In this document: in pieces, positions 1-64,000 of the stretch | Layout: each line of letters opens with the position of its first letter | Numbering within the stretch: the first letter of the stretch is position 1 | IMG/VR virus record: IMGVR_UViG_3300028584_001240 | Source: a virus | Lineage: Duplodnaviria; Heunggongvirae; Uroviricota; Caudoviricetes | DNA length: 64,000 nt | Strand: one strand, 5' to 3' | The notes under the pieces: model-generated | Told to the model about the DNA's origin: nothing | The model's input: only the letters and a program-made list of their open reading frames with translations | The model's database searches: none | Position numbers and translations under genes: made by a program

Positions 1-484
1 CATTTTTTCTCAAAATAATTTCGTTAATAATCTCATGATCACTGGTTTGCATATTCATCAAAACAGCACATTGTTGAATAACAGTATCAATTCTTGCAAT
101 AACATCTTCCTTTGAAACCTTACCCTTGTAAGAGCTGGTGGCAACCCCTGAATATTTTTGAATCGCTTCTGCGAAACGACCAACATAACCAGTCAAAGTA
201 ATGAATCCCATATGAATTTTTTCGATTTGATATGAACGCTTTTCACTAAAAGCATTAGCAATGATTGTATTTAAGATGTCAAAATCATCTGATAGATCAA
301 GATGAATAGACACGGCAACCAGTAAGGTGTCAATGGTTTCTTCAAGCATTTCTGAGCGGTCGTTAAGCACAATGGCTTCACCCAGTTCGCCCTGCTCTTC
401 TGTCAGTTTAGTATTTCGTTGAAACAACGTCTTTTTATCAAAAATCATTGAGTTTTTAACTAGCTTTTGTTGTAGATCAATCAT
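1..484 (-). CDS. MazG-like all-alpha NTP pyrophosphohydrolase (3' end beyond window edge)
   Basis: Open frame from ATG 484 to position 1; absent from the ORF track because there is no stop in the window. My translation is MIDLQQKLV..LTEEQGELGEAIVL..EMLEETIDTLLVAV. It shows the EExxE..ExxD helical acidic pattern of MazG-type enzymes. GAGG lies 7 nt upstream. Confidence 0.55.
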   Translation of the reverse strand, partial: MIDLQQKLVKNSMIFDKKTLFQRNTKLTEEQGELGEAIVLNDRSEMLEETIDTLLVAVSIHLDLSDDFDILNTIIANAFSEKRSYQIEKIHMGFITLTGYVGRFAEAIQKYSGVATSSYKGKVSKEDVIARIDTVIQQCAVLMNMQTSDHEIINEIILRKN

Positions 485-575
485 TATAATTCCTCTAAGT
501 TTGTCAATAATACTATATAAAAGCAGTATAGCAGACACCTATTTTTTTTTCAATTGTTTCCTTTGTCTAATTATC

Positions 576-866
576 TTAATGTAGACAAACAACACCTTCA
601 ATATGGCAATCACAGGTGCAAATTTCAATTTCTTTGCCATCAACAACCATTTTGTATTCAAAATAAAAGACAAGTGGTGGCATTTTCTTTAAAAATTGAA
701 AACGTCCTCTTTTCTGAGGTTGGTAAGATTTCTGCACACTAATAATAGGAACATCGTCATTGGCTTTATAACGCTTTTTATACGATTGTTGAAGTTTACC
801 TTCATCCAGTGTTCTATCCGGCTTTAAATACTGGTCGTAACAAAGCCTACAACATGCTGCTACCAT
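576..866 (-). CDS. Small Cys/His-rich protein, tandem paralogue 1 of 4 (unknown function)
   Basis: 96 aa. N-terminal MVAACCRLCY, C-terminal ..ICTCDCHIEGVVCLH. GGAG lies upstream of the ATG. Shares the CC..CxCxCH..xH-COOH pattern with the next three genes. Confidence 0.75.
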   Translation of the reverse strand: MVAACCRLCYDQYLKPDRTLDEGKLQQSYKKRYKANDDVPIISVQKSYQPQKRGRFQFLKKMPPLVFYFEYKMVVDGKEIEICTCDCHIEGVVCLH

Positions 867-878
867 AATATTCTCCTA

Positions 879-1121
879 TTAATGCATACAATTAATGCCT
901 TCGACATGACAAGGACATGTGCAAAGGGATTGTTCTTTTTTACCATTGATAATATAAGTTCTTTCCAGTAACGGGAGATTGTCCCGAGTAAATGGATTCG
1001 TTTCTTGTCTAACTTCAATAACAGAACCTTTACCAAAAGCAGACTCAACAAATTGCTGACTAATCTCGCCATCGGCTTTAATATATTTTTTATAACAGTG
1101 GTCACAGCATGGCATTACCAT
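879..1121 (-). CDS. Small Cys/His-rich protein, tandem paralogue 2 of 4
   Basis: 80 aa. MVMPCCDHCY.. and ..LCTCPCHVEGINCMH. GGAG lies 9 nt upstream. Confidence 0.8.
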   Translation of the reverse strand: MVMPCCDHCYKKYIKADGEISQQFVESAFGKGSVIEVRQETNPFTRDNLPLLERTYIINGKKEQSLCTCPCHVEGINCMH

Positions 1122-1143
1122 AATTTATTACTCCTAATTCTAT

Positions 1144-1395
1144 TTAATGCATAACACATAAGTTTGGGTCGTTCAGATGACAATCACAATCACATAACTT
1201 CGTTTCTTTACCATCATGAAGAACATACAAAACTTCCTGATCGGGAAGTTGTCGTCTGATTGAGCTAAATGGATGGGGTTCTTTTCGATATACAGTGGTT
1301 GCTTCCGAGCCAAAGTTCTTGGTTAGAAAAGACTTATTAACACTTTTATCCATTTCAATGTATCTGACTTCACTATATTGACAACATGCAAACAT
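1144..1395 (-). CDS. Small Cys/His-rich protein, tandem paralogue 3 of 4
   Basis: The track ORF runs to 1449, but the internal ATG at 1395 (MFACCQYSE..) aligns with the paralogue N-termini and has GGAG at 1403-1406. Ends ..LCDCDCHLNDPNLCVMH. Confidence 0.75.
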   Translation of the reverse strand: MFACCQYSEVRYIEMDKSVNKSFLTKNFGSEATTVYRKEPHPFSSIRRQLPDQEVLYVLHDGKETKLCDCDCHLNDPNLCVMH

Positions 1396-1409
1396 GATAA
1401 TTCTCCAAT

Positions 1410-1664
1410 TTAATGCAAAACGTACAGTCCCATACCTTGAACATGGCATTCACAGGTACACAGTTTAATTTCTTCTTGCCCTTTAATCACATAGGTCACT
1501 TTAACATCTTTTAGTTTTCTTTCTGGTGTATTGTAGGGATTAGCTTCAATCCTGTGTTCAAAAGTGGCATTATCACCAAAATTTTCAACAAGAAACTCTT
1601 TTTTAATGCCACGATCTCCCATGATGTATGGGACATGTGCGTGTTTACAGCAAGCTTCACTCAT
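1410..1664 (-). CDS. Small Cys/His-rich protein, tandem paralogue 4 of 4
   Basis: 84 aa. MSEACCKHAH.. and ..LCTCECHVQGMGLYVLH. AAGGTG SD. Starts 3 nt after the stop of the upstream oxygenase gene. Confidence 0.8.
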   Translation of the reverse strand: MSEACCKHAHVPYIMGDRGIKKEFLVENFGDNATFEHRIEANPYNTPERKLKDVKVTYVIKGQEEIKLCTCECHVQGMGLYVLH

Positions 1665-1666
1665 AA

Positions 1667-2044
1667 TTATTTCACCTTATCTTTTAATAAAAATCCAAAA
1701 CTTAATACATACCTTGAACCACCTACAACTTTTGTCACTGAGTGTTTTGAGATGTCGGGTCTAAAAAACTTAATTCTAGGCCAATTAATGATACTGTTAT
1801 CAGCCACGAATTCACCACCAGAACGCGATTTTTTCAAAATAATATTTAAACGGTAATGTCTAAACCCTTCATCCACTTTGTCAACATGCTCAGGGATTTG
1901 AGATCCTTCTGGAAATTTAAGTAAATAGAGATCAAAAGGAATCGGCCACATAGATTCAAGCAAAGAAATCTTACTGTAACCAGAAGACTGCCGACCTTGT
2001 TTCCATGTAAACCTATCCGATAACTTCATTTTTAAAATCGCCAT
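1667..2044 (-). CDS. 2OG-Fe(II) oxygenase superfamily-like protein
   Basis: 125 aa. HxD (IPEHVDK), a distal His (SKHSV) and an RxS-type motif (GSRYVLSFG) are in the order and spacing typical of the double-stranded beta-helix 2OG oxygenases. Confidence 0.6.
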   Translation of the reverse strand: MAILKMKLSDRFTWKQGRQSSGYSKISLLESMWPIPFDLYLLKFPEGSQIPEHVDKVDEGFRHYRLNIILKKSRSGGEFVADNSIINWPRIKFFRPDISKHSVTKVVGGSRYVLSFGFLLKDKVK

Positions 2045-2121
2045 AGTAAGAATCCATTTAAAAGTTAGGTCATATTATACATCAAAACAATACTCACTGT
2101 CAATTTAACAATTAATTAAAT

Positions 2122-2148
2122 AAAAAACCCGCACTAGGCGGGCTTTTT
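2122..2148. terminator. Rho-independent terminator after tyrS (bidirectional shape)
   Basis: aaaaaaCCCGCactagGCGGGcttttt. Stem 2128-2132/2138-2142, flanked by an A-run and a T-run. The tyrS stop codon lies in the loop. Confidence 0.85.
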
Positions 2149-3393
2149 AATGAGTCGAAACTCTCGTTTACCACGTTGAAAGACAGCGAATTTACCAAAC
2201 TTGAAATCCGTAATTTCAAGAGCGTTCATATCATCCTCGCTGACTACCAACTTGTTACCGTTTACTTGAACCGCACCACTATGGATAAACTCTCGGCCTT
2301 GTCGTTTAGACTTAGCCAAACCAGTAGCGACCATCAAGTCAAGCACATTCAATGTTTCAGGAACAACAGCGACCATACCGTTCTTTTCAAGGTTGACAAA
2401 ATCATCTTCTTGCAAGCTATCAAAGTTGTTATCAAACAAAGCTTTGATGTTACGCAATACCGAATCAAGTGCTGCTTGACCATGAACAATAGCAGTTAAT
2501 TCCTCTGCCAAAAGCTGTTGAGCCATCGGTTTAGTGCGTTCTTTATCAGCTTCAAGGATAGCGTCAATTTCTTCAATAGACTTAAAGGACAGCATTTTGA
2601 AGAACTTCGGAATATCCGCATCGGCTACTTTCAACCAAAACTGGAAGAAATCAAAAGGGCTGGTCATTTCTGAAGATAACCAAACCGCACCGCTTTCACT
2701 TTTACCAAACTTCGTGCCATCCGCTTTGGTCAGCAAGGGAATGGTCAACCCAGTGGCTACGACATCATTACCTTCTTTACGATGGATAAGGTCAATACCA
2801 GCAGTGATGTTACCCCACTGATCGCTACCACCCAATTGAAGACGGCAATTTTTCTCTTTCATCAAGTGATGGAAGTCCATTGACTGCAGGAGCTGGTATG
2901 AGAACTCAGTAAAAGAAATACCTTGATCATCACGATCCAAGCGGCTACGTACCGAATCTTTACTCATCATAGCATTCACAGAGAAATGCTTACCCACATC
3001 ACGAAGGAAATCAATAACTGAAAGGTTAACAGTCCAATCATGGTTATCAACAAGTTCTACATCACCCAGAATATGTTTGATTTGACCAGCAATACCTGCT
3101 TTGAAACGATTAACGGTTTCCGCGTCATTCAAAGTACGTTCTTGTGCTTTAAAGCTAGGGTCACCAATCATGCCGGTAGCACCACCAATCAATGGGAACA
3201 CAGTATGGCCCGCTTTCTTAAAGCGAAGCATAGTAATCAATGGCAAAAGACTACCCACATGCAAAGACTCTGCTGTTGGGTCAAACCCGCAGTATAGGGA
3301 CAAGCCATTATCCATAAGGTCTGAAATTTTGCTTTCGTCTGTCATCTGAGAAACGAGGCCACGTTGTTTGAGTTCTTGAATAAATGCGTTCAT
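2134..3393 (-). CDS. tyrS: Tyrosyl-tRNA synthetase
   Basis: Class I aaRS. HIGH-type motif (ESLHVGSL), KMSKS-type KFGKSESG, GGATGMIGDPS, and a C-terminal S4-like domain. Start moved from the track's GTG at 3408 to ATG 3393, which has GGAG 9 nt upstream. Confidence 0.95.
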   Translation of the reverse strand: MNAFIQELKQRGLVSQMTDESKISDLMDNGLSLYCGFDPTAESLHVGSLLPLITMLRFKKAGHTVFPLIGGATGMIGDPSFKAQERTLNDAETVNRFKAGIAGQIKHILGDVELVDNHDWTVNLSVIDFLRDVGKHFSVNAMMSKDSVRSRLDRDDQGISFTEFSYQLLQSMDFHHLMKEKNCRLQLGGSDQWGNITAGIDLIHRKEGNDVVATGLTIPLLTKADGTKFGKSESGAVWLSSEMTSPFDFFQFWLKVADADIPKFFKMLSFKSIEEIDAILEADKERTKPMAQQLLAEELTAIVHGQAALDSVLRNIKALFDNNFDSLQEDDFVNLEKNGMVAVVPETLNVLDLMVATGLAKSKRQGREFIHSGAVQVNGNKLVVSEDDMNALEITDFKFGKFAVFQRGKREFRLIKKPA

Positions 3394-3581
3394 AATATTT
3401 TTCTCCACGAAAATTTAATTGTGTTTGTGTATAGCTGATTTTTTAGTTAAATAGATAATGCCTCTAAAAGAAGCATAGAGCGGAGAAGTTCAATATCGAA
3501 CGGTGAAAGACTTTTGAAAGTGAAATGTTTTTGAAGCGTTCATGATGTAGTTCCTTTGATTGCGTTTCGTTTAATATGGCT

Positions 3582-3610
3582 ATTCTATCAAAAAAACAAA
3601 AAGAAAGCAA
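3582..3610 (-). promoter_or_regulatory. Putative sigma70-type promoter of tyrS (long ~190-nt leader)
   Basis: On the minus strand: TTGCTT, 17 nt, then TAGAAT with TG at the extended -10 position (tTGaTAGAAT). Confidence 0.45.
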
Positions 3611-3621
3611 GAAAATATTGC

Positions 3622-4215
3622 TTAATTATGTGATGGTTTCCATTGTTTCACTGGTTTTACTATGTCGGATTTAAAAATATCGTTACTACCTATTGTATAA
3701 TTGCTCATAATATCAAGCTTGAACAAATGACTATTATTTTTCAAAGTCTCGGAAGCAATTACATTGTAGACGGTCTTTTGATTTACAAATTCATTCTGGC
3801 TGATTTTATTCTTTTCGATGTTCTTTAATGTATCATTAGAAAGATAACTGCCAATTTCTTTCATGGATGAATGGAACTCATCAACGGTCTTGTTTTTACG
3901 ATGAGATAACATAGATTCTATCTGGTTGTCTGAAATCGCCAGATTGCTTGTATCAAGGGTTGGAAGGTCATTTTTCCACTCTGTTTCTATTTGTTTAATC
4001 TTTGGATAGAGATCAATAAAATCACGTCTTAAAACGACCACCTGTAAATCATTGTAATAGTTTTGAAAATAATTTTTAATATGATCACTTTTCGAATGTT
4101 GCATCAATTCATTGATAGTAAAAACTTGTTTCAATACGGCCAAATCATCCAAACCTTTCTGGTTAAGTGCGTTTAATTCTTTATCTTCTATGACATCAAG
4201 CATAACAACTACCAT
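3622..4215 (-). CDS. Hypothetical protein
   Basis: Long ORF with no motif I recognise. Start is uncertain (ATG 4215 or 4203). The track's 4251 start lies upstream of a likely extended -10 (TGtTAAACT) and inside the terminator tail. Confidence 0.55.
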   Translation of the reverse strand: MVVVMLDVIEDKELNALNQKGLDDLAVLKQVFTINELMQHSKSDHIKNYFQNYYNDLQVVVLRRDFIDLYPKIKQIETEWKNDLPTLDTSNLAISDNQIESMLSHRKNKTVDEFHSSMKEIGSYLSNDTLKNIEKNKISQNEFVNQKTVYNVIASETLKNNSHLFKLDIMSNYTIGSNDIFKSDIVKPVKQWKPSHN

Positions 4216-4250
4216 TTGTTTATTAATACAGTTTAACACAAAAATACACA

Positions 4251-4276
4251 AAAAAAAAGAGACATCGAAGTCTCTT
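4251..4276 (-). terminator. Rho-independent terminator after the Nudix gene
   Basis: Minus strand: aaGAGACttcgatGTCTCtttttttttt. Confidence 0.8.
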
Positions 4277-4298
4277 AACTTTTTAAACAGTCTTAGAA

Positions 4299-4694
4299 TT
4301 ATTGAGTAAGTGCTAATTCTACTATTTTGTAAAGGTTATCTACGCCACATTTTTCCAACATATCGATATCCACATTAAAAATATCAACCACTTCTTTTTC
4401 TACAGTTTTTGCCTGATAAATTAAGTCATCAAACATACTGAATACAAAGACTTTAAACACATCGCTTTCAATTGCACCCAAACCTGACCAGTGGTTGGCC
4501 GTTGTATCAACACCGGTTTCTTCTTTAAATTCACGAATCATGGCTTGAAGTGGTGTCTCATCCATTTCAATTTTTCCACCGGGGCCATTTAACAAACCAC
4601 GTTGCCATTCTGGGGTTAATTTGCGTATGAGCAATATTTTACGTTTGTCAGCACTGAAAGCTACGGCGAGAACATATTCTTTTTTATCTGTCAT
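4299..4694 (-). CDS. Nudix hydrolase
   Basis: Nudix box GX5EX7REUXEEXGU is readable as GGKIEMDETPLQAMIREFKEETGV. Confidence 0.88.
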   Translation of the reverse strand: MTDKKEYVLAVAFSADKRKILLIRKLTPEWQRGLLNGPGGKIEMDETPLQAMIREFKEETGVDTTANHWSGLGAIESDVFKVFVFSMFDDLIYQAKTVEKEVVDIFNVDIDMLEKCGVDNLYKIVELALTQ

Positions 4695-4808
4695 AATAAT
4701 ACCCTTTTAGTTAAGTAATCTTTAAGAATACATCAAAAAATAAAAATTGAAAGAGTCGTTAAAAACATTTAAATTTAAATATATTATGATATAATAAGAA
4801 TAACAACT

Positions 4809-5885
4809 ATGTATTTTAATATGTATTTAAAAAGAGAATATATTGACGAAGCTGTCAAAAAAGATTTTTCAGAAAACCATCATGCAGAGTTCGCATGGGC
4901 GTATTACCAGAAAACTAAAGATGTTGAAAGTGTAGAACTCGCTATGGTGACCTTTGAACGTGATGAAAAAACACATAAGAGAGCTATTATCAAACAAAAG
5001 TATCTTTCAGATATTAACCAAAACAAATTGGGCGACAAATTTATTGACATTGGTGGAAATAAACCAAGATTAAGCAGCTCTTATTTAATCAATCCTAATT
5101 ATGACTACAAAGAAAATGAAATTACCAATATAGAATTAAAAACACTCAGCGAAGTTGAATTTAAAGAAATGTTTGGAACACTCAATACCATTAAATTAGA
5201 AGAAGCCAATGGATTGATGCAGAATTTTTGTAATCTAAAAGATCAAGGTGTTATCTATTCAAAAGAAGGTGAAGAATTCAGTTACAAAATTATTGAAAAC
5301 AGTGATATGACATTGGGTTCTTTATTGTTATTAGATGAATTGAGAGTATATAAGGACAATGTTCAAATAGGTTTTTTAAAGACTAAATACACTAATGATT
5401 CGATCATCAAAGAATTATTAGGACAAGATTATCAAGTACAAATCAATGACAATATGAGTGCTGATGAAAAGAAGGCATATTTAAAAGAAAAAGAAGTTGT
5501 ATTTACTGAAACTAATTATGACATCATCTTTAACATAAAAAAGAATGAATTAAAAGACCAGCTTAAGAAAATTCAAAGAGAATTGAAAATGTTTAATGAT
5601 GTTGCCACGATAGATTATTCAAAAATTAGTGATGAATTTAAGGGCAAAGGATTAGGCACACAAATATATTTAAAGATGGCTGAACATTACGATAATAAAA
5701 ATATTGTATTCAGAAGCTCTTCATTACAGTCTCCAAGTGCAAAAGGGTTATGGGAAAAGATGAAAAAAGAATATCCATCACAAATAGAAGAAATAAATAT
5801 AGCCGATCAAAACTATTACAAATTAAAAGGCAGCGGTCAGAAAGATAAAGTAACCCATAAAAGAAGAAACAAAAAGACTCTATGA
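4809..5885 (+). CDS. Hypothetical protein with possible C-terminal GNAT-like motif
   Basis: 358 aa. The C-terminal FKGKGLGTQIYLKMAEH resembles acetyltransferase motif A (Q/RxxGxG/A). The rest is unassigned. An extended -10 TGaTATAAT lies at 4787-4795. Confidence 0.6.
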   Translation: MYFNMYLKREYIDEAVKKDFSENHHAEFAWAYYQKTKDVESVELAMVTFERDEKTHKRAIIKQKYLSDINQNKLGDKFIDIGGNKPRLSSSYLINPNYDYKENEITNIELKTLSEVEFKEMFGTLNTIKLEEANGLMQNFCNLKDQGVIYSKEGEEFSYKIIENSDMTLGSLLLLDELRVYKDNVQIGFLKTKYTNDSIIKELLGQDYQVQINDNMSADEKKAYLKEKEVVFTETNYDIIFNIKKNELKDQLKKIQRELKMFNDVATIDYSKISDEFKGKGLGTQIYLKMAEHYDNKNIVFRSSSLQSPSAKGLWEKMKKEYPSQIEEINIADQNYYKLKGSGQKDKVTHKRRNKKTL

Positions 5886-5899
5886 AGAGTCTTTTTTTT
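5871..5899. terminator. Bidirectional terminator between convergent genes
   Basis: aaaaAGACTCtatgaaGAGTCTttttttt. Both stop codons lie in or next to the hairpin. Confidence 0.8.
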
Positions 5900-7802
5900 A
5901 ACGATTAAATAATTTTGTTGCAATGTTTTTTAATAAGCTTTGTTTTTTAGAATCAGTATTAGCATCAATTTTTTCCTTTAACTCTTCTTTTAACGCCGGA
6001 TAACTTTTTAAATCATGTTTAATAATCTCTAATTGTAATATTTTAAACTCATCGTCATCATAAAGTTGATTATCATTTTTTAAGTGAGCGGCACTGTGAG
6101 AGCCGTCTTTATATAAGGTAATGCCAATAAGAGAATGATTATCAGCAGGCTCTTTGTTGAGATCATAAATGAAATATTGCTGACAGTCTTCTTTATAACT
6201 TTTAAAATGAACCTCATCTCGAACGATACACCAAGAAGTGCTACCAACCGCTGAGCTTTGTTGAAAGTTCTCTATTTTTAAAATAATCAGATTGTTATCA
6301 TTTTTAATCACTTCTGCATTAACAGACTTTGCTTTGTTAATAATGGCTTCTGTGTTAAATCCACTATTAATAGAATAAAGTTGTTTCAATGCTTTATTAA
6401 AGTCTTTACTGTTTTTGAAGGATGCTAGTTTTTTACCCAAGCTATCTTGTAATTCACTAGGTGGTATGTTTAAATCGTAGAGAAGTTCTAACGTCTTAAA
6501 AGCTTCTTCATCATAGAGATGTTGATACTTTTTACTGGATATACTGAGTCCGTATTGCTCTATTTTATGCTTACGAACAAAGGCATTCATTGAATCGTCT
6601 AACATTTCAAATAATGACTCATCTATTTCTTCAAGTAGATTATAGTCTTTTGATTTTAATATGGCTTCGTGTTCAAGATAGGTATCAGCAGCAATAAAAG
6701 CACGCTCACAATCATTGAAGTCTTCTTTTAACTTATTTACAAACATTTTAGCAATAGTAGGACTTTTTTTCAATCTATTAAACAATTCTTTTTGTATCAG
6801 CTTTTCAATTAGTGTATCTTTCAATTCTTTTGAATGAAGATCAACCCATTCACCTGTATTTTTTTTGATAGCTATACTGTTGTCATCAAAAATATTAATT
6901 TGACTGATATGTGAAGTTTTGTCATCAATTTTAATATCAACACGAATACGATTAACCGAATTCAAATCAGTATCAGCACGTTCCAATAACAGCAATTCAA
7001 CATTACTAGCGTTTTTAATAAAATTAACAAACTTATGGGCATAAGAATAAGTGAAATCAGCATTGTTTTTCATCAATTTATCAACAATGTCTTGTCGTAT
7101 TTTTTTGTATTCATTAATATGTTCGAAAATGTTGCTCTGCTTTATTAGATTATTCAAAAGGTTTTCTTGATTATAAAATTTTTCAAAAAATGAAAGGTTT
7201 CTCTTTAAATTGAAACAACTTTCTATGTAGGTTGATTTTTCTAAATCAGTTGGATTTCTTGATTTGAATATGTTTAAATCATAATCAACTTCTCTTAAAC
7301 TAATATCTATTTTCTCGATTTGACTTAAAATAGGTGTAATAACATCATCTGCTTTAATAGCGGCGAGTAGATCTTTAACTTTAAGATTTTGAGATGAAAG
7401 ATCGACACCTTCTAATTTAGCAATAGCTTCCCAACCTTTAAAATTAATCAATAAGTCATCATGGATAGACGAATGTGTTATTCTATGCAATGTTCTCATA
7501 ATTTCTCGAACAGAATATCTATATAAACTAGAACTAACCTGTTCAATATCATTAAAATCAGTATCAGTATGTAATTTTTTAAAGCCAATCATTTGTTGAG
7601 AGACTATATAATCACTAACACTCTGTTGATTATACAACCTATCAAGTGTAAAAAAATAATTATCAAATCGAGCATTATACTTATGCTCATTTTTACTATT
7701 GTATGTGCTATGAAATTGATTTCTTAATGTAAAATCTTCATAACTATCAAACTGATTGTCGTGGGCCGAACAAACACTTGTTATATCATCTCTTATTAAC
7801 AT
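5898..7802 (-). CDS. Large hypothetical protein, paralogue of 24585..26729 (shared C-terminal ~190-aa domain)
   Basis: C-terminal KHKIEQYGLSISSKKYQHLYD..LIILKIENFQQSSAVGSTSWCIVRD..QQYFIYDLN..SLIGITL aligns by eye with the other gene. Start set to ATG 7802. The track's TTG at 7892 overlaps the upstream gene and a promoter-like site. Confidence 0.75.
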   Translation of the reverse strand: MLIRDDITSVCSAHDNQFDSYEDFTLRNQFHSTYNSKNEHKYNARFDNYFFTLDRLYNQQSVSDYIVSQQMIGFKKLHTDTDFNDIEQVSSSLYRYSVREIMRTLHRITHSSIHDDLLINFKGWEAIAKLEGVDLSSQNLKVKDLLAAIKADDVITPILSQIEKIDISLREVDYDLNIFKSRNPTDLEKSTYIESCFNLKRNLSFFEKFYNQENLLNNLIKQSNIFEHINEYKKIRQDIVDKLMKNNADFTYSYAHKFVNFIKNASNVELLLLERADTDLNSVNRIRVDIKIDDKTSHISQINIFDDNSIAIKKNTGEWVDLHSKELKDTLIEKLIQKELFNRLKKSPTIAKMFVNKLKEDFNDCERAFIAADTYLEHEAILKSKDYNLLEEIDESLFEMLDDSMNAFVRKHKIEQYGLSISSKKYQHLYDEEAFKTLELLYDLNIPPSELQDSLGKKLASFKNSKDFNKALKQLYSINSGFNTEAIINKAKSVNAEVIKNDNNLIILKIENFQQSSAVGSTSWCIVRDEVHFKSYKEDCQQYFIYDLNKEPADNHSLIGITLYKDGSHSAAHLKNDNQLYDDDEFKILQLEIIKHDLKSYPALKEELKEKIDANTDSKKQSLLKNIATKLFNR

Positions 7803-7824
7803 AAATACATCGTGGTTTTTTATT

Positions 7825-7853
7825 ATTATAACATATAATATAAAAAGTCTTAA
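7825..7853 (-). promoter_or_regulatory. Putative promoter for 5898..7802
   Basis: Minus strand: TTAAGA, 17 nt, then TATAAT with TGt (aTGtTATAAT). Confidence 0.4.
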
Positions 7854-7875
7854 TCTATTTTTTACACTGAGTCGA

Positions 7876-8574
7876 TTACATATTTTCTCCAATATTATAC
7901 ATTTTCAACAACAGAAGTTCTCTTTTGGTTAATTTATTAAACTTTTTATCAAACAAAGACAAAGTGTGAGAGCTTAAATACTTTTCCAGCTCAGTTTTAA
8001 AACTCCTACTCAGGATAGAGCTGACATAGCGTTCACCTGTTAACGTTTTGGCATACAGCATCTGGTTATGCTGAAAGCAAACCGTTTCATCTTTTTTCGA
8101 AATAACAAAAGTGCTTTGATACTTGACAAAATGAGAACCAAACCGCAAAGCATTCAAATCTGAAAATTTGAACGATGAAGAATTCAAAACCTCAAAACCT
8201 TTAAAATAATAAGAAGCTCTGTCGAGATATATAAGGTTTTTCAACATCAAGCCTTCAGCACTTGGCGTGATGCCAGATAGCGTAATCTTATTAAGTGTTC
8301 GTCTGTTAATAAATCCAATTGGGATAAAAACGCCTAATTGTCCTCTGTTGTCATTGTAGTAACCAATAAAATATCTACGATCATTAAGTCCAATCAAATA
8401 AATATGACAATTATCTTCATCAAAATAGTATTTTAATTGAGGAAAAGCATATTTATTAACATGATTACCAATATCAAATCCACGAGTAAGATGCAGAAAA
8501 TCGGTGTCAGGTAATTCCGACATATCAGTTAAAAGAAGATCGTGAATCAGCGTTACATCAGGTTGTGTCATCAT
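7876..8574 (-). CDS. Tail-motif paralogue family member (motif plus 5-aa extension)
   Basis: 232 aa. Ends ..LTKRELLLLKMYNIGENM; compare ..NKRELDLIRMSYI and ..TKRERDIIEMMYI. GGAGG SD. Confidence 0.75.
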   Translation of the reverse strand: MMTQPDVTLIHDLLLTDMSELPDTDFLHLTRGFDIGNHVNKYAFPQLKYYFDEDNCHIYLIGLNDRRYFIGYYNDNRGQLGVFIPIGFINRRTLNKITLSGITPSAEGLMLKNLIYLDRASYYFKGFEVLNSSSFKFSDLNALRFGSHFVKYQSTFVISKKDETVCFQHNQMLYAKTLTGERYVSSILSRSFKTELEKYLSSHTLSLFDKKFNKLTKRELLLLKMYNIGENM

Positions 8575-8585
8575 GAACCTCCAGA

Positions 8586-8613
8586 TAAAAAAATATCTCC
8601 GAAGAGATATTTT
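8586..8613 (-). terminator. Rho-independent terminator after the S49 peptidase gene
   Basis: Plus strand reads aaaaaaaATATCTCcgaaGAGATAT; on the minus strand the hairpin is followed by a T-run. Confidence 0.8.
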
Positions 8614-8627
8614 AATTTGAAAACGTA

Positions 8628-9524
8628 TTAACGAATGCTTTCATTCGGGTGAGACATTGAAAAGAGTTTATCAATAGCCTTACCAATGGATGTTTCAAGA
8701 ACAGCGTCTAGACCGAACAAGCCAGCCAAACCACCACTTTTAGCCTTAACATCAGTATTCACCTGATACAGTTGGGCACCGTCTTTAAAAGCCTTCAAAA
8801 TAGCCGAGCGACTATCACCAATTTCATCAACAAGATGTTCCTTCAACACATCTTGTGCCATGTAAAAGTCACCTTCCATCAGCTTTTCAGGATTAATCAT
8901 AGGGCGATATTGCAATACATGGTTTTTGAACGCAGTGTGAATTTCAACCAGTTTTTGTTTGAAAATAGTTTCTTCGGCTTCACTTGGAAGTTTAGTAGGA
9001 ACCACAGAACGCTTATTGGTGCCTGCTGTGTAAACTCGAACATCAACACCGATTTTAGTCAGCACTTCTTCAAAGATAGGCACTTGCGAAACAACACCGA
9101 TAGAGCCAACAAAAGCAAACGGTTGAGCCACAATGCGATCACAGACCGAAGCCATCATATAACCACCACTGGCCGCGACTTCATCAACAAAACCAGTAAC
9201 CTTCAGACCGTGAGCACGAAGACGGTTGATTTGCTGAGCAGCATTCGCATAGGCGGTTACACTGCCACCGGGGCTTTTAATAATCATGTAGACAGCATCA
9301 CCACTTTTGGAGTTAAGGATAGTCATGTCCACATCACGTTCCAGTTTTTCAAACGCATTGCCTTTATCTTCGGCGTTAAAACGAAGAACAAAGATCTTAT
9401 TCAAATAAACGACATCTTTCGTTTTTGCTTTCAATTCACGTCGAACTTCACGACTCTCAATCTTTTTAATGAGTTCACGGTTCATATCTTTGATTTCTGT
9501 TTTAAAACGAATTTCTTTAGACAT
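8628..9524 (-). CDS. S49-family serine peptidase (SohB/SppA-like, ClpP/crotonase fold)
   Basis: IKSPGGSVTAY..VDEVAASGGYMMASVCDRIVAQPFAFVGSIGVV is the typical S49 core. AGGAG SD. Confidence 0.8.
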   Translation of the reverse strand: MSKEIRFKTEIKDMNRELIKKIESREVRRELKAKTKDVVYLNKIFVLRFNAEDKGNAFEKLERDVDMTILNSKSGDAVYMIIKSPGGSVTAYANAAQQINRLRAHGLKVTGFVDEVAASGGYMMASVCDRIVAQPFAFVGSIGVVSQVPIFEEVLTKIGVDVRVYTAGTNKRSVVPTKLPSEAEETIFKQKLVEIHTAFKNHVLQYRPMINPEKLMEGDFYMAQDVLKEHLVDEIGDSRSAILKAFKDGAQLYQVNTDVKAKSGGLAGLFGLDAVLETSIGKAIDKLFSMSHPNESIR

Positions 9525-9601
9525 TTATTGCTCCTAGGCGTTATTAATGTGGGAATTATAATACATTTTTGAAACGTTGTAAAGGAATGATTTGTATCGA
9601 A

Positions 9602-9808
9602 TTATTTATGATAACGGGAAATTCTCGCAATCTCACCATCCATCCATTGAACAGCACTCAATTCTGGAAGAAGTTTATTCTCTGGTTCAAAGATAAAACG
9701 ACGAACACCACGAAGCAAACCATAACCATAGCTCAATTCAGAAACGATTTTGTAAAGGTTGCCACTGATTGAATACATCTTGCCGCAAATGAGAGGTTTA
9801 TGTTTCAT
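9602..9808 (-). CDS. Hypothetical small protein
   Basis: 68-aa ORF with AAGGA upstream. No recognisable motif. Confidence 0.5.
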   Translation of the reverse strand: MKHKPLICGKMYSISGNLYKIVSELSYGYGLLRGVRRFIFEPENKLLPELSAVQWMDGEIARISRYHK

Positions 9809-9897
9809 GGAGTTAATTCCTTGCTGGTCATTTAAGTAGGTCGCTATTGTATCAAAAATTTAATCACTAAGCAACTGAAATAGTATTAAAATAATCC

Positions 9898-9926
9898 TTT
9901 ACGGAAGTGTCATATTTTGTTATAAT
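9898..9926 (+). promoter_or_regulatory. Putative sigma70-type promoter
   Basis: TTTACG, 17 nt, then TATAAT. The spacer GTCATATTTTGT-TATAAT is nearly identical to the one at 24536-24555. Confidence 0.5.
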
Positions 9927-9963
9927 TTCCTTTAAATTTATTGATAATTATTGACAAGGTGGA

Positions 9964-10569
9964 ATGAAAAAAATGTTAAACAAAGAAGCACTACTCCATA
10001 AAATAAAAGAAAAAAGTACAAAGTTTCTAGAAATAAAAAATCCGGGTGAATTAAATTGTACACCAGAAGGAAACGTTATTGATTTTAATAATATATCATA
10101 CATTAGATTACATAAAGGTCTTTTTATCATCAATAAACACACCGCCAAAAGCTTTTTTAACATTGCTTTTGAAGGTGAAGAAGACGAATATTTAGAAAAA
10201 ATTATCGAAATTTTTAATATATACGCTCATTTTGATTACTTTTTGTATACACCTAAAGACGATGGTTTTAATGTTTACAGCAAAGGTTTTGAAGCGAACT
10301 ATATAGAAAGGAAAATTAAAAAAGAACCTGAAATTGAACAAAAAGAAGGCGTATTTTATTCCAACCTTTGTAAAGAAATATCGCTTGGGCCAATGATGGA
10401 ATGTACATTAGGTATGAAAAATACAGCTTATAGTTATAAAGAGTTATATGAAAACGTCATCTATCCACAATTTCAAGAAATGCTGAAAGAAAGCATTGGA
10501 TTAGAAATTACGCACATGAGCCAGTTTGATGACCGGGCTTTTGAACTATTAAAGATGGCAAGAATTTAA
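9964..10569 (+). CDS. Tail-motif paralogue family member
   Basis: 201 aa. Ends ..DRAFELLKMARI. AAGGTGG SD. Confidence 0.75.
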   Translation: MKKMLNKEALLHKIKEKSTKFLEIKNPGELNCTPEGNVIDFNNISYIRLHKGLFIINKHTAKSFFNIAFEGEEDEYLEKIIEIFNIYAHFDYFLYTPKDDGFNVYSKGFEANYIERKIKKEPEIEQKEGVFYSNLCKEISLGPMMECTLGMKNTAYSYKELYENVIYPQFQEMLKESIGLEITHMSQFDDRAFELLKMARI

Positions 10570-10594
10570 CCACATTGCTGAACAGGAGGTAACC

Positions 10595-10930
10595 ATGTTA
10601 AATGCATTAAGGTATGTGTGGTCATTGTATGATTACTATACAAAGTTTAAACAATCCAGCGATTTCTTCATGCATGATGAATTATTGACGATTACACGTC
10701 TGCGAAATATGAACGGATTGATTGTTGACAGTCGCGGTGAACTTGGATGTTCCTCAATATCCATCAGTTCAAAATATGTAACATTGGACACACCACAAGC
10801 AACACTAGATTTATTTTTCAATAAGTCATGGCTCGAAGTGAAAGCTAAATATCCACGTAGACATTGGTATTATCAAATGGAAAAAAGAATGATTAATTAC
10901 CAACGTTCAAAAAATAAAAATGTAAAATAA
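10595..10930 (+). CDS. Hypothetical protein
   Basis: 111 aa with a strong SD (cAGGAGGtaaccATG). No recognisable motif. Confidence 0.7.
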   Translation: MLNALRYVWSLYDYYTKFKQSSDFFMHDELLTITRLRNMNGLIVDSRGELGCSSISISSKYVTLDTPQATLDLFFNKSWLEVKAKYPRRHWYYQMEKRMINYQRSKNKNVK

Positions 10931-10932
10931 AT

Positions 10933-10970
10933 AAAAAAGGCACCTAAGATAATTAGAATGCCTTTTTTTT
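10933..10970. terminator. Probable bidirectional terminator between convergent units
   Basis: aaaaaaGGCAcCTAAgataaTTAGaaTGCCtttttttt. An interrupted hairpin flanked by A- and T-runs. Confidence 0.5.
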
Positions 10971-10981
10971 GTAAACAATTT

Positions 10982-11779
10982 TTAAATAGCAGTCATCAAT
11001 AACAAATCTATTTTATCGGCAATATTTTCTTGTGGTATATCTAAAAATTCTTGATAAAATCCATTATGAAGATTACTCACATACATCATCAATATTTCAT
11101 CTGTAAAAACATCAATATCATGATCAGTAAAAAGGGTGCTGGCTTCTATAATATCTTCCAAGGTCACTAAGCCAGCTAAACTTTCTGGAAGTTTATATAC
11201 CTTTTTATCTGATAGGCTAAAATATAATGAAAAGGGTTGAGTATGATTAAAAAAACGGACTGTTGGAAATAAAGCTATCTTTCCATCGCGGGTTATTGAA
11301 AAGTTTCTAATGAATTCATATTGTCCAACATTTCTATAAGACCGACTAACACATGATGTTATACCATATTTATGGCTATCTTTTTCCAACATGTATGTTT
11401 TTGCAAAAGTATAAAATTCATGAGGCTTTATATCACTACTCAATTTCAATAATCTTGAGAAATTGGTGTTTTTTTGAAAAGAATTAAGAGCTTCATTGAT
11501 AAAATTAAAATCTTTTCTTGATGTTTTATGAATTTGAAACATTTGATTGAACTTGTCTAGATAAGAAAGATCTTTGAGACAAATTGAATGGAAAAGAGGT
11601 TGTCCCGGTGAAATACCGAAACTGAAAAATGGTTTATTTATATTAATGGGGTTCTTATGTTTTTTAAACAAAATATGAACTTGAGTGTCCATCATAGGAT
11701 ATTGTTCATATTCAAAAAATGTTGTTTTTGTTGTTTTGGTATTAAATGCCCCAGAAACAGCATTCCGAAAATTTTCCAT
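10982..11779 (-). CDS. Tail-motif paralogue family member
   Basis: Ends ..ADKIDLLLMTAI. Start moved from TTG 11791 to ATG 11779 (GGAG 7 nt upstream). Confidence 0.8.
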   Translation of the reverse strand: MENFRNAVSGAFNTKTTKTTFFEYEQYPMMDTQVHILFKKHKNPININKPFFSFGISPGQPLFHSICLKDLSYLDKFNQMFQIHKTSRKDFNFINEALNSFQKNTNFSRLLKLSSDIKPHEFYTFAKTYMLEKDSHKYGITSCVSRSYRNVGQYEFIRNFSITRDGKIALFPTVRFFNHTQPFSLYFSLSDKKVYKLPESLAGLVTLEDIIEASTLFTDHDIDVFTDEILMMYVSNLHNGFYQEFLDIPQENIADKIDLLLMTAI

Positions 11780-11812
11780 AATAAGCTCCAAAAATAATGA
11801 ATCATAATAACA

Positions 11813-12604
11813 TTATATACTATTCATTTCAACCAAGTTCATCATTTCAGCGTAATTAGAACAACTGTCAAAAATACTCTCAACCAGTTTCCTGTCGTTA
11901 AGGAGACTGTCAATATAGTAAAAGAAAATATCGTATGTCCAATTACTATCAATTGAAGTCTTTAAATCATTAATCTCAACACCATTATCGAACAATTGTT
12001 CAAAGGTCAATAAACACCTATCAGCATTGTTTCCACTAAACGTTGAAATATTCGCTGCTTTATTCAGTTCAGGCGATAGCAAAATTGAATAGGTCTTTTG
12101 TTTTAAAGAGATATCCAACACTAAGATTGGGCGAAATTTTCCAGAATTATCTAATACCATTCGCTTGTCATAAGAATAATAGAAGTTATGTCTTTTCGGT
12201 GAGTGATAAAGGTCTATATCTGATAATGTGCATGAATTATAAAACATATGCTCAACTCGCTGGTTAACAGTGACGACTCGATGAATGGATTTTAAATCAA
12301 AATCACCCTTGGTTTTAATCATATGAACAAGGGCATCATTCAAACAAAAAGATGAAAATGCTTTTTTGAGTAGCTTGTTTTCTTCTCGGGTATACATAAT
12401 ATCTGGAATACATGATAAATAGACATCTTCATTATAAAAAACTGAACGCGAAAGAACCTTCCCATGAAAATTTAACAAGGCGACTGGCTCATTGTTCTGA
12501 TGTGTTAATGAAAGTGTTGAACTGTTTAAAAATGTGGCCGAAACAAAATGACCATCAAAGGTTTTAGAAACAGCGTCAAGAAGCGTCTGGTTAATGTTTG
12601 ACAT
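11813..12604 (-). CDS. Tail-motif paralogue family member
   Basis: 263 aa. Ends ..AEMMNLVEMNSI. Starts 2 nt after the upstream stop. Confidence 0.8.
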   Translation of the reverse strand: MSNINQTLLDAVSKTFDGHFVSATFLNSSTLSLTHQNNEPVALLNFHGKVLSRSVFYNEDVYLSCIPDIMYTREENKLLKKAFSSFCLNDALVHMIKTKGDFDLKSIHRVVTVNQRVEHMFYNSCTLSDIDLYHSPKRHNFYYSYDKRMVLDNSGKFRPILVLDISLKQKTYSILLSPELNKAANISTFSGNNADRCLLTFEQLFDNGVEINDLKTSIDSNWTYDIFFYYIDSLLNDRKLVESIFDSCSNYAEMMNLVEMNSI

Positions 12605-12606
12605 TG

Positions 12607-13521
12607 TTAATACGTCAACATCTCAGTTACTTTCAATCGACCAATCAACTCGGATCTTGGTAAGGTCATCATTAATTTTTTCTCCTTCAATTTTAAGTTT
12701 TCAGCTCTACCAATAATATTGACCACACACTTTATGAATTTAGCATTAAATTTCTCAAATAGCTCATCAATAGAAGCTTCCATATTATCAGAAAACATAG
12801 GAACTGCATACTTAAATTTTAAAGTTGATAAGACAGGTAGGTTAAACAAAAACCCCGGCACGAATGCTCCTTTATCATCTCTCATCAATACAATTTCTAC
12901 TTTGGCCGGAGAAAATGAAAAGCTCGTTTGTTTTCTTGAGTTCTCAGTCTTTGAAAGATAACCATAATAAGATTTGCACAAACGTTGCTCTTTTGTATCT
13001 TTGTAAGTTTTAGTCTTCACAAAAAAATCTTTCAACTGTTGTGGAATAGCACTTTTTTCAAACTTTTCAAAGAATTCAAATTCATTAGTTTCTTTAATAT
13101 AACGATCAATAACCGTTTCCATAATGTAGGATGGAAAATCACGACTAGCCATCAACTGTTCAAATAAGGTGAGAACAACTTTACTTTTATCAATCTTATC
13201 ATTAAAAATTGAATAAACAGCTTGACCATCATACACATTGTTATAAACTCGTAAGTATTTATTATCAAAGGGCTTTGGCCCAGTCTCAAGGATAATTCTG
13301 AATCCATAAGTTTGATAGGGGTCATTAATTTCAATAGGATAAGTTTTAGGCCCATACTTATCAACCAGTATAGCTCTAATTTGTTTTATAAGTGGATCAT
13401 ATTCTTTCATAGCGGCCTCTTGTTTTTCTTTATTATCTTTTGTTGCTTGATTAAAAGTAGTCACTTTGACAGCACCACTGTTGATACTGCTAAGTAAGGC
13501 TGTTAGATCAATATTTTTCAT
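12607..13521 (-). CDS. Tail-motif paralogue family member
   Basis: 304 aa. Ends ..LIGRLKVTEMLTY. Confidence 0.8.
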   Translation of the reverse strand: MKNIDLTALLSSINSGAVKVTTFNQATKDNKEKQEAAMKEYDPLIKQIRAILVDKYGPKTYPIEINDPYQTYGFRIILETGPKPFDNKYLRVYNNVYDGQAVYSIFNDKIDKSKVVLTLFEQLMASRDFPSYIMETVIDRYIKETNEFEFFEKFEKSAIPQQLKDFFVKTKTYKDTKEQRLCKSYYGYLSKTENSRKQTSFSFSPAKVEIVLMRDDKGAFVPGFLFNLPVLSTLKFKYAVPMFSDNMEASIDELFEKFNAKFIKCVVNIIGRAENLKLKEKKLMMTLPRSELIGRLKVTEMLTY

Positions 13522-13536
13522 TATTAATATCCTATC

Positions 13537-14316
13537 TCAAATATGATGCATTGCAATGATGGAAAGGTGATCTTCAAAAGATTCCTTGTTAAGAGCTTTA
13601 AAGCCTGCTTCATCAATATCAAATAATTTTTTGAAAAGAGTTTGAACAATAGGATCGATTTCATTTTTGACTTTTGTCAAAAAGCCAGCAAGATTGTTCT
13701 GCATGGTGTGAGCACTAGACAAATGAATATCATGATCAATAGAACCAAACTTAATTTTAATATAAGGATACGAAGTAAATTGACCATCACGATATTGAAA
13801 CATCAGTTTAGTGGTCATCATGATCATTGAATTTTGAACTTTGTATAACTTAGCATTCAAAAAATGGTTTGAATAGCTTCTCATCGCATAAAAATAAGAA
13901 TGTGAGCTGTACGATCTAATGAAACCAAACTGTGATTTAAAGAGGTTCTTATCATGAAAATCTGAAGACTTTAATAAACTGTATTTGGTCGTAAAGTCTA
14001 AAAACCCCTTATTAAAATCTTTGATGAATGAATCAGCATCTTTATGCATAAGCATTTGAGATAGCTCATCAAGAAATGTTTCATTGATATCCGTTGAGAT
14101 GTGAATCGTCTTTTTATCTTGTCGATTAACATAGACATAAATAAATTTGTGCTCATTATTGACGCACACAGTAAATTTAATGACATCAGACTGACCCATA
14201 TCAACTTTATGTTTAATATTGGTTCCAATCACATCAAGATTAAATCTTTCTTTCAATAGATGACTAAAATCCTTCTTAATGACCAAAAGGTGATTGACTT
14301 CTTTTTTACTTGTCAT
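13537..14316 (-). CDS. Tail-motif paralogue family member
   Basis: 259 aa. Ends ..FEDHLSIIAMHHI. ATGA overlap with the upstream gene. Confidence 0.8.
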   Translation of the reverse strand: MTSKKEVNHLLVIKKDFSHLLKERFNLDVIGTNIKHKVDMGQSDVIKFTVCVNNEHKFIYVYVNRQDKKTIHISTDINETFLDELSQMLMHKDADSFIKDFNKGFLDFTTKYSLLKSSDFHDKNLFKSQFGFIRSYSSHSYFYAMRSYSNHFLNAKLYKVQNSMIMMTTKLMFQYRDGQFTSYPYIKIKFGSIDHDIHLSSAHTMQNNLAGFLTKVKNEIDPIVQTLFKKLFDIDEAGFKALNKESFEDHLSIIAMHHI

Positions 14317-15125
14317 ACTTTTAACATCTCCAATACTTTAAAGTCATTAATCGAACCGTTAGCTTCACTGCTAATGCCAGCAACATTAAATTGATTGACA
14401 TAGAAAGTGTATAATTCAGGTGTTAGTTTATTCATGAAATCATTAATATAATCATTAAGTCCAACTAAGGTTGGGTTTTTATTAATAGCTACATTTCTAA
14501 CAATATCAACTGATGAAATAATGCTTATTGTTGTTGTGCTCAAATCCGGGTGCTCAGTATTTAATCTATAATGGTTAGTATCTAACAAATTAACAAACTG
14601 ACCAGAGTGTTCATCAATAAAGAATCGAGTTTTTCCAAATCCACGTAAATTGATACACAGATCAATAATGGGTTTAATTTTAAAATCTTCGGTCACCACA
14701 TAACCTAATTCGGTAAACAACATATTCCATGCATTCGTGTAATAGAACATAGGAGAGAGCGTTATTCTTTTTCCTACTATTTTCGACCTATTGAAAGTAT
14801 CAGCCTCAAAGAAAATAGGGTCTTTAAAAATAATTTTTGAAATCTCATGGTTAAACAAACTATCTGAAATCATTTGACACGTCTTAAAACTATCAAATTG
14901 TGTAAAAATAGAGTTGGCTGTCTCACGGAAATCAGGATCGGTTAATTTGTAGTAAGAAAATTTATGAGTTTCACTGTCATATCCAAAGTTAAGCACTTTA
15001 CTCATTGTCACATTGTTAAAAAGATAAAATGTCTGTTTGTCTTCATGAAAATCAAGAGAATAATCATCACCCAGTATTAAGCTGAATGCTTGTTTAATGC
15101 TATCAATGGTAGTGAATTCATTCAT
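14313..15125 (-). CDS. Tail-motif paralogue family member
   Basis: 270 aa. Ends ..INDFKVLEMLKV. 1-nt overlap with the upstream gene. Confidence 0.8.
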   Translation of the reverse strand: MNEFTTIDSIKQAFSLILGDDYSLDFHEDKQTFYLFNNVTMSKVLNFGYDSETHKFSYYKLTDPDFRETANSIFTQFDSFKTCQMISDSLFNHEISKIIFKDPIFFEADTFNRSKIVGKRITLSPMFYYTNAWNMLFTELGYVVTEDFKIKPIIDLCINLRGFGKTRFFIDEHSGQFVNLLDTNHYRLNTEHPDLSTTTISIISSVDIVRNVAINKNPTLVGLNDYINDFMNKLTPELYTFYVNQFNVAGISSEANGSINDFKVLEMLKV

Positions 15126-15886
15126 TAGATATTTTCCATAGTCATTAGTGTTAGATAACTTTTAATATCATCCTCAGAAAAACAGGTTATATCATCAAGA
15201 CAAAATTTTTCTGAAATAGTTGATGAAGCGTTTTTTAAAACAACAGCGTAAATGTTGCTGCACATTTTATTAACTCTATTCAAAAAGTCTTCGTCATCCT
15301 TTAAATCAAGAGAAATGGAATGAGCCGTAATAACAAATTGGATCATCTTACTAGATTTTAAAACGGAACCATCCAAATAGTAATAAGGTTTACTTTTAAG
15401 ACGTGCGTTCATGAAAGAAAATTCATTAAAATGGCTTTCAAATGAAATTTTACCTTGCAACATTTCTTTATGAATACAATATTTACTTTTTCTTTTTTTA
15501 TCATGGTAAATTTCACCCATAGGCTGAGCATTAAATTTAATATGCACTGAACCTACCTGAAATTCACTAAGAATGGCGTTGATAGAGTCTTTAATAAGAT
15601 GTAGTTGTTCATTTTCTTGTTTAGACATGAAAAACCAATAGAAGTCTCGAATCAGTCCGGGGTTGGCACTGGATTTAATAATAATTTCTTGAGTGTTGTG
15701 TAAATAATCTGCAGAAATAGAGTGCAATTTATTTTTTTCTGTTTTGTAGTAACAGGTAATAATAGATCCTGCTTGATCCGCATTGTCTTCAATAGAAAAA
15801 GAATCTAATTCACGAACTAAAACATCAACAATAAATTTTACAATATTGTTTTTAATAAACGTAGAATTGTCTAATAAAGTTGACAT
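15125..15886 (-). CDS. Tail-motif paralogue family member
   Basis: 253 aa. Ends ..IKSYLTLMTMENI. Confidence 0.8.
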   Translation of the reverse strand: MSTLLDNSTFIKNNIVKFIVDVLVRELDSFSIEDNADQAGSIITCYYKTEKNKLHSISADYLHNTQEIIIKSSANPGLIRDFYWFFMSKQENEQLHLIKDSINAILSEFQVGSVHIKFNAQPMGEIYHDKKRKSKYCIHKEMLQGKISFESHFNEFSFMNARLKSKPYYYLDGSVLKSSKMIQFVITAHSISLDLKDDEDFLNRVNKMCSNIYAVVLKNASSTISEKFCLDDITCFSEDDIKSYLTLMTMENI

Positions 15887-15937
15887 GAATTAAATCTCCA
15901 AAATATGGCACAATTATACCATATTTTTAGGGTTAAA

Positions 15938-16771
15938 TCAATAAGCAGCCATTTCTGTTACAATGACATAATCAACAAGTTGTTGCATAGAGTATTCGGT
16001 AACTTCACCTAACGATTCATGGTCTTTAAGTCTAAGATTACGTTTAATGATATCATACAATTGGGAGCGAATACAGCGTTCATATTTATAAACTAACAAT
16101 TGAACGTCATCTTCACTAATACCTTTATTAGCATCCACCATAATAGTCAACTTAATATCAGCTAACAATGGGATGTTTAAAACATAAACAGGCAACAATT
16201 CACCTGTATAAGTAGACATATTTAAACTCATGGTACACACTGAATAGGCTGCTTTACTTTTTCTATTGCTAAATCGACGGCGTTGTTCAGCTTTACGACT
16301 ACGAGCTGAATAATAGAACATTGCCAAATGTTTTTTACTCGTTGATTTTCTTCGATGATTATCATCAGAAGTTAATGAATCAATGGATAAATCTTTTGGG
16401 TGATATTCCACAGAGTCAAACTGATTCCATTTTAACCCTGCTTCAAAAAACTTCTGAATAATAGCTTGAAGGTAGTTTTCATCCACAACAGGATCTTTAA
16501 AAAGTGTTGAATAAAGGTTCTTGTAGTCATCAATAGAACCATCCATGCCTACTTTTAAAAAGTTACCATTTTCACACGGTAACACGTAGGCATTAAGGAT
16601 GTTATAAGCACTCGATTTGTAACCTGTCTTTCTATTTTTAAAAATTGAAAAACCATCGTGTCCATAATCAACAGTGTATTGTTCAAAAGGGCGGTCCAAA
16701 CCATCTGACAGCACTGTTTTAGCATGATCTAACAGTGGCTGACAGATTTCTTTTGAATTGAGTTTAGACAC
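15938..16771 (-). CDS. Tail-motif paralogue family member
   Basis: 277 aa. Ends ..LVDYVIVTEMAAY. Its ATG directly abuts the serS stop codon (16772). Confidence 0.8.
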   Translation of the reverse strand: MSKLNSKEICQPLLDHAKTVLSDGLDRPFEQYTVDYGHDGFSIFKNRKTGYKSSAYNILNAYVLPCENGNFLKVGMDGSIDDYKNLYSTLFKDPVVDENYLQAIIQKFFEAGLKWNQFDSVEYHPKDLSIDSLTSDDNHRRKSTSKKHLAMFYYSARSRKAEQRRRFSNRKSKAAYSVCTMSLNMSTYTGELLPVYVLNIPLLADIKLTIMVDANKGISEDDVQLLVYKYERCIRSQLYDIIKRNLRLKDHESLGEVTEYSMQQLVDYVIVTEMAAY

Positions 16772-18052
<1,281 letters not shown>

Positions 18053-18090
18053 TCAAATATTCGATATTCTAACACAGTAATACTATTTAT

Positions 18091-18855
18091 TCAATAGCGT
18101 TCGATAGCCAAAACTGGATAGTAACTCATAATCTCTTCGTTACTTAATGCATTTACTTGAGTATGCGTTAAATTATATAGACGAATAATTGTACCTAAAA
18201 TTTGTGTCTGATGGAGGTCATTAAATTGAGTGGCAAAAGTATGCATCTGCATTTTAACTAAACTATCCTGTTCACTTTTCTTCTGAAACCAAAAATCCAT
18301 ACCAAATGACATGAAGTGAAATTCATCATTAAGATAAAATTGATTATTCTCAAATATAAATTTAGCTATTTTATAAACCTTAAAAGTCTCAAAAGGTGTT
18401 GTAACTTCGGCATGAATAGTTTTATCCATCATGAGCGTTTTCCATGAACCAAATTTCAATATTCTTTTTGCAAAAGGTAAAACATTTATGTTTGAGATGA
18501 TTTTTAGTTGCTCGCTGTATTCACTTGCAGCCTTCATAAATAATGAAAAAGAATCTGTGCTTTGTTCACTGCAGTGTTTAATAAATTTATTATAAAGTGG
18601 CAAATATTTTTTGTTATCAATATCTAAGGTAATGTTATTTACTACATAATCACCTTTTTTAACATTATTATTGATAGTAAATCGAAAAATAGGCTTAGCT
18701 TTACTCGTATTGACATCTAAGCAACAAATTGTCCTACCACCAGTATACTGACCCAACCCAGTGCGGGTATGGAAAATAACAGAGCCTTTCATATTTTTTT
18801 CAAAGAAAGGTCTTAACTCTGAGATCATTGCTTGACATAATTCATTATCGTTCAT
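18091..18855 (-). CDS. Tail-motif paralogue family member (sub-cluster A, 1 of 3)
   Basis: 254 aa. Ends ..IMSYYPVLAIERY (Ile replaces the Met). Shares KFIFENNQFYLNDEF with the next two genes. Confidence 0.8.
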   Translation of the reverse strand: MNDNELCQAMISELRPFFEKNMKGSVIFHTRTGLGQYTGGRTICCLDVNTSKAKPIFRFTINNNVKKGDYVVNNITLDIDNKKYLPLYNKFIKHCSEQSTDSFSLFMKAASEYSEQLKIISNINVLPFAKRILKFGSWKTLMMDKTIHAEVTTPFETFKVYKIAKFIFENNQFYLNDEFHFMSFGMDFWFQKKSEQDSLVKMQMHTFATQFNDLHQTQILGTIIRLYNLTHTQVNALSNEEIMSYYPVLAIERY

Positions 18856-18873
18856 TTTTTGTGTTTCCTATCA

Positions 18874-19632
18874 TTAATAACGTTCCATTGACAATACTGG
18901 GTAATAAGACTGGAACTGTTTATCAGTCCAAAGACCAAACTCAGTAAAAGGCACATCATACAGTTCATTAATTTTTGAAGTAATAATTTCATAGTGATCT
19001 TCATAAAATTTATGAGCAAATTCTTTAACTTCAACCTTCATGACATCTACGTCTTCTGTTTTTTGAGCAAACGTATAGTGTTGACCTAGTGAAGTAAAAC
19101 TAAACTTATCATGTAAATAAAATTTATTATTTTCAAAAATAAATTTAGGTGTCTTATGAATGTTGATAACTTCAAAAGGAGTTGTCATAATGGCATGGAC
19201 AGCAAGATCCACTCTAATATAGTCACCATCTGCAATCAACTTTCTTTCCTCAAATGGCAATACATCAATAGCAGTTATTAATTTTAAATGATCAGTCTGT
19301 TTAAGTGTTTCATTCATAAACAAATTAAATGAATTAGAACTGTATTGGCTACACACAGCTATGAATTTATTCAATATGTTTAAATGTTTTTCATCGTGGA
19401 CTTTTATTTCGATAGATTTAAACTTTTGATCATAGATCCTTCTGTCTTTCATAATAATAAAAGATAATAAAAGTTGTCCGGTAGAGGACTGCATATGTAA
19501 AATATCCAAAGAAATACCATTAGGCTTAGTATTATTTAATGAAGCCTTAAACATAACAGGATAATTAAGATGTCGAGCCGCAAACAAGCTTAAAACTGAT
19601 TTCATACTCTCAACCAGTTGTTCTGTTGTCAT
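18874..19632 (-). CDS. Tail-motif paralogue family member (sub-cluster A, 2 of 3)
   Basis: 252 aa. Ends ..FQSYYPVLSMERY. Contains PKFIFENNKFYLHDKF. Confidence 0.8.
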   Translation of the reverse strand: MTTEQLVESMKSVLSLFAARHLNYPVMFKASLNNTKPNGISLDILHMQSSTGQLLLSFIIMKDRRIYDQKFKSIEIKVHDEKHLNILNKFIAVCSQYSSNSFNLFMNETLKQTDHLKLITAIDVLPFEERKLIADGDYIRVDLAVHAIMTTPFEVINIHKTPKFIFENNKFYLHDKFSFTSLGQHYTFAQKTEDVDVMKVEVKEFAHKFYEDHYEIITSKINELYDVPFTEFGLWTDKQFQSYYPVLSMERY

Positions 19633-20385
19633 TTAACAAACCTCCATCGCTAATACAGGGTAATAAGACATCAATAATTCTGGCGACCAATTAGAAACTT
19701 CATCAACAGGTGTATTATAGAGTTCACTCAATGCAGTAGTTATATAGAGAAAACATTTATTATAGAATAAATCGGCAAACTTTGAAACGTAATCATTAAT
19801 ATATTTTTCATTATTTTCTGTTCTTTTCATGAACTTAAAATTACCAACTTCCGAAGAAAATACAAATTCAGGATTAATATAGAATTTATTTTTTTCAAAG
19901 ATAAATCTAGGTCTTTGTTCTATTTCAATAGTTTCAAAGGCTGTTTCAAGGTTTGCATAAATTTGTGGATCGATAACACCATGCAATTTTGATGAATACT
20001 GAATAGTGCTGGAATCTTGTAGTATATTGACAGCTTTGATAAATTTCAAATGATTGCTTTGTCTAATCATAGCGTCCACAAATAATGAAAATGAATTAAA
20101 CCCATCAACACAATATTCCTTTACAAACAAATTATAGATGCCTAAATATTTTTGGTCACCAATCACTATATTAATTGAATGTCTTTTAGCCTCATTTGTC
20201 GATTCAAGAATAAAACTGAAAATAATGCTTCCTGATGCAGTGAGGACACGAACATCAGGAAAAAGATTATGACTGCCAACATTACCATTAGTCCGTTTCT
20301 GGAAAAAGACAGGTTCGAGCACATTATCTTTAAAAAATGGCTTTATTTTGGCTATAATTGAATCACATAAATCATTTATATTCAT
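19633..20385 (-). CDS. Tail-motif paralogue family member (sub-cluster A, 3 of 3)
   Basis: 250 aa. Ends ..LMSYYPVLAMEVC. Contains PRFIFEKNKFYINPEF. Confidence 0.8.
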   Translation of the reverse strand: MNINDLCDSIIAKIKPFFKDNVLEPVFFQKRTNGNVGSHNLFPDVRVLTASGSIIFSFILESTNEAKRHSINIVIGDQKYLGIYNLFVKEYCVDGFNSFSLFVDAMIRQSNHLKFIKAVNILQDSSTIQYSSKLHGVIDPQIYANLETAFETIEIEQRPRFIFEKNKFYINPEFVFSSEVGNFKFMKRTENNEKYINDYVSKFADLFYNKCFLYITTALSELYNTPVDEVSNWSPELLMSYYPVLAMEVC

Positions 20386-21119
20386 ATTTTGTGCATCTCT
20401 AATAGTTGAACATATCGAACAATATCTTCATCTAATACTTCTTTTGGATCAAGCGTTATTTTTAAATTCTGCCGAATCCTATTAATAATAGATGATCTTG
20501 ATAAATTATAAAGACCTTTCTCTAAATCCTCATAATAAGATGGATGGTTATCCAATAATTGTGGGTGAGAACTGATGATTTTGTCAGAGAAATGAACAGA
20601 GCAATTTAATCGAAGGTCAAGATATAACTCTTTATTGTAAATAGTAAATACGCAATCATGTCGAATAGTTGTTAAGCCTAATACAGACGTGAACTTTGCC
20701 ACATTAGTTCCTGACAATTTATTAAAATCATTAACTCGGTTCACCCGATCAGATGTAAAAAGGTTAAAGATATTGTCTTCTGATTCGAGTTTGGTCATTT
20801 TGAATAATGATAATTGTTCATGTATGTTTTCAAACATTTTAATAATACGAGCATAGTGAGAATCAACTCGTTTAGCTTTCTTAACCATTTCACGTAAGTA
20901 AAGCTCACCTTCACCATCATAATGGTAAACGTTTAAGATAGGCAAGATGCCTTGTCTATCATTGATATAAATAATAAGTAAGTGTTGTTTCTTGTTGCCA
21001 GTATAAATACTCACTGTAAAAACTGGATTCACAGCCGGTACTTCTTCGACAACAACATCTACACTGAAATGTTCTTTAAAGAATTTAGTAAATACTGGAA
21101 TGATTAACTTTTTCAACAT
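20382..21119 (-). CDS. Tail-motif paralogue family member
   Basis: 245 aa. Ends ..IVRYVQLLEMHKI. Confidence 0.8.
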   Translation of the reverse strand: MLKKLIIPVFTKFFKEHFSVDVVVEEVPAVNPVFTVSIYTGNKKQHLLIIYINDRQGILPILNVYHYDGEGELYLREMVKKAKRVDSHYARIIKMFENIHEQLSLFKMTKLESEDNIFNLFTSDRVNRVNDFNKLSGTNVAKFTSVLGLTTIRHDCVFTIYNKELYLDLRLNCSVHFSDKIISSHPQLLDNHPSYYEDLEKGLYNLSRSSIINRIRQNLKITLDPKEVLDEDIVRYVQLLEMHKI

Positions 21120-21142
21120 ATCTGTAACTCCATCATTAAATT

Positions 21143-21952
21143 TTAAATTTTTGACATATCAATAACATCAATATAACTATCAAACAGTTCTTTACTAATA
21201 GTTTTAAGATCAATGTCCATATCCAAAAATTTTTTTCCAATACGATCTTTAAAGCTGTCATAAAAATAAGTGTAAAACATTCCCACTGATAATACCTCAG
21301 TTATACTGCTATTGGGGGAATGGACTAAAATAGGCGTTTCACCATTGTTATAAAATAAGAACGGACTTTGATCAAGAAACAATACCTTTGTCTGGAATGT
21401 AGCTGTAAACTCGCCATCGTCAAAGGATTGAGGAATACCACCTTTCAAATCAATTTTCTTAGTTTTAATAATCTTAGCGACAACTGGATTATAGGTAACA
21501 TTTTGAATGGCTACGTTAAACTTCTTATTAACAACAGAAGTATCCATATGGGAAAGCATAGAACTTGGTTTAAATTCTACATCACCCGTTTTGATAAATA
21601 AACCTACATCCAAACCTGCCTGAACATAGCTGTCATGAATCGCCTTCATGTAATTAAAATTAGTATTAAAGATTTTATCAAGGTAACGAAGCATACGAGC
21701 CGTCTTTTCTTCATCATCTTGTGTATTAAACGAAAAATGAAGTTCATAAGACTTAGAGTGACTGTTATTTTCCTTGGCAGTTTCTTCGATATAAAGAATA
21801 TCACCATTTTTATTAGGGATGCTCAACACGGAGAAAAATTTACGATCAAAAAATTTCGATTCACTGACTGATTTATCTTTATAGACAAAGCCTTCCGCAA
21901 ACAACTTGGCGGAATAATTTGAAGCAAATTGTTCTATAAATAGATTGTCCAT
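21143..21952 (-). CDS. Tail-motif paralogue family member
   Basis: 269 aa. Ends ..LFDSYIDVIDMSKI. Confidence 0.8.
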   Translation of the reverse strand: MDNLFIEQFASNYSAKLFAEGFVYKDKSVSESKFFDRKFFSVLSIPNKNGDILYIEETAKENNSHSKSYELHFSFNTQDDEEKTARMLRYLDKIFNTNFNYMKAIHDSYVQAGLDVGLFIKTGDVEFKPSSMLSHMDTSVVNKKFNVAIQNVTYNPVVAKIIKTKKIDLKGGIPQSFDDGEFTATFQTKVLFLDQSPFLFYNNGETPILVHSPNSSITEVLSVGMFYTYFYDSFKDRIGKKFLDMDIDLKTISKELFDSYIDVIDMSKI

Positions 21953-22005
21953 AGGATCTCCAATGAAAGATGACCCATTATATCATAAAAACATGTAAAA
22001 ATAAA

Positions 22006-22749
22006 TCAAATTTTAATCATTTTATAGACATTGATTGCTTTTTTAATAAATTCTTCCGATTCATGCATTAAAGAAATCTCTGTCTCTTTAAATATTTCAT
22101 TGTTAATTCTGTTCACAATGATTTTAAAGAATAACGATTCAAGTTCATGTTCTGCATAATCAACACCACAATAAGAGTATACATCATCATTATTATTAAA
22201 AATAAAATAATCATTATCAAAAGAATAGTAAGTTTTAGTGCTATAAAATACTTCACCATCGCTTGTAACATTAATGACATAATTATTTAATCGAAAGATT
22301 TTCTGACCACCCACTGTCTTTTTCATACTAGGTAAAACTTGGAAGAGCTTGTTATTAAACCGGGCATTGTATAAATTATCAGAAGCTGATTTCGTAAAAT
22401 CATCAATAGCGTCAACCACTTCACAGATCCCAAGATGTTCACAAATTTCTTTTTGAATAGCGTCTAGAATTTCATGTTTATGCGAGTTGAATGGAAAAAA
22501 AGATAGCTCTCTGTTTAAAATAACGGTTTTATTTTTTTCATTAATTTTCAATTGATCACAGCGATGAATGTCAACCAACAAACGTAAAGGCCGTTCATTA
22601 AAGAATGTAAATGTTAAAACATAATCGTCAGAAATCATTTTTAGCACAGAAATACTGGGAGAATGAGTAACCTTATGTACAGAATAGCCACCCAAACAAA
22701 AATCAGTGTGGTAACGCTCTAAAAATTTATTAATAATTACTTCTAACAT
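22006..22749 (-). CDS. Tail-motif paralogue family member
   Basis: 247 aa. Ends ..FIKKAINVYKMIKI. Confidence 0.8.
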   Translation of the reverse strand: MLEVIINKFLERYHTDFCLGGYSVHKVTHSPSISVLKMISDDYVLTFTFFNERPLRLLVDIHRCDQLKINEKNKTVILNRELSFFPFNSHKHEILDAIQKEICEHLGICEVVDAIDDFTKSASDNLYNARFNNKLFQVLPSMKKTVGGQKIFRLNNYVINVTSDGEVFYSTKTYYSFDNDYFIFNNNDDVYSYCGVDYAEHELESLFFKIIVNRINNEIFKETEISLMHESEEFIKKAINVYKMIKI

Positions 22750-22758
22750 GTAATATCC

Positions 22759-23526
22759 TTAAATAGTCAGCATTTCTAATAATTGTATTTGTTCTTGATA
22801 TTTGTTATCAAAGTCAATGTCAAAATCAATATTTTTAAAACTTCTGTTGATATTTTTACGAATGGCACGTCTTCTTTTAACTGAAATATAATTTAAAAGC
22901 TGTTCTTTGTTCATATAGTGTTCATCAACTGAATAATGTTCATCAACATTATTAAATTTGATAGCAATAACGTCCCTATCAGAAAAGATGATGTCAATAT
23001 TATAGTTAACAATGATGTTCATATCAGTATCAAAACCTAAATGTTTACCAATAACGGTATTCATTTTAACTCGTCTATTTATTTTTTTATAAAAATCTTT
23101 ATATCCAATTTCGTAAATCAATTTATTAGTATTAAAGAAATCATGACAAGAATCCGAAATGGCATTGAACCGTTTAAATGATTGAATGGAGTCTAGTTGT
23201 TCATCATCAGTTTTAATAAAATCAAATATCTCAAAAACTCTTTTATATTCAATAGTAATAAAAGGTGCAGCCTTCAAAAAATCACGATAAATAGGCTGCT
23301 CTGGTGTTTTTAATGTAGCTAATTGAATTTTTATAGTGCTAGTGTGTGGGATAATTTCAAAAATATAGCAAGTCTCATCATTAAGATGAAAAGAGACATT
23401 AGACGAACCACTCGTATTGTAGCCATATTTCATTTCACTATCTGGCTTATTTTGGGAAATAATAGAGCCATACTTTTCAATAAACAAAGCAGTCAATCGA
23501 ACGAGTTCAGCATGTGTATTGCTCAT
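22759..23526 (-). CDS. Tail-motif paralogue family member
   Basis: Ends ..YQEQIQLLEMLTI. Start moved from TTG 23538 to ATG 23526 (GAGGTG upstream), 1 nt after the upstream stop. Confidence 0.8.
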   Translation of the reverse strand: MSNTHAELVRLTALFIEKYGSIISQNKPDSEMKYGYNTSGSSNVSFHLNDETCYIFEIIPHTSTIKIQLATLKTPEQPIYRDFLKAAPFITIEYKRVFEIFDFIKTDDEQLDSIQSFKRFNAISDSCHDFFNTNKLIYEIGYKDFYKKINRRVKMNTVIGKHLGFDTDMNIIVNYNIDIIFSDRDVIAIKFNNVDEHYSVDEHYMNKEQLLNYISVKRRRAIRKNINRSFKNIDFDIDFDNKYQEQIQLLEMLTI

Positions 23527-23527
23527 A

Positions 23528-24142
23528 TTACACCTCAATCATATCACAAAGAGACACATGAGAACGAATCGTTTCATCAGGCAATTCAAAAAAGAACTTC
23601 TTAGTCATCCCAACATTAGTTTTTTTGTTAACAATATAATGAAGAGAACCCATTGTTTCGACATAAAACAAATTAAGAAGTTCTTCCATAGTAACTTTTT
23701 TATGACTTTCGTTAACCTCACTAGGATGGCGGTAAGTGAGCCAAATATCACCCGTATCCAAATCAAACCAGAGATCTTTTTTATTCATTAGGTGGACCGG
23801 CCAGCAAAGGCGAAGAAAGTTACCAGAATAGATGTTTTTTATCCCCTCTTCTCGGGCTTCAAATTCTGTGTCGAAGCGATAATAGATAATCGAAGTTTTA
23901 GCGACTTTACCACTACTGGACTTACGACGATACGCTGTGCTGTATGTAATTCGTTCAAAATTATTGGATTGAGATTTCATGTAAGTGAATGTTGCTTCAA
24001 AACCATTCTCCATAACACGTCTCATAAAGCTTTCCACTGAAAAGCCAACATCCTGAAAAGCTCCAAGGTCAACACTCTTTTGAAATGCAGACTGAATAAA
24101 GGTCTTTACAGTAGTGAAATCAAATGAATTTAAATCTCTCAT
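23528..24142 (-). CDS. Tail-motif paralogue family member
   Basis: 204 aa. Ends ..IRSHVSLCDMIEV. GGAG upstream. First gene after the promoter at 24172-24200. Confidence 0.8.
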   Translation of the reverse strand: MRDLNSFDFTTVKTFIQSAFQKSVDLGAFQDVGFSVESFMRRVMENGFEATFTYMKSQSNNFERITYSTAYRRKSSSGKVAKTSIIYYRFDTEFEAREEGIKNIYSGNFLRLCWPVHLMNKKDLWFDLDTGDIWLTYRHPSEVNESHKKVTMEELLNLFYVETMGSLHYIVNKKTNVGMTKKFFFELPDETIRSHVSLCDMIEV

Positions 24143-24171
24143 GGTGATATAGCTCCAAAAAATGATGTCCC

Positions 24172-24200
24172 ATCATAACATATTGGGTCATTTTGAGCAA
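24172..24200 (-). promoter_or_regulatory. Putative promoter of the 13-kb minus-strand paralogue array
   Basis: Minus strand: TTGCTC, 17 nt, then TATGAT with TGt (extended -10). Confidence 0.5.
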
Positions 24201-24204
24201 GAAA

Positions 24205-24232
24205 TAAAAAAGGCAACCGTTTTTGGCTGCCT
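24205..24232 (-). terminator. Rho-independent terminator after the small ORF 24254..24409
   Basis: Minus strand: GGCAGCCaaaaacGGTTGCCtttttt. Confidence 0.75.
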
Positions 24233-24253
24233 ATGGTATTTAAGTGGTTAAAA

Positions 24254-24409
24254 TCAATAACCGAGTGCTTTTTCTCGTAGCTGTTCGAAACGATCCCATG
24301 CTTGTTCTTTCGATACCCGTGGTGCAAATTTGGCTTCATGCTGTTTCCATGCCAGCTCAATTTCACGTTCTTTGCGTTCAGTTTTGGTGTTCACTACAAT
24401 TTTAGCCAT
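24254..24409 (-). CDS. Small basic hypothetical protein (51 aa; below the ORF-track cutoff)
   Basis: My translation is MAKIVVNTKTERKEREIELAWKQHEAKFAPRVSKEQAWDRFEQLREKALGY. GAGGA SD and a terminator immediately downstream. Preferred over the overlapping track ORF 24139..24366. Confidence 0.6.
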   Translation of the reverse strand: MAKIVVNTKTERKEREIELAWKQHEAKFAPRVSKEQAWDRFEQLREKALGY

Positions 24410-24525
24410 ATCTAAATCCTCATTTAATTAAGCTTATGTGTTTGAGCTTTAAATATAGCAATATTTATCTTTATTGTCAATAGCCGAAAATAAACGAATT
24501 AAAGGCTTTAAAATAAGTAAATAAA

Positions 24526-24555
24526 TTGACAGATATCGTCATATTTTGCTATAAT
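24526..24555 (+). promoter_or_regulatory. Near-consensus sigma70 promoter
   Basis: TTGACA, 18 nt, then TATAAT with TGc (extended -10). Confidence 0.7.
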
Positions 24556-24584
24556 AGCCCAAATTTTAAAGAGGTGTTTATTGT

Positions 24585-26729
24585 ATGCATATCAATCCTA
24601 AGTTTTACAAAGTGCTTGAAGAACTGTGTTTGAAACAACAAGGTTATCACTATCATGGTTATAATTCAAGTTTCGATAGAGACTATGGGGCATTTGTTTA
24701 TTTAGACGATCTAGCGGACACTTGTAGATATGAAGCATTTAAAAAATATAATTTATCTGATATTCGTAATGATAATGATTTTAAACTGTGTTTAGGTTTA
24801 GAATTCCTAGATATGGATTTATCCATGCTCAGTATGACCAATAGAAAACTTGAAATGTGTAATTACATGGATTTTGACAGTGAGTCTCGACAATTCATGC
24901 CATCCATGATGAAAAGAAACAAAGATTTCTCAAAAGAAGAAATTATAAAAACATTTGAATACAAACTGATGAATTTTGAAAGTTCTATACAAATGAGCTA
25001 TCATGCGATCAGAGAAACATTTATGGTTCGAAATTTTTTAAATTGCACACCACTGGTAGATGAATGGTTGTCGTTTGCAAAGAAACATAATGTATCCATT
25101 GACAGTGAAATGGCACCTGTCCTTGAGTTTTTAGAAAAAGATAAGGATAGCTTTAAAATCTATCAGCAATTGATGTCTGATTTTAGTGATATTAGAAATA
25201 ATTCGATAGGGTTTATCAAGAAATCTCACAGTATCATGAGAGAGATTTATTACAACAAACCACACCACGGATTTGAAGGCTTTATTAATCCACACTATGG
25301 AATGAATTCAAACGACAATCGAATGACTGGTGAGCAATATGTTGTAGATAAGGAAATTATCAATGAGGTAGACACGCTTCAAGAAAAAATTGATTTTTTG
25401 AAAAATAACATCAAAAAGGCTATTAGTTCTGTTAAAAACGATGAATATGATGAAGTCGAAATTAGAAACAATAATAAAGTATTAGTCACTGCAATCTATT
25501 CAGCCTATAAGAAACTGAAAGATAAAATTGCTCTACCTGTAACAAAAGCAAAGTTTTTCAGTGAAGATGTAACGCTTTTGACACCTAATAAAATATGTGA
25601 CGAACATGCTATTGAGACTTTTTTAGAAAAAAGAACGAAAGATGTTATGTTGATTGCTGAGAATATTTCTCATCAAAATATCCATTATAAAAAAGTAATC
25701 GTTTTTGAAGATAAAAGTTTAGCTGTTTTGGTGGATGGTCAAGAACGATTTGAAGTTTTTGTTGATATTAATGAAACCAAACACCTTGTAAAAGCAGCAA
25801 TGGTTGGTTACTTGAAACACATGCTTAGAAAAAACCCAACAATTGCCAAGGTTATCAGCAATGCATTTGAAAGTAATATTAACAAAATAAATGAGAGTAC
25901 TGAGCGGTATCATGATAGACCATTCCAGCTCAATAAAATTATGGTATCTATTGATACTTATTTCAAAAATGAAAACATTTTAAAATCCTTGAAATTTGAT
26001 TTCATTGAAACTTGCAAAAAATTATCTTCATTTGAAAAAATTGATGACAAGATGCATAAATTAATTCGTGAACATAAAATTAAAAAATACGCTGAAAGCA
26101 TTGTGAGTAGCAAGTATAAACATTTGTATAATGCTCAAAGTTATAAGTTATTTAAGGAACTCTATGATTTAGGGATCGATTTGAAGATTGTTCAAGAAAT
26201 GATTGGTAAAAAGTTGGCGGCTGTTGAAACTGAAAAAATGTTTAATGAACATATTAAAAGTTTAATCAATAGTTTTAATGATTTTGATATGGAATCCATT
26301 AAAATTAAAGCTTCATCTAACAAAGTAAACGTTATTTCAGATACTGATAATATTCTTATTCTTGAAATCTCTAACTTTGAGCAATCTAAGAAATTAGGAA
26401 GCGGTTCTTGGTGCATTAGTCGAAACAAGACGTATTTTGACCAATATGTTGAAAGAGATGGAAAGCAATATTTCATTTATGATTTCAATCAAACATCAAA
26501 AAGTGTTAAATCACTGGTGGGCATCACTTTAACAAGTACAAAAACGGTAAAAGCGGCTCATAGTAAAAGTGATGGACATTTTAGCGACAAGAAGATGATT
26601 GATTATCTCATTGAGAAGGTGACGAAACTAGAAGAACAAGTCAAACCAAAAGTGACTGCAGTTAGAAAGACTAGAAAGAAAAAAGAAATTGATGGTGTCG
26701 ATATTACTCATTTAACCATTGGCTTCTAA
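24585..26729 (+). CDS. Large hypothetical protein, paralogue of 5898..7802
   Basis: 714 aa with AGAGGTG SD. C-terminal EHKIKKYAESIVSSKYKHLYN..ILILEISNFEQSKKLGSGSWCISRN..KQYFIYDFN..SLVGITL matches the other gene. A KNPTIAKV / KSPTIAKM segment is also shared. Confidence 0.8.
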   Translation: MHINPKFYKVLEELCLKQQGYHYHGYNSSFDRDYGAFVYLDDLADTCRYEAFKKYNLSDIRNDNDFKLCLGLEFLDMDLSMLSMTNRKLEMCNYMDFDSESRQFMPSMMKRNKDFSKEEIIKTFEYKLMNFESSIQMSYHAIRETFMVRNFLNCTPLVDEWLSFAKKHNVSIDSEMAPVLEFLEKDKDSFKIYQQLMSDFSDIRNNSIGFIKKSHSIMREIYYNKPHHGFEGFINPHYGMNSNDNRMTGEQYVVDKEIINEVDTLQEKIDFLKNNIKKAISSVKNDEYDEVEIRNNNKVLVTAIYSAYKKLKDKIALPVTKAKFFSEDVTLLTPNKICDEHAIETFLEKRTKDVMLIAENISHQNIHYKKVIVFEDKSLAVLVDGQERFEVFVDINETKHLVKAAMVGYLKHMLRKNPTIAKVISNAFESNINKINESTERYHDRPFQLNKIMVSIDTYFKNENILKSLKFDFIETCKKLSSFEKIDDKMHKLIREHKIKKYAESIVSSKYKHLYNAQSYKLFKELYDLGIDLKIVQEMIGKKLAAVETEKMFNEHIKSLINSFNDFDMESIKIKASSNKVNVISDTDNILILEISNFEQSKKLGSGSWCISRNKTYFDQYVERDGKQYFIYDFNQTSKSVKSLVGITLTSTKTVKAAHSKSDGHFSDKKMIDYLIEKVTKLEEQVKPKVTAVRKTRKKKEIDGVDITHLTIGF

Positions 26730-26740
26730 CTAGAGTATGT

Positions 26741-26768
26741 AAAAAAGACACTTCGGTGTCTTTTTTAT
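26741..26768 (+). terminator. Rho-independent terminator
   Basis: aaaaaaGACACttcgGTGTCtttttt. Confidence 0.85.
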
Positions 26769-26778
26769 TATCTGATGA

Positions 26779-26806
26779 TTGCAAAAGGAAATCGTCATAT
26801 TATAAT
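26779..26806 (+). promoter_or_regulatory. Putative sigma70 promoter of membrane-protein gene 1
   Basis: TTGCAA, 16 nt, then TATAAT. The spacer contains the ATCGTCATAT box shared with 24534-24543. Confidence 0.55.
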
Positions 26807-26876
26807 ACTTAAAGTAGCAAAATAAATTAGATGTATTATTTAAACCACAACCTAAAACAATTATAATAAGGAAATT

Positions 26877-27317
26877 ATGAACACGCAGGATCAATCAATA
26901 TTAACTACAATTTATAGAATATTTATAGGACTCACAATCTGTGGGCCAATCATGGCATTATTCATTTCACTGCCCTTTGGACTACCAGTGGTGTTAACAA
27001 TCGCTCTAATAGCCAACTTAATAATGTCTATGAAATATTACAACGAACTGGTTCGCTCATCTTTTGATAGAGAGATTAGAAAATTACTTCATTTTTTTAC
27101 GACATCAATTACTATTTTGTTTCTAACATCCATACCTGCTTTAATAACTTCATACACTGTTGTAAATGACATGACTGCGACGATGGATATGATTGCTGTG
27201 GTTATTAAATTTATAGGATCTATCGTTGCATGGGGATATTACTTAGTTGTTTTGATAAAGGAATATCATCAATTTGAAAAAATGAAAAATAAAAAAAATA
27301 ATATATTTATAGCTTGA
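26877..27317 (+). CDS. 4-TM membrane protein, tandem paralogue 1 of 3
   Basis: 146 aa. Four hydrophobic segments. Conserved (T/N)IY near the N-terminus, a KYY..(I/H)(R/K)K(L/I)L loop, and W(G/S/A)YY in the last helix. AAGGA SD. Confidence 0.8.
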   Translation: MNTQDQSILTTIYRIFIGLTICGPIMALFISLPFGLPVVLTIALIANLIMSMKYYNELVRSSFDREIRKLLHFFTTSITILFLTSIPALITSYTVVNDMTATMDMIAVVIKFIGSIVAWGYYLVVLIKEYHQFEKMKNKKNNIFIA

Positions 27318-27334
27318 AAACAACAATAATATTT

Positions 27335-27359
27335 AAAAGGCACTTAGGTGTCTTTTTTT
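27335..27359 (+). terminator. Rho-independent terminator
   Basis: aaAAGGCACttagGTGTCTTttttt (one G-U pair). Confidence 0.75.
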
Positions 27360-27370
27360 AGTTCATTCGA

Positions 27371-27398
27371 TTGTAAAAGAACAACTACATATTATAAT
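27371..27398 (+). promoter_or_regulatory. Putative sigma70 promoter of membrane-protein gene 2
   Basis: TTGTAA, 16 nt, then TATAAT. Confidence 0.5.
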
Positions 27399-27428
27399 AA
27401 TATAAACAACAATCAAAGATGTGTCCTC

Positions 27429-27875
27429 ATGGATGACAACAACCGATATTCAACATTGAATAATATTTATAAAGCGTTAATTTTTATGACGTTTGCAGTG
27501 CCTACACTTTGTTTTTACATTGCGTTTCAATCGTATATACTTGCCATTCTTTTACTACTTTTATTCATTATTGTTCCACATGCCTTAATTTGGACAAAAT
27601 ATTATAAGCTTACTGACCATGACACTTTTCAATTGCATATTAAAAAAATATTGATGGCTTTTTGGATATCCGGTGGGATACTTTTAGTTTCTTTGTTGCC
27701 AATGTTAGTTTTTGTTGGAGCCGATGGTGGTCAACCCACTGGCGGCGAATATCTAATGATGTTCTTAGCAGCAATTGGATGTTTCATAGGGCCAGCGTTT
27801 TCTTGGTCTTATTATGGCTACAAATTGATGAAAAATTATAGTTTACTTGATAAACAAATAAGAGGTGAGATATGA
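27429..27875 (+). CDS. 4-TM membrane protein, tandem paralogue 2 of 3
   Basis: The track's GTG 27348 lies inside the upstream terminator and before the promoter. ATG 27429 (MDDNNRYSTLNNIYKALIF..) aligns with the paralogue N-termini. Confidence 0.75.
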   Translation: MDDNNRYSTLNNIYKALIFMTFAVPTLCFYIAFQSYILAILLLLLFIIVPHALIWTKYYKLTDHDTFQLHIKKILMAFWISGGILLVSLLPMLVFVGADGGQPTGGEYLMMFLAAIGCFIGPAFSWSYYGYKLMKNYSLLDKQIRGEI

Positions 27876-28300
27876 ATAGTTTTAACGAATACGAGTGTTT
27901 AAAGAACATTTATTCAAGAATGATCATGCTCACAGCTATATCACCAATAGCTGTCTTATTTTTTGGCCCATTTTTGTTTTTATATATATTGATACCTAAT
28001 CTTTATATTTATGTTAAATATTATAAAAGACATGGCAATACAAAATTTGAAGGGCATATCAGAAAAATACTTAAAACATGTTTAATTTCGTTAAGTGTTC
28101 TATTTATATTTTTGTTACCACTTATATCAATGGCCTTCATAGACTTTACAAAAATATATCAAGGAACAGCTTATATGATTTTAATGGTAGCAATGATTTG
28201 TGTTGGTGTTGGTCTTTTGATTTCGTGGGCTTATTATTTTCATAACTTAATGAAGCTATCAAAAACTATAGATGAAAATGACTTTAACAAACTTATTTAA
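27872..28300 (+). CDS. 4-TM membrane protein, tandem paralogue 3 of 3
   Basis: 142 aa. ATGA overlap with paralogue 2. GAGGTG SD. Contains NIYSRMIM.., KYYKRHG.. and WAYYFHNLMK. Confidence 0.8.
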   Translation: MNSFNEYECLKNIYSRMIMLTAISPIAVLFFGPFLFLYILIPNLYIYVKYYKRHGNTKFEGHIRKILKTCLISLSVLFIFLLPLISMAFIDFTKIYQGTAYMILMVAMICVGVGLLISWAYYFHNLMKLSKTIDENDFNKLI

Positions 28301-28302
28301 AT

Positions 28303-28328
28303 AAAAAGGCACCTACGTGCCTTTTTTA
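28303..28328. terminator. Bidirectional terminator
   Basis: aaaaaGGCACctacGTGCCtttttt, between convergent genes. Confidence 0.85.
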
Positions 28329-28332
28329 ATGC

Positions 28333-28746
28333 TTATTTTCCGTGCCATACATAACAGGGCTTAACCGCACAAATCGTGTAGCTATTGCTACCGACATGGC
28401 CCCAGTCTTCAACATACACACGCCAGCCAAGATCATTTGAACCATCATGTTGACAATCACCTTCCCACGGCTCTTTGAGTTCAATATGTTTTGCATCACG
28501 ACTGGCAAGCCACTGCTTAGCAAACGTATATGCTTCTGCAGCATAAATAGGTTCAGGAAACGCAATCGCTTCTGGTGTATTGTACCATAGAAAGACCAGC
28601 CCTTTGGTCGGCATGACAATATATCCTTTGGCTGATGCACCTTGTTCATTGTAATTACTTTGAATGTGAAACGCTAGTTTGATAGCTAGCTCAAGGTGTT
28701 CATCATCTTCGCCATTAACGTTAAAAATACGGTTATCGAAACTCAT
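28333..28746 (-). CDS. Hypothetical protein
   Basis: 137-aa ORF (..GWRVYVEDWGHVGSNSYTICAVKPCYVWHGK). Not recognised. The overlapping track ORF 28326..28649 is rejected. Confidence 0.65.
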   Translation of the reverse strand: MSFDNRIFNVNGEDDEHLELAIKLAFHIQSNYNEQGASAKGYIVMPTKGLVFLWYNTPEAIAFPEPIYAAEAYTFAKQWLASRDAKHIELKEPWEGDCQHDGSNDLGWRVYVEDWGHVGSNSYTICAVKPCYVWHGK

Positions 28747-28799
28747 AGGGCAGACCTCTTAAAATAGATGGCTAAGTATATAGTAATTAGACGATTAGG

Positions 28800-29573
28800 T
28801 CAAATCAAAGACATCTCAGCTAAAGAAATATATTGTGGAAGATTCTTTTTATCTTGTAAAAACGTATCATTATCCATTTTCAGTAATTTAATTAAGACAA
28901 CACGAATACGTCTGAACGCATATCGTTTCAAGTGTCTAAACAATTGTGCTTCATTGACAACTTTATAATTTTTTCTATTACGACCGACTGAACTTAATGA
29001 TGTTAGGGTGCTCACTCGAAGTTGTTTGATATCATCCACTGGTTTAGAGATTTCAACTCGTACAACATAGCCATAGTTAACTAAAAAATCAATGTTAATT
29101 AATAGTTTTGGGGTTTCAGTAAAATCAAAAGACACACTGAAAAATATTTTGCTCCGCATAGCGACATCAGCCGCCCGGTATAAAGGTTTTTTTACATCGT
29201 GAAAATTTAAAGGTGTGATATCAACAGGAAGACTCATCTCATCAATATTAGGAAACGTTTTCAAACTTTTTTCATACGAATCATATGAGATCAATTTGTG
29301 TTCATCAAAACATTGAGCAACAGATGTCATCATGCCTACGATGGTAACAAATGACAGTTCGAAATAATTGCAAATATGTTCCATAATTTCTCTATTACAT
29401 CGTATATTTAAACTAGAACGATTAGCATTACAAATAAAACCAGTAGATTTAAAACTATTATACCTTGGAAATATATCGACTAATTGATTATCATGCTCAA
29501 ATGGAATGACAGATGACAAATGTTGTTGAAACTTTCGGATTTCATCCGCTTCCAGTGAAGTAATTTTTTGCAT
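28800..29573 (-). CDS. Tail-motif paralogue family member
   Basis: 257 aa. Ends ..NLPQYISLAEMSLI. Confidence 0.8.
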   Translation of the reverse strand: MQKITSLEADEIRKFQQHLSSVIPFEHDNQLVDIFPRYNSFKSTGFICNANRSSLNIRCNREIMEHICNYFELSFVTIVGMMTSVAQCFDEHKLISYDSYEKSLKTFPNIDEMSLPVDITPLNFHDVKKPLYRAADVAMRSKIFFSVSFDFTETPKLLINIDFLVNYGYVVRVEISKPVDDIKQLRVSTLTSLSSVGRNRKNYKVVNEAQLFRHLKRYAFRRIRVVLIKLLKMDNDTFLQDKKNLPQYISLAEMSLI

Positions 29574-30274
29574 TAAATAGTATCCATAGCAATCAGTGTC
29601 ATATATCGTCCAATGTCGTCAAATTCGGCTGATTTAATATCTTGTCGGCTGAACAATTTAATCTTCTTTGTCGTCAACAAACAAAGAACACGTTGTCGAA
29701 TAGCTTTTTTAATGATGTCATCAATTGATTGCATGTTATAATCAGGTGTAACACTCAGTAAGAAACGTTCTTTACGAGCCGTAGGTAAATAAATATCCAG
29801 AATCGGTTCAAAATGGTCACCTTTAACAATGAATCGCATTACTAATCGTACACTTGGATAAATATTATACCCTTTTCTAATGGTGTAAAAGGTTTCTTTA
29901 TTGGCAATGACATTCCTATCTTTCAGAGGAACCATCATTTCATAATTAAAACTATCGGCATGAAAGTTTTCAATATCAAAGGTAGGTTGATGACTGACAG
30001 TGGTTGTCAATTGAGTGTTTTCCATGCGTGACATATACAGATCAACAATTTCTCTCACAATCTTGAAATCCATTGAAAATAATCCATAAATCTCTTTAAG
30101 CATATTAAGATTTAAGGCAGTAACATTCACTTCAAAAACATCGGCTTTAATTTGACTTAGAGTCATGTATTGAGTGTAATTATTTTCCTCAATAAAATAT
30201 TTAAAGATACCTTCTTGATGGGCTTTTTTGTATTCATTGATTTCATTGATAACAATCTGTTTAAAGTTTTTCAT
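29573..30274 (-). CDS. Tail-motif paralogue family member
   Basis: 233 aa. Ends ..DIGRYMTLIAMDTI. 1-nt overlap with the downstream gene. Confidence 0.8.
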   Translation of the reverse strand: MKNFKQIVINEINEYKKAHQEGIFKYFIEENNYTQYMTLSQIKADVFEVNVTALNLNMLKEIYGLFSMDFKIVREIVDLYMSRMENTQLTTTVSHQPTFDIENFHADSFNYEMMVPLKDRNVIANKETFYTIRKGYNIYPSVRLVMRFIVKGDHFEPILDIYLPTARKERFLLSVTPDYNMQSIDDIIKKAIRQRVLCLLTTKKIKLFSRQDIKSAEFDDIGRYMTLIAMDTI

Positions 30275-30275
30275 T

Positions 30276-31013
30276 TTAAATTTTTTCCATGCTAAGAACG
30301 GTTAAGTATTGTTTAAGCGTTTCTTCATCAAATTCAACAGCGTCAAAACATTCTTCTGGGTAAGCGTCAATCAAGAAGGCTTTAAACTCACTCAGCACAC
30401 CTTCTTTGACTACTTTTTGGGCGACTTCATATAATTCATCGTTACCAAGAATAACAGAGAAATAGCCCTCTTCTGAGAGTGGGAATGTGATTTTAGCCCT
30501 TGGTTGAATGACACCATCTTGAAAATGCAAAAACAACTGAATATAAATACGGGCGTCTTTTAGATTTAATCCACCACTGAATTCCTTAGAGTAGTAATTA
30601 CCCTCTGCAGCGACTCCTGCAAAGGAATCATACTTACTGGTAAACTCTTCACGAAAGACAGCTTTTATATAAGAATCGTCATAACGGTCATGCATTTTGA
30701 AATCACGCATGTAGCTGACGTATGCTTCGCAAATAGAATCTACTTTGTCAAAATCAAAACCAAACGATTTATAAATTTGACGTTCAATCAATGAAAACTT
30801 GGTTTTCAAAACATAGATATCTGAATAGTCTTTAAATAGATTTTTTTCAACATTGATAGGTGTGAAATAATCAAGTTCCGACCATTTTACTGAATACTTT
30901 GTTAACTTTAATGATGTCTCATGAGCACCATTAAATAAAAGTTTATTCGTATCAAATGAATAGGCATTCAAGGTATTAACAAAATCTTTAAGCCCTTCGT
31001 TCATTGTACTCAT
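30276..31013 (-). CDS. Tail-motif paralogue family member
   Basis: 245 aa. Ends ..TLKQYLTVLSMEKI. Confidence 0.8.
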   Translation of the reverse strand: MSTMNEGLKDFVNTLNAYSFDTNKLLFNGAHETSLKLTKYSVKWSELDYFTPINVEKNLFKDYSDIYVLKTKFSLIERQIYKSFGFDFDKVDSICEAYVSYMRDFKMHDRYDDSYIKAVFREEFTSKYDSFAGVAAEGNYYSKEFSGGLNLKDARIYIQLFLHFQDGVIQPRAKITFPLSEEGYFSVILGNDELYEVAQKVVKEGVLSEFKAFLIDAYPEECFDAVEFDEETLKQYLTVLSMEKI

Positions 31014-31429
31014 GAGTTAAAACCTACACTGGATTCTGCTGTTTTAATGGAAACCCAATCCACCAAGGAAAGGACACTGAAATCACACATTTCATTAGTA
31101 ACAATAAAGGAACCCAGTGGGATTTTGAAATCTCCATGAACAAAGACTGAATGGTTTGTTTCAAAGTTAATTTGTTCGTCAAATGAATGCGTGAATGCCG
31201 CCAACGCTTCATCATAGCCAGCCATACCTTCTTCAAGTTTCTGGCAAGCACTCAAATCTTGTTGAACTTGCTCATAAAGATCTCGCCAACGGGTAATGAA
31301 AATAAACAAAGCATTTCTCAACAAATTATCAAATTCAATAACAGAATGATTAGATTCAATAACAATCACTGAAGCTTCGCTATTTTTACCATGATGGGTA
31401 AATGTTCTTGAAATAACAATCTGATTCAT
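31010..31429 (-). CDS. Hypothetical protein
   Basis: 139 aa. ATGA overlap with the downstream family gene. No tail motif and nothing recognisable. Confidence 0.65.
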   Translation of the reverse strand: MNQIVISRTFTHHGKNSEASVIVIESNHSVIEFDNLLRNALFIFITRWRDLYEQVQQDLSACQKLEEGMAGYDEALAAFTHSFDEQINFETNHSVFVHGDFKIPLGSFIVTNEMCDFSVLSLVDWVSIKTAESSVGFNS

Positions 31430-31490
31430 AATACGCTCTCTCTATAAAAATAATGCTTAAATTATAACACAACGATGAATTTTAGGCAAT

Positions 31491-31516
31491 AAAAAAGAAC
31501 CCGTAGGTTCTTTTTT
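31491..31516. terminator. Rho-independent terminator after the SPFH gene
   Basis: aaaaaaGAACCcgtaGGTTCtttttt. Confidence 0.85.
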
Positions 31517-31532
31517 AATTAAGCTTAGTCAA

Positions 31533-32441
31533 TTAAACTTTGTGGTGACCCAACTCAGTAGATCTCAAACCGGCTACCAAACTAGTCAACTCTTTAAGTT
31601 CAGCGTTAGTGCCTGCGTCACTGATAATAAGTGAACCTTTACCGTTTGCAACATCACGTAATGTGTCAAATTTGTTCAATTGAAGAATCATAGCTACTGC
31701 CATTTCATTAGAGATATTCAACGAAGAAGAAAGATTTTCAATCGCTTCATTAAAACCACGACTAATAGCAAGACGTTGATCAGCAATACCTTCACCTTGT
31801 AATTTCTTAGACTCTTTTTGTGCCTGAGCTTCTGCAACAATAGTAATTCTTGAAGCTTCTGCACGGTTCTTGGCAGCTTCTTTTTCACGCTCAGATGCAG
31901 TTACTGAGTTGTATGAGTCTTGAACATCACTGGTTGGAATTGGTTCGTCAACGAGAACCGCAACAATTTTGAAACCAAATTCTTCCATCTTTTTAGACAA
32001 CACTTCTTCAATGACATCTTGAATTTCATCACGAACGCTATAAAGTTCCAAGAATGTTTTCTTACCCACTTCTGAACGAACAAGGTTGCTAACATAACTA
32101 ATGATTTGTGTTTCTGGATCATCAAGTTCATAAGCAGCTTTTTCAGCATCAAGTACATGGTACTGAACGTTTATTGGGTATTTAATAAATAAGTTGTCAT
32201 TAGTTTTCAATTCAAGCACAGTGCTCAATTGTAAAATGTTCAAAGGAACAACTTTATCAACAGCTTGAATCGGCCAAGGAAGTTTAAAAGACAAACCAGC
32301 TTCTTTGATTGCAGAAAACTTACCAAATGTAACAATTACTGAAACATGTTTGTTTTTGGTCAAAACAACACATGAGTAAACTAATAGTCCTATTAATCCT
32401 ACTAATAGTAGTATCATAAAAGCATTTCCGAACATATACAT
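31533..32441 (-). CDS. SPFH / band-7 (stomatin-prohibitin-HflK/C-like) membrane protein
   Basis: N-terminal TM helix (FMILLLVGLIGLLVYSCVV) followed by a typical SPFH core (VIVTFGKFSAIKEAGLSFKLPWPIQ..) and a coiled-coil EAAKNRAEASRI.. region. AGGAG SD. Confidence 0.85.
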   Translation of the reverse strand: MYMFGNAFMILLLVGLIGLLVYSCVVLTKNKHVSVIVTFGKFSAIKEAGLSFKLPWPIQAVDKVVPLNILQLSTVLELKTNDNLFIKYPINVQYHVLDAEKAAYELDDPETQIISYVSNLVRSEVGKKTFLELYSVRDEIQDVIEEVLSKKMEEFGFKIVAVLVDEPIPTSDVQDSYNSVTASEREKEAAKNRAEASRITIVAEAQAQKESKKLQGEGIADQRLAISRGFNEAIENLSSSLNISNEMAVAMILQLNKFDTLRDVANGKGSLIISDAGTNAELKELTSLVAGLRSTELGHHKV

Positions 32442-32521
32442 TTCTCCTTTTAAATTAATGCTTTTCTAGTATAAATTAAAGAAGATAAATGTCAAATTTG
32501 AAAATCTCAAAAATGATACAC

Positions 32522-32546
32522 AAAAAAAAATGAGGCCGAAGCCTCA
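32522..32546 (-). terminator. Rho-independent terminator
   Basis: Minus strand: TGAGGCttcgGCCTCAttttttttt. Confidence 0.85.
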
Positions 32547-32566
32547 TTAACAAGTATTATAATCAG

Positions 32567-33097
32567 TTAAAAGTCAACAGGAAGTTCAATGCGTTCACTT
32601 GCGACCAGTTCCCAGAAGCTGGTGTAAATCATGGCGTCCGTCAGTTGTCGAGTAAGTTTTTCGTTATAAATATATTCACAAATTGCACGAATTCTCATTT
32701 CAGCTTCACGGTATCCACGAACGAAAGGTTGCCAATTTAATTCTGAACCTGTATTGAATTGTTGGAAAAGGAGATAAATAAAAGCGAGTTCTTTTTGTTT
32801 CTTAGCGGCTTCGCCAAATTGTTTAATATTTTCTTTATTAACACCTTGTGCAGAGATGCGACGCTGAATGCTTGCAAACTGATAAAGCATATTGTCAATG
32901 GCAAAGGCATAGCTGATTGAATAGTATTTAAAAGCTTCTGCTGTATCAGCAAGGTTATAGTTTTCAACAGATTGTTCAAACATCAAGCGTGAATCGACCA
33001 GTTTTTTACGAGTTGGAGCTTCGATTAAGTCTGTCTCTAAATAGTGAGCATTGCCACTTTTTTGCGATTTAAAAAGCTTACTTAGTGAAGAATTCAT
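32567..33097 (-). CDS. Hypothetical protein
   Basis: 176 aa with GGAG SD. Helical-looking and not recognised. Confidence 0.65.
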   Translation of the reverse strand: MNSSLSKLFKSQKSGNAHYLETDLIEAPTRKKLVDSRLMFEQSVENYNLADTAEAFKYYSISYAFAIDNMLYQFASIQRRISAQGVNKENIKQFGEAAKKQKELAFIYLLFQQFNTGSELNWQPFVRGYREAEMRIRAICEYIYNEKLTRQLTDAMIYTSFWELVASERIELPVDF

Positions 33098-33226
33098 GGT
33101 TAGCTCCTGTCGATTGAGTAGAACTTATTATAGCACAATTTTTATGAAAACAAAATATTTTAATGCTCCACTTATCTTTTTTTTTAAATATGATAAAATG
33201 AATTAAAACAATAACAAGGAAAATTA

Positions 33227-34099
33227 ATGACTTTATTTCGTAAAAAAACTGCTGATGAAATGCAATCAAAAATATTAGATACCATCCAAGAATACAGAGA
33301 ATCATTGCATGAAAAACAAAAAATAGAAGAAAAAGTTGAAAGCAGTAGATTTAAGGCTATTGCTGGCATGTTAACAATGTCTGCGGCTTCACTGGGTGCT
33401 TTTGGTGTAATAACCGTAGCTTCTTCTGGTTTGATTGCAGCTCCACTTGCTGCAGCAATAGTAACAGCAAGTGTACCTATTAGTAGTGTCGCCTTAGCCT
33501 ATGCTGGTGTAAATCATCTTGTTAGAAAATATCATGAAAGTAAACTTTCGAATGGCTTCGGTATAAAATCAATGTTGACTGATGAAGATTTTGTTAAAAA
33601 AGCTGGAAGTAAATTTGATAAAAAAATAAATAATATTTTATCACAAACATCTGACCATAAACGATTGCAATATAGCCAACTTGATGAATTAAAAAAGGCT
33701 ATTATTAATGATAATGGAACTTCATTAGATGATGCGTTGAAAGCAATAAATCTACCAGATACAAAGCATAAAAAAGTATTCAAAGAAAATATATCAGGAC
33801 AACTTGAAGCTAGTTTAGAAAGAATTATGCCAAAGTCATTTTATTCAAGTAGAAAAGAAAGTTTGAAAACAGGATTAGGATTAACCGTTGCAATGGGCGG
33901 TGCAGTAGCTGCTGTTGGCGGAATGTCAGCCGCTTCTTTAATGGTCACTGGATTAGGTGTAATTGGTGGGGTTGGAGCCTTAGCGTGGTCAGGAATAAGA
34001 ATGGCAGCCGAAGCTATCGAAAATCGTCAAATCAAGAAAGAATTTGGTGTGAAAAATGACGAAGAAGCTGGAAAAAGAAAGACAAAATTAGCACTATAA
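33227..34099 (+). CDS. Membrane protein with Gly/Ala-zipper hydrophobic segments
   Basis: 290 aa. AIAGMLTMSAASLGAFGVITVASSGLIAAPLAAAIVTASV.. and the C-terminal GLGLTVAMGGAVAAVGGMSAASLMVTGLGVIGGVGALAW. AAGGA SD. An extended -10 TGaTAAAAT lies upstream. Confidence 0.7.
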   Translation: MTLFRKKTADEMQSKILDTIQEYRESLHEKQKIEEKVESSRFKAIAGMLTMSAASLGAFGVITVASSGLIAAPLAAAIVTASVPISSVALAYAGVNHLVRKYHESKLSNGFGIKSMLTDEDFVKKAGSKFDKKINNILSQTSDHKRLQYSQLDELKKAIINDNGTSLDDALKAINLPDTKHKKVFKENISGQLEASLERIMPKSFYSSRKESLKTGLGLTVAMGGAVAAVGGMSAASLMVTGLGVIGGVGALAWSGIRMAAEAIENRQIKKEFGVKNDEEAGKRKTKLAL

Positions 34100-34125
34100 A
34101 AAAAGGCACTTAGGTGCCTTTTTTC
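34098..34125. terminator. Bidirectional terminator
   Basis: aaaaAAGGCACttagGTGCCTTtttt. Confidence 0.85.
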
Positions 34126-34133
34126 AATCTTGA

Positions 34134-34433
34134 TTAGTTGGTTTTCAATTCAGTCGTTAGTCTGGAAACAAACCATTCTTCAAGTGTTTGAATGCTTGGC
34201 TCGGAGAATTCAAAACCTTTTTGTTTTTCTTTATTTTTAAAGTATCCAAAATACATCAATTCGAATTCTCGACCGATGAATTGGAATACATATTCCTTAC
34301 GCTCAACAGCCGCAAGGCAAGCAGTCATCATATCATAAAGAAATTTTTCTTTGCTTTCATATTCAAATGGAACGATGTCAGTCCCATACCAAGTGAACTC
34401 ATCACCGATAGAATATTCCATAACAAATCGCAT
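34134..34433 (-). CDS. Hypothetical protein (99 aa)
   Basis: The track ORF extends to 34613 through a promoter region. ATG 34433 (MRFVMEYSIG..) has GAGGA upstream, and the extension is low-complexity. Confidence 0.6.
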   Translation of the reverse strand: MRFVMEYSIGDEFTWYGTDIVPFEYESKEKFLYDMMTACLAAVERKEYVFQFIGREFELMYFGYFKNKEKQKGFEFSEPSIQTLEEWFVSRLTTELKTN

Positions 34434-34515
34434 ATTGAAATCCTCAACTGGTTTAATTGAAGCTATTATAACAGAAAACAAAGAAAAAGTAACTATTTTT
34501 TTATGTTCTTTTTTG

Positions 34516-34544
34516 TTGATAAAATTAAGGATAAGTGATAAAAT
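34516..34544 (+). promoter_or_regulatory. Putative sigma70 promoter
   Basis: TTGATA, 17 nt, then TAAAAT with TGa (extended -10). Confidence 0.6.
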
Positions 34545-34600
34545 CAAGAATAACTTTACTGGCTTTTTTTGGCTTGTATTAAAACAGATTAGGAAAATTA

Positions 34601-35494
34601 ATGAAAATAACACCCAAAGAATTAGAAGTCTTGAAAATCTATACTCAACAACTTAAACTGAGTGTTGTTGATGGCGTATTGCAGTTAAACGATGAACCAT
34701 TAGACTTATTTCCCTATCTTTTAAATAAATATCGTGGACTTCATGATATTCATATAGATTTTACGTCTCAAAGCATTAGAAATAATAATAAAGGTACTTT
34801 GTCTGTCTATGATAATAGTTTTACAGTGCTCACAGGTGACATTTTAATTAATGAAAACAATGTAAGATTTTTAGTTGATGGGTTTACATTTGAAAATGAT
34901 GAATTCTGTAAATATGTGTTAGAAATGAAGTCACTCAAACAAAATAGTAAAGATTTCTCAATGACATTAAATTATGAGAACTTTGGTAAATATAGATTAC
35001 GATGTGGAATGAATAATTCAACAATTTTGATGAGAATGTTAGCCGATCCATTGAATGAAACAAAATTTAAATTTCCTTATTTTAATTACGAAGAGTCGAG
35101 AGTAATTAAAGATAATACTGTATTGTATGAAACAATATGTAAAACTGAAATTGAAGAAGTTGACAAATATAGATCTTTATATGTAGCAAAAATACATGAA
35201 CTAATAAAAACATGTCAATTTGAACAGGGGCGATTAATTAATATTAAAACAACAGTTGATCTCAATTCAGCAGATATTTTATTTGACACGAATTTTATTT
35301 TGAATAAAAGTGAACAAAGAAAAATGTTGGAATATGTGTTCAATAACTATGATGAAATCAATGTTCCATTATATTCCTCAATCATAAAAAAGAGTGAAAA
35401 TTTTACAGCGAAAACATTTCAAACAGATGTTGTTTTCAATAGCCGAGAAATCATTAAAAACTTCTTAGACCTAACAGATATGGCAACTATATGA
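34601..35494 (+). CDS. Tail-motif paralogue family member
   Basis: 297 aa. Ends ..IIKNFLDLTDMATI. Confidence 0.8.
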   Translation: MKITPKELEVLKIYTQQLKLSVVDGVLQLNDEPLDLFPYLLNKYRGLHDIHIDFTSQSIRNNNKGTLSVYDNSFTVLTGDILINENNVRFLVDGFTFENDEFCKYVLEMKSLKQNSKDFSMTLNYENFGKYRLRCGMNNSTILMRMLADPLNETKFKFPYFNYEESRVIKDNTVLYETICKTEIEEVDKYRSLYVAKIHELIKTCQFEQGRLINIKTTVDLNSADILFDTNFILNKSEQRKMLEYVFNNYDEINVPLYSSIIKKSENFTAKTFQTDVVFNSREIIKNFLDLTDMATI

Positions 35495-35587
35495 CGCCAT
35501 TATTTTATCCTCTAAAAACAAGATAAATATTTGACTTTAATAAGATTTAGCGTAATCTATAGTTAACTATAATTTATAATATAAGGT

Positions 35588-36343
35588 ATGATCGTGACTA
35601 AGACATTAAAATTAACCACACTGCTAATTGCTATGGCGGGAATACTGCCATCTCTAGCTGCTTACAGAATCGCAATTCCATTAGAAACAACACAAGGTGG
35701 TGCTCTTCCAAACGGAAGCATCGTTATAGGGAATGTTAATCAACCAACTCAACCAACACCACCAAGTACTAACTGTGTTTATAATAGTGAATCTTATGTT
35801 CAAATGCTTAAAATAAGTAATCCTACATTTGAAGCTGGAGATAGAGTTTTTATCTATAATAATAATCTTGTAGGTTATGATAGTCCATCAAATGGACTTA
35901 CACCACCTAACGGATTAACTGCTGGAACTCAACAAGCTGAGTTAATTGAAACTACTGACTTTGAGCTTTGTGGTGATAATCTAGAAAGTTATCCAGCATT
36001 ACCACCAATTGGCGGTGGTGGACCACCACCGGGACCAATAGATCCTCCAGTAGATGATCATACAGGACCGGATTGGACACCTGAATGTATATTGAATACA
36101 ACGACTGATTATGCAGCAATAAACACGCTCAATAATTCTCGTGAATTTCATTCAACGACATTTGGATTAAATCATGTTGCAGTCCAAAATTGGAATTATG
36201 TTCCTGCTGATTATGATCCAAATAATCCATCATCATATATATATTTTGATAAATCAGAACAAACAGGAGATCCACGAGTTTCTGGACCAAATCCTGATTT
36301 TACATATTCTGAAATATGTAGAGTTAGAAAAAGAGACTTATAA
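35588..36343 (+). CDS. Exported Pro/Gly-rich hypothetical protein
   Basis: N-terminal signal-like segment KLTTLLIAMAGILPSLAAY. PPIGGGGPPPGPIDPP tract. The start could instead be GTG 35594, which is better spaced from AAGG. Confidence 0.65.
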   Translation: MIVTKTLKLTTLLIAMAGILPSLAAYRIAIPLETTQGGALPNGSIVIGNVNQPTQPTPPSTNCVYNSESYVQMLKISNPTFEAGDRVFIYNNNLVGYDSPSNGLTPPNGLTAGTQQAELIETTDFELCGDNLESYPALPPIGGGGPPPGPIDPPVDDHTGPDWTPECILNTTTDYAAINTLNNSREFHSTTFGLNHVAVQNWNYVPADYDPNNPSSYIYFDKSEQTGDPRVSGPNPDFTYSEICRVRKRDL

Positions 36344-36346
36344 AAA

Positions 36347-36378
36347 ATAAAGCACTTAGAAATAGGTGCTTTTTTTTG
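36347..36378 (+). terminator. Rho-independent terminator
   Basis: AGCACttagaaatagGTGCTtttttttt. Confidence 0.6.
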
Positions 36379-36463
36379 CTATGTAATAATTGTGTAAAGC
36401 TCATTGTAAATGATTATTATTTTGATATGATATGATCAAGATAACACCACAATGGAGTTTACC

Positions 36464-36874
36464 ATGAAAAAGATAATCACAAGTTTAGTTTTAGCCAGCA
36501 CATTACTATCAGTAGGTGTAGCTCAAGCACGCGGTGGACATCATCACGGCGGTGGAAATGATTTCGGTAGATTTGTGGGTTACACTGCGGCTGCAGCTTT
36601 AACAGTTGGTGCTGTATCCTATGTCATTAATTCTGGAAATAACAATGCTTACAATAGAGGTTATAATGATAGGGCTAGGTATCAAGCAGCAGCCAGAGAA
36701 CAAGCGGCTTACGATTATGAAATGAGCAGACGTTATCAGCCACAACCTGTATACTATTCACAACCTGTCTATTACGCTCCACCAGTAAGACAACAAGTTA
36801 TTTATGTTGATAGACCTGTTTACTACACACCACCTGTGCAAAGAGTGTATTACAATGGATACTACCCATATTAA
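36464..36874 (+). CDS. Exported Tyr/Pro-repeat protein
   Basis: Start moved to ATG 36464 (GGAG 8 nt upstream). Signal peptide MKKIITSLVLASTLLSVGVAQA, then GGHHHGGG, a hydrophobic segment, and a repeated (Q)PVYY motif (PVYYSQPVYYAPPV..RPVYYTPPV..VYYNGYYPY). Confidence 0.7.
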   Translation: MKKIITSLVLASTLLSVGVAQARGGHHHGGGNDFGRFVGYTAAAALTVGAVSYVINSGNNNAYNRGYNDRARYQAAAREQAAYDYEMSRRYQPQPVYYSQPVYYAPPVRQQVIYVDRPVYYTPPVQRVYYNGYYPY

Positions 36875-36879
36875 AGAAT

Positions 36880-36907
36880 AAAAAAAGACCTGAAAAGGTC
36901 TTTTTTG
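36880..36907. terminator. Bidirectional terminator
   Basis: aaaaaAGACCtgaaaaGGTCTttttt. Confidence 0.8.
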
Positions 36908-36915
36908 TTGTGTTG

Positions 36916-37086
36916 TTATTTCTCGTAATGTTCATTCATCCGTTGAAGATCTTCTGGGCTTAAATCCTTACCATCCCAATCAAGAATACCAAGTCTATCA
37001 TCAATACGCCATTGAGATTCAGCGTCTAATTTACCATAGTTAGTTGGACGTTCAAAACTTTTTTCAAACATTTCTCTTTGATTCAT
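36916..37086 (-). CDS. Small hypothetical protein (56 aa; below the ORF-track cutoff)
   Basis: My translation is MNQREMFEKSFERPTNYGKLDAESQWRIDDRLGILDWDGKDLSPEDLQRMNEHYEK. GGAGAGcaaatATG SD. Followed by the terminator at 36880-36907. Confidence 0.6.
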   Translation of the reverse strand: MNQREMFEKSFERPTNYGKLDAESQWRIDDRLGILDWDGKDLSPEDLQRMNEHYEK

Positions 37087-37110
37087 ATTTGCTCTCCAAT
37101 TAAAAATACA

Positions 37111-37220
37111 TTAGGACCATCATGCTTTGCACCATGCACTGAAGGAGTCGAACCTTCTAGTTTAGGGACTCGAACCCCGCTTAACACAACAGACTACTGC
37201 CGTTCGCCATCACGTCCTAA
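37111..37220 (-). ncRNA. tRNA-like structured RNA candidate (two T-arm-like hairpins inside a 7-bp closing helix)
   Basis: Minus strand elements: 5'-TTAGGAC (37220-37214) pairs with GTCCTAA-3' (37117-37111). Inside are ACGGCAG-TAGT-CTGTTGT (7 bp), GGGG-TTCGAGT-CCCT (37178-37164) and GAAGG-TTCGACT-CCTTC (37157-37141). Both loops fit the T-loop consensus UUCRANY. I could not fold a canonical cloverleaf. Confidence 0.4.
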
Positions 37221-37255
37221 ATCTGGTGAATGGATGTAAACCATCTCATTCATGT

Positions 37256-38095
37256 TTATACACTAATCATATCATTAAGCTTTAAAACATCTCGATAATC
37301 AAGATTAAAATCAATACCATATTCATCATTTAATCTTGGCTTCAAGTTTTTACAAGCCAAATCATAGAGATAACGATATACATAATCTTGCAATTCACTT
37401 TCAGCAATCACCAATGTTTCTTCTGGCACTAATTCATCTAATACTGCCAAGTCACTTTTATAATTTTCTTTTGGCTGACTGGTAATAAAAAGCTCTTGTG
37501 AACTTTTGGTATATACCATATTGACAACGACTTTATTTAAATCTTGTGTAAATAAAAGCTTGTCAGTTTCTAAACTTTCATAAAAAGCAAAAATACAGAT
37601 TGAATATTTTAACACAAATTGAAAGAAACTTCTATGTATATCTACAAAATCAGTACCTGAAAAATAAAATTCATTATCATGCTGCATAATACAGATTTCA
37701 CGTTGTTCAAGATTCGGGCCATCAGTGTAACTGAAAAAATAAAGCATTTCTTTTGGGTGTAAAATAAAACTAATATTATGTTTATCTTTAAAAATAGCAA
37801 AAAGCTTATCAACCAAGACATCAGAAACATGAAAAAAGATAGGGTATGCTAAATAACACATTACTCCATCAATTGTAGCCGTTTCATTAACGTAGAGTTT
37901 ACGAGCAATAGTTTTCAAAACGCATTGATTATTTTTATAAAAATAAATATCTTTGAGATCTTTCAACGTACATGACACCCCATTACTGGAAAATGCATGC
38001 ATCGTTTTTGTCATGTCATCATAATAGAAACTGATTTCAACGCCGTAAATACGAGACGTTTTAATAAACCAGTGTTGTTCAACATTCGGATGCAT
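37256..38095 (-). CDS. Tail-motif paralogue family member
   Basis: 279 aa. Ends ..DYRDVLKLNDMISV. Sits between the tRNA genes and the tRNA-like element. Confidence 0.8.
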   Translation of the reverse strand: MHPNVEQHWFIKTSRIYGVEISFYYDDMTKTMHAFSSNGVSCTLKDLKDIYFYKNNQCVLKTIARKLYVNETATIDGVMCYLAYPIFFHVSDVLVDKLFAIFKDKHNISFILHPKEMLYFFSYTDGPNLEQREICIMQHDNEFYFSGTDFVDIHRSFFQFVLKYSICIFAFYESLETDKLLFTQDLNKVVVNMVYTKSSQELFITSQPKENYKSDLAVLDELVPEETLVIAESELQDYVYRYLYDLACKNLKPRLNDEYGIDFNLDYRDVLKLNDMISV

Positions 38096-38149
38096 AACAA
38101 GACCTCAAAAAAATAAACCTTATAGAATTATAAGATTTATGTAATAATG

Positions 38150-38224
38150 TTGAAGAGGAAGGATTTGAACCTCCGACATACCCGCCCAAAATGCAGGCTG
38201 CTCTACCCACTGAGCTACCCTTCA
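38150..38224 (-). tRNA. tRNA with non-canonical anticodon arm; anticodon most simply UUU (Lys); CCA not encoded
   Basis: Manual fold of the minus strand: acceptor TGAAGGG/CTCTTCA (U1-A72, one G-U); D arm GCTC-AGTGGGTA-GAGC; anticodon arm GCCTGC-ATTTTGG-GCGGGT (6 bp, or 5 bp with a 9-nt loop); variable ATGTC; T arm GGAGG-TTCAAAT-CCTTC; discriminator A. Confidence 0.7.
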
Positions 38225-38272
38225 AACTCTTTATAAAACAATAGAGCAACTAGGTTACTCTATTTTTTAAAT

Positions 38273-38349
38273 TGGTCGGAGTGGCAGGATTTGAACCTGC
38301 GGCATCTTGCTCCCAAAGCAAGCGGTCTACCGGGCTGACCTACACTCCG
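38273..38349 (-). tRNA. tRNA-Pro (anticodon UGG), CCA encoded
   Basis: Manual cloverleaf: CGGAGTG-TA-GGTC-AGCCCGGTA-GACC-G-CTTGC-TTTGGGA-GCAAG-ATGCC-GCAGG-TTCAAAT-CCTGC-CACTCCG-A-CCA. All stems are Watson-Crick. C1-G72 and G37 are typical of tRNA-Pro. Confidence 0.9.
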
Positions 38350-38362
38350 TTTCGATAAGTAA

Positions 38363-38391
38363 ATAATACGATATTCATACTGCATTGTCAA
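38363..38391 (-). promoter_or_regulatory. Strong sigma70-type promoter of the tRNA transcription unit
   Basis: Minus strand: TTGACA, 17 nt, then TATTAT, ending 13 nt before the tRNA-Pro 5' end. Confidence 0.65.
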
Positions 38392-38521
38392 CATTTTTTT
38401 TTATGATTGAAATTTTATCAAAAATACAACACTTTAAAATTTTTAAAAATAATATTACTTATTGGTTTTTATTGACTTTTTATAAAAAATGGTAAACTGT
38501 TGAAAACATTTAATTTATTTT

Positions 38522-39259
38522 ATGAAGAATTGGCAAATATTTGAAAAGAATTGTTTGGACTATCTTAACCAGACCAACCTCGATGTAATGATGAAATATA
38601 CATCGAAAGGAAGTTCTGACTCCACAATATCAGATATCCAAGTCATGGAAAATGATGTATTGTCTTATTACATAGAAGCCAAAATGCCAAAATCTCAGTG
38701 TGGTCAATTTGTGCTACTAAAAAATGACAATAACGAGTTCTATTTTAGTGAAAGAAATAAGATTGCGATTAATGAATCTTCAAAAGAAATAATTGAATAT
38801 ATTAACAACAATCAATTAAATGAAATTGAAAAGAAAAACATTCCATTAGTTTTGTCACAAGAATTAATTGTAGATTACATTCTTACGCATTACAAAGAAA
38901 AAGAAGTAAAGTATATCATTACAAAGAAAAAAGATGATTACCAACTAATACCATTGAATAAAAATGACTTATTAAATGCCTTTGAATTTAGTGCAACATT
39001 ACGAATGAAGAAAAGCGGTTCAAGAAGTCTCACAAAATCTTTTGAAGATAAGCTAATTCATCATATAGAGAAAGAGTTCATCAGCAAAGAGAACATAGAC
39101 AATAAAACAATGTATCTGTTAAACAAAGAAGGTGATTTCATCATTCATATAGATGGTTATGACTTATTTTTCAAACAACAAGAAAATAAAATGTATGTGG
39201 TAAGAATATTGTCAAACACAAACAATTATTGTGTAATATTTTCATTGAATTTAAAATAA
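38522..39259 (+). CDS. PD-(D/E)xK-like nuclease-fold protein (putative)
   Basis: 245 aa. N-terminal WQIFEKNCLDYL..GSSDSTISDIQV..YYIEAKMP gives a D..(E)xK arrangement like Mrr/restriction-endonuclease-type catalytic cores. The rest is unassigned. Confidence 0.45.
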   Translation: MKNWQIFEKNCLDYLNQTNLDVMMKYTSKGSSDSTISDIQVMENDVLSYYIEAKMPKSQCGQFVLLKNDNNEFYFSERNKIAINESSKEIIEYINNNQLNEIEKKNIPLVLSQELIVDYILTHYKEKEVKYIITKKKDDYQLIPLNKNDLLNAFEFSATLRMKKSGSRSLTKSFEDKLIHHIEKEFISKENIDNKTMYLLNKEGDFIIHIDGYDLFFKQQENKMYVVRILSNTNNYCVIFSLNLK

Positions 39260-39294
39260 TGATAACATCTATGCCAATTATTATCATGAAAGAC

Positions 39295-39318
39295 AAAAAC
39301 CGCATCTCTGCGGTTTTA
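39295..39318 (+). terminator. Rho-independent terminator
   Basis: AAAACCGCAtctcTGCGGTTTTatatttt. Confidence 0.8.
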
Positions 39319-39336
39319 TATTTTCAACAATTTCTC

Positions 39337-39999
39337 TTAAATAGTGGACATTTCAAACAGTAAACATAATGAATCATAATCCATAGTTTCAGGTGTAACA
39401 CCTACTTTGTATTCATCTGGAATGTCTTCATATCGTGTTCTTAATAAGGCTTTGATGGCTTTGCTTTGATCGGTAATTCCATGCTCAATAAACACATCGC
39501 CACGAGTAAATGAATACTCTCGAAGATCGACAAAAAAGCCAGTCTTCTTGTAATTTTCTATGTCATCTTGTTTGTATTCAGCAAACGTTCCTTTTTCTTT
39601 ATTCAAATTAATACAATGATTGAATCCATTGTTCCAACGAATAATCACACGACTAGGTTTAAGAATATCGTCAATAATATCAGAATCATAATGAACCGAT
39701 ATCGTATAGTGATAATTGTCATAACGCATGATGGGATATTTTAACATAGTAGCAAATGAATTAAATTTATCCATAAAACGCAAACTGTAATTAAAATACG
39801 ATTCGGTTGTGATATTATTTGTTTTTAAAATGTCATTAACTAAATCGGCCCAACCACTATAAGCACAATCTTTAATAATACGTTTATCTTTCCAGTAGAA
39901 ATGAAAAATATGTCTTCTCGACTTTGATGGTGTTTTAAAGTTGATTTGATCATCGTTTTTAATGTAACGAGATCCTACTGCTTTATCAAATTTCTTCAT
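39337..39999 (-). CDS. Tail-motif paralogue family member
   Basis: 220 aa. Ends ..MDYDSLCLLFEMSTI. Confidence 0.8.
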   Translation of the reverse strand: MKKFDKAVGSRYIKNDDQINFKTPSKSRRHIFHFYWKDKRIIKDCAYSGWADLVNDILKTNNITTESYFNYSLRFMDKFNSFATMLKYPIMRYDNYHYTISVHYDSDIIDDILKPSRVIIRWNNGFNHCINLNKEKGTFAEYKQDDIENYKKTGFFVDLREYSFTRGDVFIEHGITDQSKAIKALLRTRYEDIPDEYKVGVTPETMDYDSLCLLFEMSTI

Positions 40000-40037
40000 A
40001 TGTGTACCTATCTATTAAAAGGTAACAAAACACGCTA

Positions 40038-40373
40038 TCAATGCAGTGTTTTCACCTTGGATGCGTTATAGAAACTCAGCTTCTGAGCGAGTTCCCCAAT
40101 GAGTGATGTTCGCGTAACTTCACAGATAGGATTGAAAATAGATTGAAGATGATCAAGACTGAGCTTATTATACTCTGCAATTTTCTGCATTTCCTGAAAA
40201 TCATCGGCGGTCTTAGGCTCCATAAAAAGCAAAATAAGAAAATCACCAACCTCAGATTCATCAGTAACCATAGCTTCTGGATGGCCGAGGGATTCAAGGA
40301 TAATAGCTGTTTCTTTTTCAAAGATATCCACTAAATCGCTATCTGCTTTCTGAACGTCTACTTTGTTAGTCAT
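40038..40373 (-). CDS. Small acidic hypothetical protein, paralogue of 45467..45829
   Basis: Start moved to ATG 40373 (GGAGG upstream). IILESLGHPEAMVTDESEVGDFL and ..SLIGELAQKL align with KILDAVNVPHFKVSDNTEVSSLF and ..KLVDLAKKL of the other gene. Confidence 0.65.
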   Translation of the reverse strand: MTNKVDVQKADSDLVDIFEKETAIILESLGHPEAMVTDESEVGDFLILLFMEPKTADDFQEMQKIAEYNKLSLDHLQSIFNPICEVTRTSLIGELAQKLSFYNASKVKTLH

Positions 40374-40437
40374 CTCGCCTCCAATATTATTGTCTAATAA
40401 TAGCAAAAAAATACCATAATGTCAAACTTAAAGAAAC

Positions 40438-40466
40438 TTGAAAGAACGTCTTAATTGTGTTAAAAT
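40438..40466 (+). promoter_or_regulatory. Putative sigma70 promoter
   Basis: TTGAAA, 17 nt, then TAAAAT with TGt (extended -10). Confidence 0.6.
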
Positions 40467-40492
40467 AATGAAAATTTAATGGGAATTAATAG

Positions 40493-41266
40493 ATGAAAAT
40501 TAGAACGGGTATACTGACCAATGAGTACAAAGAAGAAACCACTTATGAATGGCCGGAAGGTTCGGGTTCGCAGGCGGGTGGTGGTTCACTTGATGGTATT
40601 GGTTCCGTAGTCTTTTTTGAAGTCTTTATTAAAGACATGAGTTATATCCGTGGTGAAGGTGCTACACTGGCAGATGCTGAAAAAGCCGCTTGGGATAAAT
40701 ACCAAGTGTATATGGGCTGTGAGCATGAATTTCAACGGTTCAGCGATACAAGCCAATTGGGTAAATGTAAGCACTGCAGTATGAAAAAAGACAAGCTGTT
40801 TAAAATGCTAACCACTTGCAACACCTGTGGCAAACATGAAGTCATCCATAATATTAGTTATGAATACTATTGTTATGAACACTACATGACTAAACTTGTA
40901 GACAACATTAAGACCTGTGACGATAACAGAGAACTGATTGCACAAGAAAAATGGCTGGGTTGTCATAAAGTGCTTGAAGAAGCTGGTGTTTTTGATGGCC
41001 TGACGGATGTTGAAATTCATACAGTCTTTCATAAAAACTATCATGGCTTCTTTGAATACATGATGGATGTTTGTAAAACTCTACAAAAAGAACACAACCC
41101 AACCAGTAAGTTGCATTATATTGATGTATTGGAAATGATGGAACATGATTCAACTGCTTTGAAAGCAATTTTCAACATTTATCTTTCTGAATGTAAAGGT
41201 GTGAACGTAAATAAAGATATTCAAGAACTTGAAGATTTGCTAATTACTTTCGTAAAAAGTAAATAA
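40493..41266 (+). CDS. Hypothetical protein with Cys/His zinc-ribbon-like cluster
   Basis: 257 aa. The cluster is CEHEF..CKHCS..CNTCGKHE..CYEHY. Confidence 0.65.
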   Translation: MKIRTGILTNEYKEETTYEWPEGSGSQAGGGSLDGIGSVVFFEVFIKDMSYIRGEGATLADAEKAAWDKYQVYMGCEHEFQRFSDTSQLGKCKHCSMKKDKLFKMLTTCNTCGKHEVIHNISYEYYCYEHYMTKLVDNIKTCDDNRELIAQEKWLGCHKVLEEAGVFDGLTDVEIHTVFHKNYHGFFEYMMDVCKTLQKEHNPTSKLHYIDVLEMMEHDSTALKAIFNIYLSECKGVNVNKDIQELEDLLITFVKSK

Positions 41267-41313
41267 AAGAATTAAACTTAACATTTTAAAAAGAATTGAT
41301 GAGGAATTGAAAA

Positions 41314-42333
41314 ATGACACCTATTGACCACGCAGCTATTTATGATTTCGCCAATGAACATCTTAAAAAAACTGATAAAAGCAAATCAGTTGTGAAAGCA
41401 TTAGCAGAAGATATTTTTAATACTTATTTTAAAGAGAACTTTAATAGTCAAACTATTAATCTACAAGGACATCTGAGAGCTGTTGTTGATAATAGGCCAA
41501 TGGCTGACTTTGAAAATCAACGACTATGGAGAGATTTAAAAGAAAGATACCTAAGCGTAATTGACTCTTATTTGTTAGCTCCTTTGGTTAAAGGAATTCA
41601 CAAGAAAGAAGAAATTGTGCCATTTTTCAAAAAAGGTGAAAATAATCCGCACTGGATGGAAGAAATTCACTGTGTTGATTGTGGTTGCAATCTCAAAGTA
41701 AAAAAGAAAGGTGACGCCTATACCAATGACTTGAAAGAAGACGAAGAACAATATTGGGTCTATGTCAAAGAAGCACAATCAGCGTGTAAATTCCCAGAAG
41801 GCGTAGGTCATTATAGCAACGTGATTGATGTACCATCAGGTAAATTAATTTTTTCAAACTATTTATTGAATTTGTTTGATAGAGAACTCGCCATTACATC
41901 CGATGAATACATCAGTGATAAATGTGGCTACCGAAATAGTATTAACAGTGATTATGGCGTAAAATTAAACACAGAGTTTTGGAATAACTTAAAAGTTATT
42001 TATATTCAAGTTGGTAATACATCACCGAACTTGTATCAAAATCCAAAAACTCATGAAATTACCTGCAAGATTGGTAAAGCTAAGAAGGATTCCATAAAAA
42101 AAGGTAAAATTGATACATCAATATGGGCTGTTTTTGGCATGGATTATGATGAATTTATCAAACTATGTAAAGAAAATGGAAAAAATACCGAAAATATTGA
42201 CGATATAGAAGCACTCGAAGCTCAGTACAAACCTGTCTATATTGATGTTCCGGTTGGTAAATATGAAGTTACTTCCTATAATGCGGCTAAATATGATGAT
42301 CAAGATACTTTCTTTACCATTAAAGCAGTATAA
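41314..42333 (+). CDS. Hypothetical protein
   Basis: 339 aa with GAGGA SD. Contains HCVDCGC; not recognised. Confidence 0.7.
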   Translation: MTPIDHAAIYDFANEHLKKTDKSKSVVKALAEDIFNTYFKENFNSQTINLQGHLRAVVDNRPMADFENQRLWRDLKERYLSVIDSYLLAPLVKGIHKKEEIVPFFKKGENNPHWMEEIHCVDCGCNLKVKKKGDAYTNDLKEDEEQYWVYVKEAQSACKFPEGVGHYSNVIDVPSGKLIFSNYLLNLFDRELAITSDEYISDKCGYRNSINSDYGVKLNTEFWNNLKVIYIQVGNTSPNLYQNPKTHEITCKIGKAKKDSIKKGKIDTSIWAVFGMDYDEFIKLCKENGKNTENIDDIEALEAQYKPVYIDVPVGKYEVTSYNAAKYDDQDTFFTIKAV

Positions 42334-42362
42334 CAAACAATTAAACTTAAAAAGAGTGAGAC

Positions 42363-42683
42363 ATGGAAAAATATACAATACGTTCTATTTTAAACGAACC
42401 AACCCAAAGTCCAGAAGGTTGCTTTTGTCTACCAATTGACCATCAATCATGGACATTAGACACCATTGGCTCCTTTACAGACGACAGTAGTAATTATGCA
42501 CCAGATTCAGAAGAATATTTGCCATTAGAAGTAAAAGATGGATCATGGATTGTTACACTGGATACTGCAACCATTGAAGATATTGTATTAAATGTTAAAG
42601 ATCAAAAAGAAAATGCAACAGTAGATGATTTATTGATTGCTTTTATCTATTATTTTGAAAATGATGCTTTTTTAATCCTTTGA
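42363..42683 (+). CDS. Hypothetical acidic protein
   Basis: 106-aa ORF, same strand and closely spaced. Confidence 0.6.
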   Translation: MEKYTIRSILNEPTQSPEGCFCLPIDHQSWTLDTIGSFTDDSSNYAPDSEEYLPLEVKDGSWIVTLDTATIEDIVLNVKDQKENATVDDLLIAFIYYFENDAFLIL

Positions 42684-42708
42684 TTTATTAATAGGTTTAT
42701 GATATAAT
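42680..42708 (+). promoter_or_regulatory. Putative sigma70 promoter
   Basis: TTGATT, 17 nt, then TATAAT with TGa. The TTATGATATAATAAG box is also present at 4784-4798. Confidence 0.6.
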
Positions 42709-42736
42709 AAGTCATTATTTTAAAAGGAGTATCATC

Positions 42737-43831
42737 ATGGGTGGTAATGCATTAGCTCTTGCCGTAGTAAACGGTAACCCTGAGCCGGTTGGCGTGGAAT
42801 CGAAACGTCTCCATAAAAAAGATTTTGATAGCTTGACAGCGAAAGTCGTCAAGGTATTGAATGTTGCCATCGAAAAAGCAAACTCTATGGGTGCTCATAT
42901 TGTTGATGCTCCCCATGAAGTCAAAGCTTATCGTCAAAAAGAAACTTTTGGTGATCTCGATTTGCTGGTAGACGGTGAATTATTTAGCTTCGTTCCTTAT
43001 GAAGAAGTGATGGAAATGCTTCGTGTGGAATTTAATCACACTGGCCCATTGCCTTACAAGCCAAAAGACAAGAAAGATATGGTGATGAGTATCGGTCTGC
43101 CTTCGGATGAAAAAGATGTTTATTTTCAGCTTGACTTGATTGCTTCTGAGCGAGATTATTATAAGTTTCACTCTTCTTATTTGAATTGGAACGATTTGGG
43201 TAACTTGGTAGGTGTTGTTGCCAGCTCTAATGGTTTCTTGAAATATGGTCATGATGGTCTTCGGTATTTGTTCAGGGATGGTGATAACCTCTTCGAAAGC
43301 GTTGTGTTGACGAATGATTGGGATGAAGCGTTGGAGTTCTTTGGTTACTCACAAGAGCGTTATTATGCTGGTTTTGATAACCTCTTGGAAATTTATGAGT
43401 ATGCAGCATCAAGCCGCTATTTCAGCCCAAGCCTGTATGCATTTGAGAACCGTAACCATACACAACGTACCCGTGACCGTAAACGTCCAACGTATAATGG
43501 CTTCTTGAACTGGATTGAAGAACAAGATGCTCTGGGTTACTTTAAGGACAAGAAACCGATGGACAGTGATAAATGGAAAGAACGTGTTTATGAATTCTTC
43601 CCAAGTTTTGCACAAACCGAGAAGGATACTTGGGCTAAACTTGAACGCCGTAAAGTGTTTAAGGAATACTTTAATGGTGGGCGTCTCTTGAAATTTAAGC
43701 CAGAACTACAAAAGCAAGCAATCAGTGACTATTTGAAAGCACTTGAACAAAGTGTTCCAGACATTGAAGAATTTGTAGTCACTTATAAAGACGTTGCAAT
43801 GGAAATGCTTGTAAAAATGAAAGAAGCTTGA
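42737..43831 (+). CDS. Pol-beta-fold nucleotidyltransferase-like protein (putative)
   Basis: 364 aa. KETFGDLDLLV (G..DxD) followed ~55 aa later by YFQLDLIAS (third carboxylate), as in the pol-beta NTase superfamily. Specific family not recognised. AAGGAG SD. Confidence 0.45.
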   Translation: MGGNALALAVVNGNPEPVGVESKRLHKKDFDSLTAKVVKVLNVAIEKANSMGAHIVDAPHEVKAYRQKETFGDLDLLVDGELFSFVPYEEVMEMLRVEFNHTGPLPYKPKDKKDMVMSIGLPSDEKDVYFQLDLIASERDYYKFHSSYLNWNDLGNLVGVVASSNGFLKYGHDGLRYLFRDGDNLFESVVLTNDWDEALEFFGYSQERYYAGFDNLLEIYEYAASSRYFSPSLYAFENRNHTQRTRDRKRPTYNGFLNWIEEQDALGYFKDKKPMDSDKWKERVYEFFPSFAQTEKDTWAKLERRKVFKEYFNGGRLLKFKPELQKQAISDYLKALEQSVPDIEEFVVTYKDVAMEMLVKMKEA

Positions 43832-43837
43832 TTTGAA

Positions 43838-43868
43838 AGCCCCTCGTGAAAATCTGGGGCTTATTTTT
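43838..43868 (+). terminator. Probable rho-independent terminator
   Basis: AGCCCCtcgtgaaaatctGGGGCTtattttt. Confidence 0.55.
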
Positions 43869-43885
43869 AAGGATATTTTTAAAAT

Positions 43886-44614
43886 ATGAATGAGAAATAC
43901 ACAATAGTCCAGAATGATAGTTTAGAATTTGATGAATTGTTCGATGTCAGTCAAATTAATATGAGTTATTATTTTTCAAATTGGGTTAACAATGAGATTA
44001 AAATGACAAAAATTATTAAAAAACTTTATCTGGAAGGTATAAAAGTTGATATGATTAATATGTATGCAAATCCAGACAAGGGAGATCACCGTGAATATTG
44101 TGATGTTGAGAATCGTGATGATAGAATATATTACAATTTTATTAGTCAATTATTAAAACAATCTCATGCTAGAAATGACTTCAATTATTATGAACATTTA
44201 CCATTATCTGATCGAAAAGGTTATATGGATATTTGCTATCTCTTCAATAGGCCAAAAATAGAAATAAGATATCACACTAAAACAATTAGCACTATTTTTA
44301 CATTTACTGAGACTGGTTTGGTTATTGTATACAAAATTAACAATAATGACAGTAATAAAATGATGATAGAAATAAAAATCAATGAGAATAATGAAATATT
44401 ATCAACAATTGTTCACTTTAATGGAAAGATTTATAAAGAACCAGAAAAGATAAAATTAAGTCATAAACAGCTAGATTATCTTATTGCTTTATGTCATTAT
44501 GGCATGATAGAAGAGAAAGATTTTAATGTAGAGCCATATATTGATAAGGTGTTAGCAGAAGATTATAAAGATGTAATTAATTATTTTAAAGTAAAAGAGA
44601 TGACTTACATATGA
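43886..44614 (+). CDS. Tail-motif paralogue family member (sub-cluster E, 1 of 2)
   Basis: 242 aa. Ends ..VINYFKVKEMTYI. Shares SNKMM(I/L).I.IN, (K/Q)QLDYLI and NARNDF/HARSHL blocks with the next gene. Confidence 0.8.
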   Translation: MNEKYTIVQNDSLEFDELFDVSQINMSYYFSNWVNNEIKMTKIIKKLYLEGIKVDMINMYANPDKGDHREYCDVENRDDRIYYNFISQLLKQSHARNDFNYYEHLPLSDRKGYMDICYLFNRPKIEIRYHTKTISTIFTFTETGLVIVYKINNNDSNKMMIEIKINENNEILSTIVHFNGKIYKEPEKIKLSHKQLDYLIALCHYGMIEEKDFNVEPYIDKVLAEDYKDVINYFKVKEMTYI

Positions 44615-45405
44615 CAAATCAATATATCGTAAAAATACTCAGCTCAAAACATGTCTTTGATGAGACATCTAATAAGGGTGTTGAGAATAAATATTTAACT
44701 GTAAAAACAGAAAATGAAGACTTTAAAAAGTTATTGGATATTAGTGCTATAAACAGCAGATATTATTTTTCAGCGTGCTTAAATATTAAAGATAAAGTTA
44801 CTCAACATCTAAAAGAGACGAATAAAAAATTCGCAGACGTTAGACCTTATCACGCTCCTGATAAAGATGATTGCACGGAATATACAGATGTAAAAAATCA
44901 GAACTCTACTGTATACATGGATTTTATTGAGAACCTTGTTAAAAATGCACATGCAAGAAGTCATTTAACATTTGTGGACTATATTAAAGACATTCATAAA
45001 AAAGCTGACGTTATTTTTTCTCACTTTTTTGACAATGCTAAGATAAGTATCACCTATTTTACAAAACCTATCATGCTTTGTATGAATTTTGATAAAAATG
45101 GATTGAATATTGTCTATATGCTAAATAGTTGTGACAGCAATAAAATGATGTTAGACATTACTATTAATCACAACACTGAAATTATCTCAACAGAAGTTTA
45201 CTTTAATTTTAATAATACAAGATCAAATGAAACAGATATGATTACTTTAAACCATCAACAATTAGATTACCTTATTGTATTAAGTCATTATGCTGACGGT
45301 GAAGAGATTGATTTTATGGTTGAAAAATATGTTGATGACATTTTAGCTGAGAACTATCAAGATTTACTCGATTACATTAAAGTTAAAGAAATGATGCACA
45401 TCTAA
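44611..45405 (+). CDS. Tail-motif paralogue family member (sub-cluster E, 2 of 2)
   Basis: 264 aa. Ends ..LLDYIKVKEMMHI. ATGA overlap with the previous gene. Confidence 0.8.
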   Translation: MTNQYIVKILSSKHVFDETSNKGVENKYLTVKTENEDFKKLLDISAINSRYYFSACLNIKDKVTQHLKETNKKFADVRPYHAPDKDDCTEYTDVKNQNSTVYMDFIENLVKNAHARSHLTFVDYIKDIHKKADVIFSHFFDNAKISITYFTKPIMLCMNFDKNGLNIVYMLNSCDSNKMMLDITINHNTEIISTEVYFNFNNTRSNETDMITLNHQQLDYLIVLSHYADGEEIDFMVEKYVDDILAENYQDLLDYIKVKEMMHI

Positions 45406-45419
45406 TTAACTTTAACTTC

Positions 45420-45453
45420 AAAAAAAAGAACTGTCTATGCAGTTCTTTTTTTT
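45420..45453. terminator. Bidirectional terminator
   Basis: aaaaaaAGAACTGtctatgCAGTTCTttttttt. Confidence 0.8.
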
Positions 45454-45466
45454 GTCGTCCAGTTTT

Positions 45467-45829
45467 TTAAGCTGTTGTAAGACTACGCTCATGTAGTTTT
45501 TTGGCTAAATCTACCAATTTATCATCAAGTTCAACAATACAAACACCCTCAAACAGTTTGGTAACAGCCGAAAAAGCGTTCAACGCATCCATTTTTTTAT
45601 CTTGCATTTCTCTTACAGAGTAAGTGCGAGGTTCAAACCTTGCTACACCTGAATATTCATTAGTATAGAATAAACTAGAAACTTCTGTATTGTCAGATAC
45701 TTTAAAATGTGGAACATTAACAGCATCTAAAATTTTATCAACTTCAGCTCTGTAAGCATTAACCAATGCAGTTGGTGGTGGCGTATATTCAGGAAAAAGA
45801 ACATCGGATATAAATTTTGGTAGCTTCAT
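45467..45829 (-). CDS. Small hypothetical protein, paralogue of 40038..40373
   Basis: 120 aa. See the alignment notes at 40038..40373. Confidence 0.65.
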   Translation of the reverse strand: MKLPKFISDVLFPEYTPPPTALVNAYRAEVDKILDAVNVPHFKVSDNTEVSSLFYTNEYSGVARFEPRTYSVREMQDKKMDALNAFSAVTKLFEGVCIVELDDKLVDLAKKLHERSLTTA

Positions 45830-45917
45830 TATAATCTCCTATTAGAAGCACTATAATAACATAAACAAGCAGAAATGACAATAAAAATGATTAATTGAAA
45901 GAAAAATAAAAAAACTG

Positions 45918-45946
45918 TTGACATTTTTTTAATTAAAGATCACAAT
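45918..45946 (+). promoter_or_regulatory. Putative promoter of the thrS leader
   Basis: TTGACA (45918-45923), 17 nt, then CACAAT (45941-45946). Confidence 0.5.
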
Positions 45947-45969
45947 ATAAGTAATTGGAGAAAATTCAG

Positions 45970-46047
45970 ATGAAATTATTTGCAGTAAACACAACGACTA
46001 CAACAACTCAGTTCAATAGCTGGGCTGGTCGATTGTTGCTGTCTTAA
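45970..46047 (+). CDS. Thr-rich leader peptide of thrS (25 codons)
   Basis: GGAG lies 9 nt upstream. ATG AAA TTA TTT GCA GTA AAC ACA ACG ACT ACA ACA ACT CAG .. TAA gives MKLFAVNTTTTTTQFNSWAGRLLLS. Six consecutive Thr codons occupy 45991-46008. Too short for the ORF track. Confidence 0.75.
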   Translation: MKLFAVNTTTTTTQFNSWAGRLLLS

Positions 46048-46093
46048 AATAATCGGAACCACAAAAACCCAGCTAAACGGCTGGGTTTTTTTA
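46017..46093 (+). promoter_or_regulatory. Transcription attenuator: competing antiterminator and terminator helices
   Basis: TAGCTGGG (46017-46024) is the exact reverse complement of CCCAGCTA (46068-46075). The same CCCAGC (46068-46073) pairs with GCTGGG (46080-46085) to form the terminator. CTCAG (46007-46011), directly after the Thr codons, can pair with CTGGG (46020-46024). Confidence 0.7.
46063..46093 (+). terminator. Intrinsic terminator of the thrS attenuator
   Basis: aaaaaCCCAGCtaaacgGCTGGGtttttttt, 55 nt upstream of the thrS ATG. Confidence 0.8.
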
Positions 46094-46148
46094 TGCCTAA
46101 AATAAATGATTAACACAAACACAAACTAAACTATCAAGGGGAAATAAA

Positions 46149-47327
46149 ATGAACGACAAATTAAATGAAGAAAAGAGATACATGAAAGTCGCCAAAGAAA
46201 TGAACTTATTCATGTTGGCTGAAAGTGCAGGTGTTGTTTACTGGAAACCAGAAGGGCTTAAATTGTATGAGAATTTAAAATCTTTTATTCGTAAACACCA
46301 TGAAGACGCTGGTTATCTTGAAGTCAAGAGTCCATCCATTGTGGTGCCTAGCTTATTTGAGCAGTCTGGTCATATGGATAAATACAAAGATAACATGTTC
46401 TTTCTCAATTCATCAGAAGCCAGTAACTACGCTCTCCGTCCTATGAGCTGTCCCAACCATATCCTAATCTATCAATCAGAAAAAAGAAGCTACCGTGAAC
46501 TCCCATTACCAATATTTGAGTTTGGTGAGGTGTTTCGTAATGAAGCGTCTGGTGCATTACAAGTGTTATTCAGACAAAGACAATTCTGTCAGGATGATAG
46601 TCATGTGTTTGTGAATGAAGAAAATCTAATCAGTTCGGTCAATCAATACATACAGATGAGCCAAAAAGCGTATGAAGAACTCGGATTCAAAAAGATTAAA
46701 TACGCCATTGCGTTACGTCCAGAAAAAAGATTTGGTGATGACATCTTATGGGATAAAGCCGAAGAAGCCTTGCGAGAAGCCTGCAGAATGAATAATCTTG
46801 ATTTCGTAGAAAACGAAAATGACGGGGCTTTCTATGGCCCGAAACTAGAACTCCAAGTAGAAGACAAACTCGGCAGATCATGGCAATTAGGTGTGATACA
46901 GCTTGATTATGTTCTTCCAGAACGTTTTGGACTTGAATACATTGATGCCGATAACAAACCTAAGCGTCCTATTATTCTCCACCATGCCGTATTAGGTTCA
47001 CTTGAACGCATGATAGGGATCTTGTTGGAGTCCTTTGGTAAAGACATACCTGACTTCTTACACCCTATGAAATCAGTGGTTATTCCAGTATCCGAAAAAT
47101 CTATGGAGTATGCAAAGGTCGTATTCTCTCATATGGATAAGAAATCATCTAAACTGGATCAAAGTGCTGATTCATTAGGTAAGAAGATTCGATACTGGAA
47201 AGAACGTGGTGTTCCTGAGATCATTGTAGTCGGTGAAGCTGAACAAAGTAAATATGACAATGAAGGTGTGATTAGTTTTGTCGTCAATCTTGGTGCTGTC
47301 AAAGAAGTCAGAGAAATTAAGCCATAA
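46149..47327 (+). CDS. thrS: Threonyl-tRNA synthetase, catalytic plus anticodon-binding domains only (no N-terminal TGS/editing domains)
   Basis: 392 aa. Aligns by eye with E. coli ThrRS from about residue 242 to the end: RPMSCPNH, YRELPLPIFEFGEVFRNEASGAL..FRQRQFCQDDSHVF, GAFYGPKLE, ILHHAVLGSLERMIGILLE. The Zn ligands (Cys, His, His) are conserved. Confidence 0.93.
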   Translation: MNDKLNEEKRYMKVAKEMNLFMLAESAGVVYWKPEGLKLYENLKSFIRKHHEDAGYLEVKSPSIVVPSLFEQSGHMDKYKDNMFFLNSSEASNYALRPMSCPNHILIYQSEKRSYRELPLPIFEFGEVFRNEASGALQVLFRQRQFCQDDSHVFVNEENLISSVNQYIQMSQKAYEELGFKKIKYAIALRPEKRFGDDILWDKAEEALREACRMNNLDFVENENDGAFYGPKLELQVEDKLGRSWQLGVIQLDYVLPERFGLEYIDADNKPKRPIILHHAVLGSLERMIGILLESFGKDIPDFLHPMKSVVIPVSEKSMEYAKVVFSHMDKKSSKLDQSADSLGKKIRYWKERGVPEIIVVGEAEQSKYDNEGVISFVVNLGAVKEVREIKP

Positions 47328-47348
47328 CAATCAACACCACTGAGAATT

Positions 47349-47370
47349 AAAGAGGCTTCGGCCTCTTTTT
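47349..47370. terminator. Bidirectional terminator
   Basis: AAAGAGGCttcgGCCTCTTTtt. Confidence 0.85.
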
Positions 47371-47991
47371 CTATTGATAAAACATAATAACGGCTTTCTT
47401 TTCATCCTCAGACATCTCAGTAACAGTCTTGTCAAGAATGTGTTTAAAATAAGCCTCTCTGAAGGTTTCATTGATAACTCTTATTTGTTCATTGACATTT
47501 TGAAGTTGAGTGTGATTAAATTCAAGTTGAATGTATCCTGTTGGCGTTTGCATCGTCAAGTAAGGTAATGCGAGCGGCTTACTATTGTCAGGTCTAAAAT
47601 AAAATACATTGCTATAATAAAAACTTTTTGTCTCTAATGTATATTTCTCTGGATGTCTTTTATGCTTTTCAATGAGACGAACATTTTCCAAGAAAGTTAA
47701 AAAGAGTTTTCTAGTCTGAATGTGTTCAGAGTAATCAATAACTAAATTATTCTCAGTTATCGCTTTTGAATTAAATTTAACAGTGTTCATGAAAAACATG
47801 TCATATTGATCTATCGTATCTTTATCAAGATGGAAGAAAGCTTCACCCACAATAATAAAGTTATTTTCACTGAGTGCTTTATCAAATGCTATTTTATTAG
47901 AATGTCTATATATTTCACCTTCACAATGTGTGTAAGTGTGTTTTTGATTATCTAATTTATCTCTTAAAAAACGTTTAAAATCCTTAATCAT
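47371..47991 (-). CDS. Tail-motif paralogue family member (sub-cluster B, 4 of 4)
   Basis: 206 aa. Ends ..MSEDEKKAVIMFYQ. Confidence 0.8.
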   Translation of the reverse strand: MIKDFKRFLRDKLDNQKHTYTHCEGEIYRHSNKIAFDKALSENNFIIVGEAFFHLDKDTIDQYDMFFMNTVKFNSKAITENNLVIDYSEHIQTRKLFLTFLENVRLIEKHKRHPEKYTLETKSFYYSNVFYFRPDNSKPLALPYLTMQTPTGYIQLEFNHTQLQNVNEQIRVINETFREAYFKHILDKTVTEMSEDEKKAVIMFYQ

Positions 47992-48000
47992 AAAAAGCCC

Positions 48001-48669
48001 TCAATAGTAATACATCTTAACAATTTGCTTTTCTGATTTAGTAAGCTTCTCTGTCGTGTCCTTTTTGTCAATAAGTTGTGAATAGTACCTAATAAAAAAT
48101 TCATTGTCAATCATTTTAACGGCATTCTCAAAACTATATTCATTGTTTTTTACAATAATATAAAGTTCTGGAAATTCTTTATACTTTTTAAATTTTAAAA
48201 CGATTTTTTGATAGATATTTCCATGTAACGAATGGTAAACATACACTGGATAGATTTCAATATGATCAAGGTTAGCATACACTGGGTTTTTCTTTTTATT
48301 TATTTCATCGCCTTTATTGATAAGACGAAGATGATTTGTAATCACCTTAAAAAATTTTTTAGCATGATAATTATCAACATTCTCAAAATAGACCTTTCTA
48401 GGCGATTCTTTTTTTGATAATAGATTAGGTTTAATGTCGAAAGAGCACTCATGCTCTGAGTCATGTTGGAAATAAGTCAGATTACCAATAGCATAAAATC
48501 TATCATAACCTGATCTTATTTTCGGTGTGCCATCTGGATTTACCGCTTCCTGAACAATAGTGTAACCAGAAGATATTTGATATCTATAATTAATATTACT
48601 GACGGAATGCTTTAAATAGTAATTAAAGGACGCCATATTGTCAGGTAAATCGAATTTTCCTATATCCAT
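48001..48669 (-). CDS. Tail-motif paralogue family member (sub-cluster B, 3 of 4)
   Basis: 222 aa. Ends ..LTKSEKQIVKMYYY. Confidence 0.8.
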   Translation of the reverse strand: MDIGKFDLPDNMASFNYYLKHSVSNINYRYQISSGYTIVQEAVNPDGTPKIRSGYDRFYAIGNLTYFQHDSEHECSFDIKPNLLSKKESPRKVYFENVDNYHAKKFFKVITNHLRLINKGDEINKKKNPVYANLDHIEIYPVYVYHSLHGNIYQKIVLKFKKYKEFPELYIIVKNNEYSFENAVKMIDNEFFIRYYSQLIDKKDTTEKLTKSEKQIVKMYYY

Positions 48670-48673
48670 AATA

Positions 48674-49375
48674 TTAATAGTAAACCATTTTAATCAACTC
48701 TTGTTCTTTTTTGTTAAAGAATTTGCCACGCTCAATTTTTTCACGATCAACAATACCATTATAATAACGTGTTTGAAATGTTTTTTCCATATCATCAATA
48801 GCGGCTAAAAATTTGTTGTCATCATTTAAAATAACAATTTTATGTTCTGGGTAGCCATTGCTTGCTTTAAATTTAAGGAGAGCACATTTACTAACGATTT
48901 GACTAATACGATCATATCTGTAGAAGCACCTAACCATAAGCGATTTTGAATCAAAATTAATAAGTTCACGTTTTTTATGCAAAAGAGTAGCTTCATTTAA
49001 AAGTTTAAGGTGCCGTTTTAATCTCACCCAAAATTCATCAACATGAAACCTATAAACATAATCAAATTTAATAGGTTTACCTGTATCATCTTTTGAAGTG
49101 AGCAGTGTAAAAGAGACTTCGAAATCAGAATCCCAATTACATTCACGACCATTAACAATACTGGCAACCTGATAAAATTTATCATAATACCGAATATGAC
49201 CACTGCCCCAACCAGAAGTTTCATAGACTCTAATTCTATGACCATCAGTCGTTAAGGGATAACGATGAACATAAATGGAATCATCACCATACTCATATTC
49301 GGCATTTGAAAATTTCGAAGAAAAGTATTTTGCAAGTTCAGTCGCTTTATTAATTTCAGTGGAAGGCATAAACAT
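48674..49375 (-). CDS. Tail-motif paralogue family member (sub-cluster B, 2 of 4)
   Basis: Ends ..FNKKEQELIKMVYY. Start moved from TTG 49414 to ATG 49375 (MFMPSTEINK..). HRYPLTTDGHRI matches CRYPLDKEGNRI of the next gene. Confidence 0.75.
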   Translation of the reverse strand: MFMPSTEINKATELAKYFSSKFSNAEYEYGDDSIYVHRYPLTTDGHRIRVYETSGWGSGHIRYYDKFYQVASIVNGRECNWDSDFEVSFTLLTSKDDTGKPIKFDYVYRFHVDEFWVRLKRHLKLLNEATLLHKKRELINFDSKSLMVRCFYRYDRISQIVSKCALLKFKASNGYPEHKIVILNDDNKFLAAIDDMEKTFQTRYYNGIVDREKIERGKFFNKKEQELIKMVYY

Positions 49376-49410
49376 AATAAGAGAACCTTTTTTTAATTTA
49401 AGTAAGTGTA

Positions 49411-50142
49411 TCAATAATAGGTCATTTTTACAAGTTCTTTTAAACGTTCATCCCATTTTGAAATATCCAATAGAGCATAAACATCATCAAAACTCATATT
49501 AGGATAAGCTTCTTTTATTTTGTCTTTGTAATACAGTTTAAAAAACTCAATGTCCATATTTTTTAACGTATTCTGTGTAGTTAACATATTATCCGTTACA
49601 TAGTAGACTGGAAGGATTTCACTAGATGATTTGTTACTTTTCATAAACTGAACAGCTAGAGTTCTTGAAATTTTTTTATTAAGCTGATCATATTTGAAAT
49701 TAAATTTAATTGAAAAGTCGTTGCAGACAATAAATTGATAATCGTCAGAAATATTTTTTTGATTGAGAAGTGTTAAGTGTTGATTAGTATGTTGCATAAA
49801 CAAATCAATCATTGGTGAAGATAAATCACCAAAACGTTCAGAATAAATATCATCGTATTTAGAAGATAATTCAAAAAAAAGTGAACTTGGTGTGTCACCT
49901 TTACCAACATGAGCAATAGTTTCCGACTTAGCGGCTGTGCCACCATACATTCCATAAGTAAAAGGAGCTTCTTTAAGTGCTTCAATAATCCGATTACCCT
50001 CTTTATCTAATGGATAACGACAGATTCCAATTGGATTAGTACCATACTCGTAGTGTTCATTTGTAAAGTTGTTTACAAAATAATCAAGGAATCCATACAA
50101 GGGAAACTGTTTCTTTTTTTCTTCATCAATGACTTCATTCAT
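49411..50142 (-). CDS. Tail-motif paralogue family member (sub-cluster B, 1 of 4)
   Basis: 243 aa. Ends ..WDERLKELVKMTYY. Confidence 0.8.
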   Translation of the reverse strand: MNEVIDEEKKKQFPLYGFLDYFVNNFTNEHYEYGTNPIGICRYPLDKEGNRIIEALKEAPFTYGMYGGTAAKSETIAHVGKGDTPSSLFFELSSKYDDIYSERFGDLSSPMIDLFMQHTNQHLTLLNQKNISDDYQFIVCNDFSIKFNFKYDQLNKKISRTLAVQFMKSNKSSSEILPVYYVTDNMLTTQNTLKNMDIEFFKLYYKDKIKEAYPNMSFDDVYALLDISKWDERLKELVKMTYY

Positions 50143-50164
50143 AGTCGTTCCTTAATTTCGAATG

Positions 50165-50190
50165 CAAAAACGGATGGCCGAAGCCATCCG
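50165..50190 (-). terminator. Rho-independent terminator after the BI-1-like gene
   Basis: Minus strand: CGGATGGCttcgGCCATCCGttttt. Confidence 0.85.
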
Positions 50191-50208
50191 TAAACAGTAA
50201 ACATTTTA

Positions 50209-50859
50209 TCAATCTTTCTTGCCCATAATACTGAGGATTCGCAAGAACAAGTTGATGATGTCCATATACAGTGCAGCGGCTGAGTCTACGGCGTTATCGA
50301 CAGTTTTAGGAAGTGCCGAAGCTTTACCCCAGTCGTAACCGATATAACCACAGAAGATAGCAGCAATAATCCAGTCCATAATGCCCAAGTCCATTTTAAA
50401 CACAAAGGTCAAAATCAATTCAGCAATAATAGATGCCAGCAAACCCCAAAACAGACCTGATGCAATACTCTCAAAGAACTTAGGATAGGCAGTGCCCAAC
50501 ACCATCATAATACACGTTACCACCGTTGTAACCTGCATGGCATTGATAACCAGCTCAGGTGAATACTGTGATGTTACCATATTCACAATCAAACCAAATG
50601 GCACTGCCACAAAGTTAAAACCTATAAAGCTGACAAGAGCGTTATCAGATTTAGTAAACAAATAAATACCAAACAAGCAGCTTGCAAAATAACCAATCAA
50701 GAAAACCCAAATATTAATGGACAACAGACTGGCTACTGGAATGGTTTTAACGATAAAGACGTTCATCAAAAAACCATACAGCAATACAGCACCAATGATA
50801 AAATTATACAATCGTGTAGAAATTGTATTTTCCGAAGCATAAGCCGTAGATGTTTTCAT
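50209..50859 (-). CDS. Bax-inhibitor-1 / YccA-family membrane protein
   Basis: 216 aa, about 7 TM segments. The C-terminal AAALYMDIINLFLRILSIMG is the characteristic BI-1/YccA signature. Confidence 0.8.
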   Translation of the reverse strand: MKTSTAYASENTISTRLYNFIIGAVLLYGFLMNVFIVKTIPVASLLSINIWVFLIGYFASCLFGIYLFTKSDNALVSFIGFNFVAVPFGLIVNMVTSQYSPELVINAMQVTTVVTCIMMVLGTAYPKFFESIASGLFWGLLASIIAELILTFVFKMDLGIMDWIIAAIFCGYIGYDWGKASALPKTVDNAVDSAAALYMDIINLFLRILSIMGKKD

Positions 50860-50928
50860 TTATTTTAAAACTCCAAGTAGTTAATGTTAAGGCCATATTA
50901 TAGCAAAAATCAGACATATTTACAACAA

Positions 50929-51489
50929 TTAAATGCAAATCATGCGAATAACTTCACGTTCTTCTGGTGTCATGCTTGCTAAGGGTTTAATCAATTCTTC
51001 TGGAATAGGTTGACCAAAATAGCTAATGTAATAATCTAACACTTTTCTTTCCATTTCTTCAATATTACTGTCATTTACTTCAAAAAGAGACATGTGATAA
51101 TCACCATATTCAAGCTCGTTAAATTCAAAGAGATGAACCTTTTGAATATGCCCAGATAAATTGATAAAATAATAAGCATACTCATTATAACATTCATCAT
51201 ATTTTTCAGGATTGAAAAACTCATCATAATCTTTAATGATATTATATAGCTTGGACTCAAATGAATATTTTTCTTCAAGATAATTTAAAAAATCACTCCA
51301 ATTGTGATGATCTGGGTTAATGCCAAAAGCATGACCTTCATCCAATGTGATGTGATCAACTAGATTGTGTTCATGGACAAGCTTTGGCCGGGTCAATCTA
51401 AAAGATTTTTTAGTAATCCCTTTCGAGATAAGAAAATCTTTGACCTGTTCATAAATTGTGTCATAGGAAAACTCTTTGGTTTCAATCAT
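50929..51489 (-). CDS. Tail-motif paralogue family member (sub-cluster C, 3 of 3)
   Basis: Ends ..MTPEEREVIRMICI. Start moved from GTG 51498 to ATG 51489 (AAGGTG upstream). YSFESKLYNIIKDYDEFFN matches the next gene. Confidence 0.8.
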   Translation of the reverse strand: MIETKEFSYDTIYEQVKDFLISKGITKKSFRLTRPKLVHEHNLVDHITLDEGHAFGINPDHHNWSDFLNYLEEKYSFESKLYNIIKDYDEFFNPEKYDECYNEYAYYFINLSGHIQKVHLFEFNELEYGDYHMSLFEVNDSNIEEMERKVLDYYISYFGQPIPEELIKPLASMTPEEREVIRMICI

Positions 51490-51555
51490 CAATATCACCT
51501 TTAAAATAGATGAATCATTATAGCATTATAATAACAAAAAATCCACACAATCTAT

Positions 51556-52122
51556 CTAAATATGAATCATTTCAAGTAACGATATTTCTTCTTTTGATAA
51601 TTGACTTAATGGTCTTTTTAATTCTTCTGGTGTGTTGGCATTTCCAAAATACTGAAAATAGTAATCGAAAATTCTAGTTTCTAATGAGCGTAAATTAGTG
51701 TCATCAAATTCAAGAAACTTCATATAATCATTGCCCAACTCAATGTCAGTAAAGTCAAATGAATAAACTTTTCTCAGTCTTTGATCCATATCAAAAGCAT
51801 AATGACCATTAACATAATAACAGTCTTTTCTCGGATGCTTATTAAAAAAGTCATCATAAAAACCCAGTGTTTTTTCAAGGCGGCTCTCAAAAGAATAACG
51901 ATGGTCTAAATATTCAGCCAAAGGTTCACAAAAAGGATGGTTCCATTTGATTTTAAAACAATGCCCCATCGAAATAGTTTGATTATCAAAAATAATTTCA
52001 CGAGTCAGAATCTCTGGAATTGCTGCACAGAAGTCTTCCTTTTTGATAGAATTAATCAAACAAAAAGTTTGAAGAGATTCAAAGACAGTCTCATCAGTAA
52101 ACTTATAGGTTTCAATCGTCAT
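51556..52122 (-). CDS. Tail-motif paralogue family member (sub-cluster C, 2 of 3)
   Basis: 188 aa. Ends ..LSKEEISLLEMIHI. Contains YSFESRLEKTLGFYDDFFN. Confidence 0.8.
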   Translation of the reverse strand: MTIETYKFTDETVFESLQTFCLINSIKKEDFCAAIPEILTREIIFDNQTISMGHCFKIKWNHPFCEPLAEYLDHRYSFESRLEKTLGFYDDFFNKHPRKDCYYVNGHYAFDMDQRLRKVYSFDFTDIELGNDYMKFLEFDDTNLRSLETRIFDYYFQYFGNANTPEELKRPLSQLSKEEISLLEMIHI

Positions 52123-52137
52123 ATAAAACTCCTAGAA

Positions 52138-52758
52138 TCAAAACACATACATCAAAAATACTTTATATTCCTCTGGTGTCATCTTAGTAATAGGTTTTCT
52201 AAGTTCATCAGGTAAATCCGGCATATAACGAATATACGCTCTATTAAAGAATTCCTCAATCATTTCATAGTAAAGCGTATCATCCATGCCTTCATACATA
52301 ATAATTTCAACACCATCATCGTCTTCATTACAACAATCCGTCAATCTAAGCGTTCTAGCCACTTTAAGCAATCCATTTTTATCAAAATAAAAAGCTTCTT
52401 CATAATCATCAAATGGGTCGTCTTGAACATTAAGACTATTAGCAATTTGGTAAATTTTATCCATAATAGGAAAATGGATATCACCATCATTATTCTGTGT
52501 GCAATGTGCGGCTGCTAATTGAGTTAGCTTACGTTCACAGCTTTCAAGTTGCCAAAAAATAGTGAAACAATCCACCGAAATTTTACTGTATTCACAATAG
52601 TTATTATAGGTGGCAACATTCCCCATCACTTCATCAGTGGTATAGACCTTACCGTCTTTAGTAAATGTAATAGTATCTATAAATTTCCTAATATCATCAA
52701 TTGTGTATTCTTTTGAGATTTTAGGGTAGTTAGTATATTGATAAAAGTCGTGTTTCAT
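52138..52758 (-). CDS. Tail-motif paralogue family member (sub-cluster C, 1 of 3)
   Basis: 206 aa. Ends ..MTPEEYKVFLMYVF. Confidence 0.8.
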   Translation of the reverse strand: MKHDFYQYTNYPKISKEYTIDDIRKFIDTITFTKDGKVYTTDEVMGNVATYNNYCEYSKISVDCFTIFWQLESCERKLTQLAAAHCTQNNDGDIHFPIMDKIYQIANSLNVQDDPFDDYEEAFYFDKNGLLKVARTLRLTDCCNEDDDGVEIIMYEGMDDTLYYEMIEEFFNRAYIRYMPDLPDELRKPITKMTPEEYKVFLMYVF

Positions 52759-53618
52759 ATTGTCTCCATCATTAATAAAGCAAGATAACGATCACGCATC
52801 TCAGTATTAGACAAATCAATCTGGTCTTTTTTCAACCCGTAACGTTGCTTAATGATAGGAAGAAGCCTACTGATAAATTGTGCTTCCATGATTTCAGGCA
52901 ATTGGTCTTTATTAATAGGTCGAGACATCGAAATAAGGTCTTCATAAGATCGAGCCGCAAACACTTGTCTAGTAGTATACACTGTATCAGCATAAACATC
53001 CACAATAAAACTGGCCGCATAGTCTTGGTCAAACCAAGTATCTACAATAAATATGGGTTTAAGGTTGTTGTGTTGATCAATATAAAAATGAAGTTGACTT
53101 TTAATCAAAGAAACCTTTATATGGCTGTATCGTTTATTTTTTTTGTAAGCCTGATTAAATTTTAATTGGGCAATGTTACAACGGCAACATACATCATCTT
53201 GGGCATATTTAGATTTAAAAGAAATATAAGCCACAGGATTTGCAGCTACTGTTTCAAAATCATTCTGCACAATAGACAATATGCCAGATGAAGACATATT
53301 TTTAGCAACATCAATATAAGCTTTTAATACATTGTCAACAGTTTCTCTTTTGATGTTAAAGGCTTTGCAGAAAGTGTGTTCAAACTCATTACGATCTTCT
53401 TTTACAAAGTGATCGACTTTAAAGATTGCACGATTTTTATGAATAAAAACATTAAAGTGACTGTCTGTATTAGTGATTTTAAATTCAAACTGTCCAAAAG
53501 TGCCGGGAACACTTCCGCCTTCTGATGGCGTGTTGATAGCTACATGGGAACTGAGAGCTTGATGTATGTGATCAGCAAAAATTTCTTCTGGCCGTAGACT
53601 GTTTGTAATAGATTGCAT
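52755..53618 (-). CDS. Tail-motif paralogue family member
   Basis: 287 aa. Ends ..EMRDRYLALLMMETI. ATGA overlap with the downstream gene. Confidence 0.8.
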   Translation of the reverse strand: MQSITNSLRPEEIFADHIHQALSSHVAINTPSEGGSVPGTFGQFEFKITNTDSHFNVFIHKNRAIFKVDHFVKEDRNEFEHTFCKAFNIKRETVDNVLKAYIDVAKNMSSSGILSIVQNDFETVAANPVAYISFKSKYAQDDVCCRCNIAQLKFNQAYKKNKRYSHIKVSLIKSQLHFYIDQHNNLKPIFIVDTWFDQDYAASFIVDVYADTVYTTRQVFAARSYEDLISMSRPINKDQLPEIMEAQFISRLLPIIKQRYGLKKDQIDLSNTEMRDRYLALLMMETI

Positions 53619-53674
53619 AACATCTCCCCAATAATAAGCTTTATTATAGCAAAAAAATAAAGGAGACGCAAGAT

Positions 53675-53706
53675 GAAAAAAACCAACACGAATGTTGGTT
53701 TTTTAT
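53675..53706. terminator. Rho-independent terminator
   Basis: aaaaaaAACCAACAcgaaTGTTGGTTttttt. Confidence 0.85.
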
Positions 53707-53717
53707 TTTAAAGTTTA

Positions 53718-54950
53718 TTATTTTACAATAACCGTCGCCGTTAATGGAACACTACATCTTTCTTCATTGTTAACAGTCTTACATGCTGATATATAATAAG
53801 GATAAGTTCCAACTGCTGCTGGTGCATTAGTTGGAAAAGCTACAACTGCAGCCGTTGCTGAGTTAGTTGCCTTTCTAACAAGTGTTGATCCTGCTGATTT
53901 AGAGAACACATCAAAGGTTAATGCTGTATTAGGAGCTACTGTATTTTGGTATCTCACATTATTAATCATAGCAATAGTAGCCGTAGGTGATGCTTCAATC
54001 GTTAATGGCTTTGTTATGGATGCACTACCACCTGCTTCATTATAAGCAGCTAACACAATATTGAATGTGCCTTCACATACACCACATACAGTTTTTTGAA
54101 CGCCTGATGTTGCATCAACAAAAGTACTTGGAAAACCAGTATACGAACTAGATGATCTTATTTGATAACTTGTTGCATTAGTTGCATTAAAATTAAGTGC
54201 ATAAGTTTGACCACCATAAATGACACTTGGAAACTCAAATGAATTGATTACTGGTATAGCCACAGACTTCACCGTTACACTTTTTGTAAAGACTTTACCT
54301 TCTTCATTGGTAGCTTCAAGTGTGTAAATGGTATCACCAATTGGGTGAACTCGACCATAAGTTACAGTTTTAAGTGTTTTAGTTAATAATGCTGAATAGC
54401 CAAGATTATTCGTTAACTTTAATGTCGTAGGTGTTGGCATATCCCATGTAAATACCAAAGAAGTGTTAGTATTAGATACTACTGGTTTATCAACGGTGAA
54501 GCTAGTAATCATATTGACATCAGCTACATCTACTGTCAGTGTACGTTGTTCACTATTACCAAATGAGTCAATACCTTCCAATATATAATTAAAATTTCCA
54601 CTATTAGATTGAGTAACATTACGGCTAGTTGTTTTATTATCTATTACTTGTCCATTAAATTTTAATGTCACTGCATTTTTAATAGACCAATCAAATTTTG
54701 AAATATCACCTTTATTAACTGTATTTGAGTCTACAGTAAATGAAATAATTTCAATTTTATCTTTATCGTCAGGAATTGGATTTTCTTCAACAGGTGGAAT
54801 TTCTTCTACTGGCGGAACTTCTACTATAGGTTTACTGACAAACACAATGTTTGATTTATCAGGAGAAATTATGACTGTGTATTGGTTTGCAGCATAAGTG
54901 CTTGAAACTAACATCATGGATAATAATGTTATTTTTAGATTTTTATTCAT
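53718..54950 (-). CDS. Exported protein with repeated Ig-like/beta-sandwich-type modules
   Basis: 410 aa. Signal peptide MNKNLKITLLSMMLVSSTYA-AN, a (P)PVEE(I/N)P repeat, then repeated modules (FTVDSNTVNKGDISKFDWSIKNAVTLKFNG.. and FTVDKPVVSNTNTSLVFTWDMPTPTTLKLTN..). Ser/Thr/Asn/Val-rich. Confidence 0.65.
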   Translation of the reverse strand: MNKNLKITLLSMMLVSSTYAANQYTVIISPDKSNIVFVSKPIVEVPPVEEIPPVEENPIPDDKDKIEIISFTVDSNTVNKGDISKFDWSIKNAVTLKFNGQVIDNKTTSRNVTQSNSGNFNYILEGIDSFGNSEQRTLTVDVADVNMITSFTVDKPVVSNTNTSLVFTWDMPTPTTLKLTNNLGYSALLTKTLKTVTYGRVHPIGDTIYTLEATNEEGKVFTKSVTVKSVAIPVINSFEFPSVIYGGQTYALNFNATNATSYQIRSSSSYTGFPSTFVDATSGVQKTVCGVCEGTFNIVLAAYNEAGGSASITKPLTIEASPTATIAMINNVRYQNTVAPNTALTFDVFSKSAGSTLVRKATNSATAAVVAFPTNAPAAVGTYPYYISACKTVNNEERCSVPLTATVIVK

Positions 54951-55003
54951 ATACTTTATTATGGTTTTGTTATTATTATAATCATTTTCTAACGAAAGTC
55001 AAT

Positions 55004-55026
55004 AAAAAAGCCTCCGAAGAGGCTTT
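55004..55026 (-). terminator. Rho-independent terminator after ligA
   Basis: Minus strand: AGCCTCttcgGAGGCTttttt. Confidence 0.85.
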
Positions 55027-55043
55027 ATATATTGTTAAGTAAA

Positions 55044-56918
55044 TCAGACTGCAATGTATTTTGCAACAAATTCAGCTTCGGTCAAGATTTCAATATCAAC
55101 ACCTTTCGCTTTCAAGGCTTGGGCGTCAGCAAGTTTACTACCAGCACTTTCACCGTAAACAAGAATTTGTGTTGTCTTGCTTGCTTTGCTTTGGATCTTC
55201 GCACCTTTCGATGTGAAGAACGCTTCAATCTCTTTACGTGAGTAGCTAACCATTGTACCAGTTACCACCACGTTCTTACCAGAGAATGGACTATCATTGT
55301 CAACAACTGCTTGTGAAGACAATTCAAGATTGAACAAAGGACGCAAGGTATTAATCAATTCAAGTTTTTCTTGAATACCGGCTGGAATGAGAACGCTATT
55401 CACTGGGCCGTAACCTTTCATCTTAATCAACTTACCTTCTTCGACTTCATGCAGTGCGTCGATATTGAAGACTTTAAGCAACTTTTTAGAGTCGCCTTTA
55501 CCAAGACTCGAAATACCGAAGGCTGCAAGGAAACGCCAGTCTTCAATTTGACTTGATTTACTGGTTTCAAGAGCGGCGACCAAGTTAGGGCTTTCACCTT
55601 TACCAAAACCAGCGGTCAAGAAATCCTGCTCTTTCATTGCGTAAATCTTTTCCAAGGTGTCGAAACCTGCTTCAACCAACTTAGCGACTGTTTTACCACC
55701 AAAACCATCGTTGTTAGCCAATGTTGCAAAGAAGTGCAACAAGGTCTGGCTAATTTGTTCCGAGCAACCTGAATGGTTAGGGCAGAAAAGGAAGTGACTT
55801 TCCCATTCAAGCACAGTGTTACAGCAAGGGCAGTTCGTTGGAACTTCGTATTCAGCTTGGGTAATCACTTTTTCAATTTTAGGGATTACTTCACCACTAC
55901 GAATGATTTCAATGACGGCACCTACACCCATTTTGTTCGTGCGAACGTTGTTCATGTGGTGAGCGGTTACGTTACTAATCGTTGCACCAGACACAAGAAC
56001 AGGAGCCACAGCAAGAACCGGCGTGATAGTGCCAGTGCGACCTACTTGAAGTTTAACATCAAGCACAGTAGTCTGTGCAGTTTCACCACGTTCTTTAAAT
56101 GCACACTGCCATTTATTGTGATGGTTGTTGTAGCCCATGTATTCTTTGATTTCTGGAACAATGGATTCAATCACGAAACCGTCAATCAAGTAAGGAATAG
56201 CAGCACGCAAATCGTTGTTGATTTGTACAAGGTTAGCAAGAATGTCATCAGCCGTGCCAACATAAGCCTGCAACGTGGTGTAAGGCACAAAATGAATCGC
56301 ACCGTCATCCAAAGCCTTCTGAGTTTCAGGGCGTGTATCTTCCTGAGACAATACGCTGCTCATCATGTTACGTGGATGTGGGAACATCGAAGCAAGGTTC
56401 TCTGCGAAATAAGTCTTGTCAATCACCAACTCGCCACGACCTTCTGCATTTTCTTTACGAATAACACCTTTATCGTAGATGTAAGTAATGTCGTTACCAC
56501 GAATGCCATCACCACGAGTAGATAGTTTTTCTGTTTCATGGCAACCCGCAAAACCATCAAGTTTGCAAGTAACTTTATACATGGATTTTACATGAAGATC
56601 CTGAGCTACGTCTTCAACACGTTTAAACCATTTAGCCAAGGCTTCGGAAGTGTAGAATTTTTCGGTTGACAGCATAGGGGAAGAGTGAGTAATAGCGTTT
56701 TCGCCAACTTCTTCCAATTCAATTTCATCAAACCATGTTGATTCAGGGAATTTAGCACGAAAATCTTCAACAACAGCGTCATAATTTTCATCGGCAATTG
56801 GATCAAGACCAAACAATGCAGTCTTTGGCAACGATTTACGGTAGCAATCGTTATAATCTTCAAGCAGCTCAATGAAAGCAGCTTCGGTTGTTGGGTATTT
56901 GATGTCATTGATATTCAT
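55044..56918 (-). CDS. ligA: NAD-dependent DNA ligase
   Basis: 624 aa. Adenylation KxDG (TCKLDGFAG), OB fold, four-Cys zinc finger (CPCCNTVL..CPNHSGC), HhH region and a C-terminal BRCT (GKNVVVTGTM..). GGAG SD. Confidence 0.96.
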   Translation of the reverse strand: MNINDIKYPTTEAAFIELLEDYNDCYRKSLPKTALFGLDPIADENYDAVVEDFRAKFPESTWFDEIELEEVGENAITHSSPMLSTEKFYTSEALAKWFKRVEDVAQDLHVKSMYKVTCKLDGFAGCHETEKLSTRGDGIRGNDITYIYDKGVIRKENAEGRGELVIDKTYFAENLASMFPHPRNMMSSVLSQEDTRPETQKALDDGAIHFVPYTTLQAYVGTADDILANLVQINNDLRAAIPYLIDGFVIESIVPEIKEYMGYNNHHNKWQCAFKERGETAQTTVLDVKLQVGRTGTITPVLAVAPVLVSGATISNVTAHHMNNVRTNKMGVGAVIEIIRSGEVIPKIEKVITQAEYEVPTNCPCCNTVLEWESHFLFCPNHSGCSEQISQTLLHFFATLANNDGFGGKTVAKLVEAGFDTLEKIYAMKEQDFLTAGFGKGESPNLVAALETSKSSQIEDWRFLAAFGISSLGKGDSKKLLKVFNIDALHEVEEGKLIKMKGYGPVNSVLIPAGIQEKLELINTLRPLFNLELSSQAVVDNDSPFSGKNVVVTGTMVSYSRKEIEAFFTSKGAKIQSKASKTTQILVYGESAGSKLADAQALKAKGVDIEILTEAEFVAKYIAV

Positions 56919-57003
56919 GTATTAAGCTCCGTTTGATTTCATATATTATACCATTTTAAATGGTCTAGATCAAGTAAATTAAGGCTTTGAAGGTGATTTT
57001 TTG

Positions 57004-57822
57004 TTAAATTTTCATCATATCGAAAAGTGTATTGATTGATTCGACATCAAAGCTCTCAAAATCAATAGTGGTGCCAGTGAAGGCTTCAAAACGAGCTTTA
57101 TAGTTAATGTTAAACAGCTCACGTTTAATCACATACGTCAACTCCGTTAAGAAGTCATCGAATTTTTCAAATGTCTTGGATGTTTGAAAAAGAACATTTT
57201 CTTTATCTAGGTCATCAAGACTAATGATTTTTACATTGTAATAAAAAACATTATTCAGTTTTCTGAAATTAATAATCAATTCTTGATGATTTTTCTGACC
57301 CATCATTACAGAACTGAACTTGGTTGGTGTATGAAAAGTATGTTGAATGCCTGCAATGTATTCATTAAAAATAATATCATAGGTTAACGACACTGGTATA
57401 GTGCTGTTTGTACGATAATTGCCGTGGTCGTCATAGATTTCAGCGGGCACAGTCATTCGATTAAATCGTTTATCATACCAAAAGCTGGATAGCTTACTGC
57501 TCATCCGTTGTGGGGTCTTAAATCGGCTTTCAAAGCCAGTACCTGATGTGAATAGTCGATAGTCAAACATCACCGTAAACAGATTAGTACAAATTTCAAA
57601 CATCTGTTCTTGACTGAATGGGGCTTCATACTCCATGTTATTAATCAAAGCAGTATATGCCTTATTAAAGCCAACTTGTAAATCAATACCATCTCTCGTC
57701 ACTTTGGGCAAGTTATGAATTACTAAGCCATTATCCACCATTTTTAGGCAGGATTTCATAAAAGGTTTAATCTCGTGATCATCAAAACCAGATTTATAAT
57801 GTTTAGCCATCAGTTCAATCAT
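57004..57822 (-). CDS. Tail-motif paralogue family member
   Basis: 272 aa. Ends ..VESINTLFDMMKI. Confidence 0.8.
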   Translation of the reverse strand: MIELMAKHYKSGFDDHEIKPFMKSCLKMVDNGLVIHNLPKVTRDGIDLQVGFNKAYTALINNMEYEAPFSQEQMFEICTNLFTVMFDYRLFTSGTGFESRFKTPQRMSSKLSSFWYDKRFNRMTVPAEIYDDHGNYRTNSTIPVSLTYDIIFNEYIAGIQHTFHTPTKFSSVMMGQKNHQELIINFRKLNNVFYYNVKIISLDDLDKENVLFQTSKTFEKFDDFLTELTYVIKRELFNINYKARFEAFTGTTIDFESFDVESINTLFDMMKI

Positions 57823-57908
57823 AACCAGCCCTCTAAAATTTTGTATATTGTATCAAAATAAATAAAAAAAGTCATCTTTTATTTAAAAAAAATGACTTCG
57901 TAGACAAT

Positions 57909-57932
57909 AAAAAAGGCTAATCGTTTAGCCTT
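57909..57932 (-). terminator. Rho-independent terminator
   Basis: Minus strand: AAGGCTAAacgaTTAGCCTTttttt. Confidence 0.8.
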
Positions 57933-57938
57933 CTAAAT

Positions 57939-59210
57939 TTAAATGCAATTTCTTGCCAATAGTTTTTCTGCTACTTGTTGAATGTCTTTTTCTTTGGCAT
58001 CACACACTGGCAGTTTCTTATGATTTTTAGAAACAAATGTATAGGATTTTACCACCAAATCCAACCATTCAGGTTCAATTTCACCAGTTTCTGGTAGTTT
58101 GTACATAGGACTTTTATAACTATAAATACTAATGTAGCCATATTCTTTACTACCATGCACCATCTCGGTATCCCGTTTGTAAGTGCTGAGCATGTCTTCA
58201 TCAAAAGCAATATAGTATTTACCAGCAGAGTTCTTTTTCCATTTGCAATCACTTGACCACATGCCATAAGTATACAACAAATTAATATTGTCATAAGTCA
58301 TATATTCCATAACAGAAGCTAAACTGGTAACATCATAAGGTTTAGCTTTCTCAATCGAGAACTCCTGTGCCAAGCTCTCTCCAATAAAAGAAGACGTAAG
58401 AATAACATAAGGGTTTTCATTTTTAATAAAAACACCATTTTCAATGACAACACAAGGTTCAGCGTTATCAATGTAATGTTTTACAATTTCTGGATATTCA
58501 CCAATAACAATTGTGTCGTGAGGAAATTGTTCACCATCGACATTTTCTTCAAGCTCTTCAAAAACACGAATAGTGCCAGTATTCACATCACGTTCATACA
58601 GAATGAATTTAGTCACACACGCTGATGTACTGGTATATGAGACAATTTCTTTTGCACCTATTTGATGTTTATGAAAACAATCACTACGCATTTCAAATTC
58701 ATTTTCATAATCAGTTGAAGCGTCAAAAATAACATCAATATCACTTTTAAAACCAAAATTATAAAGAGCCATGTCTTCTTCAAAATAATGATATTTATCG
58801 TCAAAATGATTAAGATTAAGGGCAACCATCATTTTTTTCAACAATGAAATACTGGACACATGAAATTGATAAGATGACATCATGCTAAATGAACCATCAT
58901 TCTTCATTCGTTCCCATTCTTTTGGACTGGTTAACAGAGCGGTCATGATATGTTCTCGTTGGTAATCCATATTTTCAGCAAATTTTTCTTGTGCAATACG
59001 ATATACACTGAAAAGTTCATCCAGTTTAAAAATATACTGAAAACCATCATAAGGTTTTGATGTAATCAAGGTGGTTTCTGTTTTATTATTATGGTTTTTG
59101 ATCTCAGACAACTTCTTAAAGTCACCATTTTTAAGAGCTGTCAAAAATACATCTTCCAGCTCCATAACAATAGCAGCCGAAAATTTAGGCAAATCAATAT
59201 TTCGCATCAT
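57939..59210 (-). CDS. Hypothetical protein
   Basis: 423 aa. Ends ..VAEKLLARNCI, hydrophobic and Ile-terminal but without the Met. Not counted as a family member. Confidence 0.7.
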   Translation of the reverse strand: MMRNIDLPKFSAAIVMELEDVFLTALKNGDFKKLSEIKNHNNKTETTLITSKPYDGFQYIFKLDELFSVYRIAQEKFAENMDYQREHIMTALLTSPKEWERMKNDGSFSMMSSYQFHVSSISLLKKMMVALNLNHFDDKYHYFEEDMALYNFGFKSDIDVIFDASTDYENEFEMRSDCFHKHQIGAKEIVSYTSTSACVTKFILYERDVNTGTIRVFEELEENVDGEQFPHDTIVIGEYPEIVKHYIDNAEPCVVIENGVFIKNENPYVILTSSFIGESLAQEFSIEKAKPYDVTSLASVMEYMTYDNINLLYTYGMWSSDCKWKKNSAGKYYIAFDEDMLSTYKRDTEMVHGSKEYGYISIYSYKSPMYKLPETGEIEPEWLDLVVKSYTFVSKNHKKLPVCDAKEKDIQQVAEKLLARNCI

Positions 59211-59225
59211 AAAGTAATCCTCTAA

Positions 59226-59819
59226 TTAAGCTTTGGCTTTGTTGATAAGAAAAGCGATCATTTTGGCTTCTGGGTCTTTACACTTTTTAAGGTATTCAGC
59301 ACAAATATCAAGAAGTTCATCATCAGGCATTTTGTTATCAACTGCCACACTAAGTTCGCTAACCCTGACCAGTTCGTACAATTTTTTCTCAAAATACTCA
59401 GCTTTATCGATCTCATCTTCAAGATAATGGTGCGAAATTATTGAAATTAGTCGAGCATATTCAGCGTATTCGTTTAAATCAAGGTTTGAATGGTTAAATA
59501 CTTTCTTGCCATCAAAATCAAGGCCAACGAGTTCAAGCAGGCTATGAGGAATCATTGCTTTAACAACAGATTCAAGTCGTTCAATATGAGACTTTGCTCG
59601 TTCAATTTCGCCATCCGTAAGAGCCATGAAAACTTCATTGAGTTTAAATCTAACTTCTTCATCACGTTTAATATCATCCAAACCCAGACACGATTCAGAA
59701 AAGTATTCCAACATATGAGTTTTCATTTCATATTCACTTTTAGCTTGAGCAATCTCATAGCCAAGGGTCTTTAACACTCGATTGAAATCACTGCTGGCTC
59801 GCTTAAATAGATAAATCAT
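59226..59819 (-). CDS. Hypothetical helical protein
   Basis: 197-aa ORF, same-strand operon context. Confidence 0.65.
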   Translation of the reverse strand: MIYLFKRASSDFNRVLKTLGYEIAQAKSEYEMKTHMLEYFSESCLGLDDIKRDEEVRFKLNEVFMALTDGEIERAKSHIERLESVVKAMIPHSLLELVGLDFDGKKVFNHSNLDLNEYAEYARLISIISHHYLEDEIDKAEYFEKKLYELVRVSELSVAVDNKMPDDELLDICAEYLKKCKDPEAKMIAFLINKAKA

Positions 59820-59846
59820 TAGAAATCTCCGTAAAGTAGATGATTA

Positions 59847-60281
59847 TTATAACACACCTTCACTGTTTTTGCTTCTTTTTAATGTTAAAATAAATCTTTT
59901 TTTATCAATATTTGAAATGCTTTCAATTGCTTTAAAACTCAGCAGAGTTTTAAAGACACTGTATTGCTGATAGTTAATACGATAATCCTTTATATATGCC
60001 AAAGCCATAGGCTCAGTCAAGGTTAAAAAGTATTTAATGTCATCGGCAAAACCATAATCAGTAAACAATTTATTAATCGCTTTAATGGTTAACGTATTAA
60101 GGTATTTAATGGTAAGCACATGGCCTACGTTATCCATGAAAATAAGAGGATTCTGAGGATCAATACATTCATCATTCATAGCATTAATAACAATGGCAAG
60201 ATAATTCTCTGGATAACCATCTTTTTCACATTGTAGTCTGTAACGAATTAAATTTACCCATTCTGCTGATGTATTTTTCAT
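59847..60281 (-). CDS. Hypothetical protein
   Basis: Start moved from GTG 60287 to ATG 60281; GAGGTGG overlaps the GTG. Confidence 0.65.
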   Translation of the reverse strand: MKNTSAEWVNLIRYRLQCEKDGYPENYLAIVINAMNDECIDPQNPLIFMDNVGHVLTIKYLNTLTIKAINKLFTDYGFADDIKYFLTLTEPMALAYIKDYRINYQQYSVFKTLLSFKAIESISNIDKKRFILTLKRSKNSEGVL

Positions 60282-60403
60282 AACCACCTCTACTTATTGC
60301 ATATTTTGTATAAAGATATTAACAAAAAAATATAAAAATCGCAATGTTTTTTTTAGAAATAAATGCTATAATAAGAAATAATCAAACAAGAAAGGTTGCA
60401 AAA

Positions 60404-60856
60404 ATGAGTGTATTAGAAGAAATTAAAGCAAAACTTGAAACCAATGAAGCATTGGACAAAGAAATCGGAAAAGCATTTAGCAATATCTATTCTTGTACAA
60501 GAGTATGGGCGGCATGGAGTTATGATACAATGACAGCAGATGACTTTCCTCCATTTGAAAAAGGTGATGAAGCCTTTGATGAGTTTGTTAAAGAATTAAA
60601 AACTTCTTTATTGACTGAAAATATTGATAATCCTGATAAGTTTTATGATCTTGTTGAAAAACATATTTGCAACTATGAATTGTATTACAATGAAGACGTT
60701 GATCGCTATTTTTATTCACAGGCTTTCAATGATGATTTTCTTGGTGAAACAGATTTAACCGATATTTATCCAGCGGCTAAAAAATATCAAGAAGTTCATG
60801 CACCAAAGCCAGAAACACCAGAAGTAAAAGTTAAACCGATTAAAAACAAGCCTTGA
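60404..60856 (+). CDS. Hypothetical acidic protein
   Basis: Start moved to ATG 60404 (MSVLEEIKAKLE..; AAAGG upstream). The upstream extension contains a TGcTATAAT -10-like box. Confidence 0.6.
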   Translation: MSVLEEIKAKLETNEALDKEIGKAFSNIYSCTRVWAAWSYDTMTADDFPPFEKGDEAFDEFVKELKTSLLTENIDNPDKFYDLVEKHICNYELYYNEDVDRYFYSQAFNDDFLGETDLTDIYPAAKKYQEVHAPKPETPEVKVKPIKNKP

Positions 60857-60868
60857 TAACACTACAAA

Positions 60869-60897
60869 TAAAAACCACATAACGATGTGGTTTTTTT
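60869..60897. terminator. Bidirectional terminator
   Basis: AAAACCACATaacgATGTGGTTTTttt. Confidence 0.85.
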
Positions 60898-60912
60898 GTA
60901 TTCAAATATTAT

Positions 60913-61692
60913 TCAAATATAAGACATTCTGATAAGATCAAGCTCTCTTTTATTAAACATCTTATTGGTTCTTAAAAAATGAGTAAAGCTACTACCATAC
61001 AGTTTAGTCACACTTATCTCACATGTTTTAAGAATATCACTCAGTAAAATAGATTCCAGTTCACCTGATTTAAAGACAAAATAATGCACATCATAAATAT
61101 TAACATCGTGTAAAGTGGTGCCATCTTCTTGAAGTATGCTTTTAATGGGGCGTTCAACCACCATAGGCACTGTGCCATTAATACCTTTCTGCAAAGGTCT
61201 GCAGTCTTCCAAGAAATACCAAATTTGGTCGATTTTAAACGTGGTATCATCAATTTCATATGACATGCTTTTTAAATAAAGATCTTTTAACAATCTTTTA
61301 GGTTTTGCAAATTTAATCATCCGTGGCAATCCTGACGGACTAAATGCTATGTTATATGACAAAGAATATTCGCTTCCTTTTTCAAAGGATGCACTAGTTA
61401 TTACAAAATAGGATTGCTCTTTTTTATCAACAACCGCCGAGGCAAGTTCAAGGACACATCCTTTGTTATTACTATATCTATAAATAATTTCATTAACTTC
61501 AAACCCAATATCATTAAAAAATTGATTGAGTTCATCCGTGTCCAAGTCAAACTTCAAGCAATAATTTGAACTTTCAATAATATTCATAACCAGCGGTTTG
61601 TATTCTTCACAGTTTTCTTTATTGATTAGATAATGATCAACATAATGAAATTCAATTCTAGATAAGTAATCTTCTTCAGTAGCTTCTGGCAT
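60913..61692 (-). CDS. Tail-motif paralogue family member (sub-cluster D)
   Basis: 259 aa. Ends ..FNKRELDLIRMSYI. LQKGINGTVPMVVERPIK and VNIYDVHYFVF are shared with 61714.. and 63338... Confidence 0.8.
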   Translation of the reverse strand: MPEATEEDYLSRIEFHYVDHYLINKENCEEYKPLVMNIIESSNYCLKFDLDTDELNQFFNDIGFEVNEIIYRYSNNKGCVLELASAVVDKKEQSYFVITSASFEKGSEYSLSYNIAFSPSGLPRMIKFAKPKRLLKDLYLKSMSYEIDDTTFKIDQIWYFLEDCRPLQKGINGTVPMVVERPIKSILQEDGTTLHDVNIYDVHYFVFKSGELESILLSDILKTCEISVTKLYGSSFTHFLRTNKMFNKRELDLIRMSYI

Positions 61693-61713
61693 ATTTAACT
61701 CCCTAAATCGTAT

Positions 61714-62484
61714 TTAGATATACATCATCTCAATGATATCCCGCTCTCTTTTAGTAAACATTTTAGACATAGTAAGAAAATCAGTGTAATCAGTGCCATA
61801 CATTCTAGCACAACTAAAATCACACTGTGTTAATATATCAATCAGTCGAACTTCCTTAGATTTACCATGTACAGTATAGTAAACATCATAGATATTTACA
61901 TTGTAAAATGACTGAGTGTTTTCAACAATTCTTTTTAATGGATGTTCAATAATCATTGTTATATAGCCATTAATACCTTTTTGTAGCTTTCTGTTATCGT
62001 TAAAACAATAACCAATTTGGTCGATCTTAAGAGTATCACAGTCTATGATATAATGAATAGATTTAAGGGTAAGTCCTTTCAATATTTTGTTTGCTGATTT
62101 AAATGTTCGAGAAACAGCAACACCTTGTAAATTGTAAGACGTAAAATAACTGTGAACGTAACGATCATTCTTAGTAAACTCAACCCATTGCAAGACATAG
62201 CGGTCTTGTACAACCTCACCCTCAATGACAGCAGTTAAATCAATCTCACATCCTTGGTTGTCATTGAATTTCAACGTATTTTCTTCAGATAAAAATCCAG
62301 ATAATGAGAGAAATTCATTCAATTGTGCTCGTTTTAAATCAAATTTTATGATGTAAGAATAATCTTTCAACATCTCAATGAGATTGTCTTTGTATTCATG
62401 CATATTATTTTCGTTAATAATATGTGTCTCCAAATAACGATATTCAATTTTGGCTTCTAACTTGGTAGGTTTTAGTGTATTCAT
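61714..62484 (-). CDS. Tail-motif paralogue family member (sub-cluster D)
   Basis: Ends ..FTKRERDIIEMMYI. Start moved from GTG 62496 to ATG 62484, so that IEYRY aligns with IEFHY of 60913... Confidence 0.8.
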   Translation of the reverse strand: MNTLKPTKLEAKIEYRYLETHIINENNMHEYKDNLIEMLKDYSYIIKFDLKRAQLNEFLSLSGFLSEENTLKFNDNQGCEIDLTAVIEGEVVQDRYVLQWVEFTKNDRYVHSYFTSYNLQGVAVSRTFKSANKILKGLTLKSIHYIIDCDTLKIDQIGYCFNDNRKLQKGINGYITMIIEHPLKRIVENTQSFYNVNIYDVYYTVHGKSKEVRLIDILTQCDFSCARMYGTDYTDFLTMSKMFTKRERDIIEMMYI

Positions 62485-62600
62485 AACAATCGTCACTCAA
62501 TAATTCTTTGTATATTATACTATTTTACTTAATAAATCAATTGAAATGTTGATTTTCTTTTTTAATTTGTTATCCTATGCCTAAGAAAAGGATACTGACC

Positions 62601-63341
62601 ATGAATATGAAAAAAGTTAAATTAGCAGACGTATTTGAAAAGTATGGCTCTCATTATATGGTGAAATATCATGCCAGTATAGAAAATGGTATTATTTTTG
62701 AAATTGAAAAAAAATTTGGACATTCTAGAGCTAAAAATACATTTTCGACGGAATATAATATTTTTACAACTTTTAATCCACTACTTGACGAAGATTACAA
62801 AAATCTAGTTGAATATCACAGTGAAGAAATCGCTCAACTAAATAAAGGTTCTTTCTTATCAACACTCATTAATAAAGATAAAAAAGAAAAAATTAAATAC
62901 CATCAAAACAGACTAGAAGCCTTAAATGAAGTGTATGCCACCAGCGAAAAAGATAGATATATCACCAATGAGAATGATGTTGTGGTTCTCTATACTTCTG
63001 AGATTAATGTAGGTGATCATTTGCATATTGTTGATTTAAGAAATAAAGAAGAAATTAACCTTGAAACAGTTTATGTAGATGAATTGGTTCCTTTTTTTGA
63101 TGATGATAAAAACATACGATTAAAAATAAACATAAGGGCTTTTAATGTTGATAAAGTTGAATTAGACAATATCAACTTCGTTGATAACTATTGTTCTCCA
63201 ATAACTGATTATCATGTATTTAATGATCGTGAAAAAGCTTATGATTTTTCAATAGAAGAACTCATGAAAAACGAATACAATGAAAACATAAAAATGAGAT
63301 TAAAGCTTGCCAAAAAGATAGACAATTTATTTGGATATTAG
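62601..63341 (+). CDS. Hypothetical protein
   Basis: The track start is 62577. ATG 62601 (MNMKKVKLADV..) has AAGGA 7 nt upstream. No tail motif. Confidence 0.6.
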   Translation: MNMKKVKLADVFEKYGSHYMVKYHASIENGIIFEIEKKFGHSRAKNTFSTEYNIFTTFNPLLDEDYKNLVEYHSEEIAQLNKGSFLSTLINKDKKEKIKYHQNRLEALNEVYATSEKDRYITNENDVVVLYTSEINVGDHLHIVDLRNKEEINLETVYVDELVPFFDDDKNIRLKINIRAFNVDKVELDNINFVDNYCSPITDYHVFNDREKAYDFSIEELMKNEYNENIKMRLKLAKKIDNLFGY

Positions 63342-64000
63342 ATATAAGTCATTTCGATGACTTTCAGTTCATCCTCATCAAAAACATTCTCAATATTCAT
63401 GAAGTGTTCCATATTATTGCCAATCAACCTATCAAAGCTAAAACCACATGTCTGAATAATATCAGATAAGGTGAAAGATCGAATACGATCTGTATCAGAA
63501 GTAATAATATAGACAATATCAAATATGGAGACATTGTTGAATAACTGATCATCAATAGTAATACTTAATAATGGTTCTTCTTCAATGCGATGAATATTAT
63601 AGTCAAGCTTATGTGCAAATGTTTTAAGCGAGTTTGAAGTATGTAATTCAATATGATTTAAATCGAAAAGATCGCATGAATGATGAATGCTTATGATATC
63701 ATACGTTTCTTTATCGAGTTTTATGACATAGTTAAAATCTACTGAGTATGTGCCCTTAGAATACTGTTCATATTGACTCTTGTAACTGATGTCAATTCTA
63801 TACATATGCTCAAATTCAAAAGAAATTCTTTTAACATTATCAGGGTAGTTAAGTGTTGATAAATAATAACCCTGTTTATGTTTAGGGGATGTACGGATAG
63901 ATAGAGTTAAGTGATAACCTGAACTATTCTTATAAATAGATCTTTCTTGTCGTTTAAAACCTAGCTTATTAAGAAATGAATCAATCTCGCCAACTGGCAA
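63338..64000 (-). CDS. Tail-motif paralogue family member (sub-cluster D), 5' end beyond window
   Basis: Ends ..FDEDELKVIEMTYI. Aligns with 60913.. from about residue 45, so the true start lies outside the window. The 'M' at 64000 in the track is a TTG. Confidence 0.8.
   Translation of the reverse strand: MPVGEIDSFLNKLGFKRQERSIYKNSSGYHLTLSIRTSPKHKQGYYLSTLNYPDNVKRISFEFEHMYRIDISYKSQYEQYSKGTYSVDFNYVIKLDKETYDIISIHHSCDLFDLNHIELHTSNSLKTFAHKLDYNIHRIEEEPLLSITIDDQLFNNVSIFDIVYIITSDTDRIRSFTLSDIIQTCGFSFDRLIGNNMEHFMNIENVFDEDELKVIEMTYI

Follow-up and report, generated by a model that had tools for sequence, protein, structure and literature searches.

The 64,000-nucleotide stretch of DNA analysed here (the window) encodes a tandemly amplified, fast-evolving and lineage-specific paralogous family of 37 members, rather than a set of unrelated tagged proteins. 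To judge from the sequences, a C-terminal tail is the only element conserved throughout this family, and we tentatively interpret its members as a variable body joined to a constant acidic-hydrophobic helix, which would dock on one shared, putative partner.

Members of the family and the tail motif

The initial annotation reported a shared C-terminal tail in 37 ORFs of about 190–305 aa, covering about 43% of the window. An independent ORF call recovered the same set, with lengths of 188–304 aa and a summed length of 27,540 nt (43.0% of the window), between positions 7876 and 64000, with 33 ORFs on the minus strand and four on the plus strand. The family members are listed below with their tails, and at least two more were found just past the window end.

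7876..8574, minus, 232 aa, tail ..LLLLKMYNI plus GENM, a 4-aa extension
9964..10569, plus, 201 aa, tail ..FELLKMARI
10982..11791, minus, 269 aa (TTG start uncertain), tail ..IDLLLMTAI; closes the long minus-strand array
11813..12604, minus, 263 aa, tail ..MNLVEMNSI
12607..13521, minus, 304 aa, tail ..LKVTEMLTY; near-full-length homology to 15938..16771 (hhalign 94%, 256 columns)
13537..14316, minus, 259 aa, tail ..LSIIAMHHI
14313..15125, minus, 270 aa, tail ..FKVLEMLKV
15125..15886, minus, 253 aa, tail ..LTLMTMENI; close homologues in JGI, P0001 and P0002
15938..16771, minus, 277 aa (GTG start), tail ..VIVTEMAAY
18091..18855, minus, 254 aa, tail ..YPVLAIERY; sole member with Ile for Met at −4
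18874..19632, minus, 252 aa, tail ..YPVLSMERY; identical protein on four Logan contigs
19633..20385, minus, 250 aa, tail ..YPVLAMEVC
20382..21119, minus, 245 aa, tail ..VQLLEMHKI
21143..21952, minus, 269 aa, tail ..IDVIDMSKI
22006..22749, minus, 247 aa, tail ..INVYKMIKI
22759..23538, minus, 259 aa (TTG start), tail ..IQLLEMLTI; heads alignment A1, low-confidence model
23528..24142, minus, 204 aa, tail ..VSLCDMIEV; opens the long minus-strand array
28800..29573, minus, 257 aa, tail ..ISLAEMSLI
29573..30274, minus, 233 aa, tail ..MTLIAMDTI; profile link (87%) to 30276..31013
30276..31013, minus, 245 aa, tail ..LTVLSMEKI; profile link (91%, 170 columns) to 52755..53618
34601..35494, plus, 297 aa, tail ..LDLTDMATI
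37256..38095, minus, 279 aa, tail ..LKLNDMISV
39337..39999, minus, 220 aa, tail ..CLLFEMSTI; terminator hairpin downstream
43886..44614, plus, 242 aa, tail ..FKVKEMTYI
44611..45405, plus, 264 aa, tail ..IKVKEMMHI
47371..47991, minus, 206 aa, tail ..KKAVIMFYQ; profile links to the 48001 and 50929 groups
48001..48669, minus, 222 aa, tail ..KQIVKMYYY
48674..49414, minus, 246 aa (TTG start, probably shorter), tail ..QELIKMVYY
49411..50142, minus, 243 aa, tail ..KELVKMTYY
50929..51498, minus, subfamily D, 189 aa (GTG start), tail ..REVIRMICI
51556..52122, minus, subfamily D, 188 aa, tail ..ISLLEMIHI; modelled, pLDDT 89.2
52138..52758, minus, subfamily D, 206 aa, tail ..YKVFLMYVF
52755..53618, minus, 287 aa, tail ..LALLMMETI
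57004..57822, minus, 272 aa, tail ..NTLFDMMKI
60913..61692, minus, 259 aa, tail ..LDLIRMSYI; terminator hairpin downstream
61714..62496, minus, 260 aa (GTG start), tail ..RDIIEMMYI
63338..64000, minus, cut by the window end, 288–289 aa on Logan contig L005 (7486–8355), tail ..LKVIEMTYI

The tails fit the pattern [LVI](−7)-h-x-M(−4)-x-x-[IYV](−1)-stop. As first counted, methionine was found exactly at position −4 in 35 of the 37 ORFs and the final residue was I, Y or V in 33, a number that rises to 34 if 7876..8574 is trimmed; position −7 is occupied by L, V or I in 36 members. The exceptions at −4 are 18091..18855 (Ile) and 7876..8574, in which the extension after KMYNI comprises four residues rather than the five initially given. 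The consensus helix reads S/T-x-E-x-h-x-x-[Y/E]-h-x-[L/V]-h-[E/D/K]-M-x-x-[I/Y/V]-COOH, with glutamate enriched at about −15 to −11 and also at −5.

Unrelated ORFs do not share this tail at a similar frequency. Of the remaining 115 ORFs with 60 aa or more, four have methionine at −4, near the 3% methionine background, and the motif fits none of these four and is found on none of the 115. With a matrix of the 24-residue tail, the members (scored leave-one-out) had a median of +8.7 bits, versus a mean of −25.9 bits for non-family C-termini (sd 9.2, best −6.6), and no internal window of any ORF exceeded 12 bits, save the motif of 7876..8574 itself. An unsupervised Gibbs motif search of the last 60 aa of the 37 members located the motif at the very C-terminus of 36 of them and, in 7876..8574, four residues before the end, with an information content of 19.2 bits, versus 12.4–13.5 bits for the shuffled and non-family controls. 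Neither the N-terminal 60 aa nor the region from −64 to −17 gave a family-wide signal above that of shuffled controls. The recognisable enzymes of the window lack the tail, as initially noted (TyrRS, SerRS, a class IIa aaRS, NAD-ligase, S49 peptidase, Band 7, BI-1 and a pol-beta-like nucleotidyltransferase, the last encoded by 42737..43831, a clamp candidate that was rejected), and it was not found on any non-family protein in the regions read.

Divergence of the bodies and constraint on the tail

The assignment of all members to one paralogous family follows from their tandem arrays, from profile–profile links between subfamilies that reach well into or across the body (hhalign probabilities of 94%, 91%, 87% and 59%), and from the same order of secondary-structure elements in two AlphaFold models. 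The initial suggestion of an arsenal of independent effectors with a common tag is therefore abandoned. The bodies drift beyond profile-HMM detection while the tail is kept. Orthologues in a 437-kb relative were 21–42% identical for the family, versus 69–83% for neighbouring enzymes, with dN/dS values of 0.06–0.45 and 0.03–0.09, respectively, and the bodies thus evolve quickly, yet under purifying selection. Copy number also changes between relatives: 16 members lie between the S49 peptidase and the promoter at 24.1 kb (19 with the trio at 28.8–31.0 kb), versus about 10 in the matching stretch of the 437-kb relative. The family, which was not recognised at the outset, had no match in Pfam, PHROG, PDB or BFVD, and it constitutes a previously undescribed protein type.

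A scan of other genomes, as proposed in the initial annotation, found the tail in at least four related metagenomic lineages (L007/L014, L009, L010, L013 and L029) and in about 90% of the 81 homologues that BLAST recovered with tail-trimmed bodies. The distance to the free carboxyl end, originally described as fixed, is kept in most homologues but is not strict, since about 5–10% of them have extra residues past the tail (+1 to +6) and about 5% have Ile for Met. A wide search for subfamily D covered 1.84 billion representatives, and the 24 full-length homologues read had Met at −4 flush with the end (17 sequences), Ile at −4 (4), a short extension (2) or Cys (1). In a set of 43 subfamily D sequences (≤80% identity), the loop 160–176, in which the conserved residues are Pro, Glu and Arg/Lys and un-core-like, had an information content of 2.53 bits per site, that of the tail helix being 2.33 and that of the other helices and strands 1.46–2.01. 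In this best-sampled subfamily, conservation was higher across the C-terminal 29 residues than in any strand or helix of the core, the linker preceding the tail helix being conserved rather than variable, and this segment is the most constrained part of subfamily D proteins. Between orthologues, the last 12 aa were 53% identical versus 41% for the body (p = 8e-5), which is only a moderate excess.

The assumption that the replicon, with a genome of roughly 1.9 Mb, is a phage is open to question, since the regions read revealed neither virion genes nor genes for phage replication and related contigs are of about 1.9 Mb. Contigs syntenic with the window reach 1.84–1.92 Mb, are absent from GTDB and likewise showed no virion gene where they were read. 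Expression signals are of the bacterial type, with an 11/12 sigma70-type promoter for the long minus-strand array at 24480–24452, upstream of 23528..24142. The S49 peptidase beside the family array matches Peptidase_S49_N and resembles SohB/SppA.

The tail helix and its possible function

AlphaFold predicted a compact alpha/beta domain for 51556..52122 of subfamily D (pLDDT 89.2, pTM 0.83), in which the tail forms the last helix and is ordered (pLDDT about 84–94). The model of 22759..23538 agrees with it in the order of elements but has low confidence. The predicted fold is novel, without a known relative. Helical-wheel reasoning gave the tail helix a hydrophobic face of about 180 degrees, with a stripe formed by −7, −4 (Met) and −1.

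We tentatively favour docking as the function of this helix. The tail is acidic and hydrophobic like the hub-binding termini of T4 gp43, gp33 and gp55, which dock on the gp45 clamp through acidic-hydrophobic C-termini (PMC2988020, PMC6212786). However, the gp55 linker is divergent in sequence and length (PMC2988020), whereas that of subfamily D is conserved, unlike the variable linkers of true linear motifs, and this was counted against docking, as was the only moderate excess of tail over body conservation between orthologues. No common tail-binding partner was identified. The earlier description of the tail as a C-terminal short linear motif thus stands for its family-wide conservation, its distance from the chain end and its acidic-hydrophobic character, but not for its restriction to a single family, its ordered helix and its conserved linker. 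In view of this ordered helix and the conserved linker before it, the initial statement that the tail does not look like a fold constraint may not hold.

A second possibility, in our view only somewhat less probable, is that the tail is purely structural, being the last core helix packed on the protein's own beta-sheet, with no common partner, and looking motif-like as the rest has diverged. Several observations counted against docking favour this explanation: the tail is confined to this family and absent from other protein types in the regions read, its helix is ordered in a high-confidence single-domain model and may pack on its own body, and extensions and Met-to-Ile changes are tolerated in about 10% of homologues. 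The homology of the members (body-spanning profile links and a common element order in two models) and a hydrophobic face suited to burial point the same way. However, no other core element keeps a family-wide sequence signal, and in subfamily D the C-terminal loop and helix outrank every core element and include Pro, Glu and Arg/Lys. Moreover, a near-invariant Met with the chain end at +3 in about 90% of more than 100 proteins is not expected of an ordinary terminal helix, and such a Met amid freely varying L/V/I hydrophobics would be unusual for a purely structural core position.

A transport address tag, directing the proteins into a capsid or shell, from which they might also be ejected, or, if the replicon is bacterial, towards type IV or type I secretion, seems improbable. 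In its favour, the motif keeps a constant position at the chain end, the family is a large, fast-evolving arsenal, no signal peptide or membrane helix was apparent by eye in the printed member sequences, and glutamates at about −15 to −11 and −5 with a hydrophobic −4 form a pattern that we take to be loosely similar to the Dot/Icm E-block signal. However, no capsid, portal, terminase or secretion-system genes were seen in the window and its flanks of about 30 kb, and the SohB/SppA-like S49 peptidase is not a demonstrated prohead protease. Known tags sit on non-homologous cargo and in flexible segments (packaging analogues include T4 internal proteins, the HK97 protease C-terminus and encapsulin cargo peptides), whereas this tail is peculiar to one family and, by prediction, ordered.

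Tethering to a gp45-, PCNA- or beta-type sliding clamp or another replication hub, as suggested initially, is very doubtful. The RB69 polymerase ends in L-F-D-M-F-D-F, and its register matches that of the tail (hydrophobic −7/−6, acidic −5, Met −4, hydrophobic −1). T4 clamp ligands also have hydrophobic, acidic C-termini in common (PMC2988020). However, the T4 LDFLF motif is portable, occurring on non-homologous replication and transcription proteins, sometimes internally and in flexible segments (PMC6212786, PMC2988020), whereas this tail is confined to one family, the NAD-ligase and other enzymes lack it, no clamp gene was found in the window, and there is no obvious need for at least 40 clamp clients of unknown fold. 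We give slightly less credence still to a C-terminal degron read by a tail-specific or AAA+ protease and imposing a short, regulated lifetime: the chains all finish in a non-polar end at a fixed place, and several nearby genes (S49 peptidase, Band 7 and BI-1) belong to membrane and protease quality control, but nothing specific favours it, known degrons are unstructured whereas the tail is predicted to be helical and ordered, and no domain that reads C-terminal peptides is known in the S49 peptidase. The idea that the conserved ATG and final codons act as a DNA-level or translational signal for the gene that follows (ribosome-binding site or translational coupling) draws on the many members that abut or overlap the next start codon and on GAG-ATG, which could add to a GGAG-like Shine-Dalgarno, but it is refuted by the codon data: synonymous codons vary at conserved positions (TTG, CTA, GTA, CTT and TTA at −7; ATT, ATA, ATC, TAT and GTA at the end), −5 is frequently D, K or A rather than E, and operon-end members followed by terminators (39337, 47371, 60913, 44611 and 10982) retain the tail, so the constraint acts on the protein.

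According to the docking interpretation, the products would be cytoplasmic single-domain alpha/beta proteins, each pairing a freely diverging body with a constant helix of about 15 residues at the C-terminus. This helix would bind a partner beyond its own body and serve as a common handle, docking all members onto one shared partner or onto each other; the candidates comprise hubs such as a sliding clamp, proteases or unfoldases, the interior of a capsid or shell, and a secretion ATPase. The bodies may bind diverse targets, and their variability would supply target diversity or evasion, following the logic of an adaptor set or arsenal.

The C-terminal tail and its specificity

Re-calling of the ORFs and comparison of their C-termini identified 37 ORFs of 188-304 aa, within 7876-64000, that end in [L/V/I](-7)-h-x-M(-4)-x-x-[I/Y/V](-1)-stop. 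These ORFs (33 on the minus strand and 4 on the plus strand) total 27,540 nt, or 43% of the window. The methionine lies exactly at -4 in 35 of the 37, so that both counts of the initial annotation were reproduced independently, and position -7 is L, V or I in 36 members. Weaker preferences reach back to a Glu at about -15 and an Asp or Glu at about -22. The extension in the second of the two exceptions had been counted as five residues, and actually comprises four:

Exceptions to the tail
18091..18855: Ile replaces Met at -4
7876..8574: motif followed by four extra residues, GENM

Met was found at -4 in only four of the 115 non-family ORFs of at least 60 aa, near the 3% background, and none of these four fitted the motif. 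Equal frequency of the tail on unrelated ORFs, which had been named initially as a refutation, was not observed, since none of the 115 other ORFs carries it; the earlier remark that recognisable enzymes lack it was borne out for the NAD-ligase, the aminoacyl-tRNA synthetases (aaRSs) and the nucleotidyltransferase. With a leave-one-out tail matrix, the members had a median score of +8.7 bits, versus a mean of -25.9 bits and a best value of -6.6 bits for the other C-termini, and a scan with the tail matrix revealed no internal copies of the motif. In an unsupervised Gibbs search confined to the 60 C-terminal residues, the motif fell flush with the chain end in 36 of the 37 proteins (19.2 bits vs 12.4-13.5 bits in controls). 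The tail observation itself is solid.

The codons at conserved tail positions vary synonymously and operon-terminal genes retain the tail, which indicates selection at the protein level; the synonymous variation refutes a DNA-level signal as the cause of the tail. An alternative genetic code or stop-codon readthrough was also rejected as the reason for the fixed end, since TAA, TGA and TAG occur in the family in the same proportions as in other genes and the next gene begins within a few bases.

Relationships among the tail-bearing proteins

The initial impression that the bodies of these proteins (the chain without its tail) are too diverged to align was correct for single sequences. BLAST and phmmer joined only small tandem clusters, and a full-length family HMM was useless for detection, because leave-one-out scores were about 0 bits and the left-out member went unrecognised. 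No shared block was found in residues 2-61 (Gibbs search, 13.3 bits, equal to shuffled controls) or above shuffled controls in the region from -64 to -17, so a collinear module of 40 residues, an earlier impression, is unsupported family-wide. Family-wide information per position exceeded the baseline only across about the last 15 residues in the Gibbs analysis, and a search with a 37-sequence profile retrieved only two near-identical JGI proteins. Profile comparisons, in which each member (named by its ORF start) was enriched with orthologues from related contigs and then aligned with hhalign, yielded the following links:

Profile links between family members (hhalign)
12607 and 15938: 94%, 256 columns
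30276 and 52755: 91%, 170 columns
29573 and 30276: 87%, 161 columns
47371 and the 48001 group: 59%, 184 columns
47371 and the 50929 group: 76%, 53 columns, C-terminal

The profile alignments often span most of the body, and the weaker best alignments were nearly all collinear and terminated at both C-termini. The genes form head-to-tail arrays and have a narrow size range. An AlphaFold model was obtained for 51556..52122 (minus strand) with homologues collected for subfamily D (50929, 51556 and 52138); it is a compact alpha/beta domain (pLDDT 89.2, pTM 0.83), in which the tail is predicted to form helix 177-187 (pLDDT about 84-94). Two AlphaFold models have an element order in common, with N-terminal helices, a beta hairpin or sheet, two to three helices, a three-stranded sheet, a long helix and the terminal helix. 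This order is supportive but not decisive, because the pLDDT of the other model (22759..23538) was only 57. The members are nevertheless probably one paralogous family, about half of them being tied to the rest only by tail, size and array position, and the profile links, arrays and models speak against the earlier picture of unrelated effectors bearing one tag.

A match to a well-characterised domain had also been considered at the outset, and none was recovered, either for the 37 members in Pfam-A and PHROGs or for the 51556..52122 model in PDB and BFVD. No member exceeded the Pfam-A gathering score (the sole entry was Imm42 for 1 of the 37, E = 0.0076), and PHROGs gave two single-member matches with E values of 0.0026 or weaker. 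Foldseek searches with the model gave no significant match in PDB (best E = 0.1) or BFVD (best E = 0.009, TM 0.15). Ten larger homologues, from Logan contig L005 and from contig L029, matched nothing significantly among curated families. The family is new, and its fold, as modelled, appears to be new.

Two Logan contigs from SRR34957968, each about 60 kb long, are identical to the window, whose syntenic relatives come from JGI metagenomes:

Relatives of the window, with the identity of their pol-beta-like protein to that of the window
L013 (Ga0370506_000001): 1.92 Mb, 96%
L009 (Ga0308158_10000001): 1.86 Mb, 89%
L010: 520 kb, 85%
L007/L014 (also in IMG/VR): 437 kb, 76%
L012: 604 kb, 76%

The family and its tail were found in all five of these relatives and in the more distant L029 (32% GC). 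Among 81 homologues identified by BLAST with the tail removed, Met lies exactly at -4 in about 90%, is replaced by Ile in about 5% and is shifted by 1-6 extra residues in about 5%; the tail is thus present in other genomes, a point the initial annotation had left for such searches. Family orthologues are 21-42% identical between the window and the 437-kb relative, versus 69-83% for the neighbouring enzymes, and dN/dS ranges from 0.06 to 0.45 in the family but only from 0.03 to 0.09 in the enzymes. The family is functional, yet it evolves several times faster than the enzymes. Copy number also differs: between the S49 peptidase gene and the 24.1-kb promoter there are 16 members in the window (19 with the trio at 28.8-31.0 kb) versus about 10 in the 437-kb relative. 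The subfamily D profile, searched in full with HMMER against 1.84 billion representative proteins, retrieved only 33 clusters, two of them spurious, and the true matches are nearly all 183-207 aa long, with the tail at the end. Since so few clusters were found, the family is rare and restricted to this clade.

The replicon and its other genes

Operon heads carry near-consensus sigma70-type promoters (TTGACA-N17/18-TATAAT), often with an extended -10 or upstream TG. Many genes have a GGAG-type Shine-Dalgarno sequence 7-10 nt before the start and ATGA stop-start overlaps, and the arrays terminate with hairpin-plus-T terminators. Expression is therefore of the bacterial type. These signals are common to the enzymes and the family arrays and give no indication of a phage-specific promoter class, and the family has no promoter class of its own.

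Promoters at operon heads
24526-24555: TTGACA-N18-TATAAT
24480-24452: 11/12 site heading the long minus-strand array
24452-24555, 9555-9583, 15913-15941 and others: operon-head promoters

Other genes and ORFs of the window
42737-43831 (plus strand): pol-beta-like nucleotidyltransferase, phrog_24943
46149-47327 (plus strand): class IIa aaRS with an HGTP anticodon-binding domain
38149-38349 (minus strand): tRNA-Lys(UUU) and tRNA-Pro(UGG), adjacent, between family members
8772-9572 (plus strand), 55773-56525 (plus strand) and 56606-56908 (minus strand): shadow ORFs inside or opposite the S49 peptidase and NAD-ligase genes

The nucleotidyltransferase is the clearest phage-like gene of the window: its matches include uncultured phages of 636-735 kb and, at 34% identity, a protein of the Pseudomonas jumbo phage pPa_SNUABM_DT01. 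The Met at -4 in this protein (..LVKMKEA) is a coincidence and is not conserved in relatives; the protein was also rejected as a clamp, being a pol-beta-like nucleotidyltransferase that jumbo phages share. In BLAST comparisons the class IIa aaRS groups with the SerRS at 16772-18043, yet its HGTP anticodon-binding domain rules it out as a second SerRS; it is 95-99% identical in the closer relatives and 83% identical in the 437-kb relative (dN/dS 0.03). A phage affinity via SerRS was likewise rejected, as its matches of about 50% identity are ordinary bacterial serS genes, located in DNA that flanks prophages and on GC-rich contigs that lack the family. The shadow ORF 55773-56525 has a dN/dS above 1 with a very low apparent dS. 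Rfam identified only the two tRNAs in the window, and no T-box leaders before the synthetase genes, so that RNA elements gave no clue to the host. Amid the arrays lie membrane-maintenance genes (SohB-like S49 peptidase, Band 7/SPFH, BI-1/YccA-like, PspC and DsbA; 8628-9524, 31533-32441 and 50209-50859, and Logan contigs L005 and L006).

The window contains further paralogue sets: four small Cys-rich ORFs (..CDCDCH..; 576-1664, minus strand), three ORFs of 142-175 aa (26877-28300, plus strand), two large proteins that match no family (664 and 714 aa; 5898-7892, minus strand, and 24585-26729, plus strand) and two proteins of about 120 aa (40038-40406 and 45467-45829, minus strand). The genome as a whole is thus prone to gene amplification. 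The 437-kb relative has four tandem paralogues of 427, 277, 277 and 285 aa (L014, 1934-6093, plus strand) that end in ..Y-x-YF-YY-x-x-CRKP[VI]; conserved termini are therefore not unique to the family with the Met tail.

Close relatives of the window are single contigs of 1,859,102, 1,917,244, 1,851,360 and 1,843,594 bp in four assemblies (including L009 and L013; proteins P0013, P0016 and P0017), with a GC content of about 32% and very few recognisable genes. In the approximately 95 kb read of this replicon of about 1.9 Mb, no virion or phage replication gene and no rRNA or ribosomal protein was found. The recognisable genes (TyrRS, SerRS, class IIa aaRS, NAD-ligase, SohB-like S49 peptidase, Band 7, BI-1, NUDIX, DsbA, PNKP and R2K) are equally compatible with a cell and with a huge phage. 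Virus-like features are few: the scarcity of Pfam matches (only about one-sixth of the genes), the pol-beta-like nucleotidyltransferase common with jumbo phages and the presence of the 437-kb contig in IMG/VR. Two scans of GTDB with two conserved proteins yielded no relative; megablast against phages gave no match. The largest reported phage genome is 841 kb (bioRxiv 10.1101/2025.01.14.633092), a record that the contigs of 1.84-1.92 Mb exceed, and a 2026 review limits genomes above one megabase so far to Nucleocytoviricota (PMC13598248). The initial framing of the sequence as phage is thus unverified, given the lack of virion genes in the part read, the cell-compatible gene set, the contig sizes and the lack of a GTDB relative. 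The carrier is either a small-genome bacterium of a highly unusual kind or a virus-like element whose size far exceeds the phage record. If it is viral, its length of about 1.9 Mb would be over double that of any phage genome reported so far; if it is cellular, it would be a bacterium unusually rich in orphan genes.

The tail helix and its possible role

The reading that we tentatively prefer is that each member would combine a variable body with a constant acidic-hydrophobic C-terminal helix, and that this helix would dock every member on one shared partner or serve their mutual assembly. In subfamily D (43 sequences), the loop 160-176 (2.53 bits per site; P165, E167, L168, R/K170 and P171 conserved) and the tail helix (2.33) are more conserved than all the remaining helices and strands (1.46-2.01). 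Between orthologues, identity is 53% over the last 12 residues and 41% over the body (p = 8e-5). The Met is near-invariant while the other hydrophobic positions of the tail are freely L, V or I, and the chain almost always ends three residues past it. These four features suggest that the tail is more than an element of the fold, and they argue against the main rival, that it is merely the last core helix of a new fold. We consider that rival only somewhat less likely than docking, as the tail helix is predicted to be ordered inside a compact domain, the tail is absent from unrelated proteins in the regions read, and extensions and Met-to-Ile changes are tolerated. The linker ahead of the helix is also conserved rather than variable in subfamily D, where the 17 residues before the tail are the most conserved part (pLDDT >90); family-wide there is no common sequence upstream of -16. 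A transport tag, a clamp ligand and a degron are narrower versions of the docking idea, each with little direct support. Of the 'common address tag' proposed initially, the unrelated effectors have given way to what is probably one paralogous family, and the tag itself is no more than plausible.

By analogy, the closest precedents in logic would be the clamp-binding termini of T4 (PMC2988020, PMC6212786), the T-even internal proteins together with encapsulin and HK97 peptides, and the poxvirus ankyrin-PRANC proteins. The family fits none of the three: its tag is not portable, no cognate machine was seen and there is no domain similarity. Like the tail, the T4/RB69 clamp motif (gp43, gp33 and gp55; LDFLF-type) is a short segment, hydrophobic and acidic, that lies close to or at the C-terminus; through it several T4 proteins are read by one hub, and the version in T4 ligase binds as an amphipathic helix; the register of the tail also resembles the RB69 end, L-F-D-M-F-D-F. 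However, the T4 motif is portable across non-homologous proteins, may be internal (T4 ligase loop) and has flexible, variable linkers (PMC2988020, PMC6212786), whereas the tail is restricted to one paralogous family and predicted to be ordered. Such portability, with the motif on several non-homologous replication and transcription proteins, was not seen in the window, where only family ORFs fit, and no sliding-clamp gene was found in the window or its flanks.

In T4-type internal proteins with their common capsid-targeting sequence, in encapsulin cargo-loading peptides and in the C-terminal targeting signal of the HK97 protease, a short address peptide directs proteins to a capsid-like shell, and the internal-protein loci of T-even phages are hypervariable and involved in host conflict. 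The family is similar in that variable proteins carry one short peptide. However, the T4 tag is N-terminal and cleaved, and those of encapsulins and HK97 are extended peptides, borne by unrelated cargo encoded next to the shell gene, whereas the tail is a predicted helix on homologous proteins. Neither unrelated cargo with a linked shell gene nor a capsid, portal or terminase gene was found in the approximately 95 kb, the sole virion-like signal being a weak Ig-like/tail-protein match in 53718..54950 (E about 2e-4).

Poxvirus ankyrin-repeat/PRANC proteins and other multigene families of large viruses are tandemly amplified and fast-evolving, with a copy number that varies between strains. PRANC, an F-box-like module that is small, constant and helical, lies at the very C-terminal end and binds a single host hub, and the target-binding body is variable. 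The large, tandem, fast-evolving family described here, with its variable body and small constant C-terminal helix, is similar in these respects, but its expression signals are of the bacterial type and it has no detectable relation to a known domain, whereas the poxvirus proteins belong to eukaryotic viruses and contain ankyrin and F-box folds that can be recognised.

Type IVB (Dot/Icm) and type I secretion signals occupy the last 15-35 residues, are uncleaved and Glu-rich, with a hydrophobic residue near -3/-4, and serve large arsenals of otherwise unrelated-looking proteins; they are degenerate and disordered, with no invariant residue. The tail is likewise C-terminal, with Glu positions, a hydrophobic residue near -4 and a large arsenal, but it has a near-invariant Met and is predicted to be ordered; no secretion-system genes were found in the approximately 95 kb of the replicon. 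The tails of the 48001, 50929 and 60913 groups (48001-52758 and 60913-64000; FTKRERDIIEMMYI, LTKSEKQIVKMYYY and MTPEEREVIRMICI) resemble the first helix of sigma-70 region 4, whose region 4.1 pattern is L-[ST]-x-R-E-x-x-V-L-x-[LM]-R-[FY]. Only 1 of 10 tails matched Pfam Sigma70_r4, at positions 2-15 only (E = 0.2; 11.7 bits, cut-off 24.1), the chain ends ahead of the helix-turn-helix, and beta-sheets occur in the bodies, unlike in sigma factors. A relationship to sigma region 4 was rejected, and the resemblance is probably a generic helix pattern.

The most far-reaching interpretation would be an arsenal of hypervariable proteins recognised by one machine (a hub, protease, capsid interior or translocase) via the invariant Met helix, in dozens to hundreds of copies in an undescribed, phage-like and orphan-gene-rich clade of about 1.9 Mb, as the prokaryotic equivalent of the multigene families that govern host range in giant eukaryotic viruses; we regard it as improbable. 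If the tail is a docking handle, the family would constitute a natural library in which over 40 diverged bodies are combined with a single constant peptide of 15 residues, the partner of which would be easy to fish by peptide pull-down or a complex-prediction screen, and it would show the diversification of a single scaffold under conflict in a very large prokaryotic replicon.

Follow-up and report, generated by a model that had tools for sequence, protein, structure and literature searches.

The window, by which we mean the whole 64,000-nt stretch of DNA that was analysed, contains a block of 16 consecutive minus-strand ORFs that runs from 24142 down to 10982 and consists of 15 genes of a tail-defined family plus serS. 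We label the family genes g16 to g1 in the direction of reading, with serS lying between g9 and g7. A sequence-only reading of the same DNA had described an array of 16 tail-family genes with serS embedded in it; the co-directional array stands, but the count becomes 15 family genes and serS, 16 in all. We place the start of g15 at the ATG at 23526 and that of g1 at the ATG at 11779, where mechanically called TTG starts implied an 11-nt overlap. With these two corrections the reported intergenic distances of -4 to 53 nt hold, as do the reported overlaps: two ATGA sequences (14313-14316 and 20382-20385) and one TAATG (15125). Intergenic DNA amounts to 252 nt, or 1.9% of the block.

The block begins with g16 (23528-24142; 204 aa, ending CDMIEV, dN/dS 0.09), which has orthologues in the related loci L017, L021, and L002. 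It is followed by g15 (22759-23526; 255 aa from the corrected ATG, LEMLTI, dN/dS 0.21), g14 (22006-22749; 247 aa, YKMIKI, 0.15), g13 (21143-21952; 269 aa, IDMSKI, 0.12), and g12 (20382-21119; 245 aa, LEMHKI, 0.14), whose stop overlaps the start of g11 in one of the two ATGA sequences. The next gene, g11 (19633-20385; 250 aa, LAMEVC), is a lineage-specific extra copy of the g9/g10 subfamily, being 31-33% identical to g9 and g10 and absent from L017 and L021. Then come g10 (18874-19632; 252 aa, LSMERY, 0.14), g9 (18091-18855; 254 aa, LAIERY), serS (16772-18043), and g7 (15938-16771; 277 aa, TEMAAY), the last of which is the orthologous partner of serS in L017, L021, and L002. The remainder of the block is made up of g6 (15125-15886; 253 aa, MTMENI, 0.19), g5 (14313-15125; 270 aa, LEMLKV, 0.10), g4 (13537-14316; 259 aa, IAMHHI, 0.10), g3 (12607-13521; 304 aa, TEMLTY, 0.08), g2 (11813-12604; 263 aa, VEMNSI, 0.07), and the final gene, g1 (10982-11779; 265 aa from the corrected ATG, LLMTAI, 0.22). 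All of these lie on the minus strand, and g3 is a full-length paralogue of g7 (hhalign P 2.9e-9 across 257 columns).

The 15 family proteins are soluble, are about 200-300 aa long, and have little in common beyond a C-terminal helical module. Their C-terminus reads hydrophobic-x-hydrophobic-hydrophobic-x-M-x-x-hydrophobic-COOH, with Met at exactly -4 in 14 of the 15 array genes; the sole exception is g9, which has Ile at this position and whose L017 orthologue has Met. The same Met occurs in 34 of the 79 window ORFs of at least 70 aa, and the tail family makes up about 43% of window ORFs. It is the protein sequence of the tail that is conserved, while the codons vary. We found no match to the family in Pfam, PHROG, NCBIfam, or PADLOC, nor by fold, and full-length homology between most members is not demonstrable by sequence. 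In AF2 models, g9 and g7 have a matching order of secondary structure. Measured against the nearest relative, dN/dS lies between 0.07 and 0.22 for 14 of 14 family genes with L017/L021 orthologues (all but g11), which argues for purifying selection and against the family being junk. Gene order in L017, L021, and L002 is colinear with the window. Purifying selection and the gene order kept in these three other genomes agree with the earlier proposal that the family genes function and are not decaying. To judge from their sequences, its members are fast-evolving orphan genes under purifying selection; most likely their products act in host interaction or take-over and diversify rapidly, while the invariant C-terminus, always in exactly the same position, would dock to a partner shared by all.

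The product of serS is a bacterial-type seryl-tRNA synthetase of 423 aa that matches Pfam tRNA-synt_2b (8e-42) and Seryl_tRNA_N as well as PDB 2DQ3 (1.9e-132), with FRSEAG, TAEVP, and GSALAVGR conserved. The gene is intact and full-length and looks functional; its dN/dS is 0.09. Its GC3 of 0.31 matches that of its neighbours, and it is compositionally ameliorated. As had been noted, it starts 47 nt past the preceding gene.

The block is bounded by strong intrinsic terminators on both sides. At its 3' end, the minus-strand terminator that had already been proposed is present at 10968-10933 (dG -13.9 kcal/mol, z -3.5), with a U-run after the hairpin; it is common to the convergent plus-strand gene at 10595-10930, and it is kept in L017 and L021 with compensatory changes. 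At the 5' end, a minus-strand terminator at 24232-24211 belongs to an upstream 51-aa gene. Its 8-bp stem has five GC pairs and is followed by TTTTTTATTT (dG -14.5, z -5.2), and it too is kept in L017 and L021. Because this strong terminator lies just upstream of the first promoter-like site (P1, below), the block appears to be insulated at both ends. The claim that no terminator lies inside the block is correct for strong ones between 24172 and 10968, but the terminator scan returned five weak terminator-like minus-strand hairpins, all within array coding sequence and one of them in g7 (16583-16562, below). Counting both strands between 9500 and 25500, there are 10 such hairpins, compared with 5.6 +/- 2.8 in shuffled sequence.

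The promoter-like site that had been noted ahead of the block is present on the minus strand at 24200-24172. This site, P1, reads TTGCTC-N17-TATGAT with a TG extension and lies 29 nt ahead of the g16 ATG, with the upstream 60 nt 0.92 and 0.77 identical in L017 and L021, respectively. The sequence-only reading had the whole block transcribed as one unit from this site. That part of it is not supported, because four more TG-extended sigma-70-type promoters are predicted on the same strand, ahead of g13, serS, g6, and g1, and all five sites are kept in L017 and L021. P2 (21977-22009) has the TG-extended -10 box TGATATAAT at 21985-21977 and a TTGATT that falls on the g14 TGA stop, and lies 24 nt ahead of the g13 ATG; its TGnTATAAT box is kept in both relatives, and identity across this gap to L017 and L021 is 0.89 and 0.77, compared with 0.75-0.78 and 0.61 in the flanking genes. 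P3, the putative serS promoter (18066-18094), reads TTGAAT-N17-TAGAAT with a TG extension, its TTGAAT lying on the g9 TGA stop, 22 nt ahead of the serS ATG; its gap is 0.91 and 0.90 identical, above every family gene. P4 (15913-15941) reads TTGATT-N17-TATAAT with a TG extension, its TTGATT lying on the g7 TGA stop, 26 nt ahead of the g6 ATG, in a gap that is 0.88 and 0.86 identical. P5 (11804-11832) reads TTGAAA-N17-TATTAT with a TG extension, 24 nt ahead of the g1 ATG, and its TTGAAA lies within the codons for the V-E-M of the g2 tail. Both its -35 box and its TG-extended -10 box are kept in the two relatives, but conservation of the gap as a whole (0.61) is no higher than in the flanking genes.

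Every gap of at least 33 nt can thus be assigned a predicted promoter of the sigma-70 type, its -10 box TG-extended and lying 22-29 nt ahead of the start codon. Three related genomes keep these gaps, and three of the four internal ones outscore the flanking family genes in conservation. Nucleotide identity to L021 is 0.90 in the serS gap, 0.86 in the g6 gap, and 0.77 in the g13 gap, compared with 0.53-0.76 in family genes and 0.85 in serS. Constraint on Shine-Dalgarno (SD) sequences or 5'-UTRs, instead of promoters, could be responsible for part of this. On the minus strand of 10900-24260, TGNTANAAT occurs four times; three of the four copies are intergenic, with 3' ends 22-26 nt ahead of a start codon, and P1 and P5 are close variants of it. 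The same type of box is found ahead of 22 of the 79 window ORFs, ligA among them, at -28 to -46, which suggests that it is the standard promoter of this genome.

We considered whether the block might still be a single 13-kb operon driven only from 24200-24172, in which the internal sites would be AT-rich look-alikes with no function and serS would be expressed purely as an operon member. One strand, tight spacing, and the lack of a strong terminator between 24172 and 10968 would all fit this. So would the number of sigma-70-like matches in the region, which in this AT-rich DNA shows no excess over shuffled sequence (93 versus 85 +/- 10), so that the argument for promoters is one of position and conservation. 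Both of these speak against look-alikes: the internal sites are confined to gaps of at least 33 nt at a fixed 22-26 nt from start codons, are TG-extended, and are kept in relatives, and conservation in three of the four gaps exceeds that of neighbouring coding sequence. Furthermore, serS carries such a site also in genomes where its neighbours differ. We therefore regard the single operon as unlikely.

The relatives of serS bear directly on whether it is a mere operon passenger. A promoter-like site equivalent to P3 lies directly upstream of serS in four of five further relatives (L002, L106, L102, and L107), at least three of them outside arrays, while L104 has no clear promoter match ahead of serS; the gene is outside an array in L102, L104, and L107, and largely so in L106. 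The presence of such a site in most serS relatives, even those without an array, suggests that serS is independently promoted and that the family arrays grew around it. Internal start sites that would isolate serS from its neighbours, which the earlier reading had named as evidence against itself, thus appear to exist as conserved sequence signals. Its co-transcription with the family is possible by read-through, given the lack of a strong terminator between 24172 and 10968, but a putative promoter of its own lies directly ahead of the gene.

We consider it reasonably probable, on these sequence grounds, that this is a conserved huge-phage-like gene block with five promoters and nested transcripts, in which serS is independently promoted and coupled only to g7. 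Host sigma-70 RNA polymerase would transcribe the block from the TG-extended promoters before g16, g13, serS, g6, and g1. Because no strong terminator separates them, the nested transcripts would all end at 10968-10933. The resulting sub-units would be g16-g15-g14, g13-g12-g11-g10-g9, serS-g7, g6-g5-g4-g3-g2, and g1, with each downstream sub-unit supplemented by read-through. Under this model, serS would be a long-resident gene with its own promoter that expanding family arrays came to flank in this lineage.

Whether the genome is that of a phage is a separate question. The window could instead derive from an uncultured bacterium, AT-rich and host-associated, as part of a chromosome of ~1.85 Mb; serS would then be a housekeeping copy with its own promoter, and the tail a secretion signal of expanded effectors. 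Contigs that carry relatives measure 1,843,594, 1,859,102, and 1,539,155 bp, well in excess of the 735 kb recorded for the largest phage (PMC7162821), and the window carries only housekeeping genes of cellular type (SerRS, TyrRS, ThrRS, LigA, tRNAs, a SohB-like protease, SPFH, and Bax1-I) and no virion genes. However, none of the best 80 loci listed in a GTDB scan exceeds 59% serS identity, although this list could have missed a relative. The ThrRS is without editing domains, and Pfam gives no match for the great majority of window ORFs tested or for most of the genes called in five related loci. Two window proteins from outside the family match jumbo phages best, relatives encode SmpB, PTH2, PNKP, and PcfJ, a set for translation and repair seen in huge phages, and IMG/VR includes a relative of 437 kb. 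In the AF2 model of g7 (pLDDT 70.6), the tail sits in the better-predicted C-terminal part and not in a disordered stretch. A bacterial chromosome is accordingly an unlikely reading. We describe the genome as huge-phage-like and not outright as that of a phage, as no virion or packaging genes were found in the window and the relatives' contigs reach 1.5-1.86 Mb.

Returning to the block with five putative promoters, g7, directly 3' of serS, would be the only gene tightly tied to serS. The reported abutment of the serS stop with the next start at 16771 is correct, with 0 nt between them, but the start codon is GTG rather than ATG; it is kept as GTG in two relatives. The junction UUG-GAG-CUU-UAA-GUG, with an SD within serS, is found in three genomes, and a fourth has an 11-nt overlap. 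The abutment of UAA and GUG, together with the SD (GGAG) in the last serS codons, suggests that g7 is probably made by termination-reinitiation. Translational coupling of g7 to serS, as previously suggested, is therefore plausible and even probable given the conserved junction. That serS is instead effectively monocistronic, with transcripts stopping either at a candidate weak terminator or attenuator inside g7 (minus-strand hairpin plus TTTTT at 16583-16562, ~190 nt past serS), whose pairing L017 preserves through a compensatory double change from A-T to G-C, or at an AU-rich hairpin in the P4 gap between g7 and g6 (15887-15937; dG -12.7, z -3.6), seems very improbable, because neither stem is strong (2-3 G-C pairs), the former is degraded in L021 and has a T-run forced by conserved F-L-K codons, and the conserved 0-nt UAA-GUG junction with its embedded SD favours translation of g7 from the serS message.

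In large lytic phages, T4 for example, early-gene clusters contain many small co-directional ORFs with several host-type promoters, few terminators, and start/stop overlaps. The block resembles them in being co-directional and tightly packed, with ATGA/TAATG overlaps, several sigma-70-type promoters, and terminators at its ends only; it differs in that its genes, at ~250 aa, are not very small and form a single superfamily defined by the tail. Large eukaryotic DNA viruses also have tandem multigene families, such as MGF360/505 of ASFV and the poxvirus ankyrin proteins, which carry a PRANC/F-box-like motif at the C-terminus. As an analogy only, these share with our family arrays of highly divergent paralogues, a variable body with a conserved C-terminal module, a copy number that differs between close relatives (the extra g11), and a family density that is higher in larger genomes. 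The host here is bacterial, and the two groups are related neither in sequence nor in fold.

The synthetase itself resembles Aquifex aeolicus SerRS (PDB 2DQ3) in being full length, with an N-terminal arm, a class II core, motif 2 FRSEAG, TAEVP, and motif 3 GSALAVGR. Unlike cellular SerRS, it falls in a separate metagenome-only clade that spans 59-98% identity, whereas the nearest named cellular enzymes begin at ~55% and the best 80 GTDB loci listed are 47-59% identical over the best segment. Huge phages encode up to 15 aminoacyl-tRNA synthetases per genome (Al-Shayeb et al. 2020, PMC7162821). Like them, the window genome is AT-rich and rich in orphan ORFs, and it encodes several synthetases (SerRS, TyrRS, and a truncated ThrRS), akin to yet distinct from proteobacterial ones, as well as tRNAs. 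It departs from them in that serS lies within a conserved array whose other genes form one orphan family, with one of which it is probably start/stop-coupled, and in that relatives' contigs reach 1.5-1.86 Mb, compared with a published maximum of 735 kb. The most interesting lead is that relatives with huge-phage-like gene content occur on contigs as long as 1.86 Mb.

The minus strand of the window carries 16 consecutive genes, running in the ORF listing from 24142 down to 10982, which we number from g16 (the first) to g1 (the last). Fifteen of the 16 encode proteins of 204-304 amino acids, and the remaining one (16772-18043), located between g9 and g7, is serS, which encodes a 423-aa seryl-tRNA synthetase. 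The sequence-only reading had counted 16 members of the tail family, so named for a shared C-terminal protein motif; we count 15 plus serS. All of these genes share one strand and either overlap or are separated by short gaps, which is the arrangement of an operon. The junctions found include the ATGA overlaps at 14313-14316 and 20382-20385, the TAATG overlap at 15125, and the spacing of serS (a gap of 47 nt upstream and 0 nt from its stop codon to the next start), all as previously described. The gene after serS, g7, begins with GTG and not with the ATG that had been assigned to it. For g15 and g1, the starts are most likely the ATG codons at 23526 and 11779, since each has a good SD upstream and the gene calls in relatives concur.

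A strong terminator at each end indicates that the block is insulated on both sides. The terminator reported at the 3’ end folds at 10968-10933 (dG -13.9 kcal/mol, z -3.5) with a U-run behind it, while a second strong terminator (24232-24211, minus strand; dG -14.5, z -5.2) closes a conserved 51-aa gene that immediately precedes the array. Both flanking terminators are kept in relatives, the 3’ one via compensatory changes. The promoter-like site at the 5’ end of the array is also present, with 24200-24172 reading TTGCTC-N17-TATGAT with a TG upstream. The absence of terminators between these boundaries was only partly borne out: we found no strong internal terminator, but five weak terminator-like sites lie within coding sequences, one of them partly conserved. 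One weak hairpin with a T-run lies inside g7 (16583-16562, minus strand), and in L017, one of two close relatives, its pairing is kept by a compensatory synonymous pair change from A-T to G-C. Folding also reveals an AU-rich hairpin on the minus strand of the g7-g6 gap. These two hairpins could conceivably act as attenuators after serS.

The surroundings of the block have features of their own. The conserved 51-aa ORF (24254-24409, minus strand) has a near-consensus TG-extended promoter at 24480-24452 as well as its own strong terminator. Back-to-back with this ORF is a divergent promoter (24526-24555, plus strand) with the perfect consensus TTGACA-N18-TATAAT, which serves a plus-strand gene encoding 714 amino acids. 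The array region is flanked by two large orphan paralogues of 714 and 664 aa (24585-26729, plus strand, and 5898-7892, minus strand; E 1.6e-49), for which L002, the corresponding locus of a 437-kb relative, has a single orthologue. In L002, the place taken in the window by the 714-aa gene and three small plus-strand genes is occupied by four tandem lipoprotein-like paralogues of 277-427 aa (L002 1934-6093), which end in ...CRKP[VI] and adjoin its array.

The block had been read as a single operon. We found that it carries four minus-strand copies of TGNTANAAT, and that three of the four lie within intergenic DNA (252 nt, 1.9%). These three copies are in the three longest gaps, and end 22-26 nt upstream of the start codons of g13, serS, and g6. 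We denote the predicted promoters before g16, g13, serS, g6, and g1 as P1 to P5. P2, P3, and P4 each have an upstream TTGAxT box (22009-22004, 18094-18089, and 15941-15936, minus strand) that takes in the TGA stop of the gene before it, and at P3 and P4 this -35 box is separated from the -10 hexamer by 17 nt. A further internal -35 box, TTGAAA (11832-11827, minus strand), is situated within the codons for V-E-M in the tail of g2. P1 and P5 are variants of the same promoter design, and all five sites are kept in L017 and in the second close relative, L021. Identity between the window and L021 is 0.90, 0.86, and 0.77 in the three promoter gaps, compared with 0.53-0.76 in the family genes and 0.85 in serS, so that these gaps are more conserved than the family genes flanking them. 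Of the 79 window ORFs, 22, ligA included, have the same type of box between -28 and -46, which suggests that it is the standard promoter of this genome. Because the total number of sigma-70-like matches in the region shows no excess over shuffles, the case for these promoters rests on their position and conservation.

The four conserved TG-extended -10 promoters predicted before g13, serS, g6, and g1 weaken the single-operon reading, and the array is probably not one simple operon. In the arrangement we favor, host RNA polymerase would transcribe the block from five promoters, likely giving five nested, co-terminal units (g16-g14, g13-g9, serS-g7, g6-g2, and g1). Dense gene arrays with multiple promoters are normal in large phages, and in this respect the block is unremarkable for such a virus.

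The serS gene is full-length, and its class II motifs are intact. The class II catalytic core is recognized at residues 220-397 (PF00587, 8.1e-42) and the N-terminal coiled-coil tRNA-binding arm at residues 11-107 (PF02403, 5e-7, 30.4 bits against a cutoff of 28.2). Residues 31-415 align with PDB 2DQ3 (E 1.9e-132), in which NGSALAVGR and a 14-residue stretch are identical or near-identical; we take the aligned stretches to be motif 2, motif 3, and the serine-binding TAEV residues. A dN/dS of 0.08-0.09 indicates that the protein is maintained, and serylation of tRNA-Ser is its predicted activity.

A T-box or other leader RNA upstream of the gene was rejected, as the only Rfam matches were two tRNAs and the gap measures just 47 nt. 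Recent acquisition, or insertion as a mobile element, is likewise not consistent with the data. The GC3 of serS (0.31) is inside the family range of 0.21-0.33, with the higher GC of the gene arising from first codon positions; no repeats were found flanking it; and it has the same position in four genomes. By these features, serS appears to be a long-term resident and not a recent insert. In L017, L021, and L002, serS is found at the same array position with a g7 orthologue next to it. In four more distant relatives whose serS is 60-71% identical (L102, L104, L106, and L107), no array flanks the gene, although for L106 this is only largely so. TTGnnn-N17-TAnnnT is situated directly upstream of serS in each of L002, L106, L102, and L107. 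That this promoter-like site is kept even outside of arrays suggests that serS is independently promoted, and that the arrays grew around it. The serS clade is found only in metagenomes (about 46 clusters, 59-98% identity), and named cellular SerRS proteins appear from about 55% identity, with Oceanospirillales, Halomonas, Moraxellaceae, and Neisseriaceae among the matches listed. We did not treat the nearest “phage” matches as informative, because the one record that we inspected, Acinetobacter “phage” MD-2021a, proved to be a contig from a bacterium deposited under a phage label. L107 (NCBI GCA_013572825.1, JACCDZ010041736.1) is a 36-kb contig from an assembly of >41,000 contigs, and its serS, 71% identical, has orphan neighbors.

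The junction between serS and g7, UUG-GAG-CUU-UAA-GUG, is identical in three genomes, with the SD located within the final serS codons; in L002 the two genes instead overlap by 11 nt. The proposed translational coupling of serS to the gene that follows it is supported by this conserved abutting junction, and g7 would be the sole array gene specifically tied to serS. No coupling to tail genes was found for the two other aminoacyl-tRNA synthetase genes of the window. The ThrRS gene (46149-47327, plus strand) encodes only the catalytic and anticodon-binding domains (TIGR00418 positions 171-535 of 565), without the N-terminal TGS and editing domains. Adjoining tyrS are three small Cys/His-rich paralogous ORFs of 84-101 aa (576-1664, minus strand) that end in ...C-x-x-H.

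All 15 tail-family proteins end in hydrophobic-x-hydrophobic-hydrophobic-x-M-x-x-(I/V/Y/C). The residue at position -4 from the C-terminus is Met in 14 of the 15 and Ile in the other, against a Met background of 3%. Several explanations for this shared tail were considered. The tail could be the SD of the next gene, but it is present in the last gene of the array and in genes that precede long gaps. It could also be a DNA element such as an attC-like site, as in an integron-like cassette array; we found no repeated intergenic DNA elements of this kind, and the gaps are 0-53 nt. Because the codons at the conserved tail positions vary and there are no DNA repeats, the constraint appears to act on the protein.

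Relationships at the sequence level were found only within g9/g10/g11 (31-33% identity) and g3/g7, and an iterative HMM search started from g9-g11 recruited no further family member. In profile-profile comparisons, which used shallow profiles, 7 of 78 pairs reached P < 0.01, and most of these align only over the last 25-65 residues. Full-length homology across most of the family was not detected by sequence or profile-profile comparison. When the final 55 residues of 35 window proteins are aligned, a helix-linker-helix pattern emerges. The family proteins contain no strong hydrophobic (TM-like) segment, and their pI values are mixed (median 5.8). The family is an orphan in every search we made: Pfam, PHROGs, NCBIfam, and PADLOC gave no match, Foldseek against BFVD gave nothing at E < 0.01, the last-55-residue profile found nothing among PDB sequences or in a 5.8-billion-protein set, and tblastn of g10 against phages found nothing. 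A g7/g3 profile matched just 15 clusters among 1.84 billion representative proteins, and a literature search on this kind of family returned nothing relevant.

The AF2 models offer a hint of a common architecture. The g7 model (pLDDT 70.6, pTM 0.69) and the low-confidence g9 model (pLDDT 58), which were compared by element order, have the same succession of an N-terminal helix, a four-strand meander, two helices, a second sheet, a long helix, and terminal helices. This similarity weakly supports a single fold for the family. The near-invariant Met, with the protein always ending exactly three residues later, suggests that a free C-terminus is recognized, rather than that the tail is a mere core helix. 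We speculate that the tail could be a docking signal.

The claim that the family is not decaying junk agrees well with the substitution rates. Compared with L017, the 14 family genes with an orthologue there give dN/dS values of 0.07-0.22, and serS gives 0.09. The comparison with L021 yielded 0.09-0.50 over 13 family genes, since saturated dS left g10 without a value. Gene order is colinear in L017 and L021, and also in L002, which has fewer genes. Amino-acid identity to L021 is 38-77% for the family and 89% for serS; thus the family evolves far faster than serS, though under purifying selection. One member, g11 (19633-20385, minus strand), is an extra copy present only in the window lineage and absent from L017 and L021. 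Either it arose by recent tandem duplication in the g9/g10 subfamily, or it was lost in the other lineages.

The tail extends well beyond the array. It is present on 34 of the 79 window ORFs of at least 70 aa, on both strands and in several further arrays, for example at 28800-31013 (minus), 43886-45405 (plus), 47371-53618 (minus), and 60913-64000 (minus). Within a family that pervades this stretch of the genome, the array is thus the largest local cluster. Measured as tail ORFs per ORFs of at least 100 aa, tail density is 34/75 in the window, 14/20 in L017, 13/22 in L021, 7/23 in L002, 1 of about 24 in L102 and L104, and 0-1 of about 19 in bacterial controls. Density drops with evolutionary distance and contig size, reaching about 1 in 24 ORFs in the smaller, more distant relatives, which suggests that the family has expanded in step with genome inflation.

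L017 belongs to a contig of 1,843,594 bp (ENA ERZ27281805 k141_522346), and L021 to one of 1,859,102 bp (JGI 3300031134 Ga0308158_10000001). Further relative contigs measure 1,539,155 (P0146), 662,595 (P0155), 604,313 (P0034), and 520,353 bp (P0030), and IMG/VR holds the 437-kb relative. The relatives’ replicons are either megabase phage-like genomes or those of an unrecognised bacterium. Besides the size of the largest contigs, the gene search speaks against a phage: the ORFs of the 64-kb window that were scanned included no capsid, portal, or terminase gene. The non-family proteins encoded at 42737-43831 and 1667-2044 have their best matches in jumbo phages of 200-735 kb; these are proteobacterial phages, including metagenomic phages of 636-735 kb. 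Pfam matches are missing for the great majority of the window ORFs tested and for most genes called in the related loci. This scarcity, the ThrRS without editing domains, and the presence of the 437-kb relative in IMG/VR also favor a huge-phage-like element. Aminoacyl-tRNA synthetase genes are known in huge phages, and the relatives carry SmpB, PNKP, PTH2, and PcfJ, so that the gene content looks huge-phage-like. Translation genes such as SmpB have been described in huge phages (PMC7162821). A text search of a 2026 review found no megabase phages, and our literature searches on such phages returned nothing relevant.

A broader reading, which we consider unlikely but worth stating, is that the array belongs to an explosive, lineage-specific expansion of an orphan superfamily (about 40% of the ORFs here), which swelled genomes of phage type to 1.5-1.86 Mb and made them larger by far than any other phage-like genomes known. 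The M-x-x-hydrophobic-COOH end would then serve as a shared docking signal through which varied “bodies” connect to one host or phage machine, and serS with g7 would be an old resident module that was engulfed. Compared with the ordinary operon aspect, the orphan tail superfamily and its megabase-scale relatives are the parts worth pursuing, and the conserved serS-g7 couple offers a testable way into family function. What is unusual is that the neighbors of serS form an orphan superfamily without sequence or fold relatives, which makes up almost half of the window ORFs and is enriched in the relatives of 1.5-1.86 Mb. Gene content is shared with known huge phages, but the relatives’ contigs of 1.54, 1.84, and 1.86 Mb exceed the published maximum phage size of 735 kb (PMC7162821). 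If these replicons are indeed phage-like, the upper limit of phage size would be redefined, and the multigene-family “accordion” known from giant eukaryotic viruses would have its counterpart among the viruses of bacteria.

What the first reader, a model, noticed from the sequence alone, without database searches (positions are those of the whole stretch)
37111..37220. ~110-nt tRNA-like RNA candidate with two consensus T-loops, downstream of the tRNA genes
The 169-nt gap between two minus-strand genes contains no ORF. It contains a perfect 7-bp terminal helix (TTAGGAC/GTCCTAA) enclosing three or four hairpins. Two of them, GGGG-UUCGAGU-CCCU and GAAGG-UUCGACU-CCUUC, have loops that match the tRNA T-loop consensus (UUCRANY). 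A third is a 7-bp stem with a UAGU tetraloop.

I could not make either T arm part of a standard cloverleaf, because no matching acceptor strands exist. The element is therefore either a pair of decayed tRNA genes or a dedicated structured RNA.

T4 encodes stable RNAs of unknown function in its tRNA cluster, and bacterial and phage Y-RNA-like YrlA RNAs carry tRNA-mimicking modules. A decoy or processing-enzyme-binding role is conceivable.
Basis: seen in the sequence. Interest (0 to 1): 0.5.

Follow-up and report, generated by a model that had tools for sequence, protein, structure and literature searches.

The report
Phage tRNA-like RNA with two T-loops
The 110-base stretch is a real, strongly conserved small structured RNA gene of a family found in more than a hundred phage sequences, often inside tRNA gene clusters. 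It copies the 'elbow' of a tRNA but cannot decode, matches no catalogued RNA family, and its function is unknown.

Summary
On the minus strand at 37220-37111 there is a 7-bp closing helix and two hairpins with tRNA-type T-loops. GGTTCRANTCC occurs 4 times in the window (2 in tRNAs, 2 here) against 0.12 expected.

It is not a pair of decayed tRNAs. Pattern scans and a covariance model found about 100 distinct homologues in viral, metagenome and MAG contigs, and in four cultured Caulobacter phages. They share a ~96-nt core: a D-loop-like hairpin, helix P1, two T-loop hairpins (T1, T2) and a near-invariant junction GCA-N-GGUGCAA.
- 22 of 25 pairs show compensatory changes, and 85.8% of cells pair, against 38-49% in slid controls.
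- The base before GG in the D-like loop covaries with position 59 of the T2 loop, as in a tRNA elbow.
- 65 of 107 unique instances have a tRNA within 2 kb, and 338 of 339 such tRNAs are on the same strand, often 0-16 nt away.
- Some copies sit inside a full tRNA-like scaffold.
- ARAGORN, Rfam 15, T4 rnaC/rnaD and the literature give no match.

Most likely this is a stable, non-decoding tRNA-elbow mimic released by tRNA-processing enzymes. Its target is unknown.

The parts
37228..37251 (-). Upstream mini-helix GAAUGAG-(10-nt loop)-UCCAUUC, starting 4 nt after the stop codon of the 279-aa ORF. It is followed by ACCA (37227-37224) and GAU. Possible processing signal; accessory to the core.
   Evidence: Read. 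In ortholog L209 the stem is a perfect GAAUGAG/CUCAUUC with a different loop, and ACCAGAU is identical. A role as an RNase P-type hairpin-RCCA substrate is inference only.
37214..37220 (-). P0 5' strand (UUAGGAC) of the closing, acceptor-like helix.
   Evidence: Perfect 7-bp complement of 37117-37111 and identical in L209. Across the family a flanking helix of at least 7 bp occurs in 21 of 96 loci against 8.8 expected; at least 9 bp occurs in 7 against 1.0 expected. P0 is therefore an optional element.
37192..37208 (-). D-loop-like hairpin GGC-GAACGGCAGUA-GUC.
   Evidence: The loop GAACGGYAGUA, closed by covarying 3-4-bp stems, recurs in L004, L014, L127, L132, L202 and L211. Other members carry a 5-bp stem with an NCGGN loop. 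All 5 modelled stem pairs show compensatory changes. The loop base before GG covaries with T2 loop position 59.
37184..37190 (-). P1 5' strand (GUUGUGU).
   Evidence: Pairs with 37125-37119 (GCAUGAU), with 4 G-U pairs in the window. All 7 P1 pairs show compensatory changes across 98 sequences.
37179..37183 (-). Junction J12 (UAAGC; family consensus GCAGC or GAAGC).
   Evidence: Alignment columns 41 and 43 covary with the two bases 3' of T1 (C-A 53 and A-G 31; G-A 87 and A-G 3). This suggests non-canonical pairs that extend T1 into the junction.
37164..37178 (-). T1 hairpin GGGG-UUCGAGU-CCCU (4-bp stem, tRNA-type T-loop).
   Evidence: 99.2% of cells paired and 3 of 4 pairs with compensatory changes. 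A change of loop position 59 from G to U goes with J31 GCA to GCU in L086, L087, L091 and Caulobacter phage RW. That link is tentative.
37138..37161 (-). T2 hairpin ACU-A-GAAGG-UUCGACU-CCUUC-AGU (8 bp in the window with a bulged A; 9 modelled pairs in the family, with a conserved internal mismatch).
   Evidence: 7 of 9 pairs show compensatory changes. The outer pairs switch A-U to G-C (44 against 43 sequences). The middle pair is unpaired in 65 of 98 sequences.
37126..37137 (-). Junction J31 GCAUGGUGCAAA, the most conserved single-stranded segment. UGCAA fits the 5-nt T-loop pattern.
   Evidence: GCA and GGUGCAA are invariant in alignments A1 and A2, though partly by construction of the search patterns. 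Hits found without that pattern differ: Caulobacter phage RW has GCUUGGCAGCAAAA and a second copy in L135 has GAAUGGGUAUUAAAA. The T-loop reading is inference.
37119..37125 (-). P1 3' strand (GCAUGAU).
   Evidence: See the P1 5' strand. Between the window and L209, G-U changes to A-U at one pair and to A-C at the terminal pair.
37111..37117 (-). P0 3' strand (GUCCUAA), followed by a U-rich tract and the Shine-Dalgarno sequence GGAGAG of the 56-aa ORF.
   Evidence: Identical in L209.
38149..38349 (-). tRNA-Lys(UUU) and tRNA-Pro(UGG), upstream on the same strand. Probably the same transcription unit as the element.
   Evidence: ARAGORN and Rfam. A promoter-like TTGACA-17-TATTAT site lies at 38391-38363 (minus). 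A terminator-like hairpin at 36906-36881 (minus) follows the 56-aa ORF. Co-transcription is inferred.

Best explanation
The element is one gene copy of a widespread phage small-RNA family that I could not find catalogued. The core is about 96 nt; in the window it is 110 nt with a closing helix.

**Fold**
- A three-way junction joins P1, T1 and T2.
- The long T2 hairpin folds back so that its tRNA-type T-loop docks on the GG-containing loop of a 5' D-like hairpin. This reproduces a tRNA elbow.
- The T-loop of the short T1 hairpin packs against the conserved junction GCA-N-GGUGCAA.

**Expression**
- The RNA is transcribed with tRNAs or neighbouring genes.
- It is cut out by the enzymes that mature tRNAs: RNase P at the 5' end of a downstream tRNA, and 3'-end processing of an upstream tRNA.
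- In some phages it is carried inside a complete acceptor/D-arm/T-arm scaffold.

**Proposed action**
- It has no anticodon arm and in most members no acceptor end, so it cannot decode.
- I propose it acts in trans as a stable tRNA-elbow mimic. It would engage a factor that recognises tRNA shape, for example a tRNA-modifying or tRNA-processing enzyme, the ribosome, or a tRNA-directed host defence.

**Shown and inferred**
- Shown: family membership, the secondary structure, the covariation between the D-like loop and the T2 loop, and the tRNA-array context.
- Inferred: co-transcription, processing, stability, action in trans, and the identity of the partner.
- My confidence is about 0.95 that this is a selected structured RNA of this family, and about 0.35 for the elbow-mimic mode of action.
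For: **Homologues**
- The covariance model R1 scores the window at 67.4 bits (E = 1.4e-16, a single hit).
- R1 gives 97 strong hits in 100 sources, at 53-98 bits.

**Structure**
- RNAalifold on a plain MAFFT alignment finds P1, T1 and T2. Twelve of its 18 pairs show compensatory changes.
- On alignment A3, 85.8% of cells pair against 38-49% when partners are slid. Twenty-two of 25 pairs change on both sides. The covariation score is 0.646 against 0.09-0.14 for the controls.
- Tertiary signal: a CGG loop goes with UUCGACU in T2, and a non-C base goes with U or A there. T1 does not follow this rule.

**Selection**
- The element is 93.6% identical to its ortholog on a 520-kb contig (L209). The flanking ORF is 71.5% identical and the spacer 66.7%.

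**Context**
- 65 of 107 unique instances have a tRNA within 2 kb, and 338 of 339 such tRNAs are on the same strand.
- Sixteen have a tRNA ending within 60 nt upstream, and 17 have one starting within 60 nt downstream, several of them within 16 nt.
- Eleven variants sit in a scaffold with a covarying 7-bp acceptor stem, a class-II-like D arm and a T arm.
- No protein family is shared within 4 kb on either side, beyond one closely related phage clade.
Against: - No expression, processing or modification data were available, so stability and action in trans are inferred.
- About 40% of instances have no tRNA within 2 kb of the DNA held and lie 20-50 nt upstream of an ORF with a Shine-Dalgarno sequence, as in the window. 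That also fits a cis role.
- In the window sequence alone the consensus fold scores -22.0 kcal/mol against -36.7 for the minimum-energy fold, and P1 there has four G-U pairs.
- A3 was aligned to the model, which favours the model.
- The search patterns fixed the T-loop and GGUGCAA sequences, so their invariance is partly by construction.
- The loop-loop covariation is not corrected for phylogeny.
- T-loops are also ordinary building blocks of riboswitches and RNase P, so the tRNA likeness could be purely architectural.
Confidence: 0.45

Rival explanations
1. It acts in cis as a tRNA-shaped punctuation mark. The element recruits RNase P or 3'-processing enzymes to cut polycistronic transcripts, and the compact fold then protects the end of the flanking tRNA or mRNA. 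It has no function of its own as a free RNA.
For: - Members lie between co-oriented tRNAs or ORFs at very short spacing.
- In the window and in L209 a conserved 7-bp hairpin followed by ACCA lies directly upstream. By my knowledge that resembles a minimal RNase P substrate.
- Some members have a full tRNA scaffold.
Against: - Inside dense tRNA arrays the neighbouring tRNAs already supply the cleavage sites.
- An ordinary tRNA or a simple hairpin would do this job. Near-invariant junction bases and two tertiary contacts kept across distant phages point to a more specific role.
- Most members lack any acceptor-like helix.
Confidence: 0.18
2. It is a cis-regulatory 5' leader, such as a riboswitch or a tRNA-sensing element, that controls the gene immediately downstream. 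In the window this is the 56-aa ORF at 36916-37086.
For: - The window and many stand-alone members sit 20-55 nt upstream of an ORF with a Shine-Dalgarno sequence on the same strand.
- The conserved junction could be a binding pocket.
Against: - The downstream ORFs are unrelated to one another.
- Many members have a tRNA, not an ORF, 3-16 nt downstream.
- No terminator/antiterminator pair or Shine-Dalgarno-sequestering helix is visible. In the window the Shine-Dalgarno sequence lies 17 nt beyond P0 and is unpaired.
- No Rfam riboswitch or T-box model matches.
Confidence: 0.1
3. It is a tRNA-elbow binder rather than a mimic. T1 and the T-loop-like UGCAA in the junction would form a double T-loop platform, like those of T-box Stem I, RNase P and the ribosomal L1 stalk. 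The platform would stack on the elbow of a tRNA or of another copy of the RNA, capturing tRNAs or forming multimers.
For: - There are three T-loop-type pentamers within 60 nt.
- There is a tentative link between T1 loop position 59 and J31 (G-A 83, U-U 4, plus phage RW).
- That double T-loop modules dock tRNA elbows comes from my knowledge of the published structures.
Against: - Interdigitation of the T-loops was not tested.
- The T1-J31 signal rests on very few independent changes.
- Known platforms use bulge or terminal-loop pentamers, not 7-nt tRNA-type hairpin loops.
Confidence: 0.1
4. It is a small catalytic RNA, for example a self-cleaving ribozyme that helps to process tRNA arrays.
For: - The size fits, and it has a three-way junction with near-invariant single-stranded bases.
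- It occurs in phage tRNA regions. From my own knowledge, small ribozymes are also found in phage genomes.
Against: - No Rfam ribozyme model matches.
- The conserved bases are largely accounted for by T-loops and their contacts.
- RNase P sites on the flanking tRNAs make self-cleavage unnecessary.
Confidence: 0.04
5. It is two decayed tRNA genes, or leftover tRNA 3' halves from phage attachment sites, with no function of its own.
For: - Both T arms match the tRNA consensus.
- ARAGORN finds no intact tRNA here, and the best Rfam match is tRNA-Sec at 16 bits.
Against: - About 100 divergent copies keep the same non-tRNA architecture with compensatory changes.
- The element is far more conserved than its flanks (93.6% against 67-72%).
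- There is one copy per locus in a fixed orientation relative to tRNAs.
- The neighbour analysis found no shared gene family. Integrases were not searched for specifically.
Confidence: 0.01

Closest known systems
Transfer RNA (Rfam RF00005)
   Same: - Two hairpins with the tRNA T-arm consensus GGUUCRANUCC.
- A hairpin loop with the GG of a D-loop.
- Covariation between the base before GG and T-loop position 59, at the place where positions 16/17 and 59/60 meet in a tRNA elbow.
- Genes sit in tRNA arrays at tRNA-like spacing and on the same strand.
- Some members have a real acceptor stem, D arm and T arm around the core.
   Different: - No anticodon arm, and in most members no acceptor stem or CCA.
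- A three-way junction with a 12-nt conserved strand takes the place of the cloverleaf centre.
- Not called by ARAGORN.
- Rfam reports no tRNA match at this site. The clan's best hit is tRNA-Sec at 16 bits, against a threshold of 47.
Bacterial and phage Y RNA-like YrlA (Chen et al. 2014, PMC4201824)
   Same: - A non-coding RNA of about 100 nt with a tRNA-like D/T module.
- Known to be modified and cut by tRNA enzymes.
- Reported in some phages.
   Different: - YrlA runs V, T, acceptor-like stem-loop, D inside a long Ro60-binding stem, has one T arm, and is encoded next to rsr.
- Here the order is D-like, P1, T1, T2.
- There is no Ro-binding stem and no shared neighbouring protein.
- Rfam gives no hit.
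Phage T4 species 1 and species 2 RNAs (rnaC, rnaD)
   Same: - Small RNAs annotated as stable, with no function given.
- Encoded at the end of a phage tRNA cluster on the tRNA strand.
- rnaC ends in a T arm.
   Different: The family model finds nothing in rnaC or rnaD beyond a generic T arm at 11 bits. Sizes and sequences differ. This is an analogy of context, not homology.
Double T-loop tRNA-elbow docking modules (T-box Stem I distal end, RNase P specificity domain, ribosomal L1 stalk)
   Same: Several T-loop-type pentamers lie close together, including one (UGCAA) in a junction strand. T-loops are used for long-range contacts.
   Different: There is no evidence here for interdigitation. There is no specifier loop or antiterminator and no RNase P core. 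The loops are 7-nt tRNA-type hairpin loops.
ROOL and GOLLD RNAs
   Same: Orphan structured RNAs of phages and prophages that lie near tRNA genes. A ROOL RNA and a sub-threshold GOLLD match lie within about 2 kb of the element in L020 and L004.
   Different: Their Rfam models are 574 and 416 positions long, against about 96 nt here, and the folds are unrelated. No model match falls on the element itself.

Membership tests
tRNA | Cloverleaf with a 7-bp acceptor stem, an anticodon arm with a 7-nt loop, and a T arm abutting the 3' acceptor strand. | tested here: not met
   ARAGORN calls only tRNA-Lys and tRNA-Pro in the window. Rfam lists no tRNA match at the site at E up to 10; the best clan member is tRNA-Sec at 16.4 bits (gathering score 47). 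The conserved fold has no anticodon arm.
tRNA | T-loop/D-loop elbow. | tested here: met
   Both T-loops match UUCRANY. The D-like loop carries GG. Its preceding base covaries with T2 position 59 (C-C 59, U-U 10, U-A 6, A-U 5). This rests on covariation only, with no 3D data.
tmRNA | tRNA-like domain with a CCA-ending acceptor stem plus a tag-peptide reading frame. | tested here: not met
   ARAGORN, which also searches for tmRNA, reports none. Rfam gives no hit. At 96-110 nt with no internal ORF, the element is too small.
YrlA / bacterial Y RNA | Terminal stem that binds Ro60 (Rsr), and a gene next to rsr (TROVE-domain protein). | tested here: not met
   Thirteen of the 14 window ORFs of at least 300 aa were scanned against Pfam, along with seven shorter ones, and none has a TROVE domain; 31533-32441 (302 aa) was not scanned. 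No protein family is shared within 4 kb across 107 loci. The smaller window ORFs were not all scanned.
YrlA / bacterial Y RNA | Module order V, T, acceptor-like stem-loop, D, with a single T arm. | tested here: not met
   Here the order is D-like, P1, T1, T2, with two T arms, against the description in PMC4201824.
T4 rnaC / rnaD | Sequence and structure similarity to the T4 species 1 and 2 RNAs. | tested here: not met
   cmsearch with filters off over the T4 tRNA region gives only an 11-bit T-arm fragment in rnaC and nothing in rnaD.
T-box leader | Stem I with a specifier loop, an antiterminator or anti-sequestrator, and a downstream aminoacyl-tRNA synthetase or amino-acid gene. | tested here: not met
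   Rfam gives no T-box hit at E up to 10. The downstream genes are unrelated or are tRNAs.
   The window scores 67.4 bits (E = 1.4e-16) over the full model, positions 1-97. The window was one of the 71 training sequences. Its ortholog L209, which was not, scores 69.7 bits.
Any Rfam 15 family | Score at or near a family's gathering threshold. | tested here: not met
   Nothing at the site in the gathering scan of the window. Two short-region scans at E up to 10 also found nothing, nor did a scan at E up to 1 of 12 homologous loci.

The most novel reading that the evidence does not exclude
This may be a new class of phage RNA that builds a free-standing tRNA elbow from a rearranged set of tRNA parts and also carries a second T-loop module (T1 plus the junction UGCAA). 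Phages would use it to interfere with, or exploit, a host system that reads tRNA shape. Examples are titrating a tRNA-directed defence nuclease or a modification or processing enzyme, occupying a ribosomal tRNA site, or docking onto the elbows of real tRNAs. The copies mounted in a complete acceptor/D/T scaffold would then be natural 'tRNA-scaffolded' versions of the same effector.
Probability: 0.25. Interest if true: 0.85.

Novelty: new variant of a known kind. Interest (0 to 1): 0.62.

Why it matters
- Phage tRNA clusters are usually read as codon-supply or anti-defence devices made only of tRNAs. This adds a conserved non-decoding passenger with tRNA-type tertiary contacts.
- It occurs in phages of gut and rumen Clostridia and Bacteroidota, in Caulobacter phages, and in contigs of about 350-520 kb.
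- It gives a defined ~96-nt target for structure determination. The fold is a tRNA elbow assembled in a different strand order.
- It is a candidate for how phages manipulate tRNA-recognising machinery.
- Because the family is present in cultured Caulobacter vibrioides CB15 phages (RW, KcrB, RLK, GB2A), the question can be tested directly by genetics and RNA biochemistry.
- For annotation, a covariance model would label an RNA gene that tRNA finders and Rfam currently miss.

Tried and rejected
- **Standard finders:** ARAGORN and Rfam (gathering and E-value modes) on the window and on homologous loci found nothing at the site.
- **Near-identity search:** megablast of the surrounding 2 kb against GenBank phages matched only the tRNA-Pro.
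- **Decayed tRNAs:** rejected on the comparative data.
rejected as a conserved feature.
- **T4 rnaC/rnaD homology:** rejected.
- **YrlA:** rejected on module order and context.
- **A dedicated partner protein nearby:** clustering of 2,081 neighbouring ORFs found no family beyond one phage clade.
- **A common downstream gene:** none found.
- **Other collections:** blastn found no match in plasmids or in 5,426 E. coli genomes.
- **Literature:** five full-text searches, including the motif sequences themselves, gave nothing relevant.
- **The 224-motif paper:** its main text has no mention of T-loops.
- **The IMG/VR catalogue of 8,495 unnamed candidate RNAs:** it could contain this motif, but its supplements are not held.
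- **One recent preprint** could not be opened.
- **Tandem ORFs of about 250 aa in the window:** I suspected one large paralogue family, but BLASTP shows only small groups of 2-3.

Full report
**1. The observation**

On the minus strand the RNA reads as follows (window coordinates in brackets):
- UUAGGAC (37220-37214)
- GUGAU
- GGC-GAACGGCAGUA-GUC (37208-37192)
- U
- GUUGUGU (37190-37184)
- UAAGC
- GGGG-UUCGAGU-CCCU (37178-37164)
- AA
- ACUAGAAGG-UUCGACU-CCUUCAGU (37161-37138)
- GCAUGGUGCAAA (37137-37126)
- GCAUGAU (37125-37119)
- G
- GUCCUAA (37117-37111)

The 169-nt gap lies between the 279-aa ORF and the 56-aa ORF. tRNA-Lys and tRNA-Pro lie about 930 nt upstream on the same strand. GGTTCRANTCC occurs four times in the window: twice in those tRNAs and twice here. 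The chance expectation is 0.12. The single-sequence fold is only weakly better than shuffles (z = -2.1). ARAGORN and Rfam find nothing at the site.

**2. It is a family**

An exact-pattern scan for two closely spaced T-arm cores in viral contigs returned 10 loci. Nine of them share far more than the pattern.

I built a covariance model from 71 diverse members. It finds one copy in the window (67.4 bits, E = 1.4e-16). It gives 97 strong hits, at 53-98 bits, in 100 sources.

BLASTN of the element against 50,697 GenBank phage records found only four Caulobacter vibrioides phages. In phage RW the model scores 71 bits at an unannotated site 55 nt after tRNA-Val. Plasmids and E. coli genomes gave no match.

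The genome hits are mostly gut or rumen Clostridia and other Bacillota MAGs. There are also Bacteroides, Muribaculaceae, Treponema and Spirosoma MAGs. In the one isolate, Mordavella massiliensis, the neighbouring genes are phage-like.

**3. Structure**

The conserved core has these parts, in order:
- a 5' hairpin whose loop contains GG (NCGGN, or GAACGGYAGUA as in the window);
- helix P1;
- junction J12 (GCAGC or GAAGC);
- T1, with a 4-bp stem and loop UUCGAGU;
- AA;
- T2, with a 9-pair stem that carries a conserved mismatch, and loop UUCGANU;
- junction J31 (GCA-N-GGUGCAA-A/U-A);
- the P1 3' strand.

RNAalifold on a plain MAFFT alignment recovers P1, T1 and T2, and 12 of its 18 pairs show compensatory changes. 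On the 99-row model alignment, 85.8% of cells pair, against 38-49% when partners are slid. Twenty-two of 25 pairs change on both sides. The covariation score is 0.646 against 0.09-0.14 for the controls.

Mutual information among unpaired columns adds three signals:
- The base before GG in the D-like loop follows position 59 of the T2 loop (C with C; U, A or G with U or A). It does not follow T1.
- Two non-canonical pairs extend T1 into the junction (C-A alternating with A-G, and G-A alternating with A-G).
- More weakly, T1 position 59 is linked to the A of GCA in J31. Phage RW shares this change.

From established tRNA structure, positions 16/17 and 59/60 meet at the elbow beside G18-Psi55 and G19-C56. 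I therefore read the T2 and D-like contact as a tRNA-type elbow.

Three caveats apply. The model alignment leans towards the model. The search patterns fixed the T-loop and GGUGCAA sequences. The loop-loop signal is not corrected for phylogeny.

**4. The window copy**

An orthologous locus sits on a 520-kb metagenome contig (L209), with the same flanking genes. The element is 93.6% identical there. The upstream ORF is 71.5% identical, the spacer 66.7% and the downstream ORF 85.8%.

The minimum-energy folds of the two orthologs differ from each other. The consensus fold of the window sequence scores -22.0 kcal/mol against -36.7 for its minimum-energy fold. Thermodynamic prediction on the single sequence is therefore misleading here.

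The closing helix P0 is optional in the family. Flanks form at least 7 bp in 21 of 96 loci against 8.8 expected, and at least 9 bp in 7 against 1.0 expected.

**5. Context**

Of 107 unique instances, 65 have a tRNA within 2 kb, and 338 of the 339 such tRNAs are on the element's strand. Sixteen have a tRNA ending within 60 nt upstream, and 17 have one starting within 60 nt downstream; several of these gaps are 16 nt or less. The element therefore occupies a tRNA-sized slot in tRNA arrays.

The remaining instances lie between ORFs, typically 20-55 nt before an ORF with a Shine-Dalgarno sequence. These ORFs are unrelated to one another. No neighbouring protein family is shared beyond one phage clade.

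Eleven variants carry the core inside a tRNA-like scaffold. The scaffold has a covarying 7-bp acceptor stem, then UG, a GCGG-AAUAGGUAGA-CGC D arm, and a 6-bp T arm with loop UGCAAAU.

In the window a promoter-like site precedes tRNA-Pro, and a terminator-like hairpin follows the 56-aa ORF. This fits one transcription unit containing tRNAs, ORF, element and ORF.

**6. Mechanism**

- Shown: a selected, compactly folded RNA with tRNA-type T-loop contacts that travels with tRNA genes.
- Inferred: it is co-transcribed and is released by RNase P and by 3'-end maturation of its neighbours, or of its own scaffold. It accumulates as a stable RNA and acts as a non-decoding tRNA-elbow mimic towards a factor that recognises tRNA shape.
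- Rivals: a cis punctuation or processing element, a cis-regulatory leader, an elbow-binding double T-loop platform, a ribozyme, and decayed tRNAs. They are weighed in the rival-explanations section of this report. Only decayed tRNAs is firmly excluded.

**7. Comparison with known families and novelty**

The element fails the tests for tRNA, tmRNA, YrlA, T-box and T4 rnaC/rnaD membership. It resembles YrlA and the T4 stable RNAs in kind. It shares the phage tRNA neighbourhood with ROOL and GOLLD.

Five full-text searches found no description of it. A bulk catalogue of unnamed candidate viral RNAs could include it, but I could not check that.

I rate it a new variant of a known kind, namely tRNA-mimicking small RNAs. 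Its interest is moderate to high because of its breadth, its well-supported tertiary contacts, its tRNA-scaffolded forms and its presence in a tractable phage-host pair.

Noticed in passing
window 2134-3408 (-), 16772-18043 (-), 46149-47327 (+), 55044-56918 (-): The window encodes three aminoacyl-tRNA synthetases: TyrRS, SerRS, and a class II enzyme with an HGTP anticodon-binding domain. It also encodes an NAD-dependent DNA ligase. The best phage matches to the TyrRS, at 46-49% identity, include jumbo phages of about 350-380 kb such as Pectobacterium phage CBB and Cronobacter phage GAP32. The ortholog contig is 520 kb. The window therefore looks like part of a very large phage genome rich in translation genes.
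   Followed up: partly
window 37224-37251 (-): A 7-bp hairpin (GAAUGAG/UCCAUUC) followed by ACCA lies right after the stop codon of the 279-aa ORF and 3 nt before the element. In L209 the stem is perfect, the loop differs, and ACCAGAU is identical. By my knowledge a hairpin followed by RCCA resembles a minimal RNase P substrate.
   Followed up: partly
L209, about 30 nt into the ortholog of window ORF 36916-37086: The ortholog of the 56-aa ORF has an in-frame TAA at codon 12 (MNQREMFEKSF*RPTNY...). Downstream codons are still conserved with mostly synonymous changes. Possible explanations are a sequencing error, a downstream start, readthrough or recoding.
   Followed up: no
L018 about 2360-2545, L039 about 690-845, and L104, L113, L135, L139, L142, L149, L174, L189, L213: These are tRNA-like genes that ARAGORN misses. 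Each has a covarying 7-bp acceptor stem, a class-II-type D arm (GCGG-AAUAGGUAGA-CGC) and a 6-bp T stem with the unusual loop UGCAAAU. The anticodon arm is replaced by the core motif. L051 and L081 appear to have related scaffolds with other inserts.
   Followed up: partly
L135 555-652 (+); L064 14726-14798 (-): These are divergent relatives. L135 holds a second copy with junction GAAUGGGUAUUAAAAC (27 bits). L064 holds a one-T-hairpin version inside an RNA with a GGGGCGU/ACGCUCC stem ending in ACCA (28 bits). The family is probably broader than the patterns used here could retrieve.
   Followed up: partly
L020 2102-2714; L004 4727-5123: A ROOL RNA (302 bits) and a GOLLD-like match (73 bits, below threshold) lie within about 2 kb of the element in two phage tRNA regions.
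   Followed up: no
L012 9155-9230, also L003, L019, L038, L215: ARAGORN calls tRNAs with a CUA anticodon (labelled tRNA-Pyl), which could be amber suppressors. In L038 and L215 this tRNA ends 1-2 nt before the element, and L012 has the same arrangement. These phages might read TAG as a sense codon.
   Followed up: no
window 18091-20385, 48001-50142, 43886-45405, 50929-52122, 60913-62496: Long runs of co-oriented ORFs of about 200-270 aa have no Pfam or PHROG match where tested. BLASTP detects only small tandem paralogue groups of 2-3 members.
   Followed up: partly
window 36881-36906: A symmetric 11-bp hairpin is flanked by A-runs and T-runs. It scores as a terminator on both strands and lies between the convergent 140-aa ORF (plus strand) and 56-aa ORF (minus strand). 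It caused the weak sRNA-like Rfam matches.
   Followed up: no
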